A stretch of 64,000 nt of DNA, taken from Lentisphaeria bacterium (lineage in GTDB: Bacteria; Verrucomicrobiota; Lentisphaeria; Oligosphaerales; CAITYL01). The DNA lies in assembly GCA_041648735.1 (NCBI GenBank), contig JBAZOO010000005.1, positions 1,862 through 65,861 of the forward strand. The letters run 5' to 3'. This document shows, one piece after another, positions 1-64,000 of the stretch. Numbering within the stretch: position 1 is the first letter of the stretch; each line of letters opens with the position of its first letter. Under the pieces are notes generated by a model. The model had not been told where the DNA came from. It made no database searches and was given only the letters and a program-made list of their open reading frames with translations. The position numbers were made by a program, and so were the translations under genes.

Positions 1-720
1 CGCACCCGGCTGGGGCTCCACGCGGACGTGCTCTCGCACTGCTCGGAACACGGGCTGATCTTCTGCGAACTCGTGGGGGATCCGGCGAAGCACGCGGAAC
101 TCTGCCGCAAGCTCAACCTGTTGAAGGACGTCCACGCCCAACTCGTCACCCTGGGGCTGCCCGTGGCGAAAGAGAATGCCGTGCGCAAGGCGTTGGCGGC
201 GAAAGCCCCGAAGGCCACAACGCTCACCAAGCCCGCGGCGAAGCCGGCCGCGAAAGCCGTGAAGAAGCTGGCCAAGAAGCCGGTGCGCGCCGTCCCGGCC
301 GCCAAGGCCTCCCCCGCCAAGGCGGTGAAAGCGGTCAAGGTCGTGAAGGAATCCGCCAAGCCGGCGGCTTCCGCGAAGCCGGCCAAGGCGGCCGCTGCCA
401 AAGCCGCCCCGGTGAAGAAGGTGGCGAAAGTGGCGAAACCAGCACCGAAGCCGGCCGCCAAGCCCGCGAAAGCGCCGGCCAAGCCGGTCGCCGCGCCGAA
501 GAAAACAGCCGCGAAGGCCGTCAAGCCGGCGGCGGTGAAACCGGCCAAGCCCGCGGCGGTGAAGCCAGTTGCCAAAGGCAAGCCCCAGGCGAAGAAAGCG
601 GCCGCCAAGCCGGCCGCCAAGCCCGCGGTCGCGCCGAAAAAGGCGGCGGTGAAGCCAGTGGCGAAAAAGGCGGCAGCTCCGGCCAAGCCGGCGAAAAGCA
701 AAGCCAAAGCCAAAGCCTGA
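1..720 (+). CDS. Partial CDS (5' end outside window): short globular segment followed by a ~170-aa Lys/Ala/Pro-rich histone-H1-like (AlgP-like) tail
   Basis: Frame 1 is open from base 1, with no stop before the listed ATG at 28. The C-terminal two thirds is AKPAAKPA/KKxA repeats ending KSKAKAKA. Stop at 718-720. Confidence 0.5.
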   Translation, partial: RTRLGLHADVLSHCSEHGLIFCELVGDPAKHAELCRKLNLLKDVHAQLVTLGLPVAKENAVRKALAAKAPKATTLTKPAAKPAAKAVKKLAKKPVRAVPAAKASPAKAVKAVKVVKESAKPAASAKPAKAAAAKAAPVKKVAKVAKPAPKPAAKPAKAPAKPVAAPKKTAAKAVKPAAVKPAKPAAVKPVAKGKPQAKKAAAKPAAKPAVAPKKAAVKPVAKKAAAPAKPAKSKAKAKA

Positions 721-749
721 TGACCCCGGAACCCGAGGAGACCTGACCC

Positions 750-1244
750 ATGATCACCCCCAAGATGGCCCAGGCCATCAACAAGCAAATCAACGCGGAG
801 CTGGCTTCGGCCTACCTCTATCTGGCGATGGCCGCCTGGTTCAAGAGCCAGAACCTCGACGGCGCCGCCAAATGGCTGGAGATCCAGGCCCAGGAGGAGC
901 AGGGCCACGCGATGAAGTTCTTCCATTTCCTGGGCGACCGCGGGGGGGTGGTGGAGCTCGCCGCCCTTGCCAAGCCCGCGGCGAAATGGAAATCCGCCCT
1001 TGACGCCTTCAAGGTGGTCGCCGCCCATGAGGCGATGGTGACCGGCCTGATCAACGGCCTCATGGAGCTGGCGGTGGCGGAGAAGGACTACGCGGCCCAG
1101 GAACAGCTCCAGTGGTTTGTCAAGGAGCAGGTCGAGGAGGAGGCCAGCGCCGGCGCCATTGTCGCCAGGCTGGCGATGGTCGGCGAATCCAAGAGCGGCC
1201 TGCTGATGATGGACTACAAGCTGGCCAAGCGCGGCCAGTCCTGA
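750..1244 (+). CDS. ftn: Ferritin (non-haem, ferritin-like four-helix bundle)
   Basis: 164 aa. INAELASAYLYLAMAAWF...EEQGHAMKFFHFL is typical of the bacterial ferritin ferroxidase centre. Size is typical. Confidence 0.9.
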   Translation: MITPKMAQAINKQINAELASAYLYLAMAAWFKSQNLDGAAKWLEIQAQEEQGHAMKFFHFLGDRGGVVELAALAKPAAKWKSALDAFKVVAAHEAMVTGLINGLMELAVAEKDYAAQEQLQWFVKEQVEEEASAGAIVARLAMVGESKSGLLMMDYKLAKRGQS

Positions 1245-1270
1245 GCCGTCGCCTGGCGCGTCTGCGCCCC

Positions 1271-1312
1271 GGCCCGCCGCCGCATTTCCCGCGGCCGGCG
1301 GGCCTTTTCCTG
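1271..1312 (+). terminator. Rho-independent terminator after ferritin
   Basis: GC-rich stem GGCCCGCCGCCGC (1271-1283) pairs with GCGGCCGGCGGGCC (1291-1304, one bulge). It is followed by TTTTCCTGTT. Confidence 0.55.
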
Positions 1313-1503
1313 TTGCCGCGGGCTGAATTCCCGGCGGGGGTGGGGCGACCAGGAAGGGGGCAAAAAAAAGTTGTCCGATTTTGCTGGAGCTGTCTTGCTT
1401 TTTCTGGACAGCATGTCATAAGTATGGACAAACACCAAGGATGCGGTTGCCGCTTCCGGTGGTGCGCCCCGAGTTCCTTCCTGGAAGGAGCCACCCCAAG
1501 ACC

Positions 1504-2931
1504 ATGAAAACCAGCCTGGCCGCCGCGCCGACGCTCCCCGCGAGCGAAGACCCATCCTCAGCCTGCCGGGCCGAGGAGCCTCCCTTGTCCGCCACGGACG
1601 AGCCTCCCTCGTGTCCCCCGACCACCGCCGCCCCCATCCTCTCCTTCTCGCTTCAAGGCGAGACGCCCCGTGACCAGTTCTTCCGCGCCCGGCACAGCCC
1701 GGCCTGGAACGACTGGCGTTGGCAGATGCGGAACCGCATCACCAGCTTTGCGCGCCTCGTCGAACTCTTTCCGGAAACCCGCGCCCACGTCGGCCTCGAA
1801 GACGCCGCCGCCAAGTTCCCGATGGCGATCACCCCCTACTACGCCTCGCTGATCCGGGAGTTCAGCGGCAGCGACCCTGTCTTCCAGATGGCCGTGCCCC
1901 AGATCCAGGAGCTGTACGACCCGCCGTACCTGAAGAACGACCCGCTGGCGGAAGACGAGCACATGCCTGTCCCCGGCCTCTGCCACCGCTACGGCGACCG
2001 CGCCCTGCTCCTGGCCACCACCACCTGCTCCATGTACTGCCGCCATTGCACCCGCAAGCGCGGCGTCGGCCATCGCGACTGCTGCATCAGCGATGAGCAC
2101 CTGCGGCAGGCGGTCGCCTATCTCCAGGGGCATCCGGAGATCCACGACGTCATCATCTCCGGCGGCGACCCCTTCACCATGGCCACCGCCGCCCTGGAAC
2201 GGGTGGTGGCCGCGGTGCGTTCGGTCGCCAGCGTCGACATCATCCGGATCGGCACCCGCACCCCGGTGGTCATGCCCATGCGGATCAACGCCGAACTGGT
2301 GAAGATGCTGCGCAAGTACGCCCCGGTCTGGGTCAACACCCATTTCAACCACCCTCACGAGCAGACGCCGGCGGCCTTCGAGGCCTGCGGCCGCCTGGTC
2401 GACGCCGGCATCCCGGTCAACAACCAGGCGGTGCTGCTCCGCGGCGTCAACGACCAGCCCCAGATCCAGGAGACGCTGGTGCGCACCCTGCTCAGGATGC
2501 GCGTCCGCCCCTACTACCTCTTCCAGTGCGACCTCGTGCGCGGCGTGGAGCATTTCCGCACCCCGATCAGCCGCGGCATCGAGATCATGGAATACCTGCG
2601 CGGGCGCGTCAGCGGCCTGGCGATCCCGAACTACGTGGTGGACGCCCCCAACGGCGGCGGCAAGATCCCGGTCATGCCGAACTACGTCATTTCGGTCAGC
2701 CCGACCCACACCGTGCTGCGCAACTTCGAGGGGATGCTGGTGAACTACCCCGAGCCGCGCGGCGCCGTCTACACCCCCGCCGTGCCGGCGCCCGACAGCC
2801 CGGTCAACGGCGTCTACGACCTCGCCACCGGCCGGCATTCGCACCTCCTCCCCCAGCAGTCCGCCCGGCTCACCCGCCAGGCGCACATGCACCAGGAGCA
2901 GGCGGCCGCCGAAGAGCCCACCGGCACCTGA
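1504..2931 (+). CDS. kamA: Lysine 2,3-aminomutase family radical SAM enzyme (KamA/AblA-like)
   Basis: CSMYCRHCTRKR (CxxxCxxC radical-SAM cluster), WNDWRWQMRNRIT N-terminal signature, GGDPF and NNQAVLLRGVND motifs. Start is uncertain (ATG 1504 chosen; 1381 and 1441 are also possible). Confidence 0.85.
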   Translation: MKTSLAAAPTLPASEDPSSACRAEEPPLSATDEPPSCPPTTAAPILSFSLQGETPRDQFFRARHSPAWNDWRWQMRNRITSFARLVELFPETRAHVGLEDAAAKFPMAITPYYASLIREFSGSDPVFQMAVPQIQELYDPPYLKNDPLAEDEHMPVPGLCHRYGDRALLLATTTCSMYCRHCTRKRGVGHRDCCISDEHLRQAVAYLQGHPEIHDVIISGGDPFTMATAALERVVAAVRSVASVDIIRIGTRTPVVMPMRINAELVKMLRKYAPVWVNTHFNHPHEQTPAAFEACGRLVDAGIPVNNQAVLLRGVNDQPQIQETLVRTLLRMRVRPYYLFQCDLVRGVEHFRTPISRGIEIMEYLRGRVSGLAIPNYVVDAPNGGGKIPVMPNYVISVSPTHTVLRNFEGMLVNYPEPRGAVYTPAVPAPDSPVNGVYDLATGRHSHLLPQQSARLTRQAHMHQEQAAAEEPTGT

Positions 2932-2965
2932 CCGGCCCGCCAACCCCAACCCCAACCCCGTCACC

Positions 2966-3001
2966 GGCCCGGCCCGGACCACCAATTCCGGCCGGGCCTT
3001 T
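2966..3001 (+). terminator. Hairpin between kamA and the first ATP-grasp gene (terminator or attenuator-like)
   Basis: GGCCCGGCCCGGA (2966-2978) pairs with TCCGGCCGGGCC (2987-2998) with one bulge and an 8-nt loop. Only a short TTT follows. Confidence 0.3.
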
Positions 3002-3038
3002 GCCACCACCCCGCCACCCCCCCAACCACCTGCCGCCC

Positions 3039-4013
3039 ATGCTCATCGGCCTCACCTACGACCTGCGCCAGGACTACCTCGCCCTTGGCTATTCCGAACT
3101 CCAGGTCGCCGAATTCGACGAAGAGCGCACCATCGCCGCCCTCGACCGCACCATCCAGGAGCTGGGCCACCGCACCGACCGCATCGGCCATGCGAAGAAG
3201 CTCTGCGAACGGCTGGTCAAGGGCGACCGCTGGGATCTCGTCTTCAACATCGCCGAAGGCGTCGCCGGCCGCAACCGCGAAGCCCAGGTGCCCGCGCTGC
3301 TCGACCTCTACGGCATCCCCCACACCTTCGCCGACGCCCTGGTCTGCGCCACCACCCTCGACAAGGCCGTCGCCAAACGCATCGTCCAGGCCTGCGGCCT
3401 GCGCACGCCGGCCTTCGCCGTGGTGCGGACTCCGCAAGAGGCCGCCGCGGTGAAGCTGCGCTATCCGCTCTTCGCCAAGCCGGTCGCCGAAGGCACCGGC
3501 AAGGGGGTCACCGGCAAGTCGCGCGTCGCGACCCCGGCGGAGCTGGCGCCGGCCTGCCAGGCGCTGTTTGCGGAGTTCGCGCAGCCGGTGCTGGTCGAGG
3601 AATACCTGCCCGGCCGCGAGTTCACCGTCGCCGTCCTCGGCACCGGCAGCCGGGCCCGCGCCCTCGGCACCATGGAGATCCACGTCCAGGATTCCGCGGG
3701 CAGCGGCATCTATTCCCACGACAACAAGGAGAACTGGGAGGGGCGCGTCCGCTATTCCAGCCCGGCGCGGGACGCCTTCCGCGCCGCCATCGAGAAGCTG
3801 GCCGTGGATTGCTATGTCGCCCTCGAATGCCGCGATGCCGGCCGGGTTGACATCCGCCTCGACGCCGACGGCCAGCCCAGCTTCATGGAGGTCAACCCCC
3901 TGGCCGGCCTCAACCCCGGCCACTCCGACTTGCCGCTGATCGCCGAACGCGAGGACCTTTCCTACCGCGACCTGATTGGCGCCATCCTTGACAGCGCCAA
4001 GGAACGGCTCTGA
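3039..4013 (+). CDS. ATP-grasp ligase, D-alanine--D-alanine ligase-like
   Basis: Real start MLIGLTYDL at 3039; the upstream part of the listed ORF is a Pro/Arg shadow. DKAVAKRIVQACGLRTP...YPLFAKPVAEGTGKGV...VLVEEYLPGREFTV...EVNPLAG is the ATP-grasp fold pattern. Confidence 0.75.
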   Translation: MLIGLTYDLRQDYLALGYSELQVAEFDEERTIAALDRTIQELGHRTDRIGHAKKLCERLVKGDRWDLVFNIAEGVAGRNREAQVPALLDLYGIPHTFADALVCATTLDKAVAKRIVQACGLRTPAFAVVRTPQEAAAVKLRYPLFAKPVAEGTGKGVTGKSRVATPAELAPACQALFAEFAQPVLVEEYLPGREFTVAVLGTGSRARALGTMEIHVQDSAGSGIYSHDNKENWEGRVRYSSPARDAFRAAIEKLAVDCYVALECRDAGRVDIRLDADGQPSFMEVNPLAGLNPGHSDLPLIAEREDLSYRDLIGAILDSAKERL

Positions 4014-4045
4014 GCCTCCGCCCGCCCCGCCCGGAGCGCCCGCCC

Positions 4046-5071
4046 ATGCCTGACCATTCCGTCCTGATCCTCCACAACGCCCCGCCGGCCGACGCGCTCG
4101 AAAGCGAGAAGGGCGTGCTGGCGGAAGTCGCCGCCGTCGCCGGGGCGCTGGGGGAGCTGCGGATTCCGCACCGCATTGCCGGGGTTGCGGAGTCCGCGGC
4201 GCTGGCCGGCGTGCTGGCCGCCGCGCCGGAAGCGGTGGTCTTCAATCTCGTCGAAGGCTTTCCCGGCGATCCCGCCGCCGCCAACGCCGTCCCCGATCTC
4301 TGCCGGGCTGCTGGCAAGGAATGCACCGGCAACTCGACCGCGGCGCTGGCGCTGGCTTTGGACAAGGCCCGGGCCAAGGCGGCGCTGCAGGCCGCCGGCC
4401 TGCCCTGTCCCGGCGGCGTCCAAATCCTCCCCGGCGAAGCGGTCCCGCATGGACTCCTGCCCCGGGGCACCGTGATCCTCAAGCCCGCCGCCACCGACGC
4501 CAGCGAGGGGATTGACGAGGACGGGGTGCTCGACAGTGCGGACTCCGCACGGCTGGAGGCGGTCCTGCGCCGGCTGCACGCGCAATTCCGCCAGCCGGTG
4601 CTGGTGGAGCCGTTCATTGACGGCCGCGAGCTGAACGTCGCCGCCTTCGAGCAGGCTGGCGAACTCCGCGTGCTGCCGCTGGCGGAGATCGAGTTTGCGG
4701 AGTTCGCACCCGGCAAGCCGCGGATCGTCGGCTACCGCGCCAAATGGGACGAGGGGAGCTTCGAATGCCGCAACACCCGCCGCGTCATCCCGGCACCGCT
4801 GCCGGAAGCCGCGGCGGCGCGGCTCCGCGCCCTGGTGCGCGCGGCCTGGCGCGCCTGCGGCCTGCGCGACTATGCCCGGGTGGATTTCCGCCTCGATGCC
4901 GCCGGCGAGCCGTTCATCCTCGAAGTGAACCCGAACCCGGACATCGCCCCCGACGCCGGCTTCGCCGCCGCCCTCGCCGCCGGCGGCGTCCCGTTCCGCG
5001 AGTTTGTGGAAATGATGGTCGCCAATGCCCGCGGCCGCCTCGCCACCGCCACCGCGGCGGCGCGCCCCTGA
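4046..5071 (+). CDS. Second ATP-grasp ligase, Ddl-like
   Basis: DKARAKAALQAAGLP...VILKPAATDASEGI...VLVEPFIDGRELNV...ARVDFRLD...ILEVNPNPD. Sits 32 nt after the previous gene. Confidence 0.75.
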   Translation: MPDHSVLILHNAPPADALESEKGVLAEVAAVAGALGELRIPHRIAGVAESAALAGVLAAAPEAVVFNLVEGFPGDPAAANAVPDLCRAAGKECTGNSTAALALALDKARAKAALQAAGLPCPGGVQILPGEAVPHGLLPRGTVILKPAATDASEGIDEDGVLDSADSARLEAVLRRLHAQFRQPVLVEPFIDGRELNVAAFEQAGELRVLPLAEIEFAEFAPGKPRIVGYRAKWDEGSFECRNTRRVIPAPLPEAAAARLRALVRAAWRACGLRDYARVDFRLDAAGEPFILEVNPNPDIAPDAGFAAALAAGGVPFREFVEMMVANARGRLATATAAARP

Positions 5072-5106
5072 ACGAACGAGACCCTGCTTCCCACGGACAA
5101 CCGGCC

Positions 5107-5589
5107 ATGCCTTCCCCCGTCCTCATCCGCCGCACCGCCGCCGCCGACCGCGAGGCCATTGTCGCGCTGGTCCGCGCCACAAACTTCTTCCGGCCCGACG
5201 AGGTCGAAACTGCCGCCGAAGTGCTGGACGAGGCCATCGCCAAGGGGCCGGCCGGGCATTACCAGTCGTTCACCGCCGAGGTGGCGGGAGAAGTCGTCGG
5301 CTGGGTCTGCCACGGGCCGACCCCCTGTACGCTCGGCACCTACGACATCTACTGGCTGGCCGTCCACCCCGCCCGGCAGGGGCACGGCCTGGGCCGCAAG
5401 CTGCTGGCGCATGCCGAGGCGGAGATCCGGGCCCGGGGCGGCCGCCTGGCGGTGGCCGAGACTTCCGGCAAGGCGGAGTACGCCAGCACCCGCGCCTTCT
5501 ACCTGCGCGTCGGCTACCAGGAGGCCGCGCGGCTGCCGGACTTCTATGCGCCTGGCGACGACAAGGTCTTTTACCTGAAACGGCTGTGA
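5107..5589 (+). CDS. GNAT family N-acetyltransferase
   Basis: Start MPSPVLIRR at 5107. The acetyl-CoA binding motif is LAVHPARQGHGLGRKLL. 160 aa. Confidence 0.8.
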   Translation: MPSPVLIRRTAAADREAIVALVRATNFFRPDEVETAAEVLDEAIAKGPAGHYQSFTAEVAGEVVGWVCHGPTPCTLGTYDIYWLAVHPARQGHGLGRKLLAHAEAEIRARGGRLAVAETSGKAEYASTRAFYLRVGYQEAARLPDFYAPGDDKVFYLKRL

Positions 5590-5602
5590 AAGGGCCCCCG
5601 CC

Positions 5603-6037
5603 ATGGAAAACGCCTACCGCCACCGGCTGGAACTGGAGGTGCGCGATTACGAGTGCGACCTCCAGGGGGTGGTCAACAACGCCAACTACCAGCATTACCT
5701 GGAGCATGCGCGCCACCTCTTCCTGAAGACGCTGGGGATCGACTTCGCCGGCATGGCCGCCCAGGGGGTCAACCTGGTGGTGGCCCGGATCGAGATTGAC
5801 TACAAGACGCCGCTGAAGAGCGGCGACCGCTTCGTGGTCGGCTCGAACCTGGAGCGGGTCTCGCCGGTGCGCTTCGGCTTCCGCCAGGACATCTACCGGC
5901 TGCCGGACTTGCGCCCGGTGGTCCAGGCCCGAGTCATTGGCACCGCGGTCAACGCCCGTGGCCGCCCCTGCCTCCCGCCCGAGCTGGATGTCGCCTTCGG
6001 GCAGCTTCCCCCGCCCGCCGCCGATTCCGCCTGGTGA
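5603..6037 (+). CDS. 4-hydroxybenzoyl-CoA thioesterase family (YbgC-like) acyl-CoA thioesterase
   Basis: VRDYECDLQGVVNNANYQHYLEHAR is the hot-dog thioesterase N-terminal signature. 144 aa. Sits 13 nt after the GNAT gene. Confidence 0.8.
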   Translation: MENAYRHRLELEVRDYECDLQGVVNNANYQHYLEHARHLFLKTLGIDFAGMAAQGVNLVVARIEIDYKTPLKSGDRFVVGSNLERVSPVRFGFRQDIYRLPDLRPVVQARVIGTAVNARGRPCLPPELDVAFGQLPPPAADSAW

Positions 6038-6046
6038 GGCCGCGGC

Positions 6047-7858
6047 TCAGGCGCGGCGGCCGAAGCGGCGTTCCAGTTCGGGGTGGGGGATGGTGATCAT
6101 GACCGGGCGGCCGTGGGGGCAGGTGTAGGGCATTTCGGCGGCGGCGAGGTCATGGAGGAGCTGGTTGACTTCGAGGGGGCGGAGGGGATCCTCGGCCTTG
6201 ACGGCGTGCTTGCAGGCGGCCTGGGCGATGCGGAGTTCGTCGGGGCGCGGGGTGCTGGCGGCGGCTTGGCGGAGGTCGTCGAGGATGTCGCGGAGCAGGC
6301 CGCCGAGGTTTTCGCCGGGGAAGCCGGCGGGGACGGCGGTGACGAGGAAGCTGTTGCCGCCGAAGGCGTCGAGGCCGAAGCCGAGTTTGTGGAAGTGCTC
6401 CAGGTGGTGGCGGAGCAGGGCGGCGTCGGCCGGGGCGAGGTCGAGGTGGACGGGGATGAGCAGCGGCTGTCCCTCGGCTTGGGCGGACTCGGCGGCGCGC
6501 AGCAGTTTCTCGAAGAGGATGCGTTCGTGGGCGGCGTGCTGGTCAATGAGGACGAGGCCGGCGGCGCCTTCGGCGACGAGGTAGAGGTTGTTGAGGGTGC
6601 CGAGGATGCGGAGGGCGCGGATTTCCGCGCGGGTGGCGCTGGAGACGGAGGTGCCGGCGGGGGCGGTGGCCGGGGCGCTGGGCGGTGGGGCGTTCCGTGG
6701 CGGGGTGGGGGTGAGGCCGGCCATTTCCGGCTGCTGTTCCGGCGGGGTGAGGGTGAGGGGTTGGGGCGGCGTGGGGAAGCGGGCGCCCTGGCTGGCGAGC
6801 GGCCGGCCGGGGGCGGCGGGCGTGGCGGCGGCGACGGCGGCGAGGGAGGGCTGGAGGGCGGGTTCGCCGGCGAGGGCGCGCAGGGCGCGGCGCACGGCGG
6901 CGGCGACGACCTGGCCGGTGAGGAGGGCGTCGCGGAAGCGGACTTCGCGCTTGGCCGGATGGACGTTGACGTCCACGGCGTCGGGGGGGGCCTCGACATA
7001 GAGGATCAGCGGCGGGTAGCGCCCTTTCATCACCAGGGTGTGGTAGGCGTCGCGGGCGGCGAAGAAGAGGCAGTCGGCGGCGGCGGGGCGGCCGTTGACG
7101 AAGAAGCGCTGTTCGCGGCGGGTGCCGCGGGTGAAGCCGGGGCGGGCGATGAAGCCATGGACGCGGATGCCGGCTTCCTCGTAGGCGACGGGCAGGAGGG
7201 CGGCGAAGAGGTCGCGCCCGAGGAGCATGGCGACGCGGGTGCCGGGGTCGCCGCTGGCGGAGACCTGGAGCGCGGGCTGGTCGTCCACGATCAGTTCGAA
7301 GGCGACGCCGGGGTGGGCGAGGGCCTGGAGGAGGACCGTCTCCTGGATGTGCTCGCTCTCGGTGGTGGCGCCGCGGAGGAACTTGCGCCGGCCGGGCAGG
7401 TTGAAGAAGAGCTGGGCGACGCGGACGCTGGTGCCGGGGGCGCAGCCGCAGGCCCGGCAGTCGCGGAGGGTGCCGCCTTCGACCCGCACCTCGGTGCCCT
7501 CCAGGGCGTCGGCCTGGCGCGTCTGGAGCTGGAAGCGGCTGACGGAGGCGATGCTGGGCAGGGCTTCGCCGCGGAAGCCGAGGGTGACGATGTGCTCGAT
7601 GTCGGCGGCCTGGCGGATCTTGCTGGTGGCGTGGGGTTCGAGGCAGAGCAGGGCGTCGTCGCGGTCCATCCCGCCGCCGTCGTCCTGGACTTGGATCAGG
7701 CTTTTGCCGCCGTTGCGGCTGTGGATGACGATGCGGCGGGCGCCGGCATCGATGGCGTTTTCGGCCAGTTCCTTGACGACGGAGGCGGGGCGTTCGATGA
7801 CCTCGCCGGCGGCGATGCGGTTGGCGATTTCGTCGGGCAGTACGCGGATGAGGCTCAT
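6047..7858 (-). CDS. mutL: DNA mismatch repair protein MutL (endonuclease-type)
   Basis: MSLIRVLPDEIANRIAAGEVIERPASVVKELAENAIDAG (GHKL ATPase). C-terminal DQHAAHERILFE and CPHGRP motifs. The listed 1149-aa ORF reads through upstream, and the true ATG is at 7858. Confidence 0.9.
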   Translation of the reverse strand: MSLIRVLPDEIANRIAAGEVIERPASVVKELAENAIDAGARRIVIHSRNGGKSLIQVQDDGGGMDRDDALLCLEPHATSKIRQAADIEHIVTLGFRGEALPSIASVSRFQLQTRQADALEGTEVRVEGGTLRDCRACGCAPGTSVRVAQLFFNLPGRRKFLRGATTESEHIQETVLLQALAHPGVAFELIVDDQPALQVSASGDPGTRVAMLLGRDLFAALLPVAYEEAGIRVHGFIARPGFTRGTRREQRFFVNGRPAAADCLFFAARDAYHTLVMKGRYPPLILYVEAPPDAVDVNVHPAKREVRFRDALLTGQVVAAAVRRALRALAGEPALQPSLAAVAAATPAAPGRPLASQGARFPTPPQPLTLTPPEQQPEMAGLTPTPPRNAPPPSAPATAPAGTSVSSATRAEIRALRILGTLNNLYLVAEGAAGLVLIDQHAAHERILFEKLLRAAESAQAEGQPLLIPVHLDLAPADAALLRHHLEHFHKLGFGLDAFGGNSFLVTAVPAGFPGENLGGLLRDILDDLRQAAASTPRPDELRIAQAACKHAVKAEDPLRPLEVNQLLHDLAAAEMPYTCPHGRPVMITIPHPELERRFGRRA

Positions 7859-10383
7859 GGCCGGATAACATAGTTCCGGCGCGTCAACCCGGTGGTGGCG
7901 GGCGCGAGCAGGGTTGGCACTTCCGCGGGGGAGGTTGCCTGGCGGATGCGGTCGAAGGCGGGGGCGGCCAGCACCAGCTTGGCAATGTCCGCCAGCGCCT
8001 GGAGATGGCGTTCGGGCGGCAGGGCGGCGGGGCTGAGGAGCACGAAGATGGCATAGGCGGGGTTGGCGAGGTCGGGGAATTCGAGTTCGTGCTGGGCGAC
8101 CCCGAGCAGCACCACCGGTTCCGCCAACCCTTCGCCATGGGTGTGCATGAGGACGACGCCGGGGGTGATTTCCAGGGTGCCGGCCGCCAGCTTGGCCGCC
8201 AGTCCGGCGGCGTCGGTCGCCGCGCCGTCCGCGCCGCGCCAGTTGCCGCCGCGGCTTGCCAGGAAGTCGCCCAGCATCTCGGTGATGGCTTCCTGGGCGG
8301 TGGGCGCCGCCAGTCCCAGGCGCAGGTTTTCCGGCTGCACCGGGAAGCCGGCCGGGATTGCGGGCGCCTCCTCGCCGGCGCCGGCCGGGGTTTCGGGCGG
8401 ATAGGCCACCACCACGCCCGCCGCCGGGGCGGTGCGCGCCAGCCGCTGGGGCAGCCGATCCGTGCCTGGCAGCCAGGCGAGGCTGCCTTTGCGGCAGCTC
8501 ACCAGGAAGAGCAGGTCGTTCTCCCCAAGCTGCAGCTTCGCCAGTTCCTTCCAGAGCTGCGACCAGACCTCCAGGGTGACGAGCCGCGGCCGTTCGGGCC
8601 CCTCCACCTTCACGTGCCGCCGCACGCCGGGCAAGTCTGGCGCCAGGCCGACGATGGTCAGATGCAGCCCGCCTTGGCGTACCAGGGTCACAGCCGTGCG
8701 CAGCACCTCCGCGAACCCCGCCATCCGGATGGCCAGCGGCGGGACGAGCAGCACCAGCCGCTTCAGGGTCGCCACTGGATGGCCAAGCCGGCAGACCAGC
8801 AGCATTTCCGGGCTTTCCAGGAGCACCCGGTCCAGGATGCGGCCGAAGACGACCTGGGGGGCGAAGGCGGTGCCGCTGTTCCAGCCGATGAGCAGGCAGG
8901 TGGCGCGCAGCTCCTTGGCGGCGCGGACGATGGCGGCGGCGATTTCGGGGTCCACGCGGGTTTCGGCGCGCACTGGCACGTCGGCGGCGGCGGCATGGAC
9001 AACGGCTTGGCTGAGGATTTTCTCGGACCGGGCCAGTTCGGCGTCGAGGTCGCCGCTGTCGCTGACGACCGAGAGCGGGTGGATTGGCTGGGCCGAGTGG
9101 CGGTCGCGGAGCATGAAGGCCAGGTCCATGAGGGGGGCGGCGGTGGCGGGGTTGGCCAGGGGCACCAGGATGCGCTGGGGGCGGTGGCCGGCGTGGCCGG
9201 CGCCGGGGAGGGGCTTGGCGAGGGCCAGGCGGCGGGCGGCCCAGTCGGTCGCCCAGGGGCCGATCAGGCAGCTCACCAGGATCATGAGGATGGTGCCGTT
9301 GAGCACGGCGTCGTCCAGCAATCCCAGGCGGTGGCCGACCAGCACCGCCGCCAGGGTCGCCGCCGCCTGGTTGACGGAGAGGCCGAAGACCAGCACCCCC
9401 TGTTCCCGGCTGAAGTTGAAGGCCCATTGGGTGCCCCTGGCGGCGGCGTACTTGGTCGCGAGCACGGTCGCCACCATGGTCCCCGCCACGAGCCACGCCG
9501 CGGCGCCGGCGCGGAAGACCCGCACGTCCACCAGCATGCCGACGGCAAGGAGGAAGAAGGGGATGAACAGGGTGTTGCCGATGAACTGGACGCGGTTCAT
9601 CAGCCGGCTCTGTTCCGGCACCAGGCTGTTGAGCGCCAGCCCGGCCAGGAAGGCGCCGATGATTGCCTCCAGCCCGGCGGCCTCGGAGAGCAGCGCGACC
9701 ACCAGCAGCGAGGCGAAGAGGAAGAGGAACTCCGGCGCGTCCTCCGCCGCCAGGTTGCGGTAGAACCAGCGGCCGAGCCGCGGCAGTAGCCAGACGCTGG
9801 CCAGCACCAGTCCGCCGATGCCGAGGAGCAGGCGCAGGCCGTATTGCAGGTCCAGGCTGCCGGCGTGCAGGCGGGCGATGACGGCCAGCACCAGCAGGGC
9901 GAGGCAGTCGGTGATCATGGTGCCGCCGACCGTGGCGGTCACGGCGGGGTCCCGGGCCAGCCCCAGGCGGCTGACCTGGGCATAGGGCAGGAGGGTGTGG
10001 GAGGCGAAGAGGCTGCCCAGCAGGATGGCGCTGGGCCAGCCCATGCCGAGCAGCGCCCGCCCCAGGATGCTCCCCACCAGTTGCGGGATGAGGAAGGTCA
10101 GCATCCCGAAGCCGAACGCCGTCCGCCGGTGCTTGCGGAACTGGATCAGGTCGATCTCCAGCCCGGCGATGAACATGATGTAGAGCAGCCCGACGCTGCC
10201 CAGCAGTTCCACGCCGCCGCCGCGGGCGACCAGGTTGAGCCCCTTGGGGCCGATCACGGTGCCGCAGAGGATCAGCGCCACGATGGCCGGCACCCGCACC
10301 CGGGCCGCCAGCAGCGGCACGATGAGCAGCAGCAATGCCAGGACGGCGAAGACCGCGACGGGATTGGCGATCGGCAAGTCCAT
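7855..10383 (-). CDS. Cation:proton antiporter (Kef/CPA2-like) with cytoplasmic USP-like region and C-terminal PTS-EIIA(type 2)-like domain
   Basis: About 400 aa of TM helices (ILCGTVIGPKGLNLV..., SLLVVALLSEAAGLEAIIGAFLAGLAL). The C-terminus VVLMHTHGEG...AIFVLLSP...HLQALADIAKL resembles EIIA-2. Overlaps the mutL start by 4 nt. Confidence 0.8.
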   Translation of the reverse strand: MDLPIANPVAVFAVLALLLLIVPLLAARVRVPAIVALILCGTVIGPKGLNLVARGGGVELLGSVGLLYIMFIAGLEIDLIQFRKHRRTAFGFGMLTFLIPQLVGSILGRALLGMGWPSAILLGSLFASHTLLPYAQVSRLGLARDPAVTATVGGTMITDCLALLVLAVIARLHAGSLDLQYGLRLLLGIGGLVLASVWLLPRLGRWFYRNLAAEDAPEFLFLFASLLVVALLSEAAGLEAIIGAFLAGLALNSLVPEQSRLMNRVQFIGNTLFIPFFLLAVGMLVDVRVFRAGAAAWLVAGTMVATVLATKYAAARGTQWAFNFSREQGVLVFGLSVNQAAATLAAVLVGHRLGLLDDAVLNGTILMILVSCLIGPWATDWAARRLALAKPLPGAGHAGHRPQRILVPLANPATAAPLMDLAFMLRDRHSAQPIHPLSVVSDSGDLDAELARSEKILSQAVVHAAAADVPVRAETRVDPEIAAAIVRAAKELRATCLLIGWNSGTAFAPQVVFGRILDRVLLESPEMLLVCRLGHPVATLKRLVLLVPPLAIRMAGFAEVLRTAVTLVRQGGLHLTIVGLAPDLPGVRRHVKVEGPERPRLVTLEVWSQLWKELAKLQLGENDLLFLVSCRKGSLAWLPGTDRLPQRLARTAPAAGVVVAYPPETPAGAGEEAPAIPAGFPVQPENLRLGLAAPTAQEAITEMLGDFLASRGGNWRGADGAATDAAGLAAKLAAGTLEITPGVVLMHTHGEGLAEPVVLLGVAQHELEFPDLANPAYAIFVLLSPAALPPERHLQALADIAKLVLAAPAFDRIRQATSPAEVPTLLAPATTGLTRRNYVIRP

Positions 10384-10496
10384 GCGCGGGGCTTTCGGGG
10401 GGCGGTGGGCGGTGGCGGGTGGCGCGATCCTCTCCGCAACCTAACCCCAGCTTGCGGACTCCGCAACCGCCTCCGAAGCCGCGGTTTTCTGCGTTT

Positions 10497-11210
10497 TCAG
10501 CTCTTGCTGGCTTCGGCGCCCTTGCCTTGGAGGAACTGCTTCGCCTCCTGTTCCATGATCAGGCGGATGATCTCCGCGGCGGTCGGGGCCCGGCGGCAGG
10601 CGTCCACGAACTCATTGTCCTGCAAGAGATGGGCGAGGGCGCCCATGAGGTGGAGGTGGAGTTCGATGTTCTGGCAGACGAGCAGGAAGAAGAGGTGTAC
10701 GGGGGCATTGTCCACCGCCTGGAACTCCACCCCTTGGGCACTGCGGCCGACAATGATGATGGCGGGCTCGCGGAGGGTCGGGATCGGGTCGCGCGGATGG
10801 GGGATGGCGATGCCGTGGCCGATGCCGGTGCTGAGCAGTTTTTCCCGGGCCAGCAGGCGCGCCTTGAGATCCTGCACGTCCAGCAGCAGGGTCTTCTTGG
10901 TGATCGGCTCGCACAGCTCCGGGATGACCCCCTCCATGTCGCGGGAGTGCATCTCCAGGATCATCCGGTCTTCCTTGACCAGCCGGCTGACGGGCACCGG
11001 CTGGCGGGCCGGGACGAAGTCGCTGAGCGGCACCACGTCCGGGCCGCTCACCGGGGCCTGGGGGAAGAACAACTGGTCGATCTGGCTGCCGTTGAACCGC
11101 CACTGGCCGCCGATTTTCACGCCTTGGATCTGGCCGGACTTGAGCATCCGCAGAATGGTGCGTTCGTTCACGCGCAGATAATCGGCCAGCTCTTTCAGGG
11201 TCAAAATCAT
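10497..11210 (-). CDS. Excisionase/MerR-type HTH domain fused to PTS EIIA type-2 (EIIA-Ntr-like) domain
   Basis: N-terminus LTLKELADYLRVNERTILRMLKSGQIQGVKIGGQWRF. C-terminus STGIGHGIAIPHPRD...HLFFLLVCQ...HLHLMGALAHLL. Confidence 0.75.
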   Translation of the reverse strand: MILTLKELADYLRVNERTILRMLKSGQIQGVKIGGQWRFNGSQIDQLFFPQAPVSGPDVVPLSDFVPARQPVPVSRLVKEDRMILEMHSRDMEGVIPELCEPITKKTLLLDVQDLKARLLAREKLLSTGIGHGIAIPHPRDPIPTLREPAIIIVGRSAQGVEFQAVDNAPVHLFFLLVCQNIELHLHLMGALAHLLQDNEFVDACRRAPTAAEIIRLIMEQEAKQFLQGKGAEASKS

Positions 11211-11265
11211 TGGCCAGTCCTTTCCCGGTGGACAACGTCGCTGTCAGCATTTGTCTATGGTTGGC

Positions 11266-11293
11266 AAAATATCGCCGTTTGGCGGTTTGACAA
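11266..11293 (-). promoter_or_regulatory. Possible sigma70-type promoter for the HTH-EIIA gene
   Basis: Minus strand reads TTGTCA-N16-TATTTT, about 55 nt upstream of the ATG at 11210. Confidence 0.3.
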
Positions 11294-11336
11294 GAGGCGG
11301 CCCCGATTTTTTTTGGCGGCCGCTGTCCTGTCACCT

Positions 11337-13436
11337 TTACGCTTTCCCCAGGGGACGGTTGGCCAGCCCCAGCTCGGCGAGGGCGGCCAGGAAGGTGGCG
11401 GCCAGCAGCCAGGGCCAGAGCGGCCGGCCGAAGCGGGCCAGTTGCAGGTTCCGTCCCTGCTCCGCGGCGGTGCGGGCGGCCAGCACCGGCAGCGGCGCGA
11501 AGCGGGTGGTGAAGGTGTCGAGCCCGGCGTAGTCCAGCTCCGCCTCTTCCGGCGGGGTGTTGACCGCCACCTGGCGCGTGATGCCGTCCCGGCTCACGGT
11601 CCAGATGCCGGGTTCGGAAAAGCCGCTGAGCACGAAAGGTTCGGCGGGCGTCCGGCGGCGGCTGGGCCGGCGGCGGGGCGGGCCGCCGGCGGGTGGCGTC
11701 AGTTCGAAGGTGGCTTCCAGCAGCGGTTCGGCCCAGGGCAGCGCCAGACTGCCGCCGGCAACCGTTTCCAGCGGGGGGTGGAGCCGGGCGGCGGCCGTGC
11801 GGAGGATTTCCTGCTGGAGGATGAGGAAGAACGGGGTCAGGGGGAAGTCCGACCAGCCGCGGTCGGCGGCGACGCTGCCCAGCCAGAGCTGGCCGGTGCC
11901 GTGGGGGAGGCCCACCAGGAAGGGGGTGCGGTCGGGGTATTCCAGCACCGCCTCGGCGGTCGCGGGCAAGTGCCTGAACAGGAGGCGGCGGCTGATGGGG
12001 AAGGTGGGGGGGGCGGCGACGATGCTCCGCAGCCGTTTTTCCACGTCCGTCGGCTGGGTGCGGGGCAGGAGGACGACCGGTTCCGCCGTGGCCGCGGCGC
12101 GCTCCGCGATGCCCAGGCCGGCCAGCACCGCCCAGCCGCGGAACCCCGGATCAACCAGGCCGCCGGCGTCACCGGGGAAGAGCAGGACGGACGAGCCGGC
12201 GGCCAGCAGGGCTTCGACCTTTTGCAGGACGGCCGGCTCGGGTGGCGGCGGATTGCAGAGCACCAGCAGGCAGCCGGGTGGCGGCTCCCGTGCCGCCAGC
12301 TCGGCCCAGGTCAGGGTTTCCAGGCGGAAGCCGGCGGCCTGGCTGGCGGTGCCGCCCGGCTGGATCGCGGCTTCGGCGAAGAGGCTTTCCGCCGGGCGGT
12401 CGCGCACGAGCCAGACCGGGATGCCGGCGTCGCGGGGGAGCACGGCATAGTGGCGGTTGTCGGGGGCGAAGGCGTCGTCGCCGAGGCGGATGGTCGCCGC
12501 GACGGCGGTGCCGGTGTCGGGGGTGGCGCCATGCAGGATGAGGGTTTGCCGTTCCCCTGGCGGTGCGGGGGGCGCGGGGCGCGTGTCCTGTTCGCTGCCG
12601 TTGAACAGCAGGGTGGCGCTCACCGTGCCGTCCCAGTCCGGGGTGGTCGCGATCTGGACGGTTGCCCGGACCGGTTCGGCGGCGAAGGCGGCGGCGGGCT
12701 GGAAGCTGGCTTGGCGGATGCCGGCGTTGGCAATTGCCTCCGGCCGGACCTGGTTGAGGAAGAGCAGCGGCTGCCGGCGGCGCAGCCGTTCCGCCAGGGT
12801 TGGCAGCCGATCCAGGGGCCAGGAGCTTTGCTGGAAATCGCTGCAGACATGGATTTCCAGGTCACGCGGCTCCAGCCCGGCCGGGGGTGTCTCCAGCCAG
12901 TTGGCGAGGGAGGTGGCGAAATCGGCCTGGATCTGGCCGGGGGCGAGGGCGGCCAAGGCGGCGCGGAGCTTGGCCTTGTCGGCGGTGGGGGGGAGCACGA
13001 CGGCCGGTTCGGGCAGGCCCGGGACGAGAAGGGCCGCCTTGTCGGACTCGCCCAGGGAGGCGAGCACGGTTTCCGCCCGCTGCCGGGCCAGGTCGAAGGC
13101 GCTTTCGGCGCCGTGGCGGAACTGCATGCTGGCGCTGGCGTCCAGGATGATCAGGGCGGTTCGCTGCTGGCCGCCGCCGCCGCCGGCCCGGGGCAAGGCC
13201 AGTTTGGGCTGGGCGAAGGCCAAGGCGAGGCAGAGCAGGATGAGCACCCGCAAGCTCAGCAGCAGCAGTTGGGTCAGCCGGCGGGAGTGGCGGGTGCGCA
13301 CCACCGCCTCCCGCAGGAAACGGAGCGTGCTGAACGGCACCGCCCGCGGCTTGCGCCGCCAGAGCAGGTGCAGGCCGACGGGGACCAGCGCCGCCGCCGC
13401 CGCCAACAGGAGCCATGGTGCGAGAAACACGGGCAT
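11337..13436 (-). CDS. BatA-like protein: N-terminal double-transmembrane domain plus vWA-like (MIDAS DxSxS) region
   Basis: MPVFLAPWLLLAAAAALVPVGLHLLWRRKPRAVPFSTLRFL is the aerotolerance BatA-type N-terminus. ALIILDASASM is MIDAS-like. C-terminal TM helix. Confidence 0.65.
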   Translation of the reverse strand: MPVFLAPWLLLAAAAALVPVGLHLLWRRKPRAVPFSTLRFLREAVVRTRHSRRLTQLLLLSLRVLILLCLALAFAQPKLALPRAGGGGGQQRTALIILDASASMQFRHGAESAFDLARQRAETVLASLGESDKAALLVPGLPEPAVVLPPTADKAKLRAALAALAPGQIQADFATSLANWLETPPAGLEPRDLEIHVCSDFQQSSWPLDRLPTLAERLRRRQPLLFLNQVRPEAIANAGIRQASFQPAAAFAAEPVRATVQIATTPDWDGTVSATLLFNGSEQDTRPAPPAPPGERQTLILHGATPDTGTAVAATIRLGDDAFAPDNRHYAVLPRDAGIPVWLVRDRPAESLFAEAAIQPGGTASQAAGFRLETLTWAELAAREPPPGCLLVLCNPPPPEPAVLQKVEALLAAGSSVLLFPGDAGGLVDPGFRGWAVLAGLGIAERAAATAEPVVLLPRTQPTDVEKRLRSIVAAPPTFPISRRLLFRHLPATAEAVLEYPDRTPFLVGLPHGTGQLWLGSVAADRGWSDFPLTPFFLILQQEILRTAAARLHPPLETVAGGSLALPWAEPLLEATFELTPPAGGPPRRRPSRRRTPAEPFVLSGFSEPGIWTVSRDGITRQVAVNTPPEEAELDYAGLDTFTTRFAPLPVLAARTAAEQGRNLQLARFGRPLWPWLLAATFLAALAELGLANRPLGKA

Positions 13437-13517
13437 GCGCGTACCATAGCCACAAAAAAGCCGGGAGGCGGGGGCCTCCCGGCTTGGGTGGTGGGTGGGG
13501 CGGCGTCCAGCCGCGGA

Positions 13518-16310
13518 TCAGTAGCGGAAGTCGGGGATTCCGCGGACTTCGCTGCTGCGCATCGGCAGGCCGGAGGGATAGACCAGGCGCGGCGTGACGA
13601 AGATCAGGAGGTTGTATTTCTCCTTGTTCTTGCCGGAGGAGTGGAAGAGGCGGCCGATGAGGGGGAGGTCGCCGAGGAGCGGCACCTTGTCCTTGTAGGT
13701 GGTCTCCCGCTCGCCGATGAAGCCGCCGAGGACGACGGTCTCGCCGTCCCAGACGATCACGTTGGTCTCGACGGTGCGTTCGTCGAAGATCGGCATGTTG
13801 TAGAGCCACTCACTCTCCACCGCACCAGTCTCCGAATTTATCCGGCGAGGGCTGTTCAGGGAGGTGTCATAGCCGAGGAACTCGCGGACTTCCGGCTTCA
13901 GTTCGAGGCTGATGGAGTACTTGTCGGCGCCGACGACCGGGGTGACGGTGAGGATCACGCCGACGTCGGTGGCCTCGTCGTCAAACTGCGGTTCGGCGGC
14001 GGGGAGTTCAACGACTGTCGTACCAGTGCCGGTTCCACCACCGACGTTGACGTCCGGGTTTTCCCAGGAGGAGACGAACCTCTGGCGCTTGGCCTTGCGC
14101 AGGACGGCGGTCTTGCCGCTGATGGTGGTGACCTTGGGCGCGGAGAGGATGTCGGCCGAGCCGCTCTGGCTGAGGGCGTCCATGACCACCGAGAAGTCGG
14201 CGTCGCCGATGATGGCGCGGCCGTTGAGGATGGAAGTGGCCAAGGAGGTGGGGAGGCCGAGGCCGGTGGTCGCGCTGCGCAGGCCGGAGGTGATGGTGCT
14301 GGGGTTCATGACGCCGGTGGTGGTGCCGCGGATGAGCTTGCCGGTCTCGGCGAACGGGACCAGCACGGGGTTACCGGTGATCGGGTCGATTGCCGATCCG
14401 GGGACGCTGGAGCTTCCGATGTTGTTGTTCAGGGTCCACTGGAAACCGAACATGTCGAGGTTCTTCATGGAGACCTCGACGAACTTCGCCTCGATCGTCA
14501 CCTGTGGGGTGGGGGTGTTGACTTCCAGCATGAGATCCTCGAACTTGCGCAACTGCTCGGGGGTGTTGCGCACGACCAGCTTGCTGGTGCGGGGGTTGAA
14601 GGAGACGCTGGCGCCACGGGGGAACTCGACGCCCATGCCGCTGAAGAATCCCATCAGGCGGGCGCTGTCGTTCACCATCCCTTCGCCGCCGCCGCCGCCG
14701 ACTTCCTGGGCGGCTTCACCGCCGAGGCCGCCGAGCCCCGTGGCGGTGGTTTTCTGGGCGAAGACCTCGATCACGCCGGGCTCGATCGGGAAGAAGCGGG
14801 TCTCCATGGGATCCAGCTCGACGCTCTTGTCGGCGATCACCACGGCGTGGGTTTCGATGCGGTACTTCAGGCCGGCCGCCTGGCAGACATACTGCAGCGC
14901 CGAGCCGAGCGGGACGTTGGTGATGCTCATGGTGACGGTGCGGCTGGTGACGGGGGGCAGCGCCGCCATTGCCGCGGGGGCGGGGGCGGGCTCCAATTCG
15001 CCAAAGCCGACTCCGGGTTCAGCGCCAAACTCGGGGGCGGGGGCGGGGGCGGCGGGTTCCAGGCGGGGGGCGGTGCCGGCGGGGGCGGTTTCCTGGTGGA
15101 AGATGATGTTGACGCCTTCGCCGGTCTCCTTGTCATAGTCCTTGCTCATCTTGCGGAGATAGGCGACCACTTGCGGGATGGTGGCCTCCTCGAATTCGAG
15201 CGACGGGACGATGATGGTCTGGAGCTTGGCGCGGATGCCGGAGAGCTTGCCGACGCCCTCGAGCCCCGGCCCTTCGGGCTGGGCGCGCGGCACCGGCACC
15301 GGCTCGACCCAGGACCAGCGGGTCTTGGCCATGCGCTCCTTGATCGTGGTTTCGCGGCGGGCGTCGCCGGCCTCTTCCATCTTGACGTAGAGCTGGCGCA
15401 GGGCGCGGGTGGCGGTGGGGTGGTAGGGGTCGCGGAGCAGGACGCGCTCGAACATGTCGCGGGCGTCGCTGTAGCGGCGGTTGGCCATCAGCACCTTGCC
15501 CTGTTCGACCATGGTCTCGAGGCTGGTCTCGCGCTCCGGCTTTTCCGGGTCGATGTAGGCTTCGGCGGTCGCGGCGCGGAACTTGATGTCGCGCTTGGCG
15601 GCGAACATCTCCTTGATCCGCGCGTCCATCTCCGTCTGCATTTTCGGATTGGCCTTTGCGGCCTCGTCGCAGCGGCGGATCGCTTCGTCGTACTTGCCTT
15701 CGTCGGCGAACTTTTCCCCCTGCCGCTCCAGGTCGTCGGCCCAGGCCGCGTAGACGTCACCCTTGGCTTCGACGATCTTGCCGTGCCGGGCGAGGACCGC
15801 CTTGTCGCTGCTGCTGACCTTGGACCAGGCGGCGTCCGCCTGGGCATACTTTTCCAGGGCATCCTTGTACTGGCCGGCGCGGAGGGCCTTGGCGGCCTCG
15901 GTTTCGAGCTGCTGGGCCTTGAGCCGCTGCTCCTCCCGCTGGATCCGTTCCCGCTGCGATTCCTGTTCCACCACGGAAGCGGCGGCGGTGGGTTCGCCCA
16001 TCGCGGGCGCGACCGTTTCGGCGGCGGCGGGGGCTGTGGCGGGTTCGGCAACTTCGGGCTTGGGGGCCTCGGCGGCGGCGGGAACGGCGGCTTCCGCGGC
16101 CGGCGCTTCGGCGGCCTCGGCTTCAGGGGCGGCTTCCGCGGCCGGCGCGGCGGGGGCTTCGGCTTCAGGAGCGGCGGCCGGTTCCGGCGTCACGGCGGCG
16201 GCGGCTTCCTCTTGCGCTTGGGCGACGGGCAAGGCAAGGAAGAGAAGAGACGCCGCCCCGGTGAGGGAGCAGACGACCAAGTGGCGAATCCACGCACGCT
16301 GGTTTTGCAT
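13518..16310 (-). CDS. pilQ: Secretin (type II/type IV pilus secretin family, PilQ/GspD-like; Amuc_1098-like position)
   Basis: C-terminal secretin signature VPLLGDLPLIGRLFHSSGKNKEKYNLLIFVTPRLV. Signal peptide after MQNQRAWIRHLVV...AQAQ (ATG 16310, AGGAGA RBS). Ala/Glu/Pro-rich and TPR-like N-terminal region. Confidence 0.85.
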   Translation of the reverse strand: MQNQRAWIRHLVVCSLTGAASLLFLALPVAQAQEEAAAAVTPEPAAAPEAEAPAAPAAEAAPEAEAAEAPAAEAAVPAAAEAPKPEVAEPATAPAAAETVAPAMGEPTAAASVVEQESQRERIQREEQRLKAQQLETEAAKALRAGQYKDALEKYAQADAAWSKVSSSDKAVLARHGKIVEAKGDVYAAWADDLERQGEKFADEGKYDEAIRRCDEAAKANPKMQTEMDARIKEMFAAKRDIKFRAATAEAYIDPEKPERETSLETMVEQGKVLMANRRYSDARDMFERVLLRDPYHPTATRALRQLYVKMEEAGDARRETTIKERMAKTRWSWVEPVPVPRAQPEGPGLEGVGKLSGIRAKLQTIIVPSLEFEEATIPQVVAYLRKMSKDYDKETGEGVNIIFHQETAPAGTAPRLEPAAPAPAPEFGAEPGVGFGELEPAPAPAAMAALPPVTSRTVTMSITNVPLGSALQYVCQAAGLKYRIETHAVVIADKSVELDPMETRFFPIEPGVIEVFAQKTTATGLGGLGGEAAQEVGGGGGEGMVNDSARLMGFFSGMGVEFPRGASVSFNPRTSKLVVRNTPEQLRKFEDLMLEVNTPTPQVTIEAKFVEVSMKNLDMFGFQWTLNNNIGSSSVPGSAIDPITGNPVLVPFAETGKLIRGTTTGVMNPSTITSGLRSATTGLGLPTSLATSILNGRAIIGDADFSVVMDALSQSGSADILSAPKVTTISGKTAVLRKAKRQRFVSSWENPDVNVGGGTGTGTTVVELPAAEPQFDDEATDVGVILTVTPVVGADKYSISLELKPEVREFLGYDTSLNSPRRINSETGAVESEWLYNMPIFDERTVETNVIVWDGETVVLGGFIGERETTYKDKVPLLGDLPLIGRLFHSSGKNKEKYNLLIFVTPRLVYPSGLPMRSSEVRGIPDFRY

Positions 16311-16410
16311 CGGTTTTCTCCTGAAGGATGGCTGGCGAGTCATGCTTAACAAGTTTCACACTTTACCGCGTGAAAGGGACAATACAACAATCGGGAAAAC
16401 GTTTGGGGCC

Positions 16411-17574
16411 TTACGGCATTGCGGGCAGCGGATTGGTGAAGATCCCCCGGCGGGCCGCCGCCCGGTAGTCCCGGGCGGGGTCGAGCCGCGGGATCCGGGC
16501 CTCGGGGCCGGGCGTCCCGTCCGCCTTGAGCGTCTGGACAATGACCGTCGGCGGCTCCACGCCTTTGACGACCACCGTCTCCACCGGCGCACTGCCGAGC
16601 CGCAAATCGATCCGGGAGCCCGCCTTCAGTTCGCCGAGCCGTTCGGTCTGGCTAGGATCGGCCGGATTGCGGATGAAGGCGAAATCCACCAGCGACCCCG
16701 CCGCAAAGGCGACTTGGTTGATGCCCAGGGGGTGCGACTCCTCCCCTTCCTTCTGGACCACGACTGCCGATTGATCAATGGTCAGCTTGGCGCCGCGGAT
16801 GGTGGGATGGGGGACTTCCCGGACGTTGGGCTTGACTTCCACCAGCTTGTAGTCGCTGCCTTCGATCATCTGGCCGAGCTGGCCCCAGCGGGTTTTGCCG
16901 CCGACCTCGAACTGGAATTGCCAGTTCTCCACGTTCTCGCCGGTGCGCATCATCTTGCGGAAGACGATGTCCAGCGGGGTCTGGCGGATGTGGAGCCAGC
17001 GGAGGCGGCTGGCGAGGGGGGGGCGGGAGGTGGCCAGGGCCAGGTCGGTGCCGGCCTTGTATTCCTCGAGGTTGGTGAAGCCGTCGTTGTCGGAGTCGCC
17101 CCAGGCGTCCTCGGGGTTCTGGGGGTCGAGGAAGGCGTGCTTCGCCTCGACCTCGTCGGGGATGCCGTCGCCGTCACTGTCGAGGCCGGCGGGGATGGTC
17201 CCCGCCTTTTCTTCGCCCTGGGGGGTGCCGCAATCGGGGCAGATGGCGTACTCGATGGGGACGAGGTAGGCGCAGGCGGCATTGGCGCAGCGGATGTAGC
17301 GGTAGGGGTCGAAAAGGCCGCCGGCGGTGGGATCGGTGGCGGGGTTCCAGAAATGGCTTTTGTCGGCCAGCAGCGCGCTGTTGTCCAAGGCGGCCGGATC
17401 CAGCGGCGTGAACGGCCTCTTGCGCTGGAAATCGGAACCCAGGCTGCCGGTGGCGCCGGTGACCTTGGCGTCGGTGGCCCCGAGGTTGCGCCAGACCAGC
17501 ACGCAGAGTCCGAGCATGGCGACGAGAAACAGCCCGAGCACGACCTTCTCGTAATGTCTCTTCAAGAATTCCAA
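16411..17574 (-). CDS. Pilus-cluster membrane-anchored protein with zinc-ribbon-like CxxC...CxxC and Asp-rich (thrombospondin type 3-like) repeats
   Basis: N-terminal anchor MEFLKRHYEKVVLGLFLVAMLGL. CANAACAYLVPIEYAICPDCG. DSDGDGIPDEVE and DSDNDGFTNLEEY. Confidence 0.5.
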   Translation of the reverse strand: MEFLKRHYEKVVLGLFLVAMLGLCVLVWRNLGATDAKVTGATGSLGSDFQRKRPFTPLDPAALDNSALLADKSHFWNPATDPTAGGLFDPYRYIRCANAACAYLVPIEYAICPDCGTPQGEEKAGTIPAGLDSDGDGIPDEVEAKHAFLDPQNPEDAWGDSDNDGFTNLEEYKAGTDLALATSRPPLASRLRWLHIRQTPLDIVFRKMMRTGENVENWQFQFEVGGKTRWGQLGQMIEGSDYKLVEVKPNVREVPHPTIRGAKLTIDQSAVVVQKEGEESHPLGINQVAFAAGSLVDFAFIRNPADPSQTERLGELKAGSRIDLRLGSAPVETVVVKGVEPPTVIVQTLKADGTPGPEARIPRLDPARDYRAAARRGIFTNPLPAMP

Positions 17575-17578
17575 GGGG

Positions 17579-18538
17579 TTACCTCTCCTCTGCCGGTTTC
17601 TTGAATTCGATGTAGTCCACCACCAGGGTGGCGGAGACCTCGTGCGGGTTGAACACCACCCGTTCTTCCTTGCTCAGTTCGAGCAGCCGCGTGCCGGTTC
17701 CGGCGTCCTCCGGCCCCAGGGCGCCGGAGGTTTTCCGGGCGGCTGGGCGGGGCGGTTGGGGGCTGCTGCCGGGGCGCGGGCGCGCATCCTCCTTCACGGG
17801 CGGCTTGAACTCGGGCAGGGTGTTGTTGGCGGCCTGGTCCACGGCCTGCAAGTCAAGGGAGCGCAGGACGAAGAAGGCCCGGTTGGCATCCCCCTGCAAC
17901 TGGTTGACGAACAGGGCGACGCCGGGATAGCTGCCCATGACCTTGATTTCCAGTGGGGTCGTATCATGAAGTTGGCCTGGCAGCGGTTGGAGGTTGGGGG
18001 AAAGCTGGGCAACCCGGTTCAACTGGGCGATGCCCTGATTGCGCAGCACCAGGTTGGCGACGGCCTCGACAATCCGGTATTGCTTCATCAGCAGCGGCAC
18101 CTCGGTTTCGCTGGGAATCGCCTCCGTGCGGACGGCGCCCAAGGAGAAGTCGCCCCAATTCTCGCCGAGCTTGATCCCCCGCTTCTTCAATTCACCGTCC
18201 AGATAGGTGAGGCCGGCGGCCACTTCGTTCTTGGTGCGCAGCGTCCCCAGCATCCGTTCCTCGGGGAAGCCATACTTGGCATGGAGCGTCCCCTGGAAGG
18301 TCTGGAAGGCGTGGGTGGCGACCTTCTGGTTTTGGGTGGCGACCGCCAGGTTTTCGGCGCTGATCGCCAGCTTGGACTGGCGCAGGCGATCCATTTCGCT
18401 GACGAGTTCGGCGAGTTTCAGCCGCTTCCCCGCGAGCTGCCGTTGCTGGATGCCGCCTAGGAAGGCCAGCACCGCGAAAATCACGGCGGCCGCCACCAGG
18501 AAGAGGCATAATCCGATATTCCGTTTCAGGAACTCCAT
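17579..18538 (-). CDS. Amuc_1100-like / PilO-like pilus-associated membrane protein
   Basis: 319 aa. N-terminal anchor MEFLKRNIGLCLFLVAAAVIF, coiled-coil, then TTPLEIKVMGSYPGVALFVNQLQG...FFVLRSLDLQA and a Pro-rich tail. Architecture, size and gene position match my recollection of Akkermansia Amuc_1100. Confidence 0.5.
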   Translation of the reverse strand: MEFLKRNIGLCLFLVAAAVIFAVLAFLGGIQQRQLAGKRLKLAELVSEMDRLRQSKLAISAENLAVATQNQKVATHAFQTFQGTLHAKYGFPEERMLGTLRTKNEVAAGLTYLDGELKKRGIKLGENWGDFSLGAVRTEAIPSETEVPLLMKQYRIVEAVANLVLRNQGIAQLNRVAQLSPNLQPLPGQLHDTTPLEIKVMGSYPGVALFVNQLQGDANRAFFVLRSLDLQAVDQAANNTLPEFKPPVKEDARPRPGSSPQPPRPAARKTSGALGPEDAGTGTRLLELSKEERVVFNPHEVSATLVVDYIEFKKPAEER

Positions 18539-18578
18539 AGGGCTGTCATCACCTTTGGGGTTGTGGCGTCCGCCGCGG

Positions 18579-20435
18579 TCAGCGCTTCACTTGGATGGGT
18601 TGCTTCAAATGGATCCGCATCGCAAATCCGAACAGGTTGGGGACGCTGGTCGATTGCAGGTAGGAGGTGATGTCCGTCAGCTTCCGGTCGCTGTTGAACA
18701 GCGGATGGTTGCGGAGGCTTTCGATGTAGAGCCCTTCCGGCGAGACCGCGCTGTGCTGGGGGGCGCCGGGGGCGCTGGCGGCGTCCGGCTGGGGCTTCAC
18801 GGTGACGCTGTGCCCTTGCAGTTCGAAGCCGATGATCGTGAAGGTGCCGGCCAGCGGGCTGGCGGCGCCGGCCGGGGCCCGCCCCGGTTCCGGCATGGAT
18901 GGGGCGCCTGGGAAGCCGCCGAACCCCTGGGGCCCGCCCGGGAAGCCGCCGAAGCCCTGGGGCGGGGCTGAGGGGGTGCCGCTGGCCGGCGTTGGCGCGC
19001 CGCCTTCATAGATGGGGGTGAGGCGCGTCAGCCAGAGGCCGGCGGGGCGCAATTCCTGCAAGGCGTTGAGCACCTGGGGCAACTGGCGGCGCTGCTGGAA
19101 GACGGCCTTGAGGGTCTCGCTGGCCGCGATGGCGGCGGCGGTGCGATCCTGCCCCTGCTTGATCTCCTGCTCCAGCTCCTTCCGCTGCTGCATGGGCTGG
19201 CTGTAACGCTCCAGCACCGCGTCAAAGCGGGCGCGTTCGGCGCGGACGCCCAACCCCCAGAGTCCGACCCCGGCCACGGCGGCCGCGGCGGCCGCCGCCA
19301 GGTACGGCTTCTTGTGATTGAAGGCCTGGATCTTGCGGATGGTTTCCGGGACCAGGGAGATTTCCACCGGGCATTGCACCCGGTAGCGCAGCCCCAAGCC
19401 CACCACTTCGCTGAAGACATGGGCGGCCTCCTCCAGTTTCTTGACATTGATGGCGGGGCCGATGGCGACGACCTGGAAGGGGTTGAGGTAGGAGACTTCA
19501 ACGTCGCAGGCTTCCCGGAAGAAGCGGTCGGTGTAGCCCATGATCGAGCTGCCGCCGGCCAAGTACATGCGGGTCGGCCGGTTCCCCTTCTGCTGGGAAC
19601 GGTAGACGGTGATCGAGCGGTTGATCTCGCCATGGAGCCGGGCCATCACGCTGCGGACGATCTTGGAGACGGTGGCGGCCACGGCCGACTCGGGCTCCTC
19701 GAAGGCGCCGCCCAAGGCGACGAAGCCGTGCCGGCGCTTCATTTCCTCCGCCTCGGCCAGGCCGATGTTGAACTCCTTGGCGATCTGCTGGGTGATGGCA
19801 TGGCCGGCAATGGGGATGGTGCGGGCGAAGAAGCGGGTCTTGTCGGCGAAGAGGAGGTTGCAGCTCCGGGAGCCGATGTTGAGGATCACCGAGCATTCGT
19901 CGTCCCCCACATGGTTGGCGCGGGCGGCATTGTACCCGGCGACCGGGGCGATGTCCACCACCACCGGTTCCAGCCCCAGCTTGGCCACGATGTCGGTGAG
20001 GTGCTCGACGATCTCGTTCTTGATGACGACGAACATCACATCCATCTCGCCCGTGTCGGGGGAGGCGATGAGCTGGTAGTCCCAAATCACTTCCGCCATT
20101 GGGAAGGGGACGTTCTGGCGGGCCTCGAACTCGACGATCTGGCGGACGCGCCGTTCGTCCTCGGAGACCAGCGGCAGCTTCACGAAGCGGATGAAGGCGG
20201 ACTGCCCCGAGATGGAGAGCATGACCTTGCGGGCGGTGAAGCCCTCCTCGACCAGCAGGGCATGGATGGCGCGGCCAATCGCCGCGGAGCGCTCGGCCTC
20301 GGCGAGGGCGTCATCGTATTCCTTGACGGCAAACCCCGTCAAGGTGACCGCCCCGCCAGCACCGTATTCGAACTCGCCGGCCTTGATGCTGGCCGCGCCG
20401 ATGTCCAGAGCCAAAACCTTTTCCGTACGCGCCAT
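18579..20435 (-). CDS. pilM: Type IV pilus assembly protein PilM (actin-like ATPase) with TM segment and long C-terminal PilN/O-like extension
   Basis: KVLALDIGAASIKAGEF...ILNIGSRSCNLLF...MYLAGGSSIMGY are actin-fold motifs. TM helix YLAAAAAAAVAGVGLWGLG is followed by a coiled coil and a Gly/Pro-rich region. Confidence 0.8.
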   Translation of the reverse strand: MARTEKVLALDIGAASIKAGEFEYGAGGAVTLTGFAVKEYDDALAEAERSAAIGRAIHALLVEEGFTARKVMLSISGQSAFIRFVKLPLVSEDERRVRQIVEFEARQNVPFPMAEVIWDYQLIASPDTGEMDVMFVVIKNEIVEHLTDIVAKLGLEPVVVDIAPVAGYNAARANHVGDDECSVILNIGSRSCNLLFADKTRFFARTIPIAGHAITQQIAKEFNIGLAEAEEMKRRHGFVALGGAFEEPESAVAATVSKIVRSVMARLHGEINRSITVYRSQQKGNRPTRMYLAGGSSIMGYTDRFFREACDVEVSYLNPFQVVAIGPAINVKKLEEAAHVFSEVVGLGLRYRVQCPVEISLVPETIRKIQAFNHKKPYLAAAAAAAVAGVGLWGLGVRAERARFDAVLERYSQPMQQRKELEQEIKQGQDRTAAAIAASETLKAVFQQRRQLPQVLNALQELRPAGLWLTRLTPIYEGGAPTPASGTPSAPPQGFGGFPGGPQGFGGFPGAPSMPEPGRAPAGAASPLAGTFTIIGFELQGHSVTVKPQPDAASAPGAPQHSAVSPEGLYIESLRNHPLFNSDRKLTDITSYLQSTSVPNLFGFAMRIHLKQPIQVKR

Positions 20436-20496
20436 GAGTGTATCCGTTCACTTCTCGGTCAGGTGAGGTGAGGGGGGGGGCTTGGCGGGACCGGCG

Positions 20497-21144
20497 TCAC
20501 CGGCCGCCGGCGGGGCCGGGCTTGATCTGTTCGTAGAAGTCGTAGTCGTAGGGGGCGAAGGGGGTCTGGTCGCGGGTCAGCAGCTCCTCGTTGAAGGGGG
20601 CCACCCGCCGTTCGTCGACAATCCACCATTGGCCGGCGCGGCCGTTGGCGCTGTCATGGCGGGCCACCAGCCGATCCTTGGCCTTCAGCTCCACATAGAA
20701 CTGGACATCCCGGTAGGAGACGTTCTTGAGGTGGCGCTCGAGGAAGCCGGGGCGGATGTAGAAGTCCGCCACGTGCGGTTCGGAACGGTCCTCGACGTCG
20801 ATGTAGGTGACGGAGCGCTTCATCAGGATGCCGCGGGCGCCCTTCACCGGCGCCGGCGCCAGGATCGTCAGGTCGAGGGTGATCTCGTCCTGCCAGGTGC
20901 TGCGGCTGCCGGGGGTTGTCCGGCCGCCGGCGGTGTCGTATTCGACTTGCAGCAGCCACCAGTCGGCGCGGTTGCGGGCGCGGCCGTCGGTGGCCTTGAT
21001 GTCCGGCGGCCGGATTCGCCGGGAGTCAGTCTTGCGGATCTGGAAGCCGGCAATGCCGGCCGCCTGGGCCGCGGCCCGCTCCGCGCCCACCGTCGCCCCG
21101 AACACCATCACGGCCGCGATCATCAGCCAGAGACGTTTCAGCAT
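20497..21144 (-). CDS. Secreted hypothetical protein, first gene of the pilus-like cluster (Amuc_1102-like position)
   Basis: Signal peptide MLKRLWLMIAAVMVFGATVGA from ATG 21144. No motif I recognise; assignment is by position only. Confidence 0.4.
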   Translation of the reverse strand: MLKRLWLMIAAVMVFGATVGAERAAAQAAGIAGFQIRKTDSRRIRPPDIKATDGRARNRADWWLLQVEYDTAGGRTTPGSRSTWQDEITLDLTILAPAPVKGARGILMKRSVTYIDVEDRSEPHVADFYIRPGFLERHLKNVSYRDVQFYVELKAKDRLVARHDSANGRAGQWWIVDERRVAPFNEELLTRDQTPFAPYDYDFYEQIKPGPAGGR

Positions 21145-21297
21145 AACACACCCTCGCCTGGTTCCACCGTTGCCTGAATGCCAAACGTACAAAACGGTGA
21201 TAGAATAAAATCTGAAGGTCCGGAAATCAAGCCAGCCGCCGAATTTAGCCCTGAAATGATGGCCTTGTCGGACGCTGTCCGGTTCGGCTGCCCCGCT

Positions 21298-22794
21298 TCA
21301 ACTTGCCCGGTAGTTGGGCGCGTCCTTGACCACCTTCACGTCGTGCGGATGGGCTTCCTCCAGGGAAGCGTAGCTGATGCGGACGAAGCGGGCCCGCTCC
21401 CGCAACTCCCGGAGGGTCCGGGCGCCGCAATAGCCGAGGGCGAAGCGCAGGCCGCCGGAGTACTGGTGGAGCACCTCGCCGACCGGGCCGCGGTAGGGGA
21501 CGAGGCTTTCGATCCCTTGGGGCACCAGCTTGTTGGCGCTGTCCACCTCTTCGTGGCCATAGCGTTCGCGGCTGCCTTTGTTCTTCTGCATCGCCTCCAG
21601 GCTGCCCATGCCGCGGTAGACCACATAGGTCCGCCCTTGGTGCAGGATCCGTTCGCCGGGGCTTTCCTCGGTGCCGGCCAGGGCGGAGCCCATCATCACG
21701 CAGTCGGCGCCGGCGGCAATGGCCTTGGCGACGTCGCCGGAGTAGACGATGCCGCCGTCGGCGATCACCGGGACGTCGGCGCCGATGGCCTTGCGCACGC
21801 GGTAGATGGCGGTGACTTGGGGGGTGCCGACGCCGGCGACGATGCGGGTGGTGCAGATCGAGCCGGGCCCGATGCCGACCTTGACCGCGTCGGCCCCGGC
21901 TTCCACCAAGGCCCGGCCGCCTTCGCCGGTGGCGACGTTGCCGGCGACCACGTCGATGCCGGGGTGGCGGCGCTTGATGAGCTTGACGGTTTCGACGACT
22001 CCCGCGGAATGGCCGTGGGCGGTGTCGAGCACCAGCACATCCACCCCCGCCGTGGCCAGGGCGTCCAGGCGCTCTTCGTCATGGGGGCCGATGGCGGCGG
22101 CGACGCGCAACTGGTGCTGGGCATCGCGGTTGACGGTCGGCTCCAGCTTCTGCTGCAGCGTCTTCACGTCCTGGAAGCTGTAGAGGCCGGTGAGGCGGCC
22201 ATTGGCGTCGACGATCGGCAGCTTGCCCACCTTGTGCTTGAGCATCAGGTGGTAGGCCTCCTTCATCGAGGTCTTGGGGCTGGCGGTGACCAGCTCCCGG
22301 GTCATGACCGCCTCGACGCTGACGGTGAGGTCGGTGAGGAACTTGAGGTCGCGGGCGGTGAGGATGCCGGCCAGCAGGCCGTGTTCGTCAACGATGGGGA
22401 AGCCGGTGAACTGGTATTTGTGGCTCTCCTTCTCGGCAAGCAGGTCGCAGACCCGCATGGTCTTGGGGAAGACCACGGGGTTGGTGATCAGGCCGTTGAG
22501 GAAATGCTTGACCCGGCGGACCTCGGCGGCCTGGCGCTCCGCGGTCATGTTCTTGTGGATGACGCCGATGCCGCCGAGCCGGGCCATGGCAATGGCCATG
22601 CCGCTCTCGGTGACGGTGTCCATGGCGGCGCTGACGTAGGGGATGTTGAGGCCGACGTTGCGGCTGAAGCGGGAGCGCAGGTCGGTCTCGGAGGGGAGGA
22701 AGTCGGCGTACTGGGTCTCCAACGACACGTCGTCGAAGGTGATCCCCTCGAACGGGAAGGCCGCCATGAAGTCGTCAAGGAACGGATTGCTCAT
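21298..22794 (-). CDS. guaB: IMP dehydrogenase
   Basis: [13 protein letters not shown] pair, catalytic loop [19 protein letters not shown]. Confidence 0.95.
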
Positions 22795-23573
22795 GCCTCT
22801 TCCGCCTCCGTCGGTGCGGGCTTGGGGGCGGCGCTGGCCACCTGGATGGTGATGGCCTTGCGGTTGCCGCCCAAGTCCGGGCCGCTGAGGGCTTCGATGC
22901 CGCCCATGTCGCGCAGGGCCTCGTGGATCTGCTTGCGCTCGGGGGCGGAGAAGGGGCCGAGGGTCTTGGGCTGCCCCCAGAGGCGGACTTCCTTGGCCAC
23001 GTCCAGCGCCAGGTGGGCCAGTTCCTCGGGGGAGTGCTGGCCGCCGCCGTGGCGTTCCTCGCGCCCATGCCGCTCATGGCCGAACTCTTCGCGGGCGCGG
23101 CGCTCCCGGCCAAACTCCTCGCGGCCGCGCCGTTCCCGGGGCTCATGCTGCTCCCGGGGCTCATGGGGCTCCCGGGGCTCATGGGGCTCATGGGAGTGCC
23201 ACCCCGCCGCCGCCGGTTCGGCCGCCGGTTCGGCCGCCGGTTCGGCCGCCGCCGCCGCCGCGTGGGGGGCGCCTTCGGCCGCTTCCCCTTCTGCGGCCCG
23301 TTCCCGCACGCCGCGCTGGTAGCCGTCAATGTCGATGCGGATCGGGACGAACTCCTCGACGTTCTTCTGGACGATGCGGTTGAGCAGCAGCTCCAGGCTG
23401 TAGAGGTAGATGCCCTTGCGGCCGATCAGCCGGCCGGGCTTCTCGGCCTTCACGTTCAGGATGTTGAGGTCGTCATGGCTGGCATCGGTGATTTCCGCCT
23501 CCAGCCCGAGCCGGGAAATCATCTGGCGCAGGATGGCCACCGCCTCCTGCCGCTTCTCTGAAGGGAGCAACAT
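22791..23573 (-). CDS. jag: Jag/SpoIIIJ-associated RNA-binding protein (KH + R3H) with low-complexity insert
   Basis: Start MLLPSEKRQ at 23573. KH-like GRLIGRKGIYLYSLELLL. C-terminal R3H-like SAPERKQIHEALRD. Immediately downstream of yidC. Confidence 0.8.
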   Translation of the reverse strand: MLLPSEKRQEAVAILRQMISRLGLEAEITDASHDDLNILNVKAEKPGRLIGRKGIYLYSLELLLNRIVQKNVEEFVPIRIDIDGYQRGVRERAAEGEAAEGAPHAAAAAAEPAAEPAAEPAAAGWHSHEPHEPREPHEPREQHEPRERRGREEFGRERRAREEFGHERHGREERHGGGQHSPEELAHLALDVAKEVRLWGQPKTLGPFSAPERKQIHEALRDMGGIEALSGPDLGGNRKAITIQVASAAPKPAPTEAEEA

Positions 23574-23653
23574 CGAATCGTCTCCTGGTTCTGGCTCCGT
23601 CAATGCAATGCGGGAAGATAATGCAGGTTCCGTCCGCCGCCAGCCGTTCCGGG

Positions 23654-25426
23654 TCAGGCTGGCCGTTCCGCCCCGGGGTGCGGCGGAACCAGGTGCCGCA
23701 CCAGCCGGAAGGTGATCAAGGTCTGGACAATGCTCAGCCCCTGGTTCACCGTCCAGTAGAGCGTCAGGCCGGCGGGCATGCCGTAGAAGATGAAGGCGAA
23801 GAAGAGGGTCATGAAGCTCATCATCTTGGCCTGGGCCGGATCCATGGAGCTGGGGGTCAGCTTCTGTTGCAGGAACATGGTGACGCCGGTGAGGATCGCC
23901 AGTGGCCGGATGGGCAGCAGGTGGGCGAGGAACGGCAGCGTGTCGGGCTGCGAGAGGTCCGCCACCCAGAGGAAGGGGGCCTGGCGCAGCTCGATGGCGC
24001 CGCGGAAGACGTTGAACAGGGCGAAGAAGACCGGGATCTGCAGGAGGATCGGCAGGCAGCCGCCAAGCGGGTTGACCTTGTGCTCGCGGTAAAGCTCCAT
24101 GATCTTCTGCTGCATGAGCTGCGGGCTGTCCTTGTATTTCTCCTTGAGCCCGGCCATCAGCGGCTGCAACCCCTGCATCTTCTTCATCGAGATCGTGCTG
24201 TAGTGGGTGAGTGGCCAGAAGAGGAACTTGACCAGCACGGTGATGAGGATGATGGCGACGCCATAGGCCCACGGCGCCCCGATCTGCCGCTGCACCCAGA
24301 GCATGCCGCCCAGGATCAGCCGGGAGACGCTGCCCATCCACTGGGGATGGAAGAAGAAGAACAGGTCCATCTGCAGCACGGAGTCGAGGCCGTTGCCCAG
24401 GGCGCGCAGCCGCGCGAGTTCCTTGGGGCCGGCGTAGACCGTGAAGCGCTGGGCCAGCTCCCCGCCCGCCGCGACCGTCGCCGGCGGCAGGAGCAGGTTC
24501 GCCGCCACGAACTGGATCTCGCCCGCGTCTGGCTCGCCGCCGGCGGCGCTGCCGGTTTCCAGTTCCGCCCCGGCGGCCGGGGCCTCGCCGGCCATGGCGA
24601 CCAGGAAGTACTTGGTGTGGGCGGCGGCCCAGGCGGTGCGCCGGCCGGCCAGCTCCCGCCGCTCCTCCGCCTTGGCCTTGCCGATCCCCTTCGGATTGTA
24701 CAGCTTCGCCCGCGATTCGCCGGCAAAGGCGACGCTGGCGGCCAGGTCGGCGGGGGCGCCCCAGCCGCCCTTGGCCTGCGCGGCGGGCAGCTCCATGAGC
24801 CCCGCCAGCACCGTCATCGGCTTCAGCTCCAGCGGCACGGTGCCGGTGTTGCGGAAGCGCACGGTGTAGGCGAGCTGGTAGGGGCGATCCGGAACCGCGG
24901 CCCATTCCTGGCGGAGGACAAGGCCGTCCGCCAGCGGCCGTTCGAGCACCAGCCGCTGGGCGGCCTGTTCGACGACCACGGCCGGGCCCTGGCCAGCCAG
25001 CGGCTGGCCCGCCAGCCGGATCTCGCCGGCGGCGCGCCCCGCATGGCCGAGCGTCATCGCGGCCGTCCGGGCGTCGTTCGGGTACTGCTCCAGCTCGACT
25101 TCGGCCAGGGCCCCCGTCCGCAGGTCGATGTGGGCCTGGTAGAAGCCGGGGACGGCGAGGTTGGCGAAGGCCGGCGTGCCGGTTGCCGCCGCGCCGGTTG
25201 CTGTGGGCGCGGGTTCAAGCGCCACGGCGGCGGGCGCCGCGGCGGTTGCGGTCGCCTGGCTGGCGGCGGTCGTCAGCGGGGGCGGTTCCGCCGGCGTCGC
25301 GGCGGCGGCCGGGCCGCTGGCGGGCGGCTCCGGCGCCGGCAGCAGCCCGAGCTGGCGCAGCAAGGGGTTCCAGGCCAGGATCAGCACCACGCAAAGGGCA
25401 ATGGCGGCAAGGCTCTTTTTATCCAT
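23654..25426 (-). CDS. yidC: Membrane protein insertase YidC
   Basis: Start [15 protein letters not shown] at 25426. C-terminal [16 protein letters not shown]...[18 protein letters not shown]. Confidence 0.9.
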
Positions 25427-25712
25427 GGGGAGTCCTAGTCCTTGGGGCTGGGGCGGCTGGCGGTGGGGGATCCCACAGCGGCCCACGGTAGAAGGGGTGG
25501 CATTTCAGGAGGCGGCGGAGGGCGAGCCAGCCGCCCCGGATGACGCCGAAACGGAGGACGGCTTCCAGGGCGTAGGCGGAACAGGTCGGCGTGAAGCGGC
25601 AGCAGGGAGGCTTGAAGGGGGAAAGGGCGAAGCGGTAGAAGCGCAGCCCCGCCGCCACGGCCAGGGCCGCGGTGCGCCGCCAGCCGGTGGGCGGCCGGGG
25701 GAGGGGGCTCAT
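25419..25712 (-). CDS. yidD: Membrane protein insertion efficiency factor YidD
   Basis: [27 protein letters not shown]...[15 protein letters not shown]. Confidence 0.85.
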
Positions 25713-26155
25713 GGCGCCTCCGGCGGCGGCGGGGGTGGCTGCCAGATGCCCAGCCGGGAACCGAAATGGAGCACTTCCGCCGCCACCGGCGCGAGCTTCT
25801 GCTTCTTGATCGGCTGGCGGGGAAGGAAGAGGAACCAGCAGGGCTGGATTCCCGGAGCCATCTGGCGGACGGCCTCGCGCAACAGGCGGCGCGCCCGGTT
25901 GCGCTCCACCGCCAAGGTGCTGAACCGGCGGGAGATGATGATCGCCACCCGTGGCTGGCCGTCGGGCGCCGGCAAGGCCTTCACCACCACGAACCGGCCG
26001 GCCCGGCTCTTCCCTTCGGCATGGACCAGTTGCAACTGCTGCCGGTTCCGCAGCCGGCTCTCCCGGGTGAAGGGGCGCCAGACGCGGGGCCGGGCCGTCG
26101 CGCCGGGCTGGCCGGCGGGCTCATGGGTGCTTGCGCTCGCCGGAAGCGTCGTCAC
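25709..26155 (-). CDS. rnpA: Ribonuclease P protein component
   Basis: [17 protein letters not shown]...[24 protein letters not shown]. Sits between rpmH and yidD. Start uncertain. Confidence 0.75.
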
Positions 26156-26171
26156 CAGCCCATCTCCTGGC

Positions 26172-26306
26172 TCAAACGGTCAGACGCTTGCGGCCTTTGC
26201 GCCGGCGGTTGGCCAGGATGGCCCGGCCGGCGCTGGTCTTCATGCGGGTGCGGAAGCCATGGACGCGCTTCCGGCGCAGTTTCGAGGGCTGGTAGGTCCG
26301 TTTCAT
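26172..26306 (-). CDS. rpmH: 50S ribosomal protein L34
   Basis: [44 protein letters not shown] (44 aa). This is the internal ATG of the listed 75-aa ORF. Confidence 0.95.
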
Positions 26307-26370
26307 GGGGGCATCCTCTTCTCGGTTGGCGCGCCGCGGCGCGTGGAGTGGCGGGAAAAAATGAAACCGT

Positions 26371-26399
26371 ACTATAGCTTGCCCGCGCCCTCCCGCCAA
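26371..26399 (-). promoter_or_regulatory. Likely sigma70 promoter of rpmH-rnpA-yidD-yidC-jag
   Basis: Minus strand reads TTGGCG-N17-TATAGT, about 65 nt upstream of the rpmH ATG. Confidence 0.4.
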
Positions 26400-26579
26400 T
26401 GGGCGTTGCGCACGGGAAACTGGAAACTGGGGTGTCCGTCCCCAATGTCCGGCTCACGGCCTACGGCTCACGGCTTGCGGCGGGCCGGGGAGGGGGCGGC
26501 TGGCGCTATATAGTACAGGGGTTGCCGCCGAGCCGCACCATCCCACACCCCATCATCCCCCTTTTCGGGCATTGACCTC

Positions 26580-28469
26580 ATGGCCACCCCTGATTTCGCT
26601 TCCGCCATCCGTGATCGCGTCCTGGTTTTTGACGGGGCCATGGGCACCGAGCTGTACCGGCGCCACGTCTTCACCAACCGCTGCTTCGACGAGCTGTGCG
26701 TCTCCTCGCCGGAGCTGGTCCGCGAGATCCACCAGGCCTACGCCGCGGCGGGGGCGGACGTGCTGACGACCAATTCCTACGGGGCCAACCGCCTGGCGCT
26801 GGGGCGCTATGGCTTCGGCGAGCAGGTGGCGGCGATCAACCGGGCGGCGGCGGCGGTGGCGCGCGCCGTGGCGGATGCGGCGGCGGGCGGGCGGCTGTTG
26901 GTCGCCGGCTCGGTGGGGCCAGTGCCGGCCACCGGCACGGACGCCGCCGGGCGGGTGGCAATGATGGCCGAGCAGATCGGGGCGCTGGCCGCCGGCGGGG
27001 CGGACTTGATCCTTTTTGAGACCTTGCCGAACCGGGAGGCGGCGGTGGAGGGCTGCCAGGCGATCCAGGCGGCCGCGGCGGGGCGGCCGTTCGTGCTGTC
27101 GTTCGCGGCGTATGACGACGACGACCGGACGATCGCCGAAACGCTCGGCCGGCTGCTGGCACCGCTGCCCGCCGGGCTGCCGGCGCCGGCGGCCCTCGGC
27201 TTCAACTGCGGCGCCGGCCCGGAACGGCTGCTGGCGGTGCTGGAGCGGGCGGTGCGCCTGACCGCGCTGCCGCTGGTCGTCCAGCCCAACGCTGGCCAGC
27301 CGCGGCTGGTGGAGAACCGCCAGCTCTACCTGTGCTCCCCCGAATACCTGACGAGCTATGCCCGGCGCTATGTGGAGCTTGGCGCCCGTGCCGTTGGCGG
27401 CTGCTGCGGCACCACGCCGGAGCACATCCGCGAGGTGGCGCGGGCGATCAAGCCGCTGGCGCGCCAACGGCTGGAGATCAAGGAGATCACGCCGCCGGCC
27501 GAGGCGCCGCTCAAGGCGCCGCTGCCGCTGGCGGAGAAGTCGCGGCTGGGGTGGAAGCTGGCCAACCGGCAGTGGGTGACCACGGTGGAGCTGCTGCCGC
27601 CCCGCGGCCATGAGCTGGCCGAGGTGGTGGCGAAGGCGGAACTCTGCCACCGGCGGGGGGTTGACGCGGTGAACATCCCCGACGGGCCGCGGGCGGCGCC
27701 CCGGCTGTCGCCGCTGGTCACCGCGCTGCGGCTCCAGGAGCGGGCCCGGATCGACACCGTGCTGCATGTCTGCTGCCGCGACCGCAACGTCATCAGCCTG
27801 CAGGCCGACCTGCTGGCCTGTGCCGCCTGCGGAGTCCGCAACCTGCTGTTCATCACCGGCGATCCGCCGAAGCTGGGCAACTACAGTTTTGCCTCGGGGG
27901 TGTTCGACACCGATTCCATCGGGCTGGTGGGGTTGCAGGCGCGGCTGAACCGTGGCGTCGACTTGGGGGGGCAGGTGGTCGAGCCGGCCACGGCGGCGGC
28001 GATTGGCGTCGGCGCCGACCCGGGTGCCCTGGATTTCGACCGGGAGGTGCGCCGCTTCCGCGCCAAGGTGGCGGCCGGCGCGGAGTTCGCCATCACCCAG
28101 CCGGTCTTCGCGGTGGCGCCGCTCTTCCGCTTCCTTGATGCCATTGCGGACTTGGAGATCCCGGTGATCGCCGGGATTTGGCCGCTGGCCAGCCTGCGCA
28201 ACGCCCTGTTCCTGAAGCATGAAGTGCCTGGCGTCACCGTTCCGGACGCGCTCATCAGCCGGATGGCGGCGGTGGCGACGAAGGAGGGGCAGCGGCAGGC
28301 CGGGATCGAGATCGCGCGGGAGGCGGTCGTCGCGGTCCGTGGCCGGGTGGCGGGGATCCAGGTCAGCGCGCCGTTGGGGAATGTGCTGACGGCGTTGGCG
28401 GTGGCGGAGTGTCCGGTGGTGTTGGCGGGCGCTGACGCTCCTGGGCGAGCTTGGTGCGGCCAGGCCTGA
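26580..28469 (+). CDS. yitJ: Bifunctional homocysteine S-methyltransferase / 5,10-methylenetetrahydrofolate reductase (YitJ-type fusion)
   Basis: The N-terminus is FDGAMGTELY...ADVLTTNSYGAN...GGCCGTTPEHI (Hcy-binding domain). The C-terminal half is MTHFR-like: TVELLPPRG...HVCCRDRN...LFITGDPP. Confidence 0.85.
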   Translation: MATPDFASAIRDRVLVFDGAMGTELYRRHVFTNRCFDELCVSSPELVREIHQAYAAAGADVLTTNSYGANRLALGRYGFGEQVAAINRAAAAVARAVADAAAGGRLLVAGSVGPVPATGTDAAGRVAMMAEQIGALAAGGADLILFETLPNREAAVEGCQAIQAAAAGRPFVLSFAAYDDDDRTIAETLGRLLAPLPAGLPAPAALGFNCGAGPERLLAVLERAVRLTALPLVVQPNAGQPRLVENRQLYLCSPEYLTSYARRYVELGARAVGGCCGTTPEHIREVARAIKPLARQRLEIKEITPPAEAPLKAPLPLAEKSRLGWKLANRQWVTTVELLPPRGHELAEVVAKAELCHRRGVDAVNIPDGPRAAPRLSPLVTALRLQERARIDTVLHVCCRDRNVISLQADLLACAACGVRNLLFITGDPPKLGNYSFASGVFDTDSIGLVGLQARLNRGVDLGGQVVEPATAAAIGVGADPGALDFDREVRRFRAKVAAGAEFAITQPVFAVAPLFRFLDAIADLEIPVIAGIWPLASLRNALFLKHEVPGVTVPDALISRMAAVATKEGQRQAGIEIAREAVVAVRGRVAGIQVSAPLGNVLTALAVAECPVVLAGADAPGRAWCGQA

Positions 28470-28561
28470 CCAAAGAAAAGCGGACTCCGCGGCCCTGGGG
28501 GCGCAGAGTCCACTGGGGAAACGAGCCTAGCAGTTGCCGCCGGCCGCCACGGACGCGGTGG
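28463..28561. repeat. 99-bp direct repeat, copy 1 (left boundary of island 1)
   Basis: GGCCTGACCAAAGAAAAGCGGACTCCGCGGCCCTGGGGG...GAAACGAGCCTAGCAGTTGCCGCCGGCCGCCACGG. Matches 33101-33199 with 4 substitutions and no indel. Confidence 0.9.
28470..28513 (-). terminator. Degenerate copy of the motif-hairpin terminator (downstream of the methyltransferase operon)
   Basis: Minus strand reads GTGGACTCTGC..loop..GCGGAGTCCGC then TTTTCTTTGG. Two stem mismatches relative to the copy at 33108-33151. Confidence 0.35.
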
Positions 28562-28712
28562 TGCGGCTCATCTTTGCGGCGTGGGGCTACAGCACCCCGG
28601 CGGAGCGGGCCCGGGCCGCCGCCCAGCCGCGGATCGAATCCTGGCCGCTGGGGCGCTTCACCGCCGCCCCCCATTCCCGCTGACTAGGCAGCGCAAGCTC
28701 CCGCTGCCAACG

Positions 28713-29831
28713 TCACGGGTCATGCGCGGCGGGTACGCCGTCGCATGCACCCGTTTGTTGGACCTTGTATTCTGCCTTTTCTTCAAACAAGACCATTTGC
28801 CTAACTTCATCACTTGATACTATCAAGTCATCTCTTGATGCCCGTGTGCTGCTACCGCTCTTGAAGCTGCAGAATACATCTTCAAGAGTCACGTTTGCGT
28901 CGTCGGAAACAAGTTCCGCAAGAACCTTACGGACAGACTCAAGGGGTCTTCCCTCAAGAAAGCGGAAAGCGGAAGCCGCCAAGTAGTCTCTGCTTAGGTC
29001 AAACGTCAGCCATCTGCGACCAAGCGCTTCTGCGGCAAATCCCGTTGTATTCGACCCACCGAAGAGATCCAAGACTATGTCTCCTTCATCGGTCAGCATC
29101 TTGATGAAGAATGTGGGCACTTCGACAGGGAACCGGGCAGGATGGCGTTCCAGTCCGAACTCCTTGCAGAGCCAAAGGTAACTGGAATTGCTGTCGGTAT
29201 TGGGGATGGTGAGCAGGTTCGATGGTATGGCACCGCCGTTGTCCTTGCCGAAGCCGGCACTGATGTCATGCCCGGATGGGCGTTTCTTCGGTTTGTAGAA
29301 ACTCCCGGGATCCTCAAGCAGTTTCTTCATCCGCTCGGAGTACGGGGCCAGGACCTTCCGTACGTCGGCTTTCGGAGAATCCGTTTTGCTGAACCACCAA
29401 ACCGTATTGACGGAGTCCTTGGCCCGAATCTTGCGCTTGTTCACCCACTCGATGGGGGATGGCAGCTTGGCTGGATTGAACCAGTAAAAATCCTCGGCTA
29501 GGTGAAAACCAACAGTATCGCAGAAGGTAAGCAGAACCCTGAAGTTGTAAAGCGAGCGTGACGGGACACCTGCTCGATAAGCACCGCCAAGATCAAGGAC
29601 AAAACTCCCGGTCTTCTTGAGAACTCTAAAGACCTCTCTGCCAAAAGGCGTAATCCAAGCTACATACTCTGTTTCCTCAACATTGCCGTATGATTTCTGC
29701 CGCCTCAGGGCAAACGGTGGGGAGGTCACTACAAGATCGATGCTTTCGTCCTCCATTTCCTTGAGGAGAGCCAAAGCATCGCCCACAACGGCCCGCCCGT
29801 AGCGTGTGACGTATAGCGGCGGAGTTCGCAT
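28713..29831 (-). CDS. Beta-class DNA methyltransferase (N4-cytosine or N6-adenine; SPPF motif favours N4-cytosine)
   Basis: Motif IV DLVVTSPPFAL precedes motif I DIVLDLFGGSNTTG (beta permutation, PF01555-type). AT-richer than flanks. The last ~15 codons run into high-GC DNA. Confidence 0.85.
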   Translation of the reverse strand: MRTPPLYVTRYGRAVVGDALALLKEMEDESIDLVVTSPPFALRRQKSYGNVEETEYVAWITPFGREVFRVLKKTGSFVLDLGGAYRAGVPSRSLYNFRVLLTFCDTVGFHLAEDFYWFNPAKLPSPIEWVNKRKIRAKDSVNTVWWFSKTDSPKADVRKVLAPYSERMKKLLEDPGSFYKPKKRPSGHDISAGFGKDNGGAIPSNLLTIPNTDSNSSYLWLCKEFGLERHPARFPVEVPTFFIKMLTDEGDIVLDLFGGSNTTGFAAEALGRRWLTFDLSRDYLAASAFRFLEGRPLESVRKVLAELVSDDANVTLEDVFCSFKSGSSTRASRDDLIVSSDEVRQMVLFEEKAEYKVQQTGACDGVPAAHDP

Positions 29832-29832
29832 T

Positions 29833-31308
29833 CTAGAACTCCCTCAAGCCGTCAACCCAACTTTCGAGAATCTGCCACAGGACACTTGCCGCGAAATAGA
29901 CCTCCGGGTCTGACTTACATATTGCACCTACGTCGGCTTCGGCAAGGTGATCCCTGCCGTGGCCGACGATGTAACTGACCCATTTCCTGAGGTTATCGTC
30001 CGCGCCAACGAGGACGGCGTTCGGGTCGAAACCGCCTGATCGCGCAAGTACCCAAGAAAGTCCGTCTCTCTGATCTGGCGAGCACGTCTTCAGCAAATCC
30101 ACCACATGAGCAACTTGTGGCCCTGTGATCCTGAGAAGTGATCTTGCCGCTTCTGTCTTCACATCCAGTGCGGTTGAGTTGAAGGTATCAACGAGAGCAC
30201 TTGCGGCAGTGCGGGTAGCGAACTGCCCGAGTGCCCAGGCCGCTCCTGCCCTGAGTTCCTCGTCGCGCCTACCATCTCGCAAGACATCGATGAGTAGGTT
30301 CTCGCTTCTGGGGTTCGGGATTTCCGAGACTACAATCACCGTTTCCAGTTGAGTCTCAAGCGGGACATCCATAACTGCACTACGCAGTTTGCTCTCTATG
30401 AATGCCCATCCTTCGGGATGGTCACACGCCGCGAGCGCTGCGGCTGCTTCGAGTTGCACGTAGATGTCTTCTTCCGCGTGGATAATCCTGTCTGCAAGCG
30501 CAGCGCGCGCGCTCGTGTACCCTCGATAGCGCAATGCCTTGGCGGCAGCATACCGCTCGCTTAGGTTGATACTGGTGAGCTTGGCAACAAAATACGCCTC
30601 ATCGACCGAGGGCGGGCAGGACACTGAGACTGTCACCGGAACGGAGGCCGCAACGATCTGGTTGGCTTCAACTGCGTCACCAACACGAACCTGCGGCTCC
30701 AGCGTGTTCGCTCCCTTACTGCGAAACAACTGGATCGTCTGAATGCGACCAGATGGTTGATGCGTCAACTGGATGCGCTTTGCCGAAACCTCGGAGACGG
30801 TTGACAGTTGCTTGGCTATTGCGGAGGGCCACACCACACGGATTTCCGAGCCTTCTTCGACCCCCTTCGGCTTGGTGATGGAGACGCGCTTCTGGGCAAA
30901 TGCGTCGCGCAAGTCCTTCACCTTGATGAACAGTACCGGCGAGATGCGTTTCAAGTCGATGGGTGACTTGGCGCTCTGCTGGAAGACGACGATCGAAACG
31001 AAGTCACCATCCCGCATTCCCGCATCCCATGCGCGCTTAGGGTCCTTCAGCGAGTGGGACATCGAGATTTCCGGCTTGGTCTTGCCTCTGGATTCAAAAC
31101 GCAGGCCTGTCTGCAGGCACAGAATGTCGGGTACGCGGACACGTTTGATCTTGATCTTCTTCCATATCTTGAAGCCGGTGGAGCCCCGCTCCAGCTCAAT
31201 CGGCCTGAAACCAAGTGCGGTCAAGCGGTCAATCGGTGCATTCGTCCCGGCAGCTCCCACCGCCAGTTTTCGTAAGAAACTGTCATCGCTTTTGAAGTTA
31301 GCCGCCAC
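29833..31308 (-). CDS. Putative restriction-endonuclease-like N-terminal domain fused to C-terminal HEAT (PBS-lyase-type) repeats
   Basis: GTG start with GAGG RBS. Stop lies 1 nt before the methyltransferase ATG. The candidate PD-(D/E)xK-like segment is VRVPDILCLQTGLRFESRGK. HEAT-like repeats include ERYAAAKALRYRG, ELRAGAAWALGQFA and VKTEAARSLLRITG. Confidence 0.45.
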   Translation of the reverse strand: MAANFKSDDSFLRKLAVGAAGTNAPIDRLTALGFRPIELERGSTGFKIWKKIKIKRVRVPDILCLQTGLRFESRGKTKPEISMSHSLKDPKRAWDAGMRDGDFVSIVVFQQSAKSPIDLKRISPVLFIKVKDLRDAFAQKRVSITKPKGVEEGSEIRVVWPSAIAKQLSTVSEVSAKRIQLTHQPSGRIQTIQLFRSKGANTLEPQVRVGDAVEANQIVAASVPVTVSVSCPPSVDEAYFVAKLTSINLSERYAAAKALRYRGYTSARAALADRIIHAEEDIYVQLEAAAALAACDHPEGWAFIESKLRSAVMDVPLETQLETVIVVSEIPNPRSENLLIDVLRDGRRDEELRAGAAWALGQFATRTAASALVDTFNSTALDVKTEAARSLLRITGPQVAHVVDLLKTCSPDQRDGLSWVLARSGGFDPNAVLVGADDNLRKWVSYIVGHGRDHLAEADVGAICKSDPEVYFAASVLWQILESWVDGLREF

Positions 31309-31417
31309 AAAACCTCATGTCGCTCTCGTCTGCCTGTAGGTAATTCACGTGTATCATCTTTCCGGCCCAACGCCGCCGGTCTGCGACGAGCGGAGCGAAG
31401 TCCGCAGCATCGGCTGG

Positions 31418-31591
31418 TTATGTCAATATCTTGAGGATGTGGCGGGCCAAGTTCTCGTCGATCTCAGTATGCCGCGGAACCGGTTGCCGCTTGCCCGTTT
31501 TCGGATTCACGAATAGATCGTGGCGTCCGCCTGCTCGTACGAAGACGCATCCGGCGGCGGTCAATCGCCGTATGAGTTCCTTGCGTTTCAT
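31418..31591 (-). CDS. hicA: HicA-family toxin (mRNA interferase)
   Basis: 57 aa, not in the ORF track: MKRKELIRRLTAAGCVFVRAGGRHDLFVNPKTGKRQPVPRHTEIDENLARHILKILT. The ATG overlaps the hicB stop (ATGA). Confidence 0.8.
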   Translation of the reverse strand: MKRKELIRRLTAAGCVFVRAGGRHDLFVNPKTGKRQPVPRHTEIDENLARHILKILT

Positions 31592-31785
31592 ACGGCCAAC
31601 ACGATCTCTCTGGTCTTGTGTTCAGTCGGAACATTATCAAGGATCATCAACCGGAAAGCGTCCAGCATGTTCTCTTCGAGTTCTTCGATGGTCTCGCCTT
31701 GGGTCATAATCTCCGGGTGGTCAACCAGTTTGCCGACCCAGAACTTCTCCCCCTTCCAGTAGATCATCTTCAACTTTGTCTTCAT
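31588..31785 (-). CDS. hicB: HicB-family antitoxin (N-terminal domain type)
   Basis: WVGKLVDHPEIMTQGETIEELEENMLDAFRLMI is typical of the HicB/UPF0150 fold. Translationally coupled to hicA. Confidence 0.7.
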   Translation of the reverse strand: MKTKLKMIYWKGEKFWVGKLVDHPEIMTQGETIEELEENMLDAFRLMILDNVPTEHKTREIVLAV

Positions 31786-31891
31786 CAGTCAACTCCTTTA
31801 TCTTTGATCATCCTCATGCGACATAACGTCTGCACTCATGGTTTTGGCGCGCTAGCGACAAATACCATGCAGTGCTTGGTTCGCATTTCCT

Positions 31892-32209
31892 TCAGTTGTA
31901 GCAACTGTAAACCATTATGACGACAAACAAAACGCCAGCGAGAAAGGGGATTGCACACACAATGCGTTTCAGCCATGAACCGGCGATTAGGACTGGAATT
32001 GACATGGCGGCAATGCCCAGCAGGCAGGCACACAGTGCAATGCCGACGGCCCTGTTGACCGCTGGTGACGGTGGTCCGGGGACAACACCGATGATGGGCA
32101 CTGTTCCTGAGTACCCACTCATGATGTGGCCATATACCAAAAGGATGGCTGCACCGAGGAGTGCCCAAGCCACTGAGACTTTTACCCAAGATGGATTCTT
32201 GATATTCAT
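31892..32209 (-). CDS. Small integral membrane protein (3 predicted TM helices), unknown function
   Basis: 105 aa with hydrophobic segments VSVAWALLGAAILLVYG, AVGIALCACLLGIAAMSIPVLIAG and VCAIPFLAGVLFVVIMV. AT-richer island. Confidence 0.45.
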   Translation of the reverse strand: MNIKNPSWVKVSVAWALLGAAILLVYGHIMSGYSGTVPIIGVVPGPPSPAVNRAVGIALCACLLGIAAMSIPVLIAGSWLKRIVCAIPFLAGVLFVVIMVYSCYN

Positions 32210-32407
32210 CTCATCATGCTAACTTATTATTCAACGGTTTTTCCGGGTTTGCCGGCCGAATCGGACGGGGCGGCGGTTCCCGCCGCGGCGGGCCAGCAGA
32301 AGGCACTGTATCTGCCGCCCGGGGGAAAGCAAGCCTCCGGTTCCGCCGAAGCACTTCGCGCGCCCGGCCCCGCCACCGGGCAGGCCAACCCATTTTCATT
32401 TGTGCAT

Positions 32408-32450
32408 GAAACCAACGGGTTGCGGCAGGAATGCCGTTGCCGTTGGTTTC
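32408..32450 (+). other. Strong orphan hairpin (possible terminator of an unannotated transcript)
   Basis: GAAACCAACGG (32408-32418) pairs perfectly with CCGTTGGTTTC (32440-32450). Inner stem GCGGCA/TGCCGT with a GGAA loop. Followed by TTCGTTTCC. Lies in about 490 nt without a credible ORF. Confidence 0.4.
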
Positions 32451-32604
32451 TTCGTTTCCCCCATTTGGCCTTTCACCTTGGCTTGGCCTGGGGCATTTTC
32501 GCCGATCCACTCGGAACCTGCCATTCCGGACTCCGACTCCGTGGATTCCGTGTGCTCCGGGCGAACGAAGGGGGCTTGGGTTTCACGGGGAGAGGCGCCG
32601 GCAC

Positions 32605-32632
32605 TTGCCTGTCCTGAAATATATGCTATTAT
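32605..32632 (+). promoter_or_regulatory. Possible sigma70 promoter of ssb
   Basis: TTGCCT-N16-TATTAT in the only AT-rich patch upstream of the ssb ATG (32707). Confidence 0.4.
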
Positions 32633-32706
32633 TAATTGGCATCCATCAAGGGTGCGGCCGCCCGCGCGGCGGCCAGCCATGCTCCCAGCCAGGAAAGGGC
32701 ACCGCC

Positions 32707-33168
32707 ATGAACGATCTGAACAAGGTCCTGATCACCGGCAACCTGGTGTGCGACCCCGAGTGCAAGCAACTGCCAGCCGGCAGCCGGGCCTGCGAACTCC
32801 GCATCGGCGTCAACCGCCAGTTCAACGACCGGGAAGGAACGGCCAAGACGGAAGCCTGCTTCGTCAACATTGACCTGTTCGGCGCCGTGGCCGAAATCGC
32901 CGGCAACTCCCTGCGGCGCGGTTCCGCCGTGTTCATCGAGGGGCGGCTCAAGCTCGACCAATGGGAGGACAAGCAAAGCGGCAAGCGCCTGAGCCGCCTC
33001 CGGATCATTGGCGAGCAGGTGCGTTGCCTCCAGCCGGTGGCTGCCGGCCGCGCCGCCGCCCCGAAACCCTTGGCGGCGGCGCCTTCCCCAGCGGCATCCC
33101 GGCCTGACCAAAGAAAAGCGGACTCCGCGGCCCTGGGGGGGCGGAGTCCGCTGGGGAAACGAGCCTAG
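32707..33168 (+). CDS. ssb: Single-stranded DNA-binding protein, OB fold intact, canonical acidic C-terminal tip absent
   Basis: LNKVLITGNLVCDPECKQLP...CFVNIDLFGAVAEIAGNSLRRGSAVFIEGRLKLDQWEDK. The last ~23 codons (from 33101) are encoded by the 99-bp repeat and end ...SPLGKRA instead of a D-D-D-I-P-F-type tip. Confidence 0.85.
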   Translation: MNDLNKVLITGNLVCDPECKQLPAGSRACELRIGVNRQFNDREGTAKTEACFVNIDLFGAVAEIAGNSLRRGSAVFIEGRLKLDQWEDKQSGKRLSRLRIIGEQVRCLQPVAAGRAAAPKPLAAAPSPAASRPDQRKADSAALGGRSPLGKRA

Positions 33169-33199
33169 CAGTTGCCGCCGGCCGCCACGGGCGCGGTGG
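33101..33199. repeat. 99-bp direct repeat, copy 2 (right boundary of island 1)
   Basis: See copy 1. This copy carries the intact inverted pair GCGGACTCCGC / GCGGAGTCCGC. Confidence 0.9.
33108..33151 (-). terminator. Rho-independent terminator of the GGGtGRT/NifU-like operon, built from an inverted pair of the abundant motif
   Basis: Minus strand reads GCGGACTCCGC-11 nt loop-GCGGAGTCCGC (perfect 11-bp stem) followed by TTTTCTTTGG. Lies 64 nt after the stop at 33215. Confidence 0.6.
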
Positions 33200-33214
33200 C
33201 GGCCGGTTCCGGGT

Positions 33215-34216
33215 TCACTGCTTCAGCGCTTCCTCGATGGCGACGGCGACGGCGACGGTGGCGCCGACCATCGGGTTGTTGCCCATGCCGATCAGCCCCA
33301 TCATTTCGACGTGGGCCGGCACCGAGGAGGAGCCGGCGAACTGGGCGTCGGAATGCATCCGCCCCATGGTGTCGGTCATGCCGTAGGAGGCGGGGCCGGC
33401 GGCCATGTTGTCCGGGTGGAGGGTGCGGCCGGTGCCGCCGCCGGAGGCGACGGAGAAGTAGCGGCGGCCCTTCTCGACGCATTCCTTCTTGTAGGTGCCG
33501 GCGACCGGGTGCTGGAAGCGGGTCGGATTGGTGGAGTTGCCGGTGATCGAGACGTCCACCCCTTCCTTCCACATGATCGCCACCCCCTCGCGCACGTCGT
33601 CGGCGCCATAGACGCGGACCTTGGCCTTGTCGCCCGTGGAGAAGGGCTTCTCGGCGACGATGGCGAGTTCGCCGGTGGCGTAGTTGAACTGGGTCTTGAC
33701 GTAGGTGAAGCCGTTGATGCGGCTGATGATGTAGGCGGCGTCCTTGCCCAGGCCGTTGAGGATGACGCGGAGCGGCTGCTGGCGCACCTTGTTGGCGGAC
33801 TTGGCGATGCCGATGGCGCCCTCGGCGGCGGCGAAGGACTCGTGGCCGGCGAGGAAGCAGAAGCACTGGGTCTGCTCGCGCAGCAGCATGGCGGCGAGGT
33901 TGCCGTGGCCGATGCCGACCTTGCGGTCGTCGGCGACGGAGCCGGGGATGCAGAAGGCCTGGAGCCCTTCGCCGATCGCCTCGGCGGCGGCGGCGGCCTT
34001 GGTGCAGCCCTTCTTCAGGGCGATGGCGGCGCCGACCACGTAGGCCCAGCCGGCGTTCTCGAAGGCGATGGACTGGATGTCCTTGGTGATCTTGCAGGGG
34101 TCAATGCCCTTGCCCTTGCAGATCGCCTCGGCTTCCTCGATGGAGCCGATGCCGTGCTTCTTCAGCGCCGCGAGGATCTGCGGCAGGCGGCGGTCGTAGG
34201 ATTCAAAGAGAGCCAT
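33215..34216 (-). CDS. GGGtGRT family protein (conserved, function unknown)
   Basis: Contains the eponymous SVASGGGTGRTLHPDN. 333 aa. Confidence 0.85.
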   Translation of the reverse strand: MALFESYDRRLPQILAALKKHGIGSIEEAEAICKGKGIDPCKITKDIQSIAFENAGWAYVVGAAIALKKGCTKAAAAAEAIGEGLQAFCIPGSVADDRKVGIGHGNLAAMLLREQTQCFCFLAGHESFAAAEGAIGIAKSANKVRQQPLRVILNGLGKDAAYIISRINGFTYVKTQFNYATGELAIVAEKPFSTGDKAKVRVYGADDVREGVAIMWKEGVDVSITGNSTNPTRFQHPVAGTYKKECVEKGRRYFSVASGGGTGRTLHPDNMAAGPASYGMTDTMGRMHSDAQFAGSSSVPAHVEMMGLIGMGNNPMVGATVAVAVAIEEALKQ

Positions 34217-34243
34217 GATGGGAAACTCCTTCCGTGGGATGGG

Positions 34244-34936
34244 TCATTCGTGGCGCGGATCAATGGTCTTGGCGGCGTCGGCGAAGCGGCCGTAGGTGCC
34301 GGTGGCCTTCTTCAGCGCCTCGGCGGCGGCGGTGCCCTTCTTGATCAGGTCAAGCATGGCGCCCAGGCGGATGAACTCATAGCCGATGATCTCGCCGTCC
34401 GCGTCGAGGGCGAGCCGGGTGACGTAGCCTTCGGCCATCTCCAGGTAGCGCGGCCCCTTGGCCTGGGTGCCGTACATGGTGCCGACCTGGGAGCGGAGCC
34501 CCTTGCCGAGGTCTTCAAGGCCGGCGCCGATGGGCAGGCCGCCCTCGGAGAAGGCCGACTGGGTGCGGCCATAGGCGATCTGGAGGAACAGCTCGCGCAT
34601 GGCGGTGTTGATGGCGTCGCACACCAGGTCGGTGTTCAGCGCTTCCAGGAGGGTCTTGCCGGGGAGGATTTCCGCGGCCATGGCGGCGGAATGGGTCATG
34701 CCGGAGCAGCCGATGGTCTCGACCAGGCATTCCGCGATGACGCCGGCCTTGACGTTGAGGGTGAGCTTGCAGGCGCCCTGCTGCGGGGCGCACCAGCCGA
34801 CGCCGTGGGTCAGGCCGGAGATGTCCTTGATTTCCTTGGCCTGCACCCACTTGCCTTCCTCGGGGATGGGGGCCGGGCCGTGGTCGCAGCCCTTCTTGAC
34901 GCAGCACATCTGCTGGACTTCGTGCGAGTAGATCAT
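34244..34936 (-). CDS. NifU/IscU-like iron-sulfur cluster scaffold-like protein
   Basis: Start MIYSHEVQQ at 34936. Cys-rich VGWCAPQQGACKL...ETIGCSGMTHSAAMAAE...LEALN resembles the IscU N-terminal domain. Usual partner of GGGtGRT genes. Confidence 0.7.
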   Translation of the reverse strand: MIYSHEVQQMCCVKKGCDHGPAPIPEEGKWVQAKEIKDISGLTHGVGWCAPQQGACKLTLNVKAGVIAECLVETIGCSGMTHSAAMAAEILPGKTLLEALNTDLVCDAINTAMRELFLQIAYGRTQSAFSEGGLPIGAGLEDLGKGLRSQVGTMYGTQAKGPRYLEMAEGYVTRLALDADGEIIGYEFIRLGAMLDLIKKGTAAAEALKKATGTYGRFADAAKTIDPRHE

Positions 34937-35113
34937 GTCGTGTCGCGGTTCCTGTGTTGGGGACTCGGGGGGCGGTTTTGCCCGGGGCGGGAAGCTGGCT
35001 ACTATAAAAGTGGGGGCTGGAAACGCCACTTGGGGGGAGGGGGGCGCCATTCCTTTCCGTTCGGGCCGGCGGCGGGCTATACTACGGCATGGCCGCAATC
35101 CCGGAGGTGTACG

Positions 35114-35437
35114 ATGGCGGAGCGCTACCACCAAATGGTCGTGTATGTGCCGGCAACCCATGTCGAGGAAGTGAAGGCGGCGCTGTTCGGGGGCGGCGCG
35201 GGGCGGCTAGGGAACTACGAATGCTGCTGCTGGCAGACCGTTGGCACCGGCCAGTTCCGGCCGTTGGCGGGGAGCAGCCCGGCGATTGGGTGCCAAGGGA
35301 TTGTCGAGTCGGTGGCGGAGGTCAAGCTGGAGGTTATTTGCCCGGAAGCCGCCCTGCCGGCCGTGATCGCCGGCTTGCGCCAGGCCCATCCCTACGAAAC
35401 CCCGGCCTTCATGCATTGGCCGGTCTCCCTGGACTGA
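35114..35437 (+). CDS. Stand-alone YqfO/NIF3 insert-domain (PII-like fold) protein
   Basis: MVVYVPATHVEEVKAALFGGGAGRLGNYECCCWQTVGTGQFRPL...AHPYETPAF closely follows the insert domain of B. subtilis YqfO as I recall it. Confidence 0.7.
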   Translation: MAERYHQMVVYVPATHVEEVKAALFGGGAGRLGNYECCCWQTVGTGQFRPLAGSSPAIGCQGIVESVAEVKLEVICPEAALPAVIAGLRQAHPYETPAFMHWPVSLD

Positions 35438-35599
35438 CCGCCCGGCGGCGGCCACCGCGCCGCGCCGAAACTTTTTCGGGCGGTTATAGTCCTATCCAGT
35501 GTAGGCATGATGAACGGCGATCAGAGGCCCGTCGGGACACGCGGCCGGCGCATGGGGCGGTGGCCGCGGAAGGGCCGGAAGCGAACCGGAGGTGAGACT

Positions 35600-35947
35600 A
35601 TGCTGGACCTGCTGAAGAAAGGCATCTACATCGGCCTTGGCCTGGCGAGCATGACCAAGGAGAAGGCCGACGCGCTGGCCAAGGAGGTTACGGAAAAGGC
35701 CAAGCTGACCGAGGAGGAGGGGCGCAAGTTCGCCAGCGCGCTGGAGGAGGAGTCGAAGAAGGCGCAGGATCAGTTGCGCACGACCGTCGAGGCGCTGGTC
35801 GAGAAGGCGGTGAAGGTTTGCCCCGGCTGCAAGCTGGTCAAAGGGCTGGAGCGGCGGCTGGCCGCGCTCGAAGCCAAGTGCGGCGGCGCGCCCGCCGGCG
35901 AGGCGGAGCCGCCCTGCGACGAGCCCGGCTGTTCCTGCAATTCGTGA
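35600..35947 (+). CDS. Phasin-like / PHA-granule regulator-like coiled-coil protein with Cys-rich C-terminus
   Basis: MLDLLKKGIYIGLGLASMTKEKADALAKEV... (COG3937-like). C-terminus CPGCK...CDEPGCSC. GGAGGTGAG RBS. Confidence 0.5.
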   Translation: MLDLLKKGIYIGLGLASMTKEKADALAKEVTEKAKLTEEEGRKFASALEEESKKAQDQLRTTVEALVEKAVKVCPGCKLVKGLERRLAALEAKCGGAPAGEAEPPCDEPGCSCNS

Positions 35948-35971
35948 ACGGCGGCCCGGCCCGAGCGACTG

Positions 35972-37255
35972 ATGAGCGAGCCTTTTTCGCCCGGGGATGA
36001 AGCGCGGTTCTTCGCGTTGTTCACCCCTTATTTCGACCTGGAAAAGCAGACGGCGCAGGCCCACACCGCCCAGCATTATTCGCTGGAGCGGATGGCCGAA
36101 TTGGCCCGGCTGGCCGGGAACCCGGAGCGCGCCCTGCGGATCGTCCACGTGGCGGGGACGAAGGGGAAGGGCTCCACCTGCTTTTTCCTGGATGCGCTGC
36201 TGCGGGCGGCGGGGCGGAGCTGCGGCGTCTTCACCAGCCCGCATCTGCTGAGCGTGCGGGAACGCTTCCAGGCGCATGGCCGGCCGGTGGCGTACGGGCC
36301 GCTGCTGGCCGCCGCGGGGCGGCTGGTGGCGGCGATCCGCGCCGCCGGCCTGACGCCGACCCTGTTCGAGATCATGACCGTGCTGGCGCTGCAACTGGTG
36401 CGGGAGGCCCGTTGCGAGTGGTGCGTCTTCGAGGCCGGCATTGGCGGCTTGCTGGATTCGACCAACTATGTGCCGCGGCCGGAATGCTGCGTGATCACGG
36501 CCATCAGCTTCGACCACACCCAGCTTTTGGGGGACACGATCGCGGCGATCGCGGCGCAGAAGGCCGGCATCCTCAAGCCAGGGGTTCCCGCCGTGCTTGG
36601 GCGCCAACCCTATCCGGAGGCGGAGACGGTGGTCGCGGAAGCGGCGCGCCGCCTGGGCTGCGGACTCCGCACGGCCGACCAGGAACGCCCCTTGGACGCC
36701 TGGCCGGCGGTGCTGGCCCTGCCGGATTTCCTCCAGGAGAATTTCCGCACGGCGCTGGCCGTGCTCGACGTGCTGGGGATCCGGGCCGAGCCGGCCCGGT
36801 TCGAGCTGCCGCCGCTGCCGGGGCGGTTCCAACTGCTGCGCCGCACGCCGCCGGTGGTGATTGACGCCGCGCACAATGCGGACTCCGCACGGCGGTTGGC
36901 CGCGGCGCTGGCGGCGGCCTTCCCCGGCGTCCGTTTCACGGTTGTGCTCGGGGTCGTCCAGGGCAAGGATGTGGCGGGGATTTTCCGGGAATTGCAACCG
37001 GTGGCCGCGGAGTTCGTGCTGACGCATCCGCGCAATCCCGGCAAGGGTTCCGAGCTGCCGGCGCTGCAACGGTTGGCGGCGGCCGCCGGGAGCCCGCACC
37101 GGACGCTGCCGGAACTGGTTCGGGCGGAGCAGCTACCCGGCGGGGCGGCGCTGCTCTTCACCGGCTCCTTCTTCACCGCGCTCATCGGCGCCGAGCTGTT
37201 CGGGGCGGCGGCCCCGGCGACAGCGATGGTGGCAAAAGTCCGGCCGGCGGGTTAG
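35972..37255 (+). CDS. folC: Folylpolyglutamate synthase / dihydrofolate synthase
   Basis: VHVAGTKGKGSTC P-loop, FTSPHLLSVRERF, ITAISFDHTQLLG, DAAHNADSA. Confidence 0.9.
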   Translation: MSEPFSPGDEARFFALFTPYFDLEKQTAQAHTAQHYSLERMAELARLAGNPERALRIVHVAGTKGKGSTCFFLDALLRAAGRSCGVFTSPHLLSVRERFQAHGRPVAYGPLLAAAGRLVAAIRAAGLTPTLFEIMTVLALQLVREARCEWCVFEAGIGGLLDSTNYVPRPECCVITAISFDHTQLLGDTIAAIAAQKAGILKPGVPAVLGRQPYPEAETVVAEAARRLGCGLRTADQERPLDAWPAVLALPDFLQENFRTALAVLDVLGIRAEPARFELPPLPGRFQLLRRTPPVVIDAAHNADSARRLAAALAAAFPGVRFTVVLGVVQGKDVAGIFRELQPVAAEFVLTHPRNPGKGSELPALQRLAAAAGSPHRTLPELVRAEQLPGGAALLFTGSFFTALIGAELFGAAAPATAMVAKVRPAG

Positions 37256-37335
37256 AATGTGGGTGCAGCGGCTGGCGGCGGGTTGCCTGCCGGCGGCGTT
37301 GGCGGCAGGCGAAGAATGACGCAAGGAGGTGGCAA

Positions 37336-37758
37336 ATGGTTGCGAAGCGCAGGATTGGGAATGGCCACTGGCTGGCATTGGTGATGGCCTTGGCAGGCGG
37401 GCTGCTGGCGGCGCCGGGGTGCGTGCTCTTCGTGGCGGGGGCCGCCGCCGGCGCGGGCGCCGCCGGGGTGGCTTACGTCAAGGGGGAGATGCGGGGCCGG
37501 ATGGAGGCCGAGCCGCGGGGGGTCGAGAAGGCCGCCGTGAAGGCGTTCGAAGTCCTGGAGATCCGCAAGATTTCGGCGGGCGCCTCCGCCCTGGATGCGG
37601 AGGTGGTTGGGCGGACGGCGACCGACAAGAAGGTCACAGTCACGGCCAAGGCGGCGGGGAAGGCGGAGAGCGACGTGGCGATCCGGGTTGGCGTCTTTGG
37701 GGATGAAGCGCTGAGCCGCCGGATTTACGATGAGATCAAGGCGCAGCTTCACCACTAA
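37336..37758 (+). CDS. Lipoprotein, DUF3568-like
   Basis: Lipobox LLAAPGC. GAAGVAYVKGE...FEVLEI...VTVTAKA...IAIRVG pattern. Confidence 0.5.
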   Translation: MVAKRRIGNGHWLALVMALAGGLLAAPGCVLFVAGAAAGAGAAGVAYVKGEMRGRMEAEPRGVEKAAVKAFEVLEIRKISAGASALDAEVVGRTATDKKVTVTAKAAGKAESDVAIRVGVFGDEALSRRIYDEIKAQLHH

Positions 37759-38000
37759 GTCACGAAGGGCACGCAGTCCGAACGACGGTGATCTTCCCCT
37801 GCCATGGATCGCCCGGATGAGGGGCGTCCCTCTCCAGCGCTTTGTTGGCTTCTGCCTTCCTCGTCCTCGTTCTCGTAACCGCTGTCCGTGTCTGTCGGGT
37901 GCCGGGCCAACAAGGTCGGCGCCGGCCCGGCCGGGGGGGTGGCAACGGGATTTTTGCCCATGCCGAAACACCGGCAGGAATGGCTGGGCCACGCTCTGGG

Positions 38001-39101
38001 TCAGCGTTGGACGCGGGCGGAGCCGCCCTTGGCGAGGGCTTCGACTTCCTTGAGGGTGGCCATGGTGGTGTCGCCGGGGGTGGTCATGGCCAGGGCGCCG
38101 TGGGCGGCGCCGTATTCGACGGCCTGCTGGGGGCCGAGGCCGGCGAGGAAGCCGTAGATGAGGCCGGAGGCGAAGGAGTCGCCGCCGCCGACGCGGTCGA
38201 AGATTTCGAGGCCCGGGCGGCGGGTCGCCTCATGGAACTGGCCGTCGTGGTAGAGGATGGCGCCCCAGTCGTTGCTGGTGGCGCTGCGGACTTCGCGCAG
38301 GGTGGTGGCGACGGCCTTGAAGTTGGGGTAGGCGGCGACGGCCTGGCGGATCATCTGCTGGAAGTTGGCGGGGTCGAGGCCGGTGCAATGTTCGCCGAGG
38401 CCTTCGACCTGGAATCCGAGGGCGGCGGTGAAGTCCTCCTCGTTGCCGATCATGACATCCACCAGCTTGGCGATGCGGCGGTTGACCGCCATGGCGCGCG
38501 GGGTGCCGCCGATGGCCTTCCAGAGACTGGGGCGGTAGTTGAGGTCGTAGCTGACGATGGTGCCGTTGGCCTTGGCGCATTCCATGGCCTCGATGGCGAC
38601 GTCGGGGGTGTGTTCGCCGAGGGCGGCGAAGATGCCGCCGCAGTGGAACCAGCGGGCGCCTTCGTCCTTGAAGATCCGGTTCCAGGCGATGTCTCCCGGC
38701 TTGAGCTGGCTGACGGCGGTGTGGCCGCGGTCGGAGCAGCCGACGGCGCCGCGGACGCCGAAGCCGCGTTCGGTGAAGTTGAGGCCGACGCGGACGTTGC
38801 GGCCGATGCCGTCGTAGGGCACCCATTTGACGTGGGACATGTCCACGCCGCCTTGGAGGATGAGGTCCTCCAGGAGGCGGCCGACGGGGTTGTCGGCGAT
38901 GGCGGTGACGACGGCGGTGCGGAGGCCGAAGCAGCGGCGGAGGCCGCGGGCGACGTTGTATTCGCCGCCGCCTTCCCAGGCCTGGAAGGTGCGGGCGGTG
39001 TGGATGCGGCCGTCGCCGGGGTCGAGGCGGAGCATGACTTCGCCGAGGGAGACTTGGTCCCAGCGGCAATCAGCGGCGGGCCTGAGGGGGAGCTGGTGCA
39101 T
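38001..39101 (-). CDS. kdgK: PfkB-family sugar kinase, 2-dehydro-3-deoxygluconokinase-like
   Basis: Start MHQLPL at 39101. FQAWEGGGEYNVARGL. C-terminal DRVGGGDSFASGLIYG. Confidence 0.8.
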   Translation of the reverse strand: MHQLPLRPAADCRWDQVSLGEVMLRLDPGDGRIHTARTFQAWEGGGEYNVARGLRRCFGLRTAVVTAIADNPVGRLLEDLILQGGVDMSHVKWVPYDGIGRNVRVGLNFTERGFGVRGAVGCSDRGHTAVSQLKPGDIAWNRIFKDEGARWFHCGGIFAALGEHTPDVAIEAMECAKANGTIVSYDLNYRPSLWKAIGGTPRAMAVNRRIAKLVDVMIGNEEDFTAALGFQVEGLGEHCTGLDPANFQQMIRQAVAAYPNFKAVATTLREVRSATSNDWGAILYHDGQFHEATRRPGLEIFDRVGGGDSFASGLIYGFLAGLGPQQAVEYGAAHGALAMTTPGDTTMATLKEVEALAKGGSARVQR

Positions 39102-39214
39102 CGTGGGGGTGTCCTGGGTGGTGTCGTGGGGGTGCGGAAGGCCGCTGGCGCGCCGGCTTGGCCGCGGTGGTGGCGGGCGGGCGGCGACAGCGGCTGGTGG
39201 GGGGCGGGCGCGGC

Positions 39215-40723
39215 TCAGAGGGTCACGCCGTCCTTGAAGATGGCGATTTCGCGGAAGCCGTTCTCTTCGTTGCGGGTGCGGCGGCCGGAGGCGACGTCGA
39301 GGACATAGGCGAAGAAGCGGTTGGCCATGTCGGGCATGGTCTCGCTGTCGAGCAGCGGTCCGGCGTCGAAGTCGATCCAGCCCAGTTTGCGCTGGGCGAG
39401 TTCGCTGGTGGTGGAGACCTTGATGGTCGGGGCGGGGCTGCCGAGGGGGGTGCCGCGGCCGGTGGTGAAGAGGATCAGGTGGACGCCGGCGGCGGCGAGG
39501 GCGGTGACGGCGACGATGTCGTTGCCGGGGCCGTTGAGCAGGTTCAGCCCCGGGGTGACGATCTGGCCGCCGTATTCGACCACGTCGGTGACGGCGCTGG
39601 TGCCGCCTTTCTGGATGCAGCCCAGCGACTTCTCCTCGAGGGTGGAGATGCCGCCCGCCTTGTTGCCGGGGGAGGGGTTTTCGTAGACGGCCTGCTGGTG
39701 GCGGAGGAAATACGCCTTGAAGCCGTTGATCATCGCGACGCATTTCTCGAAGATCCCGCGGTGGGTGGCCCGTTCCATGAGCAGGTGTTCGGCGCCGAAC
39801 ATCTCGGGCACTTCGGTGAGCACGGTGGCGCCGCCTTGGGCGACCAGCAGGTCGCTGAAGGCGCCCAGGAGGGGGTTGCCGGTGAGCCCGGAGAAGGCGT
39901 CGGAGGCGCCGCACTTGAGGCCGATGCGCAGTTCGGAGACGGGGACGGGTTCGCGGGTGCAGGCGCTGGCATGGTCGAGGAGTTCGCTGACGTAGTGGTT
40001 GGCGGTGGTGAACTCGTCGCCCACTTCCTGCATGGTCATGAAGCGGTAGCGGTGGGGGTCGAGGTCGCCCAGCACCTGGCGGAAGGAGTCGAGGGTGTTG
40101 TTTTCGCAGCCGAGGCTGATGAGGAGGACGCCGCCGGCGTTGGGATGCTTGGCGAGGCCGGCGAGGATGCGCTGGGTGTTGAGGTGGTCGTCGCCGAGCT
40201 GGGAGCAGCCATAGGGATGGGGGAAGCTGAAGATGCCGTCCACGGCGGGGCGCGGCTCGGCCTTGAGCAACTGCTTCCAGTGCATGGCGACCTTTTCCGC
40301 CAGGCCGTTGGCGCAGCCCACCAGCGGGATCAGCCAGATTTCGTTGCGCACCCCGACGCTGCCGTCGCTGCGCCGGAAGCCGTTGAAGGATTGTGGCTTG
40401 AGCTTGGTGCCGGCTGCCGGGCCCGGGATCAGCTTGGGGCGGTATTCGTATTCCAGCGGCCCGCTGAGCAGGGTGCGGACATTGTGGACATGCACCCAGT
40501 CGCCGGCGGCGACGGGGCGGGTGGCCTGGCCAATGGGATGGCCGTATTTGATGATCTGGCCGCCTTCGGGGATGTCCGCGAGGGCGAACTTGTGGCCGGG
40601 GGCGATCGCTTCCCGGAGCTGGACGGCATGCCCCCCGACCTCCAGCTTGGTTCCAGCGGCCAGCGGCTTGACGGCGACGACGACGTTGTCGCTGGGCTGG
40701 ATGTGCATGGTAAGGATTTGCAT
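39215..40723 (-). CDS. uxaA: Altronate dehydratase (UxaA family hydro-lyase)
   Basis: N-terminal SAF domain (DNVVVAVKPLAAG...GHKFALADI). Core NGFRRSDGSVGVRNEIWLIP...PHPYGCSQLG...GCENN. Confidence 0.85.
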   Translation of the reverse strand: MQILTMHIQPSDNVVVAVKPLAAGTKLEVGGHAVQLREAIAPGHKFALADIPEGGQIIKYGHPIGQATRPVAAGDWVHVHNVRTLLSGPLEYEYRPKLIPGPAAGTKLKPQSFNGFRRSDGSVGVRNEIWLIPLVGCANGLAEKVAMHWKQLLKAEPRPAVDGIFSFPHPYGCSQLGDDHLNTQRILAGLAKHPNAGGVLLISLGCENNTLDSFRQVLGDLDPHRYRFMTMQEVGDEFTTANHYVSELLDHASACTREPVPVSELRIGLKCGASDAFSGLTGNPLLGAFSDLLVAQGGATVLTEVPEMFGAEHLLMERATHRGIFEKCVAMINGFKAYFLRHQQAVYENPSPGNKAGGISTLEEKSLGCIQKGGTSAVTDVVEYGGQIVTPGLNLLNGPGNDIVAVTALAAAGVHLILFTTGRGTPLGSPAPTIKVSTTSELAQRKLGWIDFDAGPLLDSETMPDMANRFFAYVLDVASGRRTRNEENGFREIAIFKDGVTL

Positions 40724-40756
40724 GGGGATCGCCTCCTTCGGTGCTCCGGGAGCGGT

Positions 40757-42280
40757 TCAGAGTTCCAGCAGTCGTCGGCTCGCCCTACCCATACCATACT
40801 CCAAAAATTCGCAAAGATGAGACGCCACGGCGGCGGTGAGGCCGGGAAGGGCGTTGAGGTCCTGCCCCCAGAAGGGAATGTGGCCAAGGACGGCCTTGGC
40901 CAGGGCGGTGGCGTCGCCGGTGGCGGCCTGGGCGCGCCAGGCGGTGGTGAAGAAGTCGAGCACGGGCTGGTCGTCGCGGATCGGGTAGGGTTTGCCGTTG
41001 CGGAGGCCGCGGAGTTCGCGCTCGCCGGCGGGTTCGCCGCGGTAGAAGGCGATCAGCGCCGCGAGGGAGAAGGCCAGGCGCGGCGGCAGCCGTTGCCGCG
41101 CCGTCAGGAAGTCGGCCAGGGAGGGGAGGACGCGCACCTTCCATTTGGCGACGGAGTTGAGGCTGATGGCGAGCAGTTCGTGGCGGATGAAGGGGTTGCG
41201 GAAGCGTTCGAGGACGGCTTCGGCGTAGGCGGCCTTGTCGGCGGCGGCCATTTGCAGCCCCGGCAGGATTTCCGCGAACACGGAGTCGCGGACGAGTTTT
41301 CCGAAGAGCGGGTCGGCCATCATCTCGCCGACGGTGTCGAGGCCGGCGAGGAAGGCGGCGAGGACGTTGGCGGTGTGGGCGCCGTTGAGGACGCGGACCT
41401 TGCGGGTGCGGTAGGGGGTCAGGTCGTCCGTCCAGACCACGTTGAGCCCGGCTTGGTGGAAGGGGAGTTCGGCGGCCAGGCTGGCCGGGCCTTCGATGAC
41501 CCAGAGGTGGAAGATTTCGCCGGTGTCGAGGAGGGCGTCCTCATAGCCGAGGGCTGCCGTGATGGCGGCGGCTTCGGTTTTGGGGTAGCCGGGGACGATG
41601 CGGTCGACCAGGGTGTTGCAGAAGAGGCAGTGGCGTTCCACCCAGGCGCGGAGGTCGGTGGCGGCCCCCCAGGCCTGGAGCTGGCGGCGGACGGCCTCGC
41701 GCAGGGTGGCGCCATTTTTCTCGATCAGTTCGCAGGGGAGGACGACCAGCCCTTTTTCCGGGGCGCCGGCAAAGGCCTGGAAGCGTTCGCGCAGCAGGGC
41801 GGCGAGCTTGGCGGGGAAGCTTTCGGGGCAGGCGTCCCGGGGGGCGGGTTCCGCCTGGTAGGCGATGCCGGCCTCGGTGGTGTTGGAGAAGACGAAGCGC
41901 AGGTCGGGGTTGCGTGCCGCGGCGAGGAAGCCAGCCCAGTCCTCGTAAGGGTTGAGGCCGCCGCGGATGCTGGTGACGAGCCGCCGGCTTTCCACGGTCT
42001 GGCCGTCCTGGATTCCGCGCAGCAGCAGGGTGTAGAGGCCGTCCTGGCCGTTGAGGAGGGGGACGAGCCCCTGGCGGATCGGCTGCACCACCTGGATGGC
42101 GCCGGTGAAGAGGCCGCGGCCGTTGAGGATGTCCACCATCCAGTCCACGAAGGCGCGGAGGAAATTGCCTTCGCCGAACTGGAGGATCCGGACAGGCGGG
42201 GGTGGTTCCAGGGGGGCGCATTCGAGGGTGGCGGGGAGGGGCGGGTGGGTGGCGAGGAAGTTGCGGGTGAGGCGGGGCAT
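40757..42280 (-). CDS. uxaB: Tagaturonate (altronate) reductase
   Basis: Start MPRLTRNF at 42280. ILQFGEGNFLRAFVDWMVD, LNGAHTANVLAAFLAGLDTV (mannitol dehydrogenase family). Confidence 0.8.
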   Translation of the reverse strand: MPRLTRNFLATHPPLPATLECAPLEPPPPVRILQFGEGNFLRAFVDWMVDILNGRGLFTGAIQVVQPIRQGLVPLLNGQDGLYTLLLRGIQDGQTVESRRLVTSIRGGLNPYEDWAGFLAAARNPDLRFVFSNTTEAGIAYQAEPAPRDACPESFPAKLAALLRERFQAFAGAPEKGLVVLPCELIEKNGATLREAVRRQLQAWGAATDLRAWVERHCLFCNTLVDRIVPGYPKTEAAAITAALGYEDALLDTGEIFHLWVIEGPASLAAELPFHQAGLNVVWTDDLTPYRTRKVRVLNGAHTANVLAAFLAGLDTVGEMMADPLFGKLVRDSVFAEILPGLQMAAADKAAYAEAVLERFRNPFIRHELLAISLNSVAKWKVRVLPSLADFLTARQRLPPRLAFSLAALIAFYRGEPAGERELRGLRNGKPYPIRDDQPVLDFFTTAWRAQAATGDATALAKAVLGHIPFWGQDLNALPGLTAAVASHLCEFLEYGMGRASRRLLEL

Positions 42281-42460
42281 GGTTGTGGGTTCCGGGGTTG
42301 CCGCGGTGGTGGTGGCGGCCTTGGCTGCAACGTTGCAGTCAAATGTAGCGCCGGCCCCCGCCCTTGCAACCGGCCAAGCCATCTCCGTCCGCACCGGCAA
42401 AAATGTCTGTGCCACGGTTCAGGCGGGCCGCCCGTCGCCACCGGCAACGCCCGTCGCCAG

Positions 42461-44029
<1,569 letters not shown>

Positions 44030-44122
44030 CGGCGGTTTTGGGGTCGGCGGACCGGAAGGGGGACTCAGGGGGCGGAGACGGCACTGGCCGCGCCGCCGGC
44101 GGGCGGCGGCGCGGGGCGGTGG

Positions 44123-45349
44123 TCAGTAGAGGTAGAGCGGGTGGGAGTCGGGGTTCTTGCCGAAGAGGGTGACGTCGTCGACCTTCTGGATCTTCGGGCC
44201 GCGCAGCAGGGCGTAGAGGCAGCGTTCGAGGCCGAGGCCGCCGCCGAAGGTGGAGGGGAAGAGGGGCTTGCCCGCCGCGTCGAGCATGGCGACGGCGGTG
44301 AGGAACGGCCCGTACCCGTCCAGCTCTTCGAGGTTGAGGATTTCGCCGTCCTTCATTTCCGGGCGGATCTTGAGGATGCGGTTGTCGAGCAGGCGTTCGA
44401 CGATCGGCTCGTAGAGCCATTCGCGGATGGCGCCGGAGAGGACTTCCCAGGCGGGCCCGCTGCTGCCGTCCAGCAGCTTGCTCTTGGCGCAGAGGTCGTA
44501 GTTGTAGATTTCGGCGGAGGCGAAGTCGGCGATGGGGCGCTTCGAGCCGTCCTCGTTGAGGTAGGGGTAGATGAGGTCGTAGTTTTCCCGCATCAGGCCG
44601 ACGATCCAGAAGAACTGGCCGGCGACGGTTTCGCCGATGGGCTTCTCGAAGGCGTGGGTGCCGGTCTTCTTGATGGCCTCGTCCCGGCGGATGCGCGGGA
44701 AGGGGGAGGTGGGGACTTCGAGGGTGACGCCGAGGGCCTTGAGGCTGTCGCCGTTTTTCGCCACCACGGCCTGGCAGCCGGCGATGATCATCCCCTCGAA
44801 GAAGGCCAGCGCCTTGTCCAGGTCGGCCTGGAGCAGTTCCGTGACCATCGGCTTCTGGTGGTAGTATTCCTCGAGGTTGACGAAGCGGTCGCGGCGCAGC
44901 TCGACGTCGAGCTGGGAGAAGTCGATCAGGTACTTGCTGCGCTGCCGGCCGTCGGGGCTTTCCAGTTCCAGGCGGATGTTGGGGGAGTCCACGAAGATCC
45001 CCTTGAGCCGTGGGTTGAAGCAGGCGAGGAACTTGGAATAGATCATCGAGTGGGTGGTCTTGTAGGGGTGCCCCTTGTAGCCGATGGTCGGCACATGCTC
45101 GATGTCATGGGCCAGCGGGTCGGTGACCGGGCTGAGCGAGACGCGTTCGAGGTTGAGCAGCCCCTGGTCGATGAGGTATTGGAGCATGGCGCTGACAAAG
45201 CTGGTGCGGATCGCCATCACCTGGTAGATGGTCTCGCCGCACCACTTGTTGACGTAGTGCTCGCGGGCAAAGCCGGAGAAGGAGGAGCCGTCCTCGGTCA
45301 GGGCGGCCTGGAAGTTGGCCAGGCTTTCGCCGATGCTGTCAATGGACAT
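44123..45349 (-). CDS. Class II aminoacyl-tRNA-synthetase-like ligase (AsnA / aspartate-ammonia ligase-like paralogue)
   Basis: Start MSIDSIGES at 45349. The motif-3-like segment is FGGGLGLERCLYALL. No anticodon-binding domain is apparent. Confidence 0.6.
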   Translation of the reverse strand: MSIDSIGESLANFQAALTEDGSSFSGFAREHYVNKWCGETIYQVMAIRTSFVSAMLQYLIDQGLLNLERVSLSPVTDPLAHDIEHVPTIGYKGHPYKTTHSMIYSKFLACFNPRLKGIFVDSPNIRLELESPDGRQRSKYLIDFSQLDVELRRDRFVNLEEYYHQKPMVTELLQADLDKALAFFEGMIIAGCQAVVAKNGDSLKALGVTLEVPTSPFPRIRRDEAIKKTGTHAFEKPIGETVAGQFFWIVGLMRENYDLIYPYLNEDGSKRPIADFASAEIYNYDLCAKSKLLDGSSGPAWEVLSGAIREWLYEPIVERLLDNRILKIRPEMKDGEILNLEELDGYGPFLTAVAMLDAAGKPLFPSTFGGGLGLERCLYALLRGPKIQKVDDVTLFGKNPDSHPLYLY

Positions 45350-45423
45350 GGCAGGAGTCCTTTCAGTTGGGAAGGGTGGCCCGGGGCGGTTGCCCGCCCC
45401 CGGGGGGGAGTCGGGGAAGCTGG

Positions 45424-47601
45424 TTACTTGATGAAGAGCATTTCCTGGTAGGTCGGGAGCGGCCAGATCTCGTCGGCCACCACCCCTTCCAGGGCGTCCG
45501 CGGCCGTGCGGAGTTCGCACATCGCGGGGACGACGTGGTCGCGCATGTACTTGGCGTGTTTCAGGGTGTTGCCATCCCCTTCGTGGGCCATGGCCGTGTC
45601 GAGCTTGGCGATGGCGGCCTGGAGCTGGGCGGCGAGGTCGCAGACCTGGTCGAGGATGGTGGTGCAGGGCTTCTTCCCCAGCTCCTTGAGGGCCAGGGCG
45701 GTGCTGGCGAGCTTCTGCTGGTAGTCGAGGGCGGCGGGGAAGATCATCGTCCGCGCCATCTCGGCCATCAGCCGGGCCTCGATGGCGATGTCCTTGACGT
45801 AGCGTTCGAGGTAGATCTCGCAGCGGCTCTCGAACTCGCGGCGGCTGAGGACGTTGTACTTCTCGAAGACCGCGGCGTGCGCCTCATTCTTGGCCATTGC
45901 CTCCCAGGCGTCCACCGTCGTCTTGAGGTTGGGCAGGCCGCGGCGGGCCGCCTCCTGGTGCCAGGCCGCGGAGTAGTTGTCGCCATTGAAGATGACCCGG
46001 CCGTGCTCCTGGATGATCGCCGCGATCACTTTCTGGACGGAGTGGTTCAGCTTCGCGGGGTCGCCGCCGGTGAGCTTTTCGATCTCGCTGGCCACGTAGT
46101 CCAACGACTCGGCGACGATGGTGTTGAGGATCATCTGTGGCCCGGCGATGGACTGGCTGGCGCCGACGGCGCGGAACTCGAAGCGGTTGCCGGTGAAGGC
46201 GAAGGGGCTGGTGCGGTTGCGGTCGCCCGGATCCTTGGGGAAGGTCGGCAGGGTGTCGACGCCGACGTTGAGGGTGCCCTTGGCCTTTGAGCTTTTGGCG
46301 CCGCCCTGGGCGATCTGCATGAAGACGTCGTTCAGCAGGTCGCCGAGGAAGATGGAGATGATCGCCGGCGGCGCCTCGTTGGCGCCGAGGCGGTGGTCGT
46401 TGCCGGCGTGGGCGACGGAGGCGCGGAGCATGACCGCGTACTTGTCCACGGCGCGGATGACGGCGGCGCAGACGATCAGGAACTGCATGTTCTCGTGGGG
46501 CGTCTCGCCGGGGTTGAGCAGGTTGCCGAGGGTGCAGCTCATGGACCAGTTGAGGTGCTTGCCCGAGCCGTTGACGCCGGCGAACGGCTTTTCGTGGAGC
46601 AGGCAGGCCATGCCGTACTTCTGGGCGACGCGGGTGAGCACGGTCATCACCAAATACTGGTGGTCGGTCGCCAGGTTGGCGGTCTCGAACACCGGGGCGA
46701 TCTCATACTGGGCCGGGGCCACCTCGTTGTGGCGGGTCTTGACCGGGACGCCGAGCTTGTAGAGCTCCCGCTCGCCTTCGAGCATGCAGGCGAGGACGCG
46801 TTCGGGGATGGCGCCGAAGTACTGGTCTTCCAGCTCCTGCCCCTTGGGCGGCTTGGCGCCGAACAGGGTGCGGCCGGCGTTGAGCAGGTCGGGGCGGGCG
46901 AAGTAGAAGTTGCGGTCGATCAGGAAGTACTCCTGCTCGGGGCCGGCGGTGGCCTTGACCAGGCCGGGGTTGCCGTTGCCGAGGATCTTGAGCAGCCGCT
47001 GGGCCTGGATGTTGAGCGCCTGGATCGAGCGCAGCAGCGGCACCTTCTTGTCCAGCGCCTCGCCGGTGTAGGAGCAGAAGGCGGTGGGGATGCAGAGGGT
47101 GGTGCCGTTGGGGTTTTCGAGGATGTAGGCGGGGCTGGTGACGTCCCAGGCGGTGTAGCCGCGGGCCTCGAAGGTGGCGCGCAGGCCGCCGGAGGGGAAG
47201 CTGGAGGCGTCGGGCTCGCCTTGGATGAGCTGCTTGCCGGAGAACTCGGCGATCACGCCGTCGCGCCCGTCCGGTTCGAGGAAGCTGTCATGCTTCTCGG
47301 CGGTGAGCCCGGTCAGGGGGTAGAAGACGTGGGCGTAGTGGGTGGCGCCCTTGTCGATCGCCCAGTCGCGCATGGCGACGGCGACGGCGTCGGCCACCGA
47401 GAGGTCGAGCTTCACCCCTTCGTCAATGGTCAGGCGCAGGGCCTTGTAGACCCCCTTGGGCAGCCGTTCGTGCATGGCGGTGTCATTGAAGACGTTCTCC
47501 CCGAAGAGGTCTTTGGACGGGGTTTTGGAGAAGTCGAGGGGCGCCTCCAGCGGCTTGTAGTTGGTCACCGCCTTGATGGCATTCTGTCGGGCGAGGTTCA
47601 T
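45424..47601 (-). CDS. glnN: Glutamine synthetase type III
   Basis: Start MNLARQNAI at 47601. 725 aa. [55 protein letters not shown]. Confidence 0.9.
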
Positions 47602-47672
47602 TGCCGGGTCTCCTGAGTTCGCTGACGGGTGCGGGTTGCGGGCAACCTTGCGGGGTTGGTGGCCAAGGATTG

Positions 47673-47688
47673 AGCAACGCCCCGGCCA
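47673..47688 (-). promoter_or_regulatory. Sigma54 (-24/-12) promoter candidate for glnN
   Basis: Minus strand reads TGGCCGGGGCGTTGCT, with exact consensus spacing of the GG and GC dinucleotides. About 70 nt upstream of the glnN ATG. A sigma54 activator is encoded nearby. Confidence 0.45.
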
Positions 47689-47702
47689 AAATTGTCGCTG
47701 GC

Positions 47703-47718
47703 TGGCCAAATCATTGCA
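47703..47718 (+). promoter_or_regulatory. Second, divergently oriented sigma54-like element
   Basis: Plus strand reads TGGCCAAATCATTGCA with consensus spacing. It points toward the 3' end of recD2 (antisense), and there is no downstream plus-strand ORF. Confidence 0.25.
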
Positions 47719-47807
47719 ATCGAGTACGATCTGTGGTGACAACCGCGCGCCGCCGGATTTGGGAAGTGACAGGACTGTATATCGCCATTGGCGGAATGAC
47801 AAATCCG

Positions 47808-50063
<2,256 letters not shown>

Positions 50064-50307
50064 CCGGTCTCCGCTCGTGGCGCGTGGGGAGTGGCGGGAC
50101 AATGTAGCCCGGTTTGCGGACTCCGCATTGGCGAAGAACCTGGATGGATAGGGTTGCAAGCCGCGGCTGCAACGGTACAGTTTTGGGGTGCCCGCCAGCG
50201 CGCGGGGCCGCCGGCCGCATTCCCATTCGGCACCCGGCAATCGAAAATCGGCATTCGGAGTTCAGCGTCACCCCCGGCACGGGGCCGGGAAAACGGAGGG
50301 CACGGGC

Positions 50308-51081
50308 ATGATCATCGGCATTTGCGGCGAGCCGGCACGGAGCGGCCTCTTCGCCGCCATGGGATTCCAGTTCCTGGAAGTGAACATCCAGGAGATGCTG
50401 GTGCCACTGGCGCCCGAGGCGGAGTTCGCGCCGAAGCTGGCGGAATTGCGGAGTTCGCGCCTGCCGGTCAAGGCCGCCAACTGCTTCTTTCCCGCCGGCC
50501 TCAAGCTCACCGGGCCCGCAGTTGATCCCGGGCGGCTCCTGGCCTATGCGGCGACCGCCTGCGAGCGGGCCGGGCGGGCCGGCATCGAGACGCTGGTCCT
50601 CGGCTCCGGCGGCGCCCGCCAGATCCCCGAGGGGTTCCCGCGGGAAGCGGCCGGGGAGCAGCTCCTGGCATTTGCCAAGAGCCTCGGCCCGGTGGCGGCC
50701 AAGGCCGGAGTGACGGTCGTCCTGGAACCGCTCAACAGCAAGGAATGCAACGTGTTCAACACGGTGCCGGAATGCGCGGCCTTCGTCCGCCAAGTCAACC
50801 ATCCCGCCATCCGCCTGCTGGTGGACGCCTACCACTGGTGCCAGGAAGGGGAGGGCGCGGCGGATTTGTTGGCGGCCGCGCCGCTCCTCGCCCATGCCCA
50901 CCTCGCCTCCTGCCCCAACCGCCGCGGCCCCGGCGAGGAGGCGTGCGACTATTCCGCCTTCTTCCAGGCGCTCCAGGCCGGCGGCTATGCGGGCCGGCTC
51001 GCGGTGGAGGCCATCTGGCTCGACCTCGAGCGCAATGGCGCCGCCGCCGTCCGCCTCCTCGAACGCCTCCTGGCGGCCTGA
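50308..51081 (+). CDS. Sugar phosphate isomerase/epimerase (xylose isomerase-like TIM barrel), intact copy
   Basis: Start MIIGICG at 50308. VVLEPLNSKECNVFNT...LLVDAYHW...AHAHLAS. Confidence 0.8.
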   Translation: MIIGICGEPARSGLFAAMGFQFLEVNIQEMLVPLAPEAEFAPKLAELRSSRLPVKAANCFFPAGLKLTGPAVDPGRLLAYAATACERAGRAGIETLVLGSGGARQIPEGFPREAAGEQLLAFAKSLGPVAAKAGVTVVLEPLNSKECNVFNTVPECAAFVRQVNHPAIRLLVDAYHWCQEGEGAADLLAAAPLLAHAHLASCPNRRGPGEEACDYSAFFQALQAGGYAGRLAVEAIWLDLERNGAAAVRLLERLLAA

Positions 51082-51122
51082 TCCCAATTCAACTTCCGTG
51101 AAGGCAAACGGCCGGGGCCGGC

Positions 51123-52283
51123 TCAGGGGATTTCGAGGCAAGCCGGGGCGCGGGTCAGCTTTTCGCAGCCGCCGGCGGTGACCACGACCACGTCCTCCAG
51201 GCGGATGCCGCCCCAGGCCGGGTCGTAGGTGCCGGGCTCGACGGTGATGACCTCCCCTTCCCGCAACGGCTCGGTGGCGGTGGAATTGACCCGCGGCGCC
51301 TCATGCACCTCCAGCCCGAGCCCGTGGCCGAGGCCGTGGAAGAAGCCGACGGGCGGATTGGCGTCCAGATCGGTGGGGAAGCCGGCGGCGTCGAGGACAC
51401 CCTTGGCGGCGAGGTGGATCTCCTTGGGGATCGCGCCGGCCCGGACCAGGGCGAGGGCCGTTTCCTGGGCCTGGCGCACCGCCGCCCAGGCCCGGCGGAC
51501 GACCGGGGCCGCCTCCCCCTTGACCACCGTCCGGGTGAGGTCGCCGAAGTAGCCGGTGCGGTCCACCCGCGGGAAGATGTCGAGCACCAACGGCTCGTGG
51601 GCGCGGATCGGCCCTTCGCCGGCCTGGTGCGGATCGGCCCCTTGCGCCCCCGGGGCCACAATGGTGTGCGCCGCGGTGCCGCCGGCCCGGGCGATGGCGG
51701 CGGCGATTTCGCCCCGGAGCCGCTCGGCGGTGAGTGCCGCCCCCTCCCACCACAGGATCCGGTCGGGGCCGGGGACGGCCTCGCGGAGGATCGCCAGCGC
51801 CCGGTCGAGGCCGAGTTCGGCCAGGGCCACCCCGTCCCGGATCCGGGCGACTTCCGCCACATCCTTCCGTTGCCGCTCGGGGAAGAAACGGTCGACGGGC
51901 ACCACCTCCAGCCCGGCGGCGGCCAGCTTCCGCGCCAGCCCGCAGGGCGTCGCCGCCGGCGTCTCCCAGCGATCCAGCCCATGCCGCCGGGCCAGCGTGG
52001 CCAGCACGGCCTCCGGTGGCAGCTTGACGGTGGACTCCAACCCGTAGCGCTCGCGGAACTCCTGCTCGGCCAGCACGGCGACGCCGGGCCGCACCGCCTT
52101 GCGGGCACGGCCGACCTCCAGCGGGCTCAGCAGCGCCGCCGTCAGCCCCGGCACGGCGAACCAGAGGAAGGCATCCGGCGTCTGCAAGCCGGTGGCATAG
52201 AGCATGTCGGCGGAACTTTCGCCGGCGGCCCAGATGAAGCGGCCGGTGGCGATGGCGGCGTTGGCGGTGGCGGCATCCGTCAT
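51123..52283 (-). CDS. pepP: Xaa-Pro aminopeptidase (M24B), copy 1
   Basis: Start MTDAATANA at 52283. HGLGHGLGLEVHE, VITVEPG, IRLEDVV. Confidence 0.85.
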   Translation of the reverse strand: MTDAATANAAIATGRFIWAAGESSADMLYATGLQTPDAFLWFAVPGLTAALLSPLEVGRARKAVRPGVAVLAEQEFRERYGLESTVKLPPEAVLATLARRHGLDRWETPAATPCGLARKLAAAGLEVVPVDRFFPERQRKDVAEVARIRDGVALAELGLDRALAILREAVPGPDRILWWEGAALTAERLRGEIAAAIARAGGTAAHTIVAPGAQGADPHQAGEGPIRAHEPLVLDIFPRVDRTGYFGDLTRTVVKGEAAPVVRRAWAAVRQAQETALALVRAGAIPKEIHLAAKGVLDAAGFPTDLDANPPVGFFHGLGHGLGLEVHEAPRVNSTATEPLREGEVITVEPGTYDPAWGGIRLEDVVVVTAGGCEKLTRAPACLEIP

Positions 52284-52330
52284 GGAACTCTCCGGGATGG
52301 GCTGGACAGCCCCCAACATAATCGCGGATT

Positions 52331-52399
52331 CCGATTCCCGGTTGCCGGTTGCCGATTCCCGGGTGCCGGTTGCCGATTCCCGGGTGCCGGTTGCCGAAT
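52331..52399. repeat. 21-bp tandem repeat, 3.3 units (1.3 units in the duplicate at 57265-57293)
   Basis: CCGATTCCCGG(T/G)TGCCGGTTG occurs three times, then CCGAATTGG. Lies between the pepP start and the GT9 fragment. Accounts for the 42-bp length difference between the two large repeats. Confidence 0.9.
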
Positions 52400-52410
52400 T
52401 GGAACCTGGC

Positions 52411-52504
52411 TCAGAGGCAATGGCAGCGGCCCAAGGGACGCCACACCCGCGGCTCGGTGGCGACGAACCGCGCCAGCACCGGGATCCCCAGCGCCGCCGC
52501 CAGG
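52411..52504 (-). pseudogene. 3'-terminal fragment (28 codons + stop) of the GT9 glycosyltransferase gene
   Basis: AALGIPVLARFVATEPRVWRPLGRCHCL is identical to the end of the intact gene at 57303-58154. Homology stops at 52504. Confidence 0.8.
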
Positions 52505-52708
52505 ATTGCCGCCCTGCCGCGCCTGGAGCTGGCCGCCACCACCACCGGAGCCGCCACGGGGCCGGCGGAGCCCGACCGCGCCGCCCTGCTGGCCGCCCTG
52601 GCACGCCTGGCGGACTCCGCACCCACGGAAGCCGTCCGCCGGGCCGTGGCGCTGCTGCGGGAGGGCGGGAAGATTCCCCCCAATGGGCAATGGCAAGTCG
52701 GCCGCTGA
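52505..52708 (+). pseudogene. Probable 3' remnant of an unidentified high-GC gene at the inner junction
   Basis: The open frame reads ...PDRAALLAALARLADSAPTEAVRRAVALLREGGKIP and ends at 52708. It has no own start and carries one copy of the abundant host motif (52610). Confidence 0.35.
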
Positions 52709-52727
52709 CCCAAGGAGGGTTCCATCA

Positions 52728-52943
52728 ATGGGAACGCAAAAAATCTGCTTGGACTGCCGCCTACGCTTCCCCATGGACGCCAAGGCGTGCCCCCGCTGCG
52801 GGGGGGATGAATACGGCATCGAGGCCGGCGAGATCACTGCCCCCCCGTTCCCGAAACCGCCAGAAGGGACCGCGCCGCCGCCAATCTCTTGGGTTTTCGC
52901 TTGTGTGCCCAGAACGCGGTGTGCTATATTGGCCACGCCTTGA
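52728..52943 (+). CDS. Small zinc-ribbon protein (71 aa), possibly truncated
   Basis: AAGGAGGG RBS 8 nt upstream. MGTQKICLDCRLRFPMDAKACPRCGG (CxxC-N12-CxxC) then a Pro-rich tail. Ends exactly where GC content drops. Confidence 0.4.
   Translation: MGTQKICLDCRLRFPMDAKACPRCGGDEYGIEAGEITAPPFPKPPEGTAPPPISWVFACVPRTRCAILATP
52901..52930 (+). promoter_or_regulatory. Possible promoter of the island-2 cassette
   Basis: TTGTGT-N18-TATATT, about 145 nt upstream of the ATG at 53075. Confidence 0.25.
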
Positions 52944-53074
52944 ATCCGTTATACCGGCTGTCTGCGGAACGCCGGGGCAGGAGACACTGCAAGAACAGGA
53001 ACGATGGCTGTCCGTTGAGTAGCGGTCGGCACTGACGGAAACGTGGGCAACGACGAGTAGAGAGGAAGTGCATC

Positions 53075-53527
53075 ATGGCGCAGTGTGTTACTTGCGGGGC
53101 AAGTCTGAAACCGGGGGCAACACGGTGCGTTAAATGTGGAACTGCGCTGGAAGTGGTTGCACCACCTCCACAAGCGCAACAGCCACAGTATGCGCCCCCT
53201 GCACAACCGTATCCTCAACAACCGCAGGTACGCTATGTTCAGCAACCGCAGCAGGCCCAAGCGCCCCGTTGTACCAAGAGCAAGACGACGGCTGCCACCC
53301 TTGCCATCCTGCTGGGCGCACTGGGTGTTCACAAGTTCTATCTCGGCAAGAAGTGGCAAGGCTTTCTCTACCTTTTCTTCCTCGACATCTCTATTAGCAA
53401 CGCATTGTGCGATGGCGAGTTGATATTATGGGTGCCGAAGATCCTGTGGTTTTTCGGATTGTGCGAGGGGATCTATTACTCGACGATGAAAGAAGAAGTG
53501 TTTTGCCAGAAGTACGGCCAGAAGTAG
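53075..53527 (+). CDS. Zinc-ribbon + Pro/Gln-rich linker + TM2-domain membrane protein
   Basis: MAQCVTCGASLKPGATRCVKCG. PQ-rich linker. LAILLGALGVHKFYLGKKWQG is the TM2-domain signature. RBS AGAGGAAG. Confidence 0.75.
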   Translation: MAQCVTCGASLKPGATRCVKCGTALEVVAPPPQAQQPQYAPPAQPYPQQPQVRYVQQPQQAQAPRCTKSKTTAATLAILLGALGVHKFYLGKKWQGFLYLFFLDISISNALCDGELILWVPKILWFFGLCEGIYYSTMKEEVFCQKYGQK

Positions 53528-53541
53528 GAGGGTTCATCGCC

Positions 53542-54351
53542 ATGACTTCACACATTCAAAGACCGACCCCAATGAAGTTTGTGTTGGCGGTGATCGGATT
53601 GACCGCCACGGCCATACTTGTGACCGCGACAGGTGGCTACCTTGTAACCGAACCACCAAGAGGCTTCATGGTTTGGGTTGGGATTGGGTTCTTATGTACA
53701 ATCGAATTCCTTGCAGGAATTCTGACGGTCAACATCTTCGCTCGTGCTCGCTGCGAGTACCGGCCAAGCGGCGCGATACTGGCAATAACTTATGGCATCA
53801 TCGGGGCGTTTGCAGCATCCGGGTTGCTGAGCATCGTGGTGTACTGGGTATTGCGGGACAGCGAGGGATCGAAGGACGGGGCTTTCACTGCCGCCATGAT
53901 GGCAATTACCGTCTTCTGGTTCATCGTTGCAGTCGTGTTATACGCATATGATTTGCACAGTCAGGCGGTCGCGCGCCCGTCCAAGGAGAAGCGTGCAGAA
54001 CACAAGAACGTCGCCAAGTCACTAGCACCGCTACTGTCCGCTCTTCGTGCATTCAAGACCACGGACGACAGCGTGCGCACCCGTGTTTCCGTAGCGCTAA
54101 AGAAGCTTGAATCCATTGATGGTGCCTTTTCGCATTCTTACGGAGGTGGCATGGGATCATGGGAAGGAGGGCGCCAACATCCTTCTCCATCAGGTGAAGA
54201 TCAAACACTTCAAGAGAACGCCGGAAGATTGGCGAGTCTCGCCCCTCGGTTCTCAGGTGGGATCGCAACCGATGTTGGATCGACGCTAACCGAAATTGAA
54301 CAATGCATTGAAACAGTGTCGCGATCTTTGGACGAGGTTGAGCTTCGATAG
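53542..54351 (+). CDS. Four-TM membrane protein with ~110-aa cytoplasmic C-terminal helical domain, unknown family
   Basis: AGGAGGG RBS. Four hydrophobic segments lie between residues ~10 and 150, followed by KEKRAEHKNVAKSLAPLLSALRAF...LTEIEQCIETVSRSLDEVEL. Sits 14 nt after the previous gene. Confidence 0.6.
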   Translation: MTSHIQRPTPMKFVLAVIGLTATAILVTATGGYLVTEPPRGFMVWVGIGFLCTIEFLAGILTVNIFARARCEYRPSGAILAITYGIIGAFAASGLLSIVVYWVLRDSEGSKDGAFTAAMMAITVFWFIVAVVLYAYDLHSQAVARPSKEKRAEHKNVAKSLAPLLSALRAFKTTDDSVRTRVSVALKKLESIDGAFSHSYGGGMGSWEGGRQHPSPSGEDQTLQENAGRLASLAPRFSGGIATDVGSTLTEIEQCIETVSRSLDEVELR

Positions 54352-54363
54352 GAGGAATCAGCC

Positions 54364-55383
54364 ATGCCAATTCTTGACATCATTGAGTTCTTTGACGACA
54401 CAGGTGAAATTATAGTCTCCAAGATCCCGTACGAAAGATCAGGTGAGTTTCGGCTTGGCACTCAACTTGTTGTACAGGAAAGTCAAAATGCCATCTTCTT
54501 CCGCGATGGACAAGCCTTGGATGGTTTTGGGCCAGGTCGCCATACGCTTTCTACTCAGAACCTGCCGCTCTTGGGCAGGATCATTGGCGCGCCTTTTGGA
54601 GGCAAGTCGCCTTTCAGAAGCTATGTCTATTTTATTGCCACAAAGACGTTCATCAATCTTGGTTGGGGAACTCAGTCGCCTGTTTTGTTCCGTGATACTG
54701 ATTTCCGCATGATTAGCCTTCGCGCACACGGGGCGTTTTCCGTCCGAATAGTGAAGCCGAGAACCTTTCTCAATACACTTGTTGGAACGCGCGGGATGGA
54801 GACGACCTTTGCTTTGGAGGAATTCTTCAGGACTGTGATCGTGTCGAGACTGAACGAGGCGCTCGGGTCGATAATGAAGTCTATTCTCGACCTTCCCGTT
54901 CACTACAACACAATCGCTTTGAAAACCAAAGAAGCCGTCGCTACGGATTTCGATCAGTATGGCATCCAGCTAGTCGACCTTCTGGTTCAAGCGATAACCC
55001 CGCATCCAGAAGTCCAAGAAATGATTAATCGTGCAAGTGGGGTTGCCGCGCAGGATGCGGAGAAGTACAAGCAAATTGCAGCGGCAGATGCCATGAGAGA
55101 CGCTGCAAAGAATCCCGGCGGCTTAGCTGGCGATGGAATGGGGGCTGGCATGGGTCTCGCGCTTGGGTTCGGCATGGCTCAACAGATGGCGCAAGGACTC
55201 GCGCCGACCCGACCGTCAGATGCGCGTCCGACAGGTGCCAGCCCACGAGAAACTGCCTCATCTAAGATGTCGCCGTCTGAATTGAAGACAAAACTGAAGG
55301 AGTTGAAGGAACTCAAGGATGAGGGGCTCATTGGCGACGCTGACTTTGAAGAGCAAAAGCGCCGACTATTGACCATGATTTAG
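54364..55383 (+). CDS. SPFH/band-7 superfamily protein of the YdjI / COG4260 (virion-core-like) type with C-terminal SHOCT-like motif
   Basis: ILDIIEFFDDTGEIIVSKIP...GTQLVVQESQNAIFFRDGQALDGFGPGRHTLSTQNLPLL matches the COG4260 N-terminus as I recall it. C-terminal LKELKELKDEGLIGDADFEEQKRRLL is SHOCT-like. GGAGG RBS, 12 nt after the previous stop. Confidence 0.8.
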   Translation: MPILDIIEFFDDTGEIIVSKIPYERSGEFRLGTQLVVQESQNAIFFRDGQALDGFGPGRHTLSTQNLPLLGRIIGAPFGGKSPFRSYVYFIATKTFINLGWGTQSPVLFRDTDFRMISLRAHGAFSVRIVKPRTFLNTLVGTRGMETTFALEEFFRTVIVSRLNEALGSIMKSILDLPVHYNTIALKTKEAVATDFDQYGIQLVDLLVQAITPHPEVQEMINRASGVAAQDAEKYKQIAAADAMRDAAKNPGGLAGDGMGAGMGLALGFGMAQQMAQGLAPTRPSDARPTGASPRETASSKMSPSELKTKLKELKELKDEGLIGDADFEEQKRRLLTMI

Positions 55384-55557
55384 AGAGCCAAACAAGGGCC
55401 TGACCGGCGCGGGGCCGCGCGTGGTCTTGATTACCTTGCGTCAACCAACCGTACCGCCTTCCTGCGCCACGTCGCCTTCTTCAGAGACGGGTAAGCTTCT
55501 GCAACCTGCCCCCGCCGCCAGGCGAACGGGATGCGCTCCACACGGCAACCCCGGATG

Positions 55558-56015
55558 TCCCCGAGGGGTTCCCGCGGGAGGCGGCCGGGGAGCAGCTCCT
55601 GGCATTTGCCAAGAGCCTCGGCCCGGTGGCGGCCAAGGCCGGGGTGACGGTCGTCCTGGAACCGCTCAACAGCAAGGAATGCAACGTGTTCAACACGGTG
55701 CCGGAATGCGCGGCCTTCGTCCGCCAAGTCAACCATCCCGCCATCCGCCTGCTGGTGGACGCCTACCACTGGTGCCAGGAAGGGGAGGGCGCGGCGGATT
55801 TGTTGGCGGCCGCGCCGCTCCTCGCCCATGCCCACCTCGCCTCCTGCCCCAACCGCCGCGGCCCCGGCGAGGAGGCGTGCGACTATTCCGCCTTCTTCCA
55901 GGCGCTCCAGGCCGGCGGCTATGCGGGCCGGCTCGCGGTGGAGGCCATCTGGCTCGACCTCGAGCGCAATGGCGCCGCCGCCGTCCGCCTCCTCGAACGC
56001 CTCCTGGCGGCCTGA
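55558..56015 (+). pseudogene. 3' fragment of the sugar phosphate isomerase gene (duplicate, lacks the first ~105 codons)
   Basis: Near-identical to 50624-51081. Homology begins abruptly at 55558. Confidence 0.85.
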
Positions 56016-56056
56016 TCCCAATTCAACTTCCGTGAAGGCAAACGGCCGGGGCCGGC

Positions 56057-57217
56057 TCAGGGGATTTCGAGGCAAGCCGGGGCGCGGGTCAGCTTTTCGC
56101 AGCCGCCGGCGGTGACCACGACCACGTCCTCCAGGCGGATGCCGCCCCAGGCCGGGTCGTAGGTGCCGGGCTCGACGGTGATGACCTCCCCTTCCCGCAA
56201 CGGCTCGGTGGCGGTGGAATTGACCCGCGGCGCCTCATGCACCTCCAGCCCGAGCCCGTGGCCGAGGCCGTGGAAGAAGCCGACGGGCGGATTGGCGTCC
56301 AGATCGGTGGGGAAGCCGGCGGCGTCGAGGACACCCTTGGCGGCGAGGTGGATCTCCTTGGGGATCGCGCCGGCCCGGACCAGGGCGAGGGCCGTTTCCT
56401 GGGCCTGGCGCACCGCCGCCCAGGCCCGGCGGACGACCGGGGCCGCCTCCCCCTTGACCACCGTCCGGGTGAGGTCGCCGAAGTAGCCGGTGCGGTCCAC
56501 CCGCGGGAAGATGTCGAGCACCAACGGCTCGTGGGCGCGGATCGGCCCTTCGCCGGCCTGGTGCGGATCGGCCCCTTGCGCCCCCGGGGCCACAATGGTG
56601 TGCGCCGCGGTGCCGCCGGCCCGGGCGATGGCGGCGGCGATTTCGCCCCGGAGCCGCTCGGCGGTGAGTGCCGCCCCCTCCCACCACAGGATCCGGTCGG
56701 GGCCGGGGACGGCCTCGCGGAGGATCGCCAGCGCCCGGTCGAGGCCGAGTTCGGCCAGGGCCACCCCGTCCCGGATCCGGGCGACTTCCGCCACATCCTT
56801 CCGTTGCCGCTCGGGGAAGAAACGGTCGACGGGCACCACCTCCAGCCCGGCGGCGGCCAGCTTCCGCGCCAGCCCGCAGGGCGTCGCCGCCGGCGTCTCC
56901 CAGCGATCCAGCCCATGCCGCCGGGCCAGCGTGGCCAGCACGGCCTCCGGTGGCAGCTTGACGGTGGACTCCAACCCGTAGCGCTCGCGGAACTCCTGCT
57001 CGGCCAGCACGGCGACGCCGGGCCGCACCGCCTTGCGGGCACGGCCGACCTCCAGCGGGCTCAGCAGCGCCGCCGTCAGTCCCGGGACGGCGAACCAGAG
57101 GAACGGATCCGGCGTCTGCAACCCGGTGGCATAGAGCATGTCGGCGGAACTTTCGCCGGCGGCCCAGATGAAGCGGCCGGTGGCGATGGCGGCGTTGGCG
57201 GTGGCGGCATCCGTCAT
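56057..57217 (-). CDS. pepP: Xaa-Pro aminopeptidase (M24B), copy 2
   Basis: Same length as copy 1. Differs in a few N-terminal residues (for example TPDPFLW versus TPDAFLW). Confidence 0.85.
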   Translation of the reverse strand: MTDAATANAAIATGRFIWAAGESSADMLYATGLQTPDPFLWFAVPGLTAALLSPLEVGRARKAVRPGVAVLAEQEFRERYGLESTVKLPPEAVLATLARRHGLDRWETPAATPCGLARKLAAAGLEVVPVDRFFPERQRKDVAEVARIRDGVALAELGLDRALAILREAVPGPDRILWWEGAALTAERLRGEIAAAIARAGGTAAHTIVAPGAQGADPHQAGEGPIRAHEPLVLDIFPRVDRTGYFGDLTRTVVKGEAAPVVRRAWAAVRQAQETALALVRAGAIPKEIHLAAKGVLDAAGFPTDLDANPPVGFFHGLGHGLGLEVHEAPRVNSTATEPLREGEVITVEPGTYDPAWGGIRLEDVVVVTAGGCEKLTRAPACLEIP

Positions 57218-57302
57218 GGAACTCTCCGGGATGGGCTGGAAAGTCCTCAACATAATCGCGGATTCCGATTCCCGGTTGCCGGTTGCCGAATTGGAACCTG
57301 GC

Positions 57303-58154
57303 TCAGAGGCAATGGCAGCGGCCCAAGGGACGCCACACCCGCGGCTCGGTGGCGACGAACCGCGCCAGCACCGGAATCCCCAGCGCCGCCGCCAGGTGCG
57401 ACACCCCCGAGTCGTTGCCCACAAACCGCCGCGCCCGCCGCCGCAGCGCCGCCGCCAGTTCCGCCAACGCCAAACCCTCCACCACTTCCGCCGCGACGCC
57501 GGCCGCCGCCAGCGCCGCCAGCACCGGCCCGCGCACGGCGGCGTCCGCCTCCCCGAACGAGACCACCACCGGCGCCCCGGCCGTCCGGAGCCGCCAGCGC
57601 CGGGCGACCTCCGCAAACCAGGCCGGCGCCGCGTTCTTCCGCGGGCTCCCGCTCCCCGGATGCAGCCACAGCGCGGCCGCCTCCCGGTTGCGGCCCGCCG
57701 CGGCCGGCTTCCCCCAGGACGCCAGTTGCGGAGTCCGCAACAAGTCGGCGGGGACGGGCAGGCCGGCGGCGCGCAGGAAGCTGGCGGCGGCGGGTTCCGG
57801 GCCGGTGGGGCGGGGGGGGATCCAGGTGGGCGTGATCCCGTGCCGGGCCAGGTTCGCGGCGAGGGTGGGATCCGCTGCCAGGAAGGCCAGGAACCGCCCG
57901 CCGCGCCAGGTTTCCGGCAGCGTTGCGGACTCCGCAAACAAGGCTGTGCCGGCCGCGGAGTCCGCATCCCGGAAGGTGATGGCCGTGGCCAGTTCCGGCG
58001 GCAGCAGGGGGCGGTAGGCGGGGCGGGAGAGCAGGATGACCGGATCGCCGCGCCGGAGCAGTTCCCGCAGCAGCGGCAGGGTCAGCAGGAAATCGCCGAG
58101 GGCGCCGTTGCGGTAGACGATGGCCGGGGCCTGGGCGGGGCGGCCGGCGCCCAT
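57303..58154 (-). CDS. Glycosyltransferase family 9 (heptosyltransferase-like), intact copy
   Basis: IVYRNGALGDFLLTLPLLREL...FVGNDSGVSHLAAALGIPVLARF. Its ATG overlaps the stop of the upstream TPR gene by 1 nt. Confidence 0.8.
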   Translation of the reverse strand: MGAGRPAQAPAIVYRNGALGDFLLTLPLLRELLRRGDPVILLSRPAYRPLLPPELATAITFRDADSAAGTALFAESATLPETWRGGRFLAFLAADPTLAANLARHGITPTWIPPRPTGPEPAAASFLRAAGLPVPADLLRTPQLASWGKPAAAGRNREAAALWLHPGSGSPRKNAAPAWFAEVARRWRLRTAGAPVVVSFGEADAAVRGPVLAALAAAGVAAEVVEGLALAELAAALRRRARRFVGNDSGVSHLAAALGIPVLARFVATEPRVWRPLGRCHCL

Positions 58155-58804
58155 CACGGGGCGAGCCGCTTCAGGGCCTCCAGCGCCTGGTCGGCCACAT
58201 TGCCCTTGGCCCCGGCGACCGCCAGGCGGTAGTGGCTTTCGGCCTCCGCCCGCTTGCCGGCGGCTTCGGCGCAGCGGCCGGCGCCCAGCCGGGCCAGGGC
58301 GGCGAGATAGTCGTCCGAGCCTTGGCTGGCCTCGGCGGCGCTGACAAAGAGGGGCAGCGCCTCGGCCGGCCGGTTTTGCGCCTCGGCCGCCACCGCCTGG
58401 CCGTAGAAGGCCTTTGCCCGCAGCACGCTTTCCGGATGCATGTTGCGGAAGACGTTGAACAGCTCCGCCGCCTTCGCGTACTGGCCGGCCTCGAGTTCGG
58501 CCTGGGCCTGGCGGAAGCGGGCGATCTCCTCGGCGCGGGTGCCGGCGTGCTCCACCACCACCTTGGCCAGCGCCTCCGGGGTCTGCGCCGCCGCCACGGC
58601 CGCCAAGGCGGAAGCCGTCTTCGCCTCCCGCCATTCGGCCGTCCAGCGCACCGCCGCCACGGCCGCGACCACGGCCACCAGGAGCCAGGTCAGGGTGTTG
58701 GCGTGCCGGGAGAGGAATTTCACCAGGGCGTCGGTGCCATTGGTCTCGTGGCCGACGGCGATTTCGCCTTCGGCAAGGGTCGGCTTGGGCTGCGGCTTGG
58801 CCAT
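58154..58804 (-). CDS. Membrane-anchored TPR-like protein (YfgM-like architecture)
   Basis: Start MAKPQPK at 58804. One TM helix (LTWLLVAVVAAVAAV) followed by Ala-rich TPR-like helices. Confidence 0.55.
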   Translation of the reverse strand: MAKPQPKPTLAEGEIAVGHETNGTDALVKFLSRHANTLTWLLVAVVAAVAAVRWTAEWREAKTASALAAVAAAQTPEALAKVVVEHAGTRAEEIARFRQAQAELEAGQYAKAAELFNVFRNMHPESVLRAKAFYGQAVAAEAQNRPAEALPLFVSAAEASQGSDDYLAALARLGAGRCAEAAGKRAEAESHYRLAVAGAKGNVADQALEALKRLAP

Positions 58805-58973
58805 GCGGTCGGGTCTCCCAGGGCGGTGGGCGGGTGGCGGTCGGAGGCATTCCCAAAGGCCGGCTAATGTATCACCTGAAACCCCGCCTGCCCGCGCTTG
58901 CATTCATCTCCGGCTTCGGTAGAGTAGGGGGCTTGGGTGGCCGCCGCCAACTGCCGCGCCTGGGGAGGGGAGA

Positions 58974-59714
58974 ATGGACGCACGCATGACGCCGAGAGCC
59001 GACAGCCCCTCCCATCCCCGACCCGTGCCGCCGCGCCAGCTCCCCGACTTCGGGCTGGTGCTGGCCGGCGGCGGCAGCGGCAGCCGCTTCGGCGCGGCAG
59101 GCAACAAGCTGTTGCTGGAATGGCGCGGCCTGGCCGTCTTCTGCCACCCCCTGCGCACCTTCCTGCCGTTCCTGGCGCCGGCGCACGTGGTGGTCACGGC
59201 GCCGCCGGCGCTGCTGGCGGAGTTCCGCGCGGCCTTGGCGGCGGCGGGGCTGCCGGTGGCCATCCGGGTGCTGCCGGGGGGCGTGACGCGGCTGGACTCG
59301 GTGGCCGCCGGGGTGGCCGCCCTGCCGCCGGCGGTGCGCCACGTGGCCGTCCAGGATGGTGCCCGCCCCTTGACTTCGGCGGAGCTGTTCCTGGCCTGTG
59401 CGGAGTCCGCACGGCGCCATGGCAGCGGCGTCGCGGCGCGGCCGGTCACCGACACGATCAAGGTGGCGGACGCCGCGGGGCTGGTCCTCGCCACCCCCGA
59501 CCGCGCCAGCTTGTGGGCCGCGGAGACGCCGCAGGTTTTCCGGCGCGACTGGCTGGAGGACGGCTTGCGCTCGGCCCGCGCCCGCGGCGTGGCGGCCACC
59601 GACGACGCCCAGGCGGTAGAGCTGGCCGGCCATCCCGTCCGCCTGGTCCGCGCCACCGCGGCCAATCCGAAGATTACCTGGCCGGATGACTTGGAACGGC
59701 TGTTGCCGGCGTGA
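58974..59714 (+). CDS. ispD: 2-C-methyl-D-erythritol 4-phosphate cytidylyltransferase
   Basis: LVLAGGGSGSRFG...VAVQDGARPL...PVTDTIK...ETPQVF...TDDAQAVE...NPKITWPDDL. Confidence 0.85.
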   Translation: MDARMTPRADSPSHPRPVPPRQLPDFGLVLAGGGSGSRFGAAGNKLLLEWRGLAVFCHPLRTFLPFLAPAHVVVTAPPALLAEFRAALAAAGLPVAIRVLPGGVTRLDSVAAGVAALPPAVRHVAVQDGARPLTSAELFLACAESARRHGSGVAARPVTDTIKVADAAGLVLATPDRASLWAAETPQVFRRDWLEDGLRSARARGVAATDDAQAVELAGHPVRLVRATAANPKITWPDDLERLLPA

Positions 59715-59790
59715 TTGCGGGCGGCTTCCGGGGCTACAGTACCGGCGTTCTTCCACCGTCCCGGCCCGAACCTTGCGGAGTCCGCACCCC

Positions 59791-60669
59791 ATGCAGCACC
59801 GCTTCTGGAAATACGAAGCCCTCGGCAACGACTATCTGGTCCTCGACCCCGCCAGTTGGGGCGAGGGCGCGCCGCCGCCGGCCGCGGCCATCCGCCGGCT
59901 GTGCGACCGCCATTTCGGCCTGGGCTCCGACGGCATCCTCTGGGGGCCGCTGCCGGCCGCCGGCGCCCTTTGCGGACTCCGCATCTTCAATCCGGACGGC
60001 AGCGAGGCGGAGAAGAGCGGCAACGGGCTGCGCATCTTTGCCCGCTTCCTGCTGGACAGCGGCCGGGCGCGGGCGGCGGCGCCCTTCCAGGTCAACACCC
60101 TGGGCGGGGTGGTGGAGTGCCGGGTGCTGGCCGGCGGCGGGCGGGTGCGGGTTGGCATGGGGCGGGTCAGCTTCCGCAGCGGCGACATTCCGGTGGCGGG
60201 GGAGGACCGGGAGACGCTCCACGAAACGACGCTGGTCGGCAGCCCCATGACCCCGATCATCTTCTGCGCCGCCTCGGTCGGCAACCCCCATTGCGTCGTG
60301 CTCAACCCGCCGACGGTGGACGAGGCGACGGCACGCCGGCTCGGGCCGCTGCTGGAGACGCACCCGCTGTTCCCCAAGCGCATCAACGTCCAGTTCCTCC
60401 AAGTGCTGGACCGGCATGCGATCCGCATCGAGATCTGGGAGCGTGGCGCGGGCTATACCCTGGCCTCGGGCAGCAGCGCCAGCGCCGCGGCGGCCGCGGC
60501 CTGCAAGCTCGGGTTGTGTGCCAGCCCCGTGCGGGTGCGGATGCCGGGCGGCGACCTGGAGGTCGAAGTCGCCCCCGACTTCCAGGTCGTCCAGACTGGC
60601 CCGGTCCGGGCCGTGGCCAGTGGTGAGGCCGCCGCCGACCTTTTGGCGGCCCTCGCCGGCGAAGGCTGA
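59791..60669 (+). CDS. dapF: Diaminopimelate epimerase homologue with Ser in place of both catalytic Cys
   Basis: FWKYEALGNDYLVLD, RIFNPDGSEAEKSGNGLRIFARF, VGNPHCVV, WERGAGYTLASGSSASAA. The fold signature is clear, but the CGNG and SGAC cysteines read SGNG and SSAS. Confidence 0.75.
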   Translation: MQHRFWKYEALGNDYLVLDPASWGEGAPPPAAAIRRLCDRHFGLGSDGILWGPLPAAGALCGLRIFNPDGSEAEKSGNGLRIFARFLLDSGRARAAAPFQVNTLGGVVECRVLAGGGRVRVGMGRVSFRSGDIPVAGEDRETLHETTLVGSPMTPIIFCAASVGNPHCVVLNPPTVDEATARRLGPLLETHPLFPKRINVQFLQVLDRHAIRIEIWERGAGYTLASGSSASAAAAAACKLGLCASPVRVRMPGGDLEVEVAPDFQVVQTGPVRAVASGEAAADLLAALAGEG

Positions 60670-60736
60670 GGGGGGGCACCCGGCGGCCGGGCACGGCGGC
60701 ATTATGGTATGCCCCATTCAACCCGAGGCGCCGCCG

Positions 60737-62074
60737 ATGCGACTGTTTGCCCGTTTGCTCCTGATTGCCTTTGCCGGCCTGCTGGCCCGCCCTTTGGCCG
60801 CCGCCGACCTGGGCGACGAATTGGATGACCAAGGCGCCTTCTGGGCCGCGGACGTCGACGCGTTCATGGCCAAGCACCGCACCGTCCTCTACTGGACCAC
60901 CGGCGACCACGCATCGGCAACCCACTATGCCAATCGCCTGCCGGAGCCGCTCCTCTTTGCCGGGCTGCCGGCCGCGGAGGCGACCGTGCGCTTTGCCGAT
61001 GGCAAGCCAGCCAAGGTCGAGCTGGTGCTGTTCAACCGCGCCGATGCGGGCGAGCAATTTGGGCGCAAGCAGTTCGAGGCGAAGGTCGCCGAGGTGCGCG
61101 GGCGGATCAGCGCCTGGGCCGGTTCCCCCGGCCGCGCCGGTGGCACCCAGAGAGTGACCGACAAGATGCGCATCGAGCAGCACTTTTGGCGGAAGGGGCC
61201 GCACCGGCTGGAACTGGCCTGGAACGCCAGCGGCGGCGCCGACCGCAAGTTCCGCGCCGAGTTCATCCAGCTCACCGTGGCGCCGGCCGCCGTTGCCGAC
61301 GCCAACGCGGGCACGGCGGCACGTCCGGCCGCCACCGCCCTGCAAGTCCGCGGCGACGCCCGCAAGGCGGACTTGAAGGCCAATGTCAAGACGGAGGAGG
61401 ATGGCAGCGTCTACATCGCGGGCGTGCCGATGGTTGACCAGGGGCCCCGCGGCTACTGCGCCGTGGCCGTCAGCGAGCGCGTCCTCCGCTACTACGGCAG
61501 CGAAGTCAACCAGCATGTGCTCGCCCAGCTTGCTGGCAGCGACGCGGGCATGGGCACGAAGGTCGAAAACCTCTTTCTAGGCTTGAAGAAGGCCGGCGCC
61601 CGGCTGGGGATCACGGTGCGCGAAGTGATCCCCCTCAACGGGAGCGAGGTGGTCAGCCGCTTCAAGGGCTACAACAGCTTCGCCAAGCGCGCCAAGGTGG
61701 AGATGGTCGCCATCCCGCGCAATGGCGGCACCATCGACCAGCTCTACGAACAGGTTGATCCCGAGCGGTTCCTGGCGTTCATGAAGGAAAAGGAGAAGGG
61801 CGACTTCCGCAAGTTCCAGGACGCCATCACCCGCACCGTGCCCACCGGCGTGCCGCTGGTCTGGACGGTCATCGTCGGGCTCTACCCCGAAACGCCGGCC
61901 CTGCCCCAGGCCCGCGGCGGCCATGCCCGGCTGATCATCGGCTACAACTTGAAGACCCAGGAAGTCCTCTACACCGATTCCTGGGGGGCGGGGCATGAAC
62001 TCAAGCGGCTGCCGTTCGACCAGGCCTTTGCCATGACCACCGGCCTGGCGACGTTCGTGCCGCGCGGCCGCTGA
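60737..62074 (+). CDS. Secreted protein with C-terminal papain-like/C39-like Cys-His peptidase-like domain
   Basis: Signal peptide MRLFARLLLIAFAGLLARPLAAA. QGPRGYCAVAVSERVLRYYG ... GGHARLIIGYN ... YTDSWG suggests a Cys/His/Asp arrangement. Confidence 0.45.
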   Translation: MRLFARLLLIAFAGLLARPLAAADLGDELDDQGAFWAADVDAFMAKHRTVLYWTTGDHASATHYANRLPEPLLFAGLPAAEATVRFADGKPAKVELVLFNRADAGEQFGRKQFEAKVAEVRGRISAWAGSPGRAGGTQRVTDKMRIEQHFWRKGPHRLELAWNASGGADRKFRAEFIQLTVAPAAVADANAGTAARPAATALQVRGDARKADLKANVKTEEDGSVYIAGVPMVDQGPRGYCAVAVSERVLRYYGSEVNQHVLAQLAGSDAGMGTKVENLFLGLKKAGARLGITVREVIPLNGSEVVSRFKGYNSFAKRAKVEMVAIPRNGGTIDQLYEQVDPERFLAFMKEKEKGDFRKFQDAITRTVPTGVPLVWTVIVGLYPETPALPQARGGHARLIIGYNLKTQEVLYTDSWGAGHELKRLPFDQAFAMTTGLATFVPRGR

Positions 62075-62201
62075 CCGGCGCCGCCCCGGCGGCACGGCCC
62101 AGCGGCCGCTTGCATTCACGCTGGCTGTGGCTACCTTGACGCTTTTCCGTAGATCCAGCGTTAAATCCAGCGGCAACCTGGAAACCAGGAGAGACGACGT
62201 G

Positions 62202-63368
62202 ATGTTTCGCAAATTGCGGATGGGCATGGTCGGCGGCGGCAAGGGCGCGTTCATTGGCGAGGTGCACCGGAAGGCCTCGCGCCTGGACGGCCAGATCGAG
62301 CTGGTCGCTGGCGCCTTCGACATTGTCCCGGAGAAGTCCCGGGAGATGGGTGCCGAGCTGGGGCTGTCCGGGCACCGGGTCTATGGAACCTACCAGGAAA
62401 TGATCGCCGGCGAGCTGGCGCTGCCGGCGGCGGAGCGGATCGATTTCGTCACCATCGTCACCCCGAACAAGAGCCACTTCCCCATCGCCAAGGCCTTCCT
62501 CGAAGCCGGCTTCCATGTCTACTGCGAGAAGCCGATGACTCTGGACGTGGCGGAGGCCAAGGCACTGGAGGAGACCGTCAAAAAGTCGGGCAAGGTCTTT
62601 GGGCTCAACCACAACTACACCGGCTACCCGATGGTGAAGCTGGCGCGCGACCTGGTCAGCCAGGGCGAACTCGGCGCCATCCGCAAGATCGTCGTCCAGT
62701 ACCCGCAGGGCTGGCTGGCCCGCGCCGAGGAAAAGGCCGGCTGCATGCAGGCCTCCTGGCGCACCGACCCGAAGCAGTCCGGCGCCGCCGGCAGCATGGG
62801 CGACATCGGCACCCACGCGGAAAACCTGGCCGAGTACATCACCGGCCTGCGGATCGTGGAAATCTGCGCCGACCTGACCGCGTTCGTGCCCGGCCGGCTG
62901 CTGGACGACGACGGCAACTGCCTGCTCCGCTTCGAGAAAGGCGCCAAGGGGCTCCTCCACGTCAGCCAGGTTTCCATCGGCGAGGAGAACGGCCTGGCCA
63001 TCTGGGTCTATGGCGAAGACGGCGGCCTCGAATGGCACCAGGAACACCCGAACTACCTTTACGTCAAGCGGATCAACGCCCCGGTCGAAGTCTGGCGCCG
63101 CGGCAACCCCTACGTCGCCGCCAAGAGCCCGGCCGCCGCCAAGGCGACCCGCCTGCCTTCTGGCCATCCCGAAGCCTTCTTCGAGGCGCTGGCCAACCTC
63201 TACTCCGGCTTCGCCGACGCCGTCCGCGCCGGCGACAGCGGCACGGAACTCCCCGCCGACGCGCTCGACTTCCCGACCGTCGCCGACGGCGTGCGCGGGA
63301 TGCAGTTCATCGAAACCGTCGTCGCCAGCTCCAAGGCCGGCGCCGTGTGGAAAAAGATGCCGGCGTGA
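62202..63368 (+). CDS. Gfo/Idh/MocA family oxidoreductase
   Basis: The Rossmann segment is [15 protein letters not shown], followed by VYCEKPMTL. Confidence 0.85.
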
Positions 63369-63438
63369 GCGCGAAACAAGTCCCACAACTCCCATCGGTC
63401 TTATAAGTCCCATTTCCCCAATCGTGAGGAGATCCGCC

Positions 63439-64000
63439 ATGTCCCGCCCCGTCACCCTGTTCACCGGCCAATGGGCCGACCTGCCCTTCGAAACCCTCTG
63501 CCAGAAGGCCAAGGAATTCGGCTACGACGGCCTGGAGCTCGCCTGCTGGGGCGACCATTTCGACATTGACGCCGCGGTGGCGGAGAAGGGCTACTGCAAG
63601 GGCCGCTGGAAAACCCTCGGCAAATACGGCCTGGACTGCTTCGCCATCTCCATGCACCTGGTCGGCCAGGCGATCTGCGACAACATTGACGCCCGCCACC
63701 AGGCGATCCTGCCCGCCGATGTCTGGGGCGATGGCAGGCCCGAGGGGGTGCGCAAGCGCGCCGCGGCGAAGATGGCCAAGGCTGCCCAAGCCTGCCGCAA
63801 CTTCCTGGACGCCAAGCCCGGCGGCGCCGGCAAGAAGGCCACCGGCGTGGTCAACGGCTTCACCGGCTCCAGCATCTGGCACAGCCTCTACGCCTTCCCC
63901 CCGACCAGCCAGGCGTACTGGGACGCCGGCTTCCAGGACTTCGCCAGGCGCTTCACCCCGATCCTCGACGCCTTTGCCCAGGTCAACGTGAACTTCGCCT
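63439..64000 (+). CDS. Sugar phosphate isomerase/epimerase (TIM barrel), 3' end outside window
   Basis: [51 protein letters not shown]. Open to the window end. Confidence 0.75.

Follow-up and report, generated by a model that had tools for sequence, protein, structure and literature searches.

We analysed a window of 64,000 nucleotides from the metagenome-assembled genome of an uncultured Lentisphaeria bacterium; with a further 9.4 kb beyond the window, the sampled DNA of this genome comes to ~73 kb. The window holds two ATP-grasp genes, a PilM...PilQ-type pilus assembly cluster (recognised as a pilus/secretin cluster in an earlier note on this DNA), genes including yitJ, folC, recD2, ispD and dapF, and two AT-richer islands, the first with a gene for an M.PvuII-like methyltransferase. 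The M.PvuII-type site, CAGCTG, is entirely absent from the window. Distributed over genes and spacers alike, as the earlier note had observed, are 18 exact copies of the 11-mer GCGGASTCCGC, 12 of them extending to the full 13-mer TGCGGASTCCGCA (Table 1). Both counts agree with those made earlier, as do all coordinates save one, a core start given as 36888, a typing error for 36878. At least 60% of the copies lie in coding sequence. The centre base is under constraint to be S; a form with W in its place occurs once in the window, at 4159.

Table 1. Exact and variant copies of the palindrome in the window, in order of position.
Position	Element	Location	Reading or remark
3424..3436	exact 13-mer TGCGGACTCCGCA	ATP-grasp gene 1 (+)	frame 2, VRTP
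3570..3580	variant GCGGAGTTCGC (C8 to T)	ATP-grasp gene 1	AEFA
4187..4197	exact 11-mer, T...G flanks	ATP-grasp gene 2 (4046-5071, +)	frame 0, AESA
4537..4549	exact 13-mer	ATP-grasp gene 2	frame 0, ADSA, rare GCA codon
4659..4707	variant pair, 4659 GCGAACTCCGC and 4697 GCGGAGTTCGC	ATP-grasp gene 2	mutual exact reverse complements, 38 nt apart
6938..6948	variant GCGGACTTCGC	unannotated 6.0-7.9 kb stretch	
10453..10465	exact 13-mer, 15-mer TTGCGGACTCCGCAA	intergenic	71 nt upstream of Na+/H+ exchanger-Usp-EIIA gene (7855-10383, minus strand)
13542..13552	variant	secretin (PilQ-like) gene	
27828..27840	exact 13-mer	yitJ-like homocysteine methyltransferase/MTHFR gene (+)	frame 1, CGVR
28080..28090	variant	yitJ	AEFA
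28480..28490	exact 11-mer	11 nt past yitJ stop, within left copy of 102-bp repeat flanking island 1	one hairpin arm; partner arm 28503-28513 decayed to GCAGAGTCCAC
29819..29829	variant	5' codons of M.PvuII-like methyltransferase gene, island 1	
31395..31405	variant	island 1, small-ORF region	
32792..32802	variant TGCGAACTCCGCA	island-1 SSB gene	
33101..33151	inverted 11-mer pair, minus strand	terminator of GGGtGRT gene	
36659..36671	exact 13-mer	folC	frame 1, CGLR
36877..36889	exact 13-mer	folC	frame 0, AHN-ADSA
38286..38296	variant	PfkB kinase gene region	
41009..41019	variant	mannitol-dehydrogenase-family gene	RELR
45508..45518	variant TGCGGAGTTCGCA	glutamine synthetase III gene	
50115..50127	exact 13-mer	5' end of recD2, or divergent recD2/AP_endonuc_2 spacer	recD2 start uncertain
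50419..50458	two direct variants, 50419 and 50448	AP_endonuc_2 gene	29 nt apart
52610..52620	exact 11-mer, G...A flanks	junction fragment between duplicated segment and island 2	in an 83-aa called ORF with no family match
57727..57739	exact 13-mer (15-mer)	GT9 heptosyltransferase gene (57303-58154, minus strand)	frame 2, LRTP
57924..57965	inverted exact pair, 57925-57935 and 57955-57965	GT9 gene	frame 0, AESA and ADSA; 30 nt apart, hairpin-capable
59399..59411	exact 13-mer	ispD (58974-59714, +)	frame 0, AESA, GCA codon
59774..59786	exact 13-mer	intergenic	ends 5 nt before called dapF start (59791)
59971..59983	exact 13-mer	dapF	frame 1, CGLR

The palindrome TGCGGA-C/G-TCCGCA occurs at about 100 times its chance frequency, an excess that persists against codon preference. 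Dinucleotide shuffles of the window predict 0.20 copies of the 11-mer (maximum 2) and 0.02 of the 13-mer, while 0.12 and 1.75 copies of the 11-mer are expected under third-order and fifth-order Markov models, respectively, compared to 18 observed. In the 33 called genes (42.9 kb) there are 11 copies, where 0.67 are expected from shuffled synonymous codons (at most 3 across 500 shuffles) and 0.11 from shuffled codon order. The earlier estimate of well under one copy therefore holds, at 0.1-0.2 (dinucleotide, third-order Markov) or 0.67 (codon-aware), and both the Markov and the codon-aware counts that the earlier note had suggested place the motif above expectation within the window. Unrelated bacterial loci totalling 1.37 Mb, 224 kb of it at ≥68% GC, contain no copy of the 11-mer.

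Selection acts on the DNA rather than on a peptide, as had been proposed and as both the synonymous shuffle and the use of rare GCA and GGA codons bear out. Genic copies read as RTP in the first ATP-grasp gene, as A[D/E]SA in the second, folC, GT9 and ispD, and as CG[V/L]R in yitJ, folC and dapF. The motif had been called frame-independent: all three frames are indeed used, but unevenly, with six copies in frame 0, three in frame 1 and two in frame 2, the dominance of frame 0 being what codon usage predicts. Six of eight A[D/E]SA peptides are encoded GCG-GAS-TCC, and four of the six that are motif-coded end in GCA, which makes up 3% of Ala codons. In folC, the 11-mer at 36878 is present in 7/7 motif-bearing relatives examined, whereas a motif-free relative encodes the same peptide as GCC GAC TCC GCC. 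The copy at 36659, where the window reads GCGLRT and relatives GCPLLT or GCAVL, is a lineage-specific gain with an amino-acid change; L223 has ERGLR. Gains in folC fall on poorly conserved residues, replace amino acids and employ the rare GGA codon, the same pattern that Findlay & Redfield report for uptake sequences (PMC2817400). It is consequently hardly credible that we are dealing with no DNA element at all, only a repeated peptide, biased use of codons or oligonucleotides, or a remnant of a miniature mobile element (REP/MITE). Frame 0 is the commonest and one folC site does lie on a conserved AHNADSA peptide, but non-coding DNA is used as well as three frames, flanks show no similarity beyond ±2 nt, so that there is no larger repeat unit, and the 1.9-kb duplication contains no copy. 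Codon-aware tests (0.67 versus 11) already refute this explanation.

A new finding here is that one variant, GCGGASTTCGC (G4 to A or, equivalently, C8 to T), is also hyper-abundant, with 14 copies in the window compared to ~1 expected, so that the family is better written GCGRASTYCGC. The earlier remark that one-mismatch relatives are frequent is right for this class only; every other one-off class is at chance level in the window. Specificity is sharp: exact copies outnumber each one-off class with the sole exception of this tolerated transition, which accounts for 29 of 47 one-offs in 175 kb. Exact, single and double variants stand at 55:29:2, and the flanking A is less conserved on the mutated side (34% versus 66%). 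These are also the observations that would be expected if a clade-specific methyltransferase modified the centre, for example by converting the C of GASTC (position 8) to 5-methylcytosine: the variant would be the deamination product, and the 55:29:2 ratio fits independent change of each half-site. On Elhai's model, a methylation-dependent repair bias would both create and maintain copies, their abundance being largely a by-product. A palindrome with an S centre resembles many type II sites, and hyper-abundance, a mostly genic location and clade-wide sharing are familiar from HIP1 and the alternative HIPs (PMC4390886). Several observations nonetheless make methylation an unlikely explanation. 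All 73 kb contain a single methyltransferase, closely homologous to M.PvuII (E 1e-129); its site, CAGCTG, has no relation to the motif, and the link to GANTC and CcrM drawn earlier finds no support; GASTC is not enriched outside the motif; and a small sample of ~190 kb of motif-bearing DNA contains no C5-methyltransferase or Vsr signature. We know of no methyltransferase site approaching 11-13 specified bp. Further, of the copies that fall outside confidently called genes, 6-7 are exact and no more than 1-3 are variants, even though a mutational hotspot should strike these equally (P about 0.05-0.4). As for folC, its variant sites are lineage-specific, and the exact form there would cost Glu to Gly or Phe to Ser; they resemble independent gains at Glu or Phe codons, not decayed ancestral sites. 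This split between exact and variant copies fits a graded pull towards the optimum that is limited by coding.

Copies are clumped, with three deserts of 13-17 kb and no exact copy in the 9.4 kb beyond the window. The two AT-richer islands indeed lack exact copies, as had been claimed, but this absence is not significant (P = 0.19), and the variant form is present three times in island 1. Close pairs are over-represented (4/31 gaps ≤38 nt, P = 0.003), at variable spacings of 17-39 nt and without helical phasing. One inverted pair (33118-33128 and 33141-33151) is a genuine terminator, confirming the earlier reading: a 12-bp hairpin 64 nt past the stop of the GGGtGRT gene (MFE -33.9 kcal/mol, z -2.1), followed by UUUUCUUUGG on the minus strand (33117-33101). 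Similar inverted pairs are present in other metagenome contigs, and the decayed arm at 28503-28513, in the left island-1 repeat, keeps pairing with its partner through G-U. Such strong hairpins might suggest an element that works in transcripts, as a hairpin, terminator or protein-binding motif. This is very improbable, given that most copies are solitary and inside genes and that Rfam has no match; pairs with complementary and with non-complementary centres are about equally common, and a single copy has no folding advantage over shuffled sequence (z -0.25 and +0.7), which largely refutes the idea for solitary copies.

The earlier note had suggested looking for conservation in relatives. At least six other lineages carry the motif (FolC 54-68% identical, GC 59-66%). 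Leaving out the shared folC site, there are 4 copies in 18 kb of L220 (GC 62%), 2 in 15.7 kb of L222 (GC 59%), 1 in 5 kb of L223, 1 in 12.8 kb of L226, and 1 exact plus 4 variant copies in 11 kb of L263. Other Lentisphaerota loci, L224 (21 kb), L225 (14 kb), L008 and L009, are without it. Across these loci, the motif is common to a Lentisphaeria clade irrespective of GC and missing from neighbouring lineages. Individual sites turn over between lineages and are not positionally conserved. A Mu-like phage, L096, also carries the motif, with 9 family sites in 13.4 kb (denser than in host loci) and two tandem pairs inside one early HTH gene.

The phage pattern is better explained by a binding-site or protective function, and counts against passive drive, which does not predict it. 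One candidate would be an abundant symmetric DNA-binding protein, nucleoid-associated or ParB/KorB/Noc/SlmA/MatP-like, with selection on chromosome organisation or on regulation maintaining each of its dense sites. In being a 13-bp palindrome with central S, the motif matches the format of the KorB operator TTTAGCSGCTAAA, and matS is similar; clumping, close pairs and sites just upstream of gene starts (10454, 59775, 50116) would all be in keeping with it, and the tandem pairs look as if the phage exploited a host or phage DNA-binding protein. We still regard this scenario as doubtful. The motif holds 19-21.5 bits of information where its density demands 11-12, an excess of 8-10 bits that appears typical of DUS, USS and HIP1 rather than of ordinary binding sites. 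Sets of real binding sites tend to be degenerate, whereas degenerate versions are almost absent here, and at one per 2-4 kb, mostly in genes, the motif is 10-100 times as dense as Noc, SlmA, MatP or ParB sites. Variable pair spacing and lineage turnover also argue against it. Alternatively, the motif might be a protective self-tag in a nuclease or defence pathway, Chi-like in that tagged DNA is spared or repaired and untagged DNA degraded. Its ~1 per 4 kb is near the density of Chi in E. coli, enrichment in the phage is expected if the tag helps invaders, and restriction-type sculpting of genomes is extreme in the clade, CAGCTG having been purged. Yet Chi, in its known forms, is a short asymmetric site with strand skew, where this is a long palindrome, and no candidate nuclease was identified, so that we consider this quite improbable.

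The best explanation, to which we give a probability of roughly 0.4, is that GCGRASTYCGC, with optimum TGCGGA-S-TCCGCA, is a clade-specific tag of own DNA of the DUS/USS-HIP1 class. A putative reader, presumably a two-fold-symmetric and highly sequence-specific protein, would bind the tag duplex, and tagged DNA would be favoured during uptake and/or recombination among clade members. Because of this bias, probably the driving force, tag-creating mutations would spread by molecular drive, with or without selection, wherever the protein tolerates the tag, even where this entails rare codons and altered amino acids; spacer copies would secondarily be used pairwise as terminator stems. The PilM...PilQ-type cluster, the hardware of uptake in known systems, may lend weak support, weak since such clusters are common. 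Against the tag, palindromic symmetry about a constrained G:C centre is more suggestive of a site for an enzyme or a dimer, a deamination hotspot at 5-methylcytosine could instead account for the one enriched C to T variant, and the distribution across the ~73 kb of genome seen is clumped, with three deserts.

The earlier note did not recognise a described element, and nor do we find a description: Rfam has no match, full-text matches to the sequence in the literature are unrelated eukaryotic primers only, and no paper joins Lentisphaer* with 'uptake sequence'. As far as we could find, no comparable element has so far been described for the phylum Lentisphaerota. Among known systems, Chi shares the density and a self-DNA role, but is asymmetric, strand-skewed and only few-fold enriched. 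REP elements are likewise palindromic and can serve as terminators; REP/MITE elements are, however, longer, imperfect and extragenic, where at least 60% of our copies are coding, with unrelated flanks. ParB-family-type sites (KorB operator, parS, Noc site, matS; 13-16 bp) match in length and two-fold symmetry, the KorB operator also in its central S, and such sites may lie within genes. They number tens per replicon, often in one region, with an information content that matches their number, whereas the present motif occurs at 10-100 times their density, shows turnover between lineages and carries a large excess of information.

Closer still is HIP1 (GCGATCGC) with the alternative HIPs, GC-rich palindromes that are hyper-abundant (15-300 fold), mostly intragenic and clade-wide, and whose one-off deviations cluster at particular symmetric positions. 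Their proposed roles include methylation, repair, chromosome structure and, lately, transformation, the efficiency of which HIP1 increases according to a recent preprint (bioRxiv 10.1101/2024.09.10.611283). The differences are that HIP1 is 8 bp (alternative HIPs 6-8 bp) and the motif 11-13 bp, of odd length with an S centre; that deviations from the motif affect the inner positions 4/8 rather than its ends; that no cognate methyltransferase was found here; and that the motif belongs to another phylum than the cyanobacteria. The DUS core of Neisseriaceae (GCCGTCTGAA) and the USS core of Pasteurellaceae (AAGTGCGGT) are unrelated in sequence and proteobacterial, whereas the motif is from Lentisphaerota and is known here from sequence alone. 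Known uptake sequences are asymmetric, that of Neisseria being read by a pilin, where ours is palindromic and constrained to G:C at its centre. In other respects the likeness is extensive: a short exact motif, >100-fold over-represented at ~1 per 1-4 kb (~1 per 2 kb for the GCGRASTYCGC family), placed in spacers and, in codon-compatible frames at poorly conserved residues, in genes; inverted pairs as terminators (here one pair); information content far beyond what density requires; and position-specific tolerated variants, or 'dialects'. DUS and USS are likewise common to a family-level clade and missing from its neighbours, and it is because related lineages share the motif across GC contents, while neighbouring lineages lack it, that it resembles the uptake sequences of Neisseria and Haemophilus and cyanobacterial HIP1, the class to which the earlier note had rightly compared it.

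The palindrome GCGGASTCCGC occurs 18 times in the window, as the earlier note had counted (one start, misprinted there as 36888, should read 36878), and 12 of the 18 copies are full 13-mers, TGCGGASTCCGCA. The chance expectation had been put at well under one copy, which agrees with dinucleotide-preserving shuffles (0.20 copies of the 11-mer, with a maximum of 2, and 0.02 of the 13-mer); a third-order Markov model of the window expects 0.12 copies, and one of fifth order, over-fitted as it already is on 64 kb, only 1.75. No copy occurs in loci of 82 other bacterial genomes that total 1.37 Mb, including 224 kb at a GC content of at least 68%. The relevant DNA examined amounts overall to ~180 kb, ~73 kb from the window's genome and ~110 kb from relatives. 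Within the window, 18 of 27 GGASTCC heptamers are part of a complete 11-mer and the version with a W centre occurs once, so that the true unit is an 11-mer with a G:C centre (C in 11 copies and G in 7 on the plus strand) and a preference for T/A at ±1 (66%); T/A at ±2 is favoured more weakly. Sequence around the copies is dissimilar beyond ±2 nt, so the motif belongs to no mobile element or larger repeat. Expressed as relative entropy, it holds 19-21.5 bits of information against the 11-12 bits needed for sites at its density; in our reading, an excess of this size is typical of DUS and USS, the uptake sequences of Neisseriaceae and Pasteurellaceae, and of HIP1, the highly iterated palindrome of cyanobacteria, and unlike ordinary protein-binding sites.

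One-mismatch relatives had also been described as frequent. This holds for a single change, G4 to A or its mirror image C8 to T (GCGAASTCCGC or GCGGASTTCGC), while all other one-offs occur at chance level. The window contains 14 such variants, compared to 0.3 expected under a third-order Markov model and about 1 per 64 kb in control genomes; nine lie in genes, where synonymous shuffling predicts 2.0. Across 175 kb of motif-bearing DNA we find 55 exact copies, 29 single variants (out of 47 one-offs of every kind) and two double variants, the latter being absent from the 1.37 Mb of control genomes. The family as a whole, GCGRASTYCGC, reaches a density of ~1 per 2 kb.

We called 33 genes in the window via third-position GC, comparing several with public gene calls. 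When synonymous codons are shuffled with the proteins kept, 0.67 genic copies are expected (at most 3 in 500 shuffles) where 11 are observed, and shuffling codon order gives an expectation of 0.11. These results bear out the proposal that selection acts on the DNA rather than on a peptide, and we give next to no credence to the view that the motif is an artefact of peptides or codons, or a mobile element. Genic copies number at least 11 of the 18; six or seven fall where no gene was confidently called (10454, 28480, 33118, 33141, 52610, 59775 and probably 50116), three of which (10454, 50116 and 59775) the earlier note had placed in intergenic DNA. The motif had further been called frame-independent, which is right insofar as all three frames are used and wrong if taken to mean equal use: frame 0 (A-D/E-S-A) accounts for six copies, frame 1 (C-G-V/L-R) for three and frame 2 (x-R-T-P) for two, a bias predicted from codon usage because frames 1 and 2 require GGA or ACT/AGT. 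The called genes encode eight A[D/E]SA tetrapeptides, six of them as GCG-GAS-TCC, and GCA, which makes up 3% of Ala codons, closes four of the six motif-spelled ones, supplying the flanking A of the 13-mer. In the window's folC, TGC GGA CTC CGC (GCGLR) stands where relatives have GCPLL or GCAVL, and in the folC of another lineage CGC GGA CTC CGC falls at a variable residue within ER-x-LR. The motif is therefore gained at poorly conserved positions, at the cost of amino-acid changes and rare codons, as has been found, with the same costs, for uptake sequences (Findlay and Redfield, PMC2817400).

The window's proteins are those of the "Lentisphaeria bacterium" MAG at NCBI (MFA49436xx), and its DNA lies within a 144.8-kb contig of JGI metagenome 3300036987; other assemblies of the organism are 100% identical and hence carry no polymorphism information. 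The nearest FolC among 5.8 billion proteins is 68% identical, which makes the lineage fairly isolated. Counting the motif on contigs of FolC relatives, we find it in six.

Motif-bearing contigs of FolC relatives, with FolC identity to the window's protein
Contig	FolC identity	GC	Motif copies	Length
L220	58%	62%	5 exact	18 kb
L222	55%	59%	3 exact	15.7 kb
L223	60%		2 exact	5 kb
L226	54%	63%	2 exact	12.8 kb
L263 (GCA_041651315.1)	60%	66%	2 exact, 4 variant	11 kb
L087	68%		1 exact	7 kb

Each of these relatives has one copy at the same folC site (AHN-ADSA), a peptide that the motif-free L225 encodes identically as GCC GAC TCC GCC; apart from this shared site, copies occupy non-homologous, lineage-specific positions. 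L224 (21 kb) and L225 (14 kb), Lentisphaerota with an equally similar FolC, lack the motif, as do loci of Victivallaceae, rumen Lentisphaeria and Thermogutta, and in all it is absent from L224, L225, L007, L008, L009 and 77 other genomes. On a rough FolC tree most motif-bearing genomes group together. Its presence across a clade of differing GC content makes the motif a property of the clade, independent of base composition. The matches listed in a contig scan based on YitJ are all distant relatives (identity ≤60%), and none of those listed has it. Scanning metagenomes for motif pairs gave, among the matches listed, mostly tandem coding repeats (AESA/ADSA-type) and at least ~12 genuine contigs with TTGCGGASTCCGCAA-type pairs (GC 55-70%), none of those listed being homologous to the window at the DNA level. 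Two contigs of relatives carry long tandem arrays unrelated to the motif, L220 (CCCATAACTCC-type, at least 11 copies, on a contig that also has a run of N) and L221 (AAGGCAGAAGGC-type).

The densest carrier is viral. L096 (IMGVR_UViG_3300022555_000207; GC 57.6%), a Mu-like phage contig with MuA, MuB, Gam and GemA, has nine family sites in 13.4 kb, of which five are full 13-mers and four are variants. Two 18-nt tandem pairs, both within an early HTH_31 gene (region 1231-1782), account for four of the 13-mers, which are read there as ADSA (ADSAKIADSAN and ADSAEVADSAT), and the fifth lies in the Gam gene. Scanning IMG/VR with the 15-mer, that is, with two further flanking bases, yields 36 contigs, of which L096 alone has several copies and the others have one each, as chance would give; a viral pair scan yields 11, mostly with unrelated repeats. 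Passive drift can hardly account for the density in L096, which suggests that the tag benefits DNA living in these cells.

Why should one change be enriched and no other? One possibility is a deamination hotspot for 5-methylcytosine at the C of the central GASTC. We lean towards a second, that whatever reads the motif accepts a purine/pyrimidine swap at this position alone, because the variant sites of folC were gained independently, in particular lineages, at codons for Glu (GAA) or Phe (TTC) that the exact form would turn into Gly or Ser codons, and because non-genic copies are nearly all exact (numbers are small; Fisher P 0.05-0.45). The same evidence bears on the idea that the motif is a by-product of methylation, of the HIP type. 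Its palindromy and the C to T variant would fit; a length of 11-13 bp and the exactness of intergenic copies would not, and on balance we think this origin unlikely.

A specific link to methylation, through the GANTC sites of CcrM, had been suggested by the core of the motif. We reject it: the sole methyltransferase seen in ~73 kb of the genome is a close M.PvuII homologue (E 1e-129; a type II MTase according to PADLOC), whose site, CAGCTG, is unrelated to the motif, and GASTC is not enriched off the motif. A regex search of ~190 kb of motif-bearing DNA detected neither C5-methyltransferase nor Vsr signatures. The M.PvuII-like gene adjoins the motif-bearing terminator, in an AT-richer island (28460-33199) that also encodes a 491-aa HEAT-repeat protein, HicA-like and other small ORFs, and an SSB without the usual acidic C-terminal tip, whose frame continues into the right-hand of two 102-bp direct repeats. 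These repeats (28460-28561 and 33098-33199, 95% identical) border the island, contain the motif terminator and resemble a duplicated attachment site; no integrase was seen. PADLOC and PDB searches with the HEAT-repeat neighbour gave nothing informative. CAGCTG itself is absent from the window, where shuffles predict 22 ± 5 and Markov models 23-44 occurrences, from ~159 kb of most motif-bearing relatives and from the Mu-like phage; the loci concerned are L262 (which extends past the window's end), L087, L220, L223, L226, L148, L120, L121 and L096. Among motif-free Lentisphaerota loci its counts are normal (7-16 per 10-22 kb), and in two exceptions, L222 and L263, motif and CAGCTG are both present. 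For a restriction site made of the commonest Gln and Leu codons, so complete a purge is unusual.

The inverted pair at 33118/33141 does form a terminator stem, as proposed: on the minus strand, just downstream of a GGGtGRT gene, it folds into a hairpin whose 12-bp stem precedes UUUUCUUUGG. The structure is a canonical terminator and the single clear case in the window. A lone copy folds no better than shuffled sequence; a role at the RNA level, real at the paired terminator only, is barely credible as the explanation for the motif at large. Close pairs (≤38 nt) are in excess (4 of 31 gaps, P = 0.003), with variable spacing and with complementary and non-complementary centres both common. Sites are clumped, leaving deserts at 10.5-27.8 kb and 36.9-50.1 kb, and in an independent test the 9.4 kb past the window's end held no exact copy and one variant. 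That the two AT-richer islands are free of the motif is true of exact copies; the absence is not significant (P = 0.19), and the first island has three variants. The exact pairs 57728/57925 and 59775/59972 share a 197-nt spacing and the same order of centres (G, C) around unrelated intervening sequences, a match that could be coincidence (rough P ~0.05).

Symmetry, pairing, clumping and presence in the phage might all point to a densely used site for an architectural protein. Set against this are the excess of information, the density and the turnover of sites between lineages, and we regard such a role as rather improbable. At 28-720 the window encodes a 230-aa Lys/Ala/Pro-rich protein with degenerate KPAAKPAK-type repeats (33-nt periodicity, no Pfam match), histone-H1/AlgP-like in look, which may be a nucleoid protein. 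An origin-restricted, parS-like site was considered and rejected: yidC, rnpA and rpmH, a group usually found near the replication origin, lie together at 23654-26500, yet relatives carry the motif in non-syntenic regions. The second island (region 50624-57396), with TM2/zinc-ribbon genes, a 259-314-aa protein of no assigned family and an SPFH/Band-7 gene, sits between two direct copies of a 1.9-kb segment (50624-52504 and 55558-57396), which are 99.4% identical with a single 42-bp indel and span part of an AP_endonuc_2 gene and a Peptidase_M24 gene. At two positions within the second copy (56710 and 56714), the window and the public JGI record have different bases. A 1.8-kb stretch at 6047-7855 is 73% GC and has a strong excess of G over C (skew +0.28); its long ORFs, which occur on either strand, lack coding-like third-position GC and family matches. 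Rfam and tRNA searches of the window returned no match.

We place the motif in the class of DUS/USS and HIP1 because of its excess, the constraint at the DNA level, its sharp specificity relaxed at one transition, its symmetry, its sharing and turnover within a clade, its use in a terminator and its mimicry by a phage. The reading we favour, with a probability of roughly 0.4, is a self-DNA tag that is spread by uptake and/or recombination bias and read as a duplex by a symmetric protein. Tag-bearing DNA would be favoured in one or both processes, so that the tag would spread, and the symmetric protein would serve as its reader on double-stranded DNA. This reading and its rivals are not all mutually exclusive. 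HIP1 itself has recently been reported (bioRxiv 10.1101/2024.09.10.611283) to raise transformation in a methylation-dependent way. A bolder version is doubtful as a whole: in an uncultured Lentisphaeria clade, a symmetric receptor would read the motif on duplex DNA, making it the first uptake or recombination "self" tag beyond Proteobacteria and Cyanobacteria, and the first that is a palindrome. Its specificity would be graded (GCGRASTYCGC), a Mu-like phage would mimic it, and with the CAGCTG purge in most members it would form a two-sided self/non-self code in which one word is enforced and one forbidden.

The observation itself is robust and adds to a very short list of such elements; its function is what we infer from it. 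To our knowledge, the well-known hyper-abundant exact genomic words are of three kinds only, DUS, USS and HIP1. A fourth, independent example, from another phylum, longer, palindromic and with a defined tolerated variant, lineage turnover and a phage copy, is a natural replicate that permits drive to be tested against selection, and a methylation role against a binding role. Since the tag marks the clade's DNA in metagenomes, it could aid binning, assignment of phage to hosts and detection of recent gene transfer, and, should it promote uptake or recombination, constructs meant to open PVC bacteria to genetics would be an obvious place for it. The earlier note did not recognise the motif as a described element, and we came across no description either: full-text sequence searches gave unrelated eukaryotic primers only, and a literature search found no paper combining Lentisphaer* with "uptake sequence".

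How, then, does the motif compare with known systems? At 13 bp it resembles the palindromic sites of ParB, KorB, Noc and MatP (13-16 bp), but those number tens per replicon with matched information, whereas the motif occurs once per 2-4 kb with information in excess. REP, BIME and MITE elements are extragenic, longer and imperfect, with an extended conserved unit, unlike a motif that is largely genic with unrelated flanks. Chi is asymmetric and strand-skewed, and a palindrome cannot be strand-skewed; a Chi-like protective tag strikes us as very unlikely. With DUS and USS the motif shares gross over-representation in genes and spacers alike (18 copies against 0.1-0.7 expected), presence across a family-level clade and absence from the outgroups examined, and the inverted pair used as a terminator, with its U-run on the minus strand. 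Competent cells of those groups prefer motif-bearing DNA via a specific receptor (ComP in Neisseria). The pilus hardware seen near the motif is a PilM/PilQ-type cluster only: a type IV pilus assembly cluster at 13518-20435 encodes a PilM-like fusion (618 aa), two proteins of no assigned family, a TSP3-repeat protein and a 944-aa TPR-secretin, and pseudopilin genes (N_methyl) follow ~8 kb past the window's end (L262, 20370-21167). The motif differs from DUS and USS in being palindromic and unrelated to the asymmetric GCCGTCTGAA or AAGTGCGGT. Like HIP1, it is a hyper-abundant, GC-rich and mainly intragenic palindrome with one-nucleotide deviations at particular symmetric positions, here 4 and 8, where HIP1 favours its ends (PMC4390886); HIP1 is GCGATCGC (or a 6-8-bp alternative) in cyanobacteria, whereas here a different sequence of 11-13 bp is found in a Lentisphaeria MAG. 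The element is new as a long, palindromic, hyper-abundant word in Lentisphaerota, while its kind is already known.

What the first reader, a model, noticed from the sequence alone, without database searches (positions are those of the whole stretch)
28463..33199. Island 1: 4.6-kb segment bounded by 99-bp direct repeats, no integrase
Two 99-bp copies (28463-28561 and 33101-33199; 4 substitutions, same orientation) bracket an AT-richer block (about 28.76-32.2 kb). The block carries the methyltransferase, the nuclease-like/HEAT protein, hicBA and a membrane protein. It is followed by about 0.9 kb of host-like GC (a non-coding stretch and ssb). The repeat is itself a minus-strand terminator module: intact in the right copy, with two stem mismatches in the left copy. 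Both bounding genes end inside the repeat: the yitJ stop at 28467-28469, and the last 23 codons of ssb. The methyltransferase reading frame runs about 45 nt into high-GC DNA. A 50-codon open frame without a start (28534-28686, ...RLIFAAWGYSTPAERARAAAQPRIESWPLGRF) looks like a leftover gene end. No integrase, transposase or tRNA is present. This fits acquisition by recombination at a short repeated element rather than site-specific integration.
Basis: partly seen in the sequence, partly recalled or inferred. Interest (0 to 1): 0.6.

Follow-up and report, generated by a model that had tools for sequence, protein, structure and literature searches.

The report
Integron cassettes inserted with target duplication
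A 4.5-kb piece of DNA, whose core is three integron-type gene cassettes (a restriction-modification pair, a toxin-antitoxin pair and a small membrane gene), sits between two host genes and is bracketed by a 99-bp duplication of the host's own terminator region; both ingredients are known kinds of gene mobility, so the case is instructive rather than new.

Summary
Two 99-102-nt direct copies (28460/63-28561 and 33098/101-33199, 4-5 substitutions) bracket a low-GC block, and the window has no integrase or tRNA. It is three contiguous integron-type cassettes on the minus strand (28711-32234), each ending in an attC-like hairpin at a G|TT boundary. The main cassette (a 491-aa HEAT protein plus an M.PvuII-like methyltransferase) recurs at 82-83% DNA identity in unrelated organisms, including as the first cassette of a complete integron. 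The repeats are not the cassette ends. They lie 149 and 866 nt outside the array. The DNA in between is host-like and ends in two truncated genes: a 3' gene remnant, and an ssb cut at codon 131 whose repeat-encoded tail has non-coding-like codon usage. The best reading is that a 4.5-kb fragment carrying the array was inserted into the yitJ/GGGtGRT convergent terminator region with a long target duplication. This phenomenon is documented for restriction-modification units, and I found it again around the same module in four other loci. No empty site could be found because no close relatives exist in the collections, so the insertion model stays inferred (about 0.55). A second island in the window has the same architecture, with a 1.9-kb duplication.

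The parts
26580..28469 (+). Left flanking host gene: yitJ-like bifunctional homocysteine S-methyltransferase/MTHFR. The conserved C-terminus ends near 28412. The last 18 codons (28413-28466) have no counterpart in homologs and use non-host-like codons. The stop codon TGA (28467-28469) lies inside the left repeat.
   Evidence: Pfam PF02574+PF02219. Alignment with 11 homologs. Tail CAI 0.32, at the 1.8% quantile of host windows.
28460..28561 (.). Left copy of the direct repeat (99 nt from 28463, 102 nt from 28460). It contains hairpin 1 (28479-28514, with two G.U wobbles in the minus-strand RNA). It also contains only the 5' arm, the loop and 4 nt of the 3' arm of hairpin 2. Its right end is read as a novel junction with the insert.
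28562..28710 (+). High-GC (0.75) left end of the insert. It is the 3' remnant of an unidentified gene 'X': the frame is open to the stop at 28684-28686, with host-like codon usage. About 24 nt follow, up to the cassette-array boundary.
   Evidence: GC and six-frame translation. Codon phase 0.72/0.86/0.65. CAI 0.82, GC3 0.90. No family identified.
28705..28763 (-). attC site of the HEAT-MTase cassette: R'' is GTCCAAC, then an imperfect palindrome with two single-base bulges on the 5' arm, then R' G|TTGGCA (cut between 28711 and 28710). It overlaps the 3' end of the methyltransferase ORF.
   Evidence: DNA homology to L099/L101 ends here. Fold -39 kcal/mol, z = -6.2 against shuffles. Compensatory changes relative to the L099/L101 attC. 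Arm asymmetry.
28713..29831 (-). N4-cytosine DNA methyltransferase, a close homolog of M.PvuII (recognition site CAGCTG in PvuII).
   Evidence: PDB 1boo E = 1e-129 over residues 4-297. PF01555. PADLOC MTase_II 5e-148.
29833..31308 (-). 491-aa protein, translationally coupled to the methyltransferase. The N-terminal ~235 aa are an uncharacterised domain with an invariant P60-D61...E72-x-R74-x-K76 motif, a candidate PD-(D/E)xK nuclease. The C-terminal half is HEAT repeats. It is the candidate restriction enzyme of the pair.
   Evidence: PF13646. 1314 homologs, 70-90% identical, nearly all 491 aa, in many phyla. The MTase follows it in 70 of 71 loci. AF2 model pLDDT 84. Only weak fold hits to Hjc resolvases. 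No sequence hits for the N-terminal domain.
31365..31424 (-). Candidate attC of the hicBA cassette, ending at G|TTGGGCC (cut between 31371 and 31370). This point is the conserved start of the HEAT-MTase cassette in other loci.
   Evidence: The homology break falls at GTTGGGCC in four loci. GTTRRRY lies 61-66 nt upstream of the HEAT gene in about 30 of 82 loci. The hairpin itself is weak, z = -0.65. One bulge lies on the 5' arm.
31418..31785 (-). Toxin-antitoxin cassette: HicA toxin (31418-31591) and an overlapping 65-aa upstream partner (31588-31785). The partner is a presumed antitoxin with no family match. A promoter-like site lies at 31792-31763.
   Evidence: PF07927 5e-12. No hit for the partner. 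Promoter scan.
31821..31885 (-). attC-like site of the membrane-ORF cassette, with R' G|TTATGT (cut between 31827 and 31826).
   Evidence: Fold z = -3.6. Two bulged bases on the 5' arm with the same spacing as in the MTase attC.
31892..32234 (-). First cassette: a 105-aa predicted membrane ORF (31892-32209) of unknown family. The cassette begins at G|TTGAAT (G at 32235), exactly where GC content switches.
   Evidence: GC by segment.
32235..32706 (.). Non-coding, intermediate-to-high-GC stretch (0.62) inside the bracket. It shows no codon periodicity and carries a promoter-like site for ssb (32605-32632). It is read as the donor locus's intergenic region upstream of ssb.
   Evidence: No Rfam family. 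No IntI remnant.
32707..33168 (+). ssb ORF (153 aa). Codons 1-131 (32707-33099) encode a genuine OB-fold SSB of a subfamily that lacks the acidic tip. Codons 132-153 are read from the right repeat and look like fortuitous read-through, so the gene is truncated and fused at the junction.
   Evidence: PF00436. Alignment with homologs that end in a conserved AGR[LV]E.FSGRR motif missing here. Tail similarity not significant, 49% of shuffles score as well. Tail CAI 0.27 (0.4% quantile) against 0.68 for the 5' part.
33098..33199 (.). Right copy of the direct repeat. Hairpin 1 (33117-33152) is a perfect 12-bp stem followed by UUUUCUUU on the minus strand, a terminator for the GGGtGRT operon. It is built from two copies of the genome's over-represented GCGGASTCCGC motif. 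Hairpin 2 (33178-33206) continues past the repeat end into native DNA.
33215..34216 (-). Right flanking host gene: GGGtGRT-family protein, convergent with yitJ in the reconstructed empty site.
   Evidence: PF14057 1.6e-192.

Best explanation
There are two nested layers.

Layer 1 (well supported). The low-GC block 28711-32234 is a short array of three integron-type gene cassettes without an integrase (a 'CALIN'), all on the minus strand:
- a small membrane ORF;
- a hicBA-type toxin-antitoxin pair;
- a two-gene restriction-modification-like module, made of a 491-aa protein (uncharacterised N-terminal domain plus HEAT repeats) and an M.PvuII-like N4-cytosine methyltransferase.
Each cassette ends in an attC-like imperfect hairpin, and each boundary is at a G|TT. 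An integron integrase acting elsewhere assembled the array. It probably entered a 'G|TT' site about 24 nt downstream of a gene X and about 470 nt upstream of an ssb gene, in a genome with the same codon usage as this host.

Layer 2 (inferred). A 4.54-kb fragment of that locus (28562 to about 33100) was inserted into the terminator region shared by the convergent genes yitJ and GGGtGRT. The fragment runs: 3' end of X, cassette array, intergenic DNA, first 131 codons of ssb. Its left end joined after, and its right end joined before, the same 99-102 nt of target, so that stretch is now present on both sides. This is 'insertion with long target duplication'. It needs two copies of the target at the moment of joining, either sister chromosomes or template switching at a replication fork, or else a single crossover by a circular intermediate that already carried one copy.

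Afterwards the left copy terminates the methyltransferase operon and the right copy still terminates the GGGtGRT operon. The yitJ and ssb ORFs simply run on to the first stop codon in the repeat.
For: Cassette layer:
- DNA homology of 82-83% to unrelated loci covers exactly 28707-31372.
- In all those loci the shared unit starts at G|TTGGGCC and ends in a GYCCAAC...GTT hairpin.
- In L101 the unit is the first cassette next to a bona fide integron integrase (TIGR02249, 424 bits against a cutoff of 265), with attC-like sites after each following ORF.
- Integrase homologs also lie upstream in L118, L120 and L186.
- R'' is conserved while the bases after the GTT of R' vary.
- The window's attC differs from the L099 attC by compensatory changes and folds with z = -6.2; the membrane-ORF attC has z = -3.6.
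- All three window sites carry their bulged bases on the same arm.
- The first cassette starts at G|TTGAAT exactly at the GC switch.
- Cassette genes have CAI 0.24-0.47 against 0.68-0.82 for the flanks.
- The HEAT protein has 90%-identical relatives in other phyla, whereas host yitJ finds nothing above 74%.
- CAGCTG is absent from 59 kb of host DNA where 32.5 are expected, and is the most depleted palindrome in module-bearing loci (0.26 against 0.77 in controls).

Insertion layer:
- Only two repeat copies exist in the window and none in 2.1 Mb of other loci.
- The left copy is continuous with yitJ, and the right copy is continuous with the rest of hairpin 2 and GGGtGRT.
- Both ends of the bracketed DNA are truncated genes with host-type codons.
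- The SSB lacks its subfamily's conserved C-terminal motif, and its repeat-encoded tail is codon-atypical.
- The reconstructed empty site is a normal 108-nt convergent intergenic region.
- The same module is flanked by 54-125-nt direct repeats of host sequence, including a host gene's 3' end in L166, in 5 of 60 loci (4 independent). Mismatched controls give 11 of 3540. The insert termini are non-conserved.
- This matches the published class in repeat length, imperfect identity, repeats spanning a stop codon and absence of mobility genes (PMC2853133).
- A second island in the window has the same topology, with a 1.88-kb duplication.
Against: - No empty site or close relative could be found, so the target duplication is inferred from anatomy alone.
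- The genome-wide copy number of the repeat is unknown; only 64 kb were seen.
- This ssb is the only close copy in the protein database and has the same overall length as its homologs. It could therefore be the host's own gene, with the right repeat as its native 3' end.
- The two copies differ by 4-5%. That is high for a recent duplication next to un-ameliorated foreign DNA, although 3-15% is seen in the other examples.
- The attC sites were recognised by hand (cores, hairpins, cross-locus boundaries), not with the IntegronFinder covariance model. The hicA attC hairpin is weak (z = -0.65).
- The nuclease role of the 491-aa protein is not shown: there are no sequence hits and only sub-threshold fold hits.
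- The scenario needs two steps: array insertion at a donor locus, then fragment transfer.
Confidence: 0.55

Rival explanations
1. ssb is the host's own gene at its native place, and the right repeat is its true 3' end plus the terminators. The cassette array inserted upstream of ssb. The left copy is a displaced fragment left by a separate rearrangement. One route would be a tandem duplication of the X3'-ssb-repeat unit, followed by a deletion that removed the first ssb copy and the 5' part of gene X and fused the remnant to the end of yitJ.
For: - ssb has host-like GC3 (0.85) and CAI (0.68).
- Its closest homologs are ordinary chromosomal genes in related Lentisphaeria MAGs.
- No second close copy is on record.
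- Its total length matches its homologs.
- yitJ's 18-codon tail is codon-atypical, as expected if a deletion endpoint lies there.
- The X remnant is a truncated host-like gene.
Against: - It needs at least two extra events.
- It puts a strong terminator hairpin for the opposing operon inside the ssb coding sequence.
- The repeat-encoded tail has non-coding-like codon usage (0.4% quantile) and no significant similarity to the conserved tail motif of the subfamily.
- Synteny with relatives (ssb convergent with dnaJ) is not kept anyway.
- It does not explain why the same module is flanked by long host duplications elsewhere.
Confidence: 0.2
2. The 99-nt element is one member of a dispersed multi-copy intergenic repeat family. 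The segment between two pre-existing copies was gained, or merely happens to lie, between them. Homologous recombination between copies would be the acquisition route.
For: Hairpin 1 is built from an 11-13-nt palindromic motif that occurs 18 times in the window against 0.2 expected. A similar motif-pair hairpin exists at 57925-57965.
Against: The full element occurs only twice in 64 kb and nowhere in 2.1 Mb of other loci, including related contigs. The other motif sites share nothing beyond the 11-13-mer. The left copy's boundary cuts through hairpin 2, which is not expected for a discrete repeat unit.
Confidence: 0.08
3. The bracket is attL/attR of a degraded integrative island. That island would have entered by a tyrosine or serine recombinase at a 99-bp att site in the yitJ 3' end and later lost its integrase.
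For: Direct repeats that include the 3' end of a gene are typical of att sites. Cargo of defence and toxin-antitoxin genes is typical of islands.
Against: - No integrase, excisionase or remnant lies between the repeats or anywhere in the window.
- Both ends of the bracketed DNA are truncated host-type genes rather than element ends.
- No tRNA is present.
- The repeat-flanked copies of the module in other loci have unrelated termini and unrelated repeats.
Confidence: 0.07
4. Assembly artefact: a chimeric contig joined at a short repeat.
For: Metagenomic origin. In one sample the contigs break 8 nt after the left copy and inside the HEAT gene.
Against: Two independent assemblies (JGI 3300036987, ENA ERZ27247363) give the identical 21.9-kb structure across both copies, and a third covers both halves. 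The copies differ at 4-5 positions, so they are not collapsed repeats.
Confidence: 0.02

Closest known systems
Insertion with long target duplication of restriction-modification units (Nobusato et al. 2000, Gene 259:99; Furuta, Abe & Kobayashi 2010, PMC2853133)
   Same: An insert of a few kb carries a methyltransferase and its partner. Its GC differs from the host. It has no integrase or transposase. It is flanked by imperfect direct repeats well over 30 bp long (46-423 bp in the paper, 99-102 bp here) made of host sequence that spans the stop codon of the neighbouring gene. The repeat is otherwise unique.
   Different: No empty-site genome is available, and that is the paper's defining test. 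The insert is not just the R-M unit: it also carries two further cassettes and truncated host-type genes at both ends. The restriction partner is an uncharacterised HEAT-repeat protein whose nuclease activity is not shown. The R-M unit is itself an integron cassette.
[quoted passage not shown] 2016, PMC4889954); and IntI-mediated cassette insertion at genomic attG sites (Loot et al., bioRxiv 10.1101/2022.09.11.507474)
   Same: Two or more co-oriented cassettes each end in an attC-like hairpin, with boundaries at G|TT. No intI or intI pseudogene is nearby. One cassette is a toxin-antitoxin pair with its own promoter. The array is small (three cassettes) and sits in an intergenic region. The reconstructed entry site CCG|TTGGCAGC has the G|TT and a CAGC motif like the attG consensus.
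   Different: The attC sites were not called with the IntegronFinder model. The CAGC motif is one position off the published attG register. The array lies inside a larger fragment that moved by a different, non-integron route. The phylum (Lentisphaerota-like MAG) is not one where integrons are usually discussed.
PvuII restriction-modification system
   Same: The methyltransferase aligns with M.PvuII over almost its full length (E = 1e-129). The PvuII site CAGCTG is completely avoided in the host sequence.
   Different: There is no R.PvuII homolog and no C (controller) protein. The partner gene is a 491-aa protein with an unknown N-terminal domain plus HEAT repeats, placed upstream in the same operon. 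The recognition sequence has not been determined.

Membership tests
Insertion with long target duplication (R-M-linked; Furuta et al. 2010 criteria) | Direct repeats longer than 30 bp flank the insert | tested here: met
   99-102 nt, 95-96% identical.
Insertion with long target duplication (R-M-linked; Furuta et al. 2010 criteria) | The insert contains both M and R gene homologs | tested here: inconclusive
   M is met: an M.PvuII homolog. R is only a candidate. Supporting it: conserved operon partner in 70 of 71 loci, a PD..ExRxK motif, weak Hjc-like fold hits and CAGCTG avoidance. Against it: no sequence or significant structural match to any nuclease.
Insertion with long target duplication (R-M-linked; Furuta et al. 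2010 criteria) | Insert under 20 kb with no other mobility genes | tested here: met
   The insert is 4.54 kb with no integrase, transposase or tRNA. Caveat: it contains attC sites, but these do not coincide with the repeat junctions.
Insertion with long target duplication (R-M-linked; Furuta et al. 2010 criteria) | A related genome shows the empty site with a single copy of the repeated sequence | not testable with these tools
   The best yitJ relatives are 74% identical or less and have no shared synteny. The repeat pattern was absent from the metagenome collection.
Insertion with long target duplication (R-M-linked; Furuta et al. 2010 criteria) | The repeat is not a multi-copy genomic element | tested here: inconclusive
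   Only two copies in 64 kb and none in 2.1 Mb of other loci. The whole genome was not available. One hairpin arm is a multi-copy 11-mer.
CALIN / integron cassette array (Cury et al. 2016) | At least two attC sites on one strand within 4 kb | tested here: met
   Three sites on the minus strand at 28705-28763, 31365-31424 and 31821-31885. Two are strong hairpins (z = -6.2 and -3.6) and one is weak. They were recognised by R''/R' cores, arm asymmetry and cross-locus boundaries, not by the IntegronFinder covariance model.
CALIN / integron cassette array (Cury et al. 2016) | No integron integrase or pseudogene nearby | tested here: met
   tblastn with the L101 IntI against the whole 64-kb window gave only a 22-aa chance hit at E = 0.79.
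CALIN / integron cassette array (Cury et al. 2016) | The cassette can be shown to be a cassette in a complete integron | tested here: met
   The HEAT-MTase unit is the first cassette next to intI in L101 (TIGR02249, 424 bits). IntI homologs lie upstream in L118, L120 and L186.
Type II R-M system of PvuII type | Methyltransferase homologous to M.PvuII | tested here: met
   1boo_A, E = 1.3e-129, residues 4-297.
Type II R-M system of PvuII type | R.PvuII-type endonuclease and C protein | tested here: not met
No small HTH ORF was identified. The system is therefore not filed as a PvuII-family member, only as having a PvuII-like methyltransferase.
HicAB toxin-antitoxin | HicA toxin domain | tested here: met
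   PF07927, 5e-12.
HicAB toxin-antitoxin | HicB antitoxin domain in the partner | tested here: not met
   The 65-aa upstream ORF has no Pfam, NCBIfam or PADLOC hit. Only its position and 4-nt overlap suggest an antitoxin.
Integrase-mediated genomic island (attL/attR) | Site-specific recombinase gene in or next to the island | tested here: not met

The most novel reading that the evidence does not exclude
The 491-aa HEAT-domain protein plus M.PvuII-like methyltransferase is an autonomous mobile restriction-modification unit with two independent routes of spread. One route is as an integron cassette. The other is a break-driven self-insertion that drags along whatever DNA it is attached to, here two neighbouring cassettes and pieces of host genes, and creates long, variable target duplications. 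The recurrent 54-125-nt host duplications around this one module in unrelated genomes would then be the footprint of its own activity. That would give an experimentally tractable system for a mechanism that has been unexplained since 2000.
Probability: 0.2. Interest if true: 0.75.

Novelty: new member of a known kind. Interest (0 to 1): 0.45.

Why it matters
- **Reading 'no integrase' islands.** An island without an integrase but with long direct repeats can hide two stacked mobility mechanisms. Here integron recombination assembled the cargo, and an integrase-independent insertion with long target duplication placed it.
- **A candidate new restriction system.** The work identifies a very widespread, highly conserved two-gene module (a HEAT-repeat protein plus an M.PvuII-like methyltransferase, with over 1300 homologs at 70-90% identity across phyla). 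It is a probable CAGCTG-specific restriction-modification system with an uncharacterised restriction component.
- **A tractable example of an unexplained mechanism.** The same module occurs both as an integron cassette and bracketed by long host duplications. That makes it a good concrete system for studying how such duplications arise, which the literature still lists as unknown.
- **Annotation.** The ssb ORF here is probably a truncated fusion, and the yitJ tail is read-through.

Tried and rejected
1. **Empty site in relatives.** The genome-contig scan with yitJ gave at best 60% identity. The protein-database relatives at 65-74% (P0002, P0003, P0005) have completely different neighbours. No conclusion is possible.
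2. **Genome-wide copy count.** The metagenome DNA scan for a 29-nt repeat core found nothing, not even the source contig, so the source is not in that collection.
3. **Is the 'leftover' frame the displaced yitJ C-terminus?** Rejected. yitJ keeps its full conserved C-terminus.
4. **Did the array disrupt a host gene?** Rejected. No ORF with host-like GC3 spans the reconstructed join, and the 470-nt stretch has no codon periodicity.
5. **Is a gene like those upstream of ssb in relatives present here?** No hit (the rest of that output was high-GC noise).
6. **Is the repeat-encoded SSB tail homologous to the relatives' tails?** Not significant; 49% of shuffles score as well. I had first leaned toward this from the MAFFT alignment and withdrew it.
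7. **Is the repeat itself an attC site?** Rejected. It has two separate hairpins, no R''/R' cores, and no G|TT at its ends.
8. **Identity of gene X.** Only a borderline 32-residue match to an unannotated 111-aa ORF on a 1.5-kb contig with no DNA homology.
10. **Allelic or in-situ origin of repeat divergence, using Island 2.** Uninformative. Only 11 substitutions, clustered, 6 synonymous and 5 non-synonymous.
11. **Similarity of the hicA and membrane-ORF attC candidates to attC sites in fetched arrays.** None found.

Full report
**1. Checking the observation**

The two copies are real. MAFFT and the repeat finder place them at 28460/63-28561 and 33098/101-33199. That is 99 nt with 4 substitutions, or 102 nt with 5. 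A 39-nt core matches only these two places in the 64-kb window, with 0 expected by chance.

GC falls from 0.70-0.75 to 0.48-0.59 between about 28.7 and 32.2 kb. Pfam confirms the gene list:
- a yitJ-like gene (26580-28469, +);
- an N4/N6 methyltransferase (28713-29831, -);
- a 491-aa HEAT protein (29833-31308, -);
- HicA (31418-31591, -) with an overlapping 65-aa partner;
- a 105-aa membrane ORF (31892-32209, -);
- about 470 nt without genes;
- ssb (32707-33168, +);
- GGGtGRT (33215-34216, -).

The window has no tRNA. The window is 100% identical to contigs from three metagenome assemblies, so the structure is not an assembly accident. NCBI names the source 'Lentisphaeria bacterium'.

**2. Anatomy of the repeat**

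The repeat holds two hairpins. Hairpin 1 (33117-33152) has a perfect 12-bp stem followed by UUUUCUUU on the minus strand. It is a terminator for the GGGtGRT operon. In the left copy the two stem changes are G-to-A on the + strand. In the minus-strand RNA these give G.U wobbles, so the hairpin survives.

Hairpin 2 (CCGGCCGCCAC...GTGGCGGCCGG, 33178-33206) is complete only at the right copy. The repeat ends 4-6 nt into its 3' arm, so in the left copy it is cut. The right copy is therefore continuous with native DNA on its right, and the left copy is continuous with yitJ on its left.

**3. What the low-GC block is**

The methyltransferase is a close homolog of M.PvuII (PDB 1boo, E = 1e-129).

The 491-aa protein belongs to a strikingly uniform family. 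It has 1314 database hits, nearly all exactly 491 aa and 70-90% identical, from Hydrogenedentes, Polaromonas, Accumulibacter, Nitrospinae and others. The host's yitJ finds nothing above 74%. In 70 of 71 loci with room, the methyltransferase follows the HEAT gene.

At the DNA level the window matches unrelated loci at 82-83% over exactly 28707-31372. Alignment of the ends shows that in every locus the shared unit starts at G|TTGGGCC. It ends with GCCCAAC, about 50 nt of imperfect palindrome, then GTT. These are the R'' (RYYYAAC) and R' (G|TTRRRY) cores of integron attC sites.

L101 carries a true integron integrase right upstream and divergent (TIGR02249, 424 bits against a cutoff of 265). attC-like hairpins follow each later ORF in L101. 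IntI homologs also lie upstream in L118, L120 and L186. Across loci R'' is conserved, but the bases after the GTT of R' vary. That is expected, because those bases come from the next cassette.

The window's own attC (28705-28763) folds at -39 kcal/mol (z = -6.2) and differs from the L099 attC by compensatory changes.

The other two gene sets are also cassette-like:
- The membrane ORF's unit starts at G|TTGAAT (G at 32235), exactly at the GC switch. It ends in a hairpin at 31821-31885 (z = -3.6) with G|TTATGT.
- The hicBA unit ends at the G|TTGGGCC that starts the next cassette. Its hairpin is weak (z = -0.65).

All three sites have their single-base bulges on the same arm. This asymmetry marks the recombinogenic strand of attC sites (my knowledge of attC biology).

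So 28711-32234 is a three-cassette array with no integrase in 64 kb. That makes it a CALIN in the sense of Cury et al. (PMC4889954). Small CALINs may arise by IntI-mediated insertion at genomic 'attG' sites (bioRxiv 10.1101/2022.09.11.507474). The reconstructed entry site CCG|TTGGCAGC has the G|TT and a CAGC one position off the published register, which is weak support.

**4. Is the pair a restriction-modification system?**

The N-terminal 235 aa of the HEAT protein have no Pfam, PDB or R.PvuII similarity. The full-length AF2 model is good (pLDDT 84), but fold search sees only the HEAT repeats. A stand-alone domain model is poor, and its best matches are sub-threshold hits to Hjc resolvases, which have the PD-(D/E)xK fold. 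An invariant P60-D61...E72-x-R74-x-K76 motif fits that fold.

There is independent support from site avoidance. CAGCTG, the PvuII site, occurs 0 times in 59 kb of host sequence where 32.5 are expected. It is the most depleted palindrome in 79 module-bearing loci (observed/expected 0.26, against 0.77 in 85 control loci). I treat the pair as a probable R-M system with an unproven nuclease.

**5. How the repeats relate to the array**

The repeats are not the cassette ends. Between the left copy and the array lie 149 nt of GC 0.75, with an open frame to 28686 whose codon usage is fully host-like (CAI 0.82, GC3 0.90). This is the 3' remnant of an unidentified gene X. Between the array and the right copy lie 471 nt of non-coding DNA with an ssb promoter-like site, followed by ssb.

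The closest SSB homologs (45-54% identical, from Lentisphaeria MAGs) also lack the acidic DDIPF tip. They end instead in a conserved AGR[LV]E.FSGRR motif and are ordinary chromosomal genes convergent with dnaJ.

I first thought the window's repeat-encoded tail (…GGRSPLGKRA) was a diverged version of that motif, which would make the right copy native to ssb. A shuffle test did not support this: 49% of shuffles score as well. The 22 tail codons also have CAI 0.27, at the 0.4% quantile of host windows, against 0.68 for codons 1-131.

So ssb is most likely truncated at codon 131 and reads on into non-coding DNA. The bracketed DNA (28562 to about 33100) thus begins and ends inside genes that use this host's codon dialect. 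That is what a random chromosomal fragment from the same or a closely related genome would look like. It is not what a discrete element with its own ends would look like.

**6. The insertion model**

Removing one copy and the bracketed DNA gives yitJ-stop, two hairpins, then GGGtGRT-stop, 108 nt in all. This is a standard convergent terminator region. The topology is that of 'insertion with long target duplication': the left copy is native on its left, the right copy is native on its right, and the two inner junctions are novel with 3 nt or less of microhomology.

This class was described for R-M units by the Kobayashi laboratory. Its features are repeats of 46-423 bp, imperfect identity, repeats often spanning a stop codon, no mobility genes and an unknown mechanism (PMC2853133).

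Among 60 loci carrying the same module with both flanks present, 5 (4 independent) have direct repeats of 54-125 nt (85-97% identical) on either side. Mismatched controls give 11 of 3540, and most of those come from shared attC sequence or duplicate loci. In L166 the repeat is the last 125 nt of a host gene. The inserts share only the two genes, and their termini are unrelated.

The window therefore looks like a larger example of the same thing, in which the module's neighbours were carried along. What is shown is the anatomy. What is inferred is the event itself and that the module has anything to do with causing it.

**7. A second example in the same window**

A low-GC block (core about 53.0-55.5 kb; an SPFH/Band-7+SHOCT gene, a zinc-ribbon/TM2-like ORF and an unknown gene) lies between 1,881-bp direct copies of host DNA (50624-52504 and 55558-57396). 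The copies differ by 11 substitutions and a 42-nt indel.

The left copy is continuous with an intact AP_endonuc_2 gene, and the right copy is continuous with the full-length M24 peptidase. There are no attC sites and no defence-library hits.

The same topology with a duplication 20 times longer argues for a general route in this lineage rather than something specific to the R-M module. Candidates are a single crossover by a circular intermediate carrying one target copy, or template switching at a replication fork. This tempers the 'self-mobile R-M' reading.

**8. Limits**

- No close relatives exist in the collections, so no empty site could be examined.
- The genome-wide copy number of the repeat is unknown.
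- The attC sites were called by hand.
- The rival in which ssb is native and the left copy is a rearrangement remnant cannot be excluded (I give it 0.2).
- The 4-5% divergence between the copies is unexplained. It may reflect age or donor/recipient alleles.

**9. Verdict**

The repeats are best explained as a long target duplication, a known integrase-independent mode. Each component is a known kind, and the combination is a useful worked example rather than a new category. Interest 0.45.

Noticed in passing
window 50624-57396 (insert 52505-55557): Second island with the same architecture. A 3.05-kb insert with a low-GC core carries an SPFH/Band_7_1+SHOCT gene (54364-55383), a 314-aa unknown and a zinc-ribbon/TM2-like ORF. 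It is bracketed by 1,881-bp direct copies of host DNA that differ by 11 substitutions and a 42-nt indel. The left copy is continuous with an intact AP_endonuc_2 gene, and the right copy with the full-length M24 peptidase. No attC sites and no PADLOC hits.
   Followed up: partly
window, 18 sites (e.g. 3425, 4187, 27829, 33118, 33141, 57925, 57955): The near-palindromic motif (T)GCGGASTCCGC(A) occurs 18 times in 64 kb against 0.2 expected, mostly inside genes. Pairs of it form hairpin 1 of the repeat and another hairpin at 57925-57965. It also occurs in related Lentisphaeria contigs (L095: 4, L093: 2) but not in unrelated ones. It might be an uptake-signal-like or regulatory motif, and it is unexplained.
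   Followed up: partly
whole window outside 28463-33199; loci L099-L186: The PvuII site CAGCTG is completely absent from 59 kb of host sequence (32.5 expected). It is the most depleted 6-bp palindrome in loci carrying the HEAT-MTase module (observed/expected 0.26, against 0.77 in controls).
   Followed up: yes
L166:627-751 / 3492-3616; L144:592-655 / 3451-3516; L171:1684-1737 / 4540-4593; L172:1637-1697 / 4425-4485: In four independent metagenome loci the same HEAT-MTase module is flanked by 54-125-nt direct repeats of host sequence. In L166 the repeat is the 3' end of a host gene. The insert termini are unrelated between loci.
   Followed up: partly
L101:6480-14386; L118 and L186:3489-9808: These are complete integrons in uncultured bacteria with the HEAT-MTase pair as an early cassette. 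L101 also carries a second R-M cassette (N6_N4_Mtase plus MvaI_BcnI). L118 has 121-nt, 98%-identical attC sites.
   Followed up: partly
L112 (6978-bp contig): A contig carrying the module has identical 115-nt ends, so it may be a circular molecule or an assembly wrap-around at a repeat.
   Followed up: no
window 32707-33099 and P0122-P0127: A subfamily of SSB proteins in Lentisphaeria-like MAGs lacks the canonical acidic DDIPF tip. It ends instead in a conserved AGR[LV]E[SAT]FSGRR..A motif, and the gene is convergent with and overlaps a dnaJ-like gene.
   Followed up: partly
window 228-691: Lys/Ala/Pro-rich coding repeats with 33-nt periodicity (AKPAAK-type, histone-H1-like) at the start of the window (family D2).
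   Followed up: no
window 24733-28569 (L003) and 30167-43889 (L006): In sample 3300037046 the assembly breaks 8 nt past the left repeat copy and again inside the HEAT gene. This could be low coverage or strain heterogeneity at the island.
   Followed up: no

Follow-up and report, generated by a model that had tools for sequence, protein, structure and literature searches.

A 1.9-kb direct duplication around a YdjGHI-like gene module in an uncultured Lentisphaerota chromosome is best fitted by single-crossover integration of a circle

Described systems that resemble the locus

Integration of the Campbell type depends on the homologous recombination system of the host, and neither an integrase nor an att site is needed. 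Insertions at the join-point of tandem duplications have mostly been described with IS elements or with short filler sequence. In the 'C-terminal displacement' of Rhs/CDI genes (Jackson et al. 2009, PMC2935791), recombination between direct repeats was proposed to free a circle made of the repeat and its cargo, and a RecA-driven single crossover, without an integrase, to return it to the chromosome of another isolate, leaving partial duplicates of the homology. For the complex class 1 integrons that carry ISCR1, the model of Toleman et al. 2006, as summarised in PMC6834847, also invokes RecA-driven integration of a circle without an integrase: homologous recombination rescues a circle that bears cargo and a portion of a shared segment, and the segment thereby comes to stand on both sides of the cargo.

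Here we analysed a locus in a window of 64,000 nucleotides (the whole stretch of DNA under study) in which two copies of a segment, R1 and R2, bracket an insert. As in Campbell-type cases (insertion-duplication, in the style of F-prime or R-prime), the homology is directly duplicated round the insert, the outer genes are whole and the inner copies are cut. Unlike those cases, the locus carries no vector, replicon or marker, the circle being one that we infer, and the homology is a 1.9-kb slice that looks random and has its ends inside two genes. In the Rhs systems the homology is a conserved toxin core, the cargo a toxin/immunity pair, and displaced tips form an array; here neither the homology nor the cargo is of that kind, and the unit is single. 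The locus differs from the ISCR1 systems in that the window holds neither an ISCR/IS91 transposase nor oriIS or terIS; a Y2_Tnp fragment was seen only beside L090, a locus of another organism. A tandem duplication with an insertion at its join-point also places foreign DNA between two copies in direct orientation, but the differences between the copies here look allelic, not newly arisen.

The repeat pair, the genes it cuts and the insert

Local alignment matched exactly the recurrence of 50624-52504 at 55558-57396 that a preliminary description of this DNA had claimed (Table 1), in two aligned blocks (50624-52342 with 55558-57276, and 52385-52504 with 57277-57396). R1 and R2 lie in direct orientation and are 99.4% identical over 1839 aligned bases; because of this length and identity, the repeat is not a product of chance. 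At all four edges the similarity ends sharply, without extended microhomology. The 'about a dozen' substitutions reported earlier are exactly 11 (positions 50646, 50709, 52146, 52152, 52170, 52172, 52188, 52307, 52310, 52313 and 52483), and the 42-bp repeat-number difference was found as described: it is the only indel, and corresponds to two units of the 21-bp tandem repeat. All 11 substitutions are located at most 85 bp from the left edge or at most 358 bp from the right edge, and the 1436 bp of the centre are free of differences (P = 5.6e-8 under a uniform spread). Six of the seven codons that differ are synonymous, including all three in the truncated gene fragments; the two M24 copies differ by one amino acid (A38P) and by three synonymous changes. 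The presence of synonymous changes even in dead fragments argues for allelic differences between strains rather than decay. The comparison thus points to strain alleles, in agreement with the related-strain donor proposed earlier.

Table 1. Coordinates of the features of the locus in the window
Feature	Position	Strand	Size	Remarks
Isomerase gene, intact	50308-51081	+		xylose-isomerase-like TIM-barrel (AP_endonuc_2), Pfam E=8e-27
Repeat copy R1	50624-52504		1881 bp	isomerase 3' part, whole M24 peptidase, 21-bp repeat array, GT9 3' fragment
M24 peptidase, copy 1	51123-52283	-	386 aa	Xaa-Pro type, Pfam Peptidase_M24 E=3e-45
21-bp tandem repeat CCGATTCCCGGGTGCCGGTTG	52331-52397			GT9-M24 spacer; 3.2 units in R1, 1.2 units in R2 (about 57265-57289)
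GT9 3' fragment	52411-52504	-	last 31 codons	cut at junction J1 (52504/52505)
Insert	52505-55557		3053 bp	
Remnant A	52505-52708	+		orphan coding-like stretch, host-like GC
Orphan ORF	52728-52943	+	71 aa	CxxC...CxxC (zinc-ribbon-like); called by three gene-calling pipelines
Low-GC three-gene module	53030-55403	+		GC 49-56%
Zn-ribbon+TM2 protein	53075-53527	+		Pfam Zn_Ribbon_1+TM2
Membrane protein	53542-54351	+	269 aa	
SPFH protein	54364-55383	+		Pfam Band_7_1+SHOCT
High-GC insert tail	55403-55557			ends at junction J2 (55557/55558)
Terminator-like hairpin	55407-55422			in insert tail
Possible 3' remnant	55431-55556	-		in insert tail; too short to confirm as coding
Repeat copy R2	55558-57396		1839 bp	runs on into the full GT9 gene on the right
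Isomerase 3' fragment	55558-56015	+	codons 106-257	5' part absent
M24 peptidase, copy 2	56057-57217	-		
GT9 glycosyltransferase, intact	57303-58154	-		Pfam Glyco_transf_9

The left repeat edge cuts the isomerase gene at codon 106. The isomerase 3' fragment covers positions 114-233 of the AP_endonuc_2 profile (Pfam) and matches the full gene at 98.7% (tblastn), and the GT9 3' fragment aligns to residues 261-283 of the full GT9 (tblastn). The context of the intact GT9 gene is native and operon-like, with M24 copy 2 following downstream on that strand. NCBIfam matches were all under cutoff, both for the first M24 copy and for the isomerase gene, whose epimerase/isomerase matches were weak. Pfam, tblastn and codon positions bear out the earlier claim that the outer genes (isomerase and GT9) are intact and the inner ends are truncated copies; the peptidase gene, there called pepP and said to be duplicated in full, is indeed entire in both copies. 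Hence, the genes at the outer edges are continuous and native, and those at the inner edges are abruptly cut, as the product of a single crossover demands.

The insert is composite in its GC content (about 70%, 49-56% and about 65%), as had been described, but the limits of its AT-richer cassette were corrected to about 53030-55403, as set by 71% nucleotide homology to loci L090 and L091. The GC content of remnant A by codon position (0.82/0.65/0.85) resembles that of host genes, and it bears one copy of a lineage-specific motif (52610-52620); the left flank carries this motif, a sign of the host lineage. Homolog searches with remnant A found no homolog anywhere, so that the gene remnant read here earlier is a putative one, based on composition. 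With the 71-aa ORF, a search of 5.8 billion clusters yielded only the ORF itself, and the Pfam search gave no match.

The trio of the module is conserved in loci L090-L096, in unrelated contexts and in several other phyla, with SPFH identities of 70-90%. Judged by these contexts, the module is horizontally mobile. It is YdjGHI-like: as in the Bacillus subtilis pspA-ydjGHI (samGHI) membrane-stress operon, two membrane proteins, one of them with a zinc ribbon, are encoded in one operon with a soluble SPFH/Band 7 protein. The module differs from that operon by the TM2 domain of the first protein and the SHOCT end of the SPFH protein, the likeness being one of architecture. No PspA domain was found beside the module in any locus examined. 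Four insert proteins gave zero matches with PADLOC, and hence correspond to no anti-phage defence system modelled there.

A Pfam search of the insert and of 10 kb on each side revealed no integrase, recombinase or transposase, which confirms what had been stated about integrases and transposases. Neither a tRNA, a tmRNA nor any known RNA was found at the locus, no terminal inverted repeats were found at the insert, and a search for the native locus of the insert did not find one.

Junctions and repeat variants in other samples

J1 was present in L001, L002, L003, L004 and L087, and J2 in L001-L005 (sources: JGI 3300036987, 3300037046 and 3300037657; ENA ERZ27247363; Logan SRR13051708 and SRR11844737). 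Both junctions were found unchanged in sequence in no fewer than six further metagenome samples, and so they are not a one-off chimera. In the window, in L001 and in L087, R1 joins the left flank on one side and the insert on the other; L087 assembles the left flank, the entire R1 and 556 bp of the insert, with R1-type variants throughout.

Short-read contigs broke at k-1 or k bases from variants within the repeat, and no branching was observed at the insert edges. MEGAHIT k141 contigs stop at 50850, 52005, 55784 and 56939, exactly 141 nt off variant sites, and Logan contigs at 52453, 55610 and 50676, exactly 30 nt off such sites; one Logan contig (L004) continues past the insert on either side and ends only at variants of the repeat. 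From this pattern it follows that a single sample contains the two versions of the repeat, and that there is one copy of the insert. The two versions were found together wherever checked. At the left end, the alleles linked to the left flank were A,A and those linked to the insert G,G, consistently in every sample. The GT9-linked copy occurred as three haplotypes among samples, versus invariant insert-linked ends.

The order left flank-R-insert-R-right flank was seen in the window, in a 144-kb JGI contig and in L087, but the repeat exceeds short-read linkage. The JGI contig and the window are alike but for four sites (51776/51780 and 56710/56714), which in R1 and R2 correspond to the same two positions of the repeat. 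Such paired differences are expected if one collapsed edge was threaded twice, so that the identity of the centre, and even the contiguity, may be decisions of the assembler; the identical 1436-bp centre may reflect one edge used for both copies. Locus L058 (sample 3300037047) runs from RecD2 through the isomerase and M24 genes, and then out of the repeat into the continuation of GT9. The sign of a possible empty site there is one linked variant together with 6 bases beyond the edge of the repeat; a mis-threaded path may also account for it. A test for half the flanking depth over the repeat, proposed earlier, would not separate the competing models.

Origin of the duplication

The best fit to these results, short of proof, is an additive 'insertion-duplication', in which a 4.9-kb circle entered the chromosome of an uncultured Lentisphaerota by one homologous crossover; we give this reading a probability of roughly 0.55. 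The type of event is already known and fairly ordinary. The ancestral order would be RecD2-isomerase-M24 peptidase-GT9. The preliminary description had suggested a search for the single-copy order in relatives, but synteny is lacking in the nearest genomes (61-64% amino-acid identity), and hence the ancestral arrangement is deduced from gene integrity. The module would have landed earlier in orphan DNA of the same lineage, with host-like composition. In the circle, the 3.05-kb insert would have been joined to 1.9 kb of R (the 3' part of the isomerase gene, M24 and the 3' end of GT9), and the circle would have crossed once with the chromosomal R by means of the host homologous recombination system. 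The product would be left flank-R1-insert-R2-right flank, with whole outer genes, a doubled peptidase and two dead fragments facing the insert. If the R of the circle was derived from another strain of the same species, the synonymous, allele-like differences would be explained.

Two features of such a circle may be mentioned here. Its formation would require two earlier illegitimate joints, J1 and J2, and for a circle from another strain a centre free of differences is odd, and would need gene conversion or edge collapse.

A duplication in situ, with neither a circle nor a homologous crossover, is an unlikely alternative. Here a linear fragment from a related strain, the insert, would have been joined by two illegitimate end-joinings to different points of sister chromosomes (52504 and 50624), giving a tandem duplication of R that holds the fragment where the copies meet. 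The copies would first have been identical, and later homologous imports anchored in the flanks would have replaced their outermost parts, on the left in R1 and on the right in R2, with alleles of other strains. Imports entering from the flanks predict exactly the edge-clustered differences and the unchanged central 1436 bp, and agree with the three haplotypes of the GT9-linked copy beside the invariant insert-linked ends; moreover, the illegitimate joints needed are two, as many as for the making of a circle. However, the two ends of the fragment must join sister chromosomes in the right order, and the consistent left-end alleles (A,A versus G,G) are not explained, barring a single early import. 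To our knowledge, the capture of a 3-kb fragment at the joint of a tandem duplication has rarely been documented in bacteria. If the central identity is an assembly artefact, as it possibly is, the main argument for this alternative is removed.

Somewhat more doubtful is a reading in which the junctions are real, but the chromosome carries a single isomerase-M24-GT9 copy and the R+insert unit is a separate 4.9-kb circle or concatemer, or the sample is a strain mixture, the assemblers having linearised a 'simple loop' into one path. The topology and the lack of site-specific machinery agree with the Campbell-type integration originally proposed, but the de Bruijn graph is the same whether the R+insert unit is integrated or is a free circle beside a single-copy chromosome, and the long contigs may be no more than such a loop resolved. 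That the JGI contig departs from the window in pairs of sites suggests one edge used twice, L058 threads left flank-R-GT9, and the MEGAHIT and Logan assemblies leave the region fragmented. Against this, a 4.9-kb circle without a replication gene should not last at chromosome-like abundance in at least six samples, both repeat versions occur together wherever checked, and L087 and the two long contigs show the integrated order.

An origin within the same genome, by a large tandem duplication followed by deletion or by MMBIR-like template switching that copied the insert, is very improbable. The flanks of the insert do have host-like GC and the lineage motif, but by either route the insert would also persist at its native locus. 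The SPFH, TM2 and 71-aa proteins, in searches for exact matches, were found in this arrangement only, there is no further copy of the insert in the window, and the edges in L004, being without branching, indicate no other insert context in that sample. We give hardly any credence to a site-specific island, a prophage remnant or a transposon, with the repeats as attachment sites or target duplication, an idea in keeping with the lower GC of the cargo between direct repeats and with the IS91-like Y2_Tnp fragment that adjoins the closest module homolog (L090), a transposase gene of which the window bears no trace. Islands and prophages are disfavoured by the absence of an integrase or recombinase in the insert or within 10 kb of it and of a tRNA or tmRNA, transposon or IS insertion by that of a transposase and of terminal inverted repeats, and an att site or target duplication by the repeats themselves, which at 1.9 kb of ordinary genes are far too long.

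If a circle did enter by one crossover, the two repeat copies could recombine with each other and loop out the same circle, which might then re-enter other strains. Such excision and re-entry would explain the presence of the arrangement in many samples, as well as a possible insert-free allele. Even if the assemblers had joined a single-copy chromosome to a free circle, recombination turns either form, circle or integrated, into the other, and the biology would be the same.

The repeated segment and its genes

Local alignment placed the two copies of the repeated segment (R1 on the left, R2 on the right) exactly where the preliminary description had put a ~1.9-kb duplication: 50624-52342 pairs with 55558-57276, and 52385-52504 with 57277-57396. 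Over 1839 aligned bases the copies differ by 11 substitutions and one 42-bp gap, which corresponds to two units of a 21-bp tandem repeat (CCGATTCCCGGGTGCCGGTTG) in the spacer between the GT9 and M24 genes. At all four repeat edges similarity is lost abruptly, with microhomology of at most a base or two. Gene analysis bore out the layout proposed earlier, with intact outer genes, truncated inner copies and a peptidase present twice. RecD2 is encoded on the left, and a TPR gene, IspD and DapF on the right. Peptidase copy 2 appears to have kept its native place, downstream of TPR-GT9 on the minus strand, and copy 1 would have lost this context after 94 bp of GT9.

Features of the locus and other sites in the window
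Feature	Position	Strand	Remark
Xylose-isomerase-like TIM-barrel gene, complete	50308-51081		Spans R1 left edge
Repeat copy R1	50624-52504
M24 peptidase copy 1	51123-52283	minus
21-bp tandem repeat in R1	52331-52397		3.2 units
GT9 fragment	52411-52504		Last 31 codons; inner end of R1
Insert	52505-55557		3053 bp
Travelling unit	~53030-55403
Zinc-ribbon + TM2 protein gene	53075-53527
Membrane protein gene	53542-54351		269 aa; no family
SPFH protein gene	54364-55383		Band_7_1 type, SHOCT tail
Repeat copy R2	55558-57396
Isomerase fragment	55558-56015		Codon 106 onward; inner end of R2
M24 peptidase copy 2	56057-57217	minus
21-bp tandem repeat in R2	57265-57289		1.2 units
GT9 glycosyltransferase gene, complete	57303-58154	minus	Spans R2 right edge
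Palindrome sites (examples)	3425, 4187, 10454, 27829, 36660, 50116, 52610, 57728, 57925, 57955, 59400, 59775, 59972
102-nt direct repeat	28460-28561; 33098-33199		Copies 4638 bp apart
42-bp-period tandem repeat	16086-16208		2.1-2.9 copies

The 5′ region of peptidase copy 1 is distinguished by substitutions at 52307, 52310 and 52313 and by two extra 21-bp units. The three substitutions are spaced by 3 bp and lie beside the tandem repeat, just upstream of the peptidase start. Judging from these spacer changes (unit number and substitutions), the two peptidase copies may be regulated differently. A promoter and terminator scan returned nothing exceeding the shuffled expectation, and is uninformative on the expression of copy 1. 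An exact look-up of the copy-2 peptidase, as called, returned no record; among genome representatives searched with the peptidase the nearest relatives were only 61-64% identical, with no overlap in neighbouring genes. Neither this search nor that of JGI metagenome contigs, a collection that does not include the source samples, was informative on the ancestral gene order.

In six of the seven differing codons (M24 codons 32, 44 and 46; isomerase codons 113 and 134; GT9 codon 260) the change is at the third position and synonymous; the remaining codon differs at two bases (GCC to CCG, A38P). All three differences in the truncated, non-functional fragments are synonymous. Since this holds even in dead fragments, the alleles appear to have diverged in separate strains while the genes were still functional, rather than by decay after the duplication, and the copy differences would point to exchange between strains. 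The donor from a related strain that had been proposed is supported by these allelic-type differences, but not by the centre of R1 and R2, where there are none: every difference is confined to the 85 bp next to the left edge or the 358 bp next to the right edge, and an empty centre would have a chance of 5.6e-8 under uniform spread. Assembly collapse, gene conversion, or imports from the unique flanks are possible sources of the difference-free centre.

Across samples, the right end of the GT9-linked copy occurred as three haplotypes: TGCGC-ATT-A, CCGCG-ATT-A (contig L054) and CCGCG-CCC-A (contig L058). Contig L089 (SRR11844784) also reads CCGCG-ATT, and ends inside the repeat, unlinked to GT9 and short of the last site. 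The insert-linked ends were invariant in all contigs covering them. The 5-SNP (52146-52188) and 3-SNP (52307-52313) clusters were found in three combinations over L054 (JGI 3300037046), L089 and L058, which shows population recombination or gene conversion inside this 360-bp stretch.

Junctions in other assemblies and the probable integrated form

Contigs from other assemblies were retrieved via the exact-protein index. The left junction (J1, 52504|52505) was present with identical sequence in contigs L001, L002, L003, L004 and L087, and the right junction (J2, 55557|55558) in L001-L005. The sources were JGI 3300036987, 3300037046 and 3300037657, ENA ERZ27247363, and Logan SRR13051708 and SRR11844737; L004 is on record from four runs. 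An exact look-up of the 83-aa ORF spanning J1 returned only one known contig, and a literature search by sample accession found no papers. MEGAHIT k141 contigs from ERZ27247363 stop at 50850, 52005, 55784 and 56939, in each case at a distance of exactly 141 nt to a variant site; for Logan contigs, which stop at 50676, 52453 and 55610, that distance is exactly 30 nt. From these fixed distances it can be deduced that ends of the R1 and R2 types are present together in one sample and run into a common centre; from the absence of branching at the insert edges, that the insert occurs once, in no other context. Junctions J1 and J2 are real. A tandem duplication followed by deletion, or template switching within the same genome, was rejected in view of the single-copy insert. 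The earlier view that the arrangement is not a trivial assembly artefact holds for the junctions, which recur in other samples; for the configuration, the graph admits two readings.

In this graph, the left flank (RecD2/isomerase side) and the insert end enter the repeated segment, and the insert start and GT9 leave it. A single-copy chromosome accompanied by a free 4.9-kb circle would give the same graph as the integrated form, and fits it equally well; on biological grounds, a circle lacking a replication gene would not be expected to last from sample to sample. A 144-kb JGI contig (L001/L057, 3300036987) is 99.98% identical to the window, with only four differences, which fall in pairs: at 51776 and 51780 (R1), and at 56710 and 56714 (R2), the JGI contig has T,T where the window has C,C. 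This could reflect concerted evolution, or one collapsed central edge threaded twice by the assembler. Since the pairing matches an edge used twice, the identical 1436-bp centre of the repeats may have been imposed by assembly. Contig L087, from a further JGI sample, contains the left flank, the entire R1 and 556 bp of insert, and its variants are of the R1 type all along. It agrees with integration, short of proof because the repeat is longer than short-read linkage. We consider the integrated form probable (~75%).

Contig L058 (JGI 3300037047) runs from RecD2 through a full isomerase gene and the peptidase gene without a break at the left repeat edge, and carries a 3-unit repeat array and the GT9-linked base at 52483. 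It ends in TGCGAC, the continuation into GT9 and not into the insert. Its private variants (50709 G, 51398-9 TC) indicate a different strain, and sample 3300037047 was not among the returns of the exact SPFH look-up. On a thin basis, only 6 bases past the edge, this sequence suggests that L058 is an insert-free allele.

The insert, its cargo and its flanks

Across the three central genes of the insert, GC falls from ~70-75% to 49-56%. The SPFH protein has homologs in many phyla, at 70-90% identity, and the trio was kept in every context fetched, among unrelated neighbouring genes: FRG/HTH genes in locus L092, and DUF4412 and PPK2, adjoining a ribosomal-protein cluster, in locus L093. The travelling unit is bounded by 71% nucleotide homology to L090/L091. 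Locus L090 (ENA ERZ24794645) carries the closest homolog of the module, with a 90% identical SPFH protein. At 115-801 of L090 there is a 228-aa ORF with a weak match, as a fragment, to the IS91-family Y2_Tnp, together with a 67-aa internally repetitive ORF, and the module lies directly downstream. This context hints that rolling-circle elements could carry the module between genomes; within the window, no trace of the L090 transposase gene was found. The trio is similar in architecture to the membrane-stress proteins YdjG/YdjH/YdjI of B. subtilis; in that comparison, the module here differs in having no adjacent pspA. The cargo matched no PADLOC model, and was rejected as a defence system; it was likewise rejected as a phage or plasmid gene, the SPFH matches on plasmids and phages being only distant (<37%).

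The module is bordered by DNA of host-like GC, 525 bp on the left and 155 bp on the right. The left piece contains one plus-strand frame with codon-position GC resembling that of host genes, a 71-aa CxxC ORF, and one copy of the palindrome GCGGA(C/G)TCCGC, which occurs 18 times in the window (0.2 expected). As the near-palindrome T-GCGGA(C/G)TCCGC-A it is mostly intragenic and in both orientations. It is missing from 75 of the 98 fetched loci, and the loci bearing it are mostly fragments of the same genome; the nearest relative (L007/L059, 13 kb) has two copies, and L015 one. Because the palindrome is lineage-restricted, the left flank of the insert is best taken to come from the same lineage. 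The palindrome may be an iterated one of the HIP1 kind, specific to the lineage, or else a signal of the uptake type.

In separate searches, the 71-aa ORF and the plus-strand stretch (remnant A) matched only themselves; a concatenate of remnant A, the 71-aa ORF and remnant B gave zero matches, self included, and this search was probably insensitive. The native locus of the flanks was not found by these searches. The gene remnant described previously has a host-like composition but no homolog besides itself, and is therefore a compositional reading. If 55557 is joined to 52505, an ATG falls in frame and the GC3 phase runs on without a break; all six frames are open at this point, however, and the phases would agree by chance in 1 of 3 cases. 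That the insert is a former circle that captured the repeated segment is a weak possibility, the insert having no replication gene.

Two other repeats were observed in the window. The copies of the 102-nt direct repeat are 95% identical, and each has a hairpin of two inverted palindrome copies (AGCGGACTCCGC...GCGGAGTCCGCT) followed by an apparent minus-strand gene 3′ end; this repeat may combine a shared terminator with the ends of paralogous genes, or it may bracket a further insertion. The 42-bp-period tandem repeat (score up to 145) lies in very GC-rich sequence.

Origin and significance of the arrangement

The arrangement is best fitted by one homologous crossover of the chromosome with a circle composed of the repeated segment and the insert. 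Two illegitimate joints would first be needed, linking GT9 position 52504 and isomerase position 50624 to the insert ends. One crossover of this circle with the chromosome would then leave the outer genes intact and double the peptidase, and R1 x R2 recombination would free the same circle again, to enter other strains. The same logic of circle release and re-entry has been proposed for Rhs tip displacement (PMC2935791), and rescue by homologous recombination for ISCR1 circles (PMC6834847). The chief competing model is a duplication in situ, in which a foreign fragment was captured at the joint and alleles were afterwards imported from the flanks. It takes an equal number of illegitimate joints, and accounts well for the edge-clustered differences if the central identity is real. 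The single-crossover interpretation advanced earlier is plausible and partly supported, but the present data do not separate it from in-situ duplication. Searches of the locus found no integrase, transposase, tRNA, known RNA family or terminal inverted repeats, which confirms the lack of integrase and transposase claimed before; an island or a transposon was rejected.

It is unlikely, in our estimate, that the 4.9-kb unit is a self-propagating integrase-free passenger that frees a circle, spreads among strains and re-enters by single crossover at isomerase-M24-GT9. The circle would perhaps spread among strains of this Lentisphaerota species by natural transformation, and TGCGGA(C/G)TCCGCA, with one copy in the insert, might favour uptake. 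If the passenger reading is true, a membrane-stress module would in nature be using a slice of core genes as its portable "attachment site".

Natural cases of integrase-free gene gain by a single homologous crossover are far more often inferred than documented. Here, the junctions were observed across several independent metagenomes, in an uncultured phylum-level lineage. The event is of a known kind, in an uncultured Lentisphaerota and with YdjGHI-like cargo; if true, it would be a clean field case of accessory genes gained in an undisrupted core locus, together with a duplicated peptidase gene. It also warns that repeat-insert-repeat loops in metagenome contigs can reflect assembler decisions, and that the "identical centre" of such repeats may come from the assembler. 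The case is chiefly of value as a natural example with good support, and as a caution on loop resolution in metagenome assemblies.
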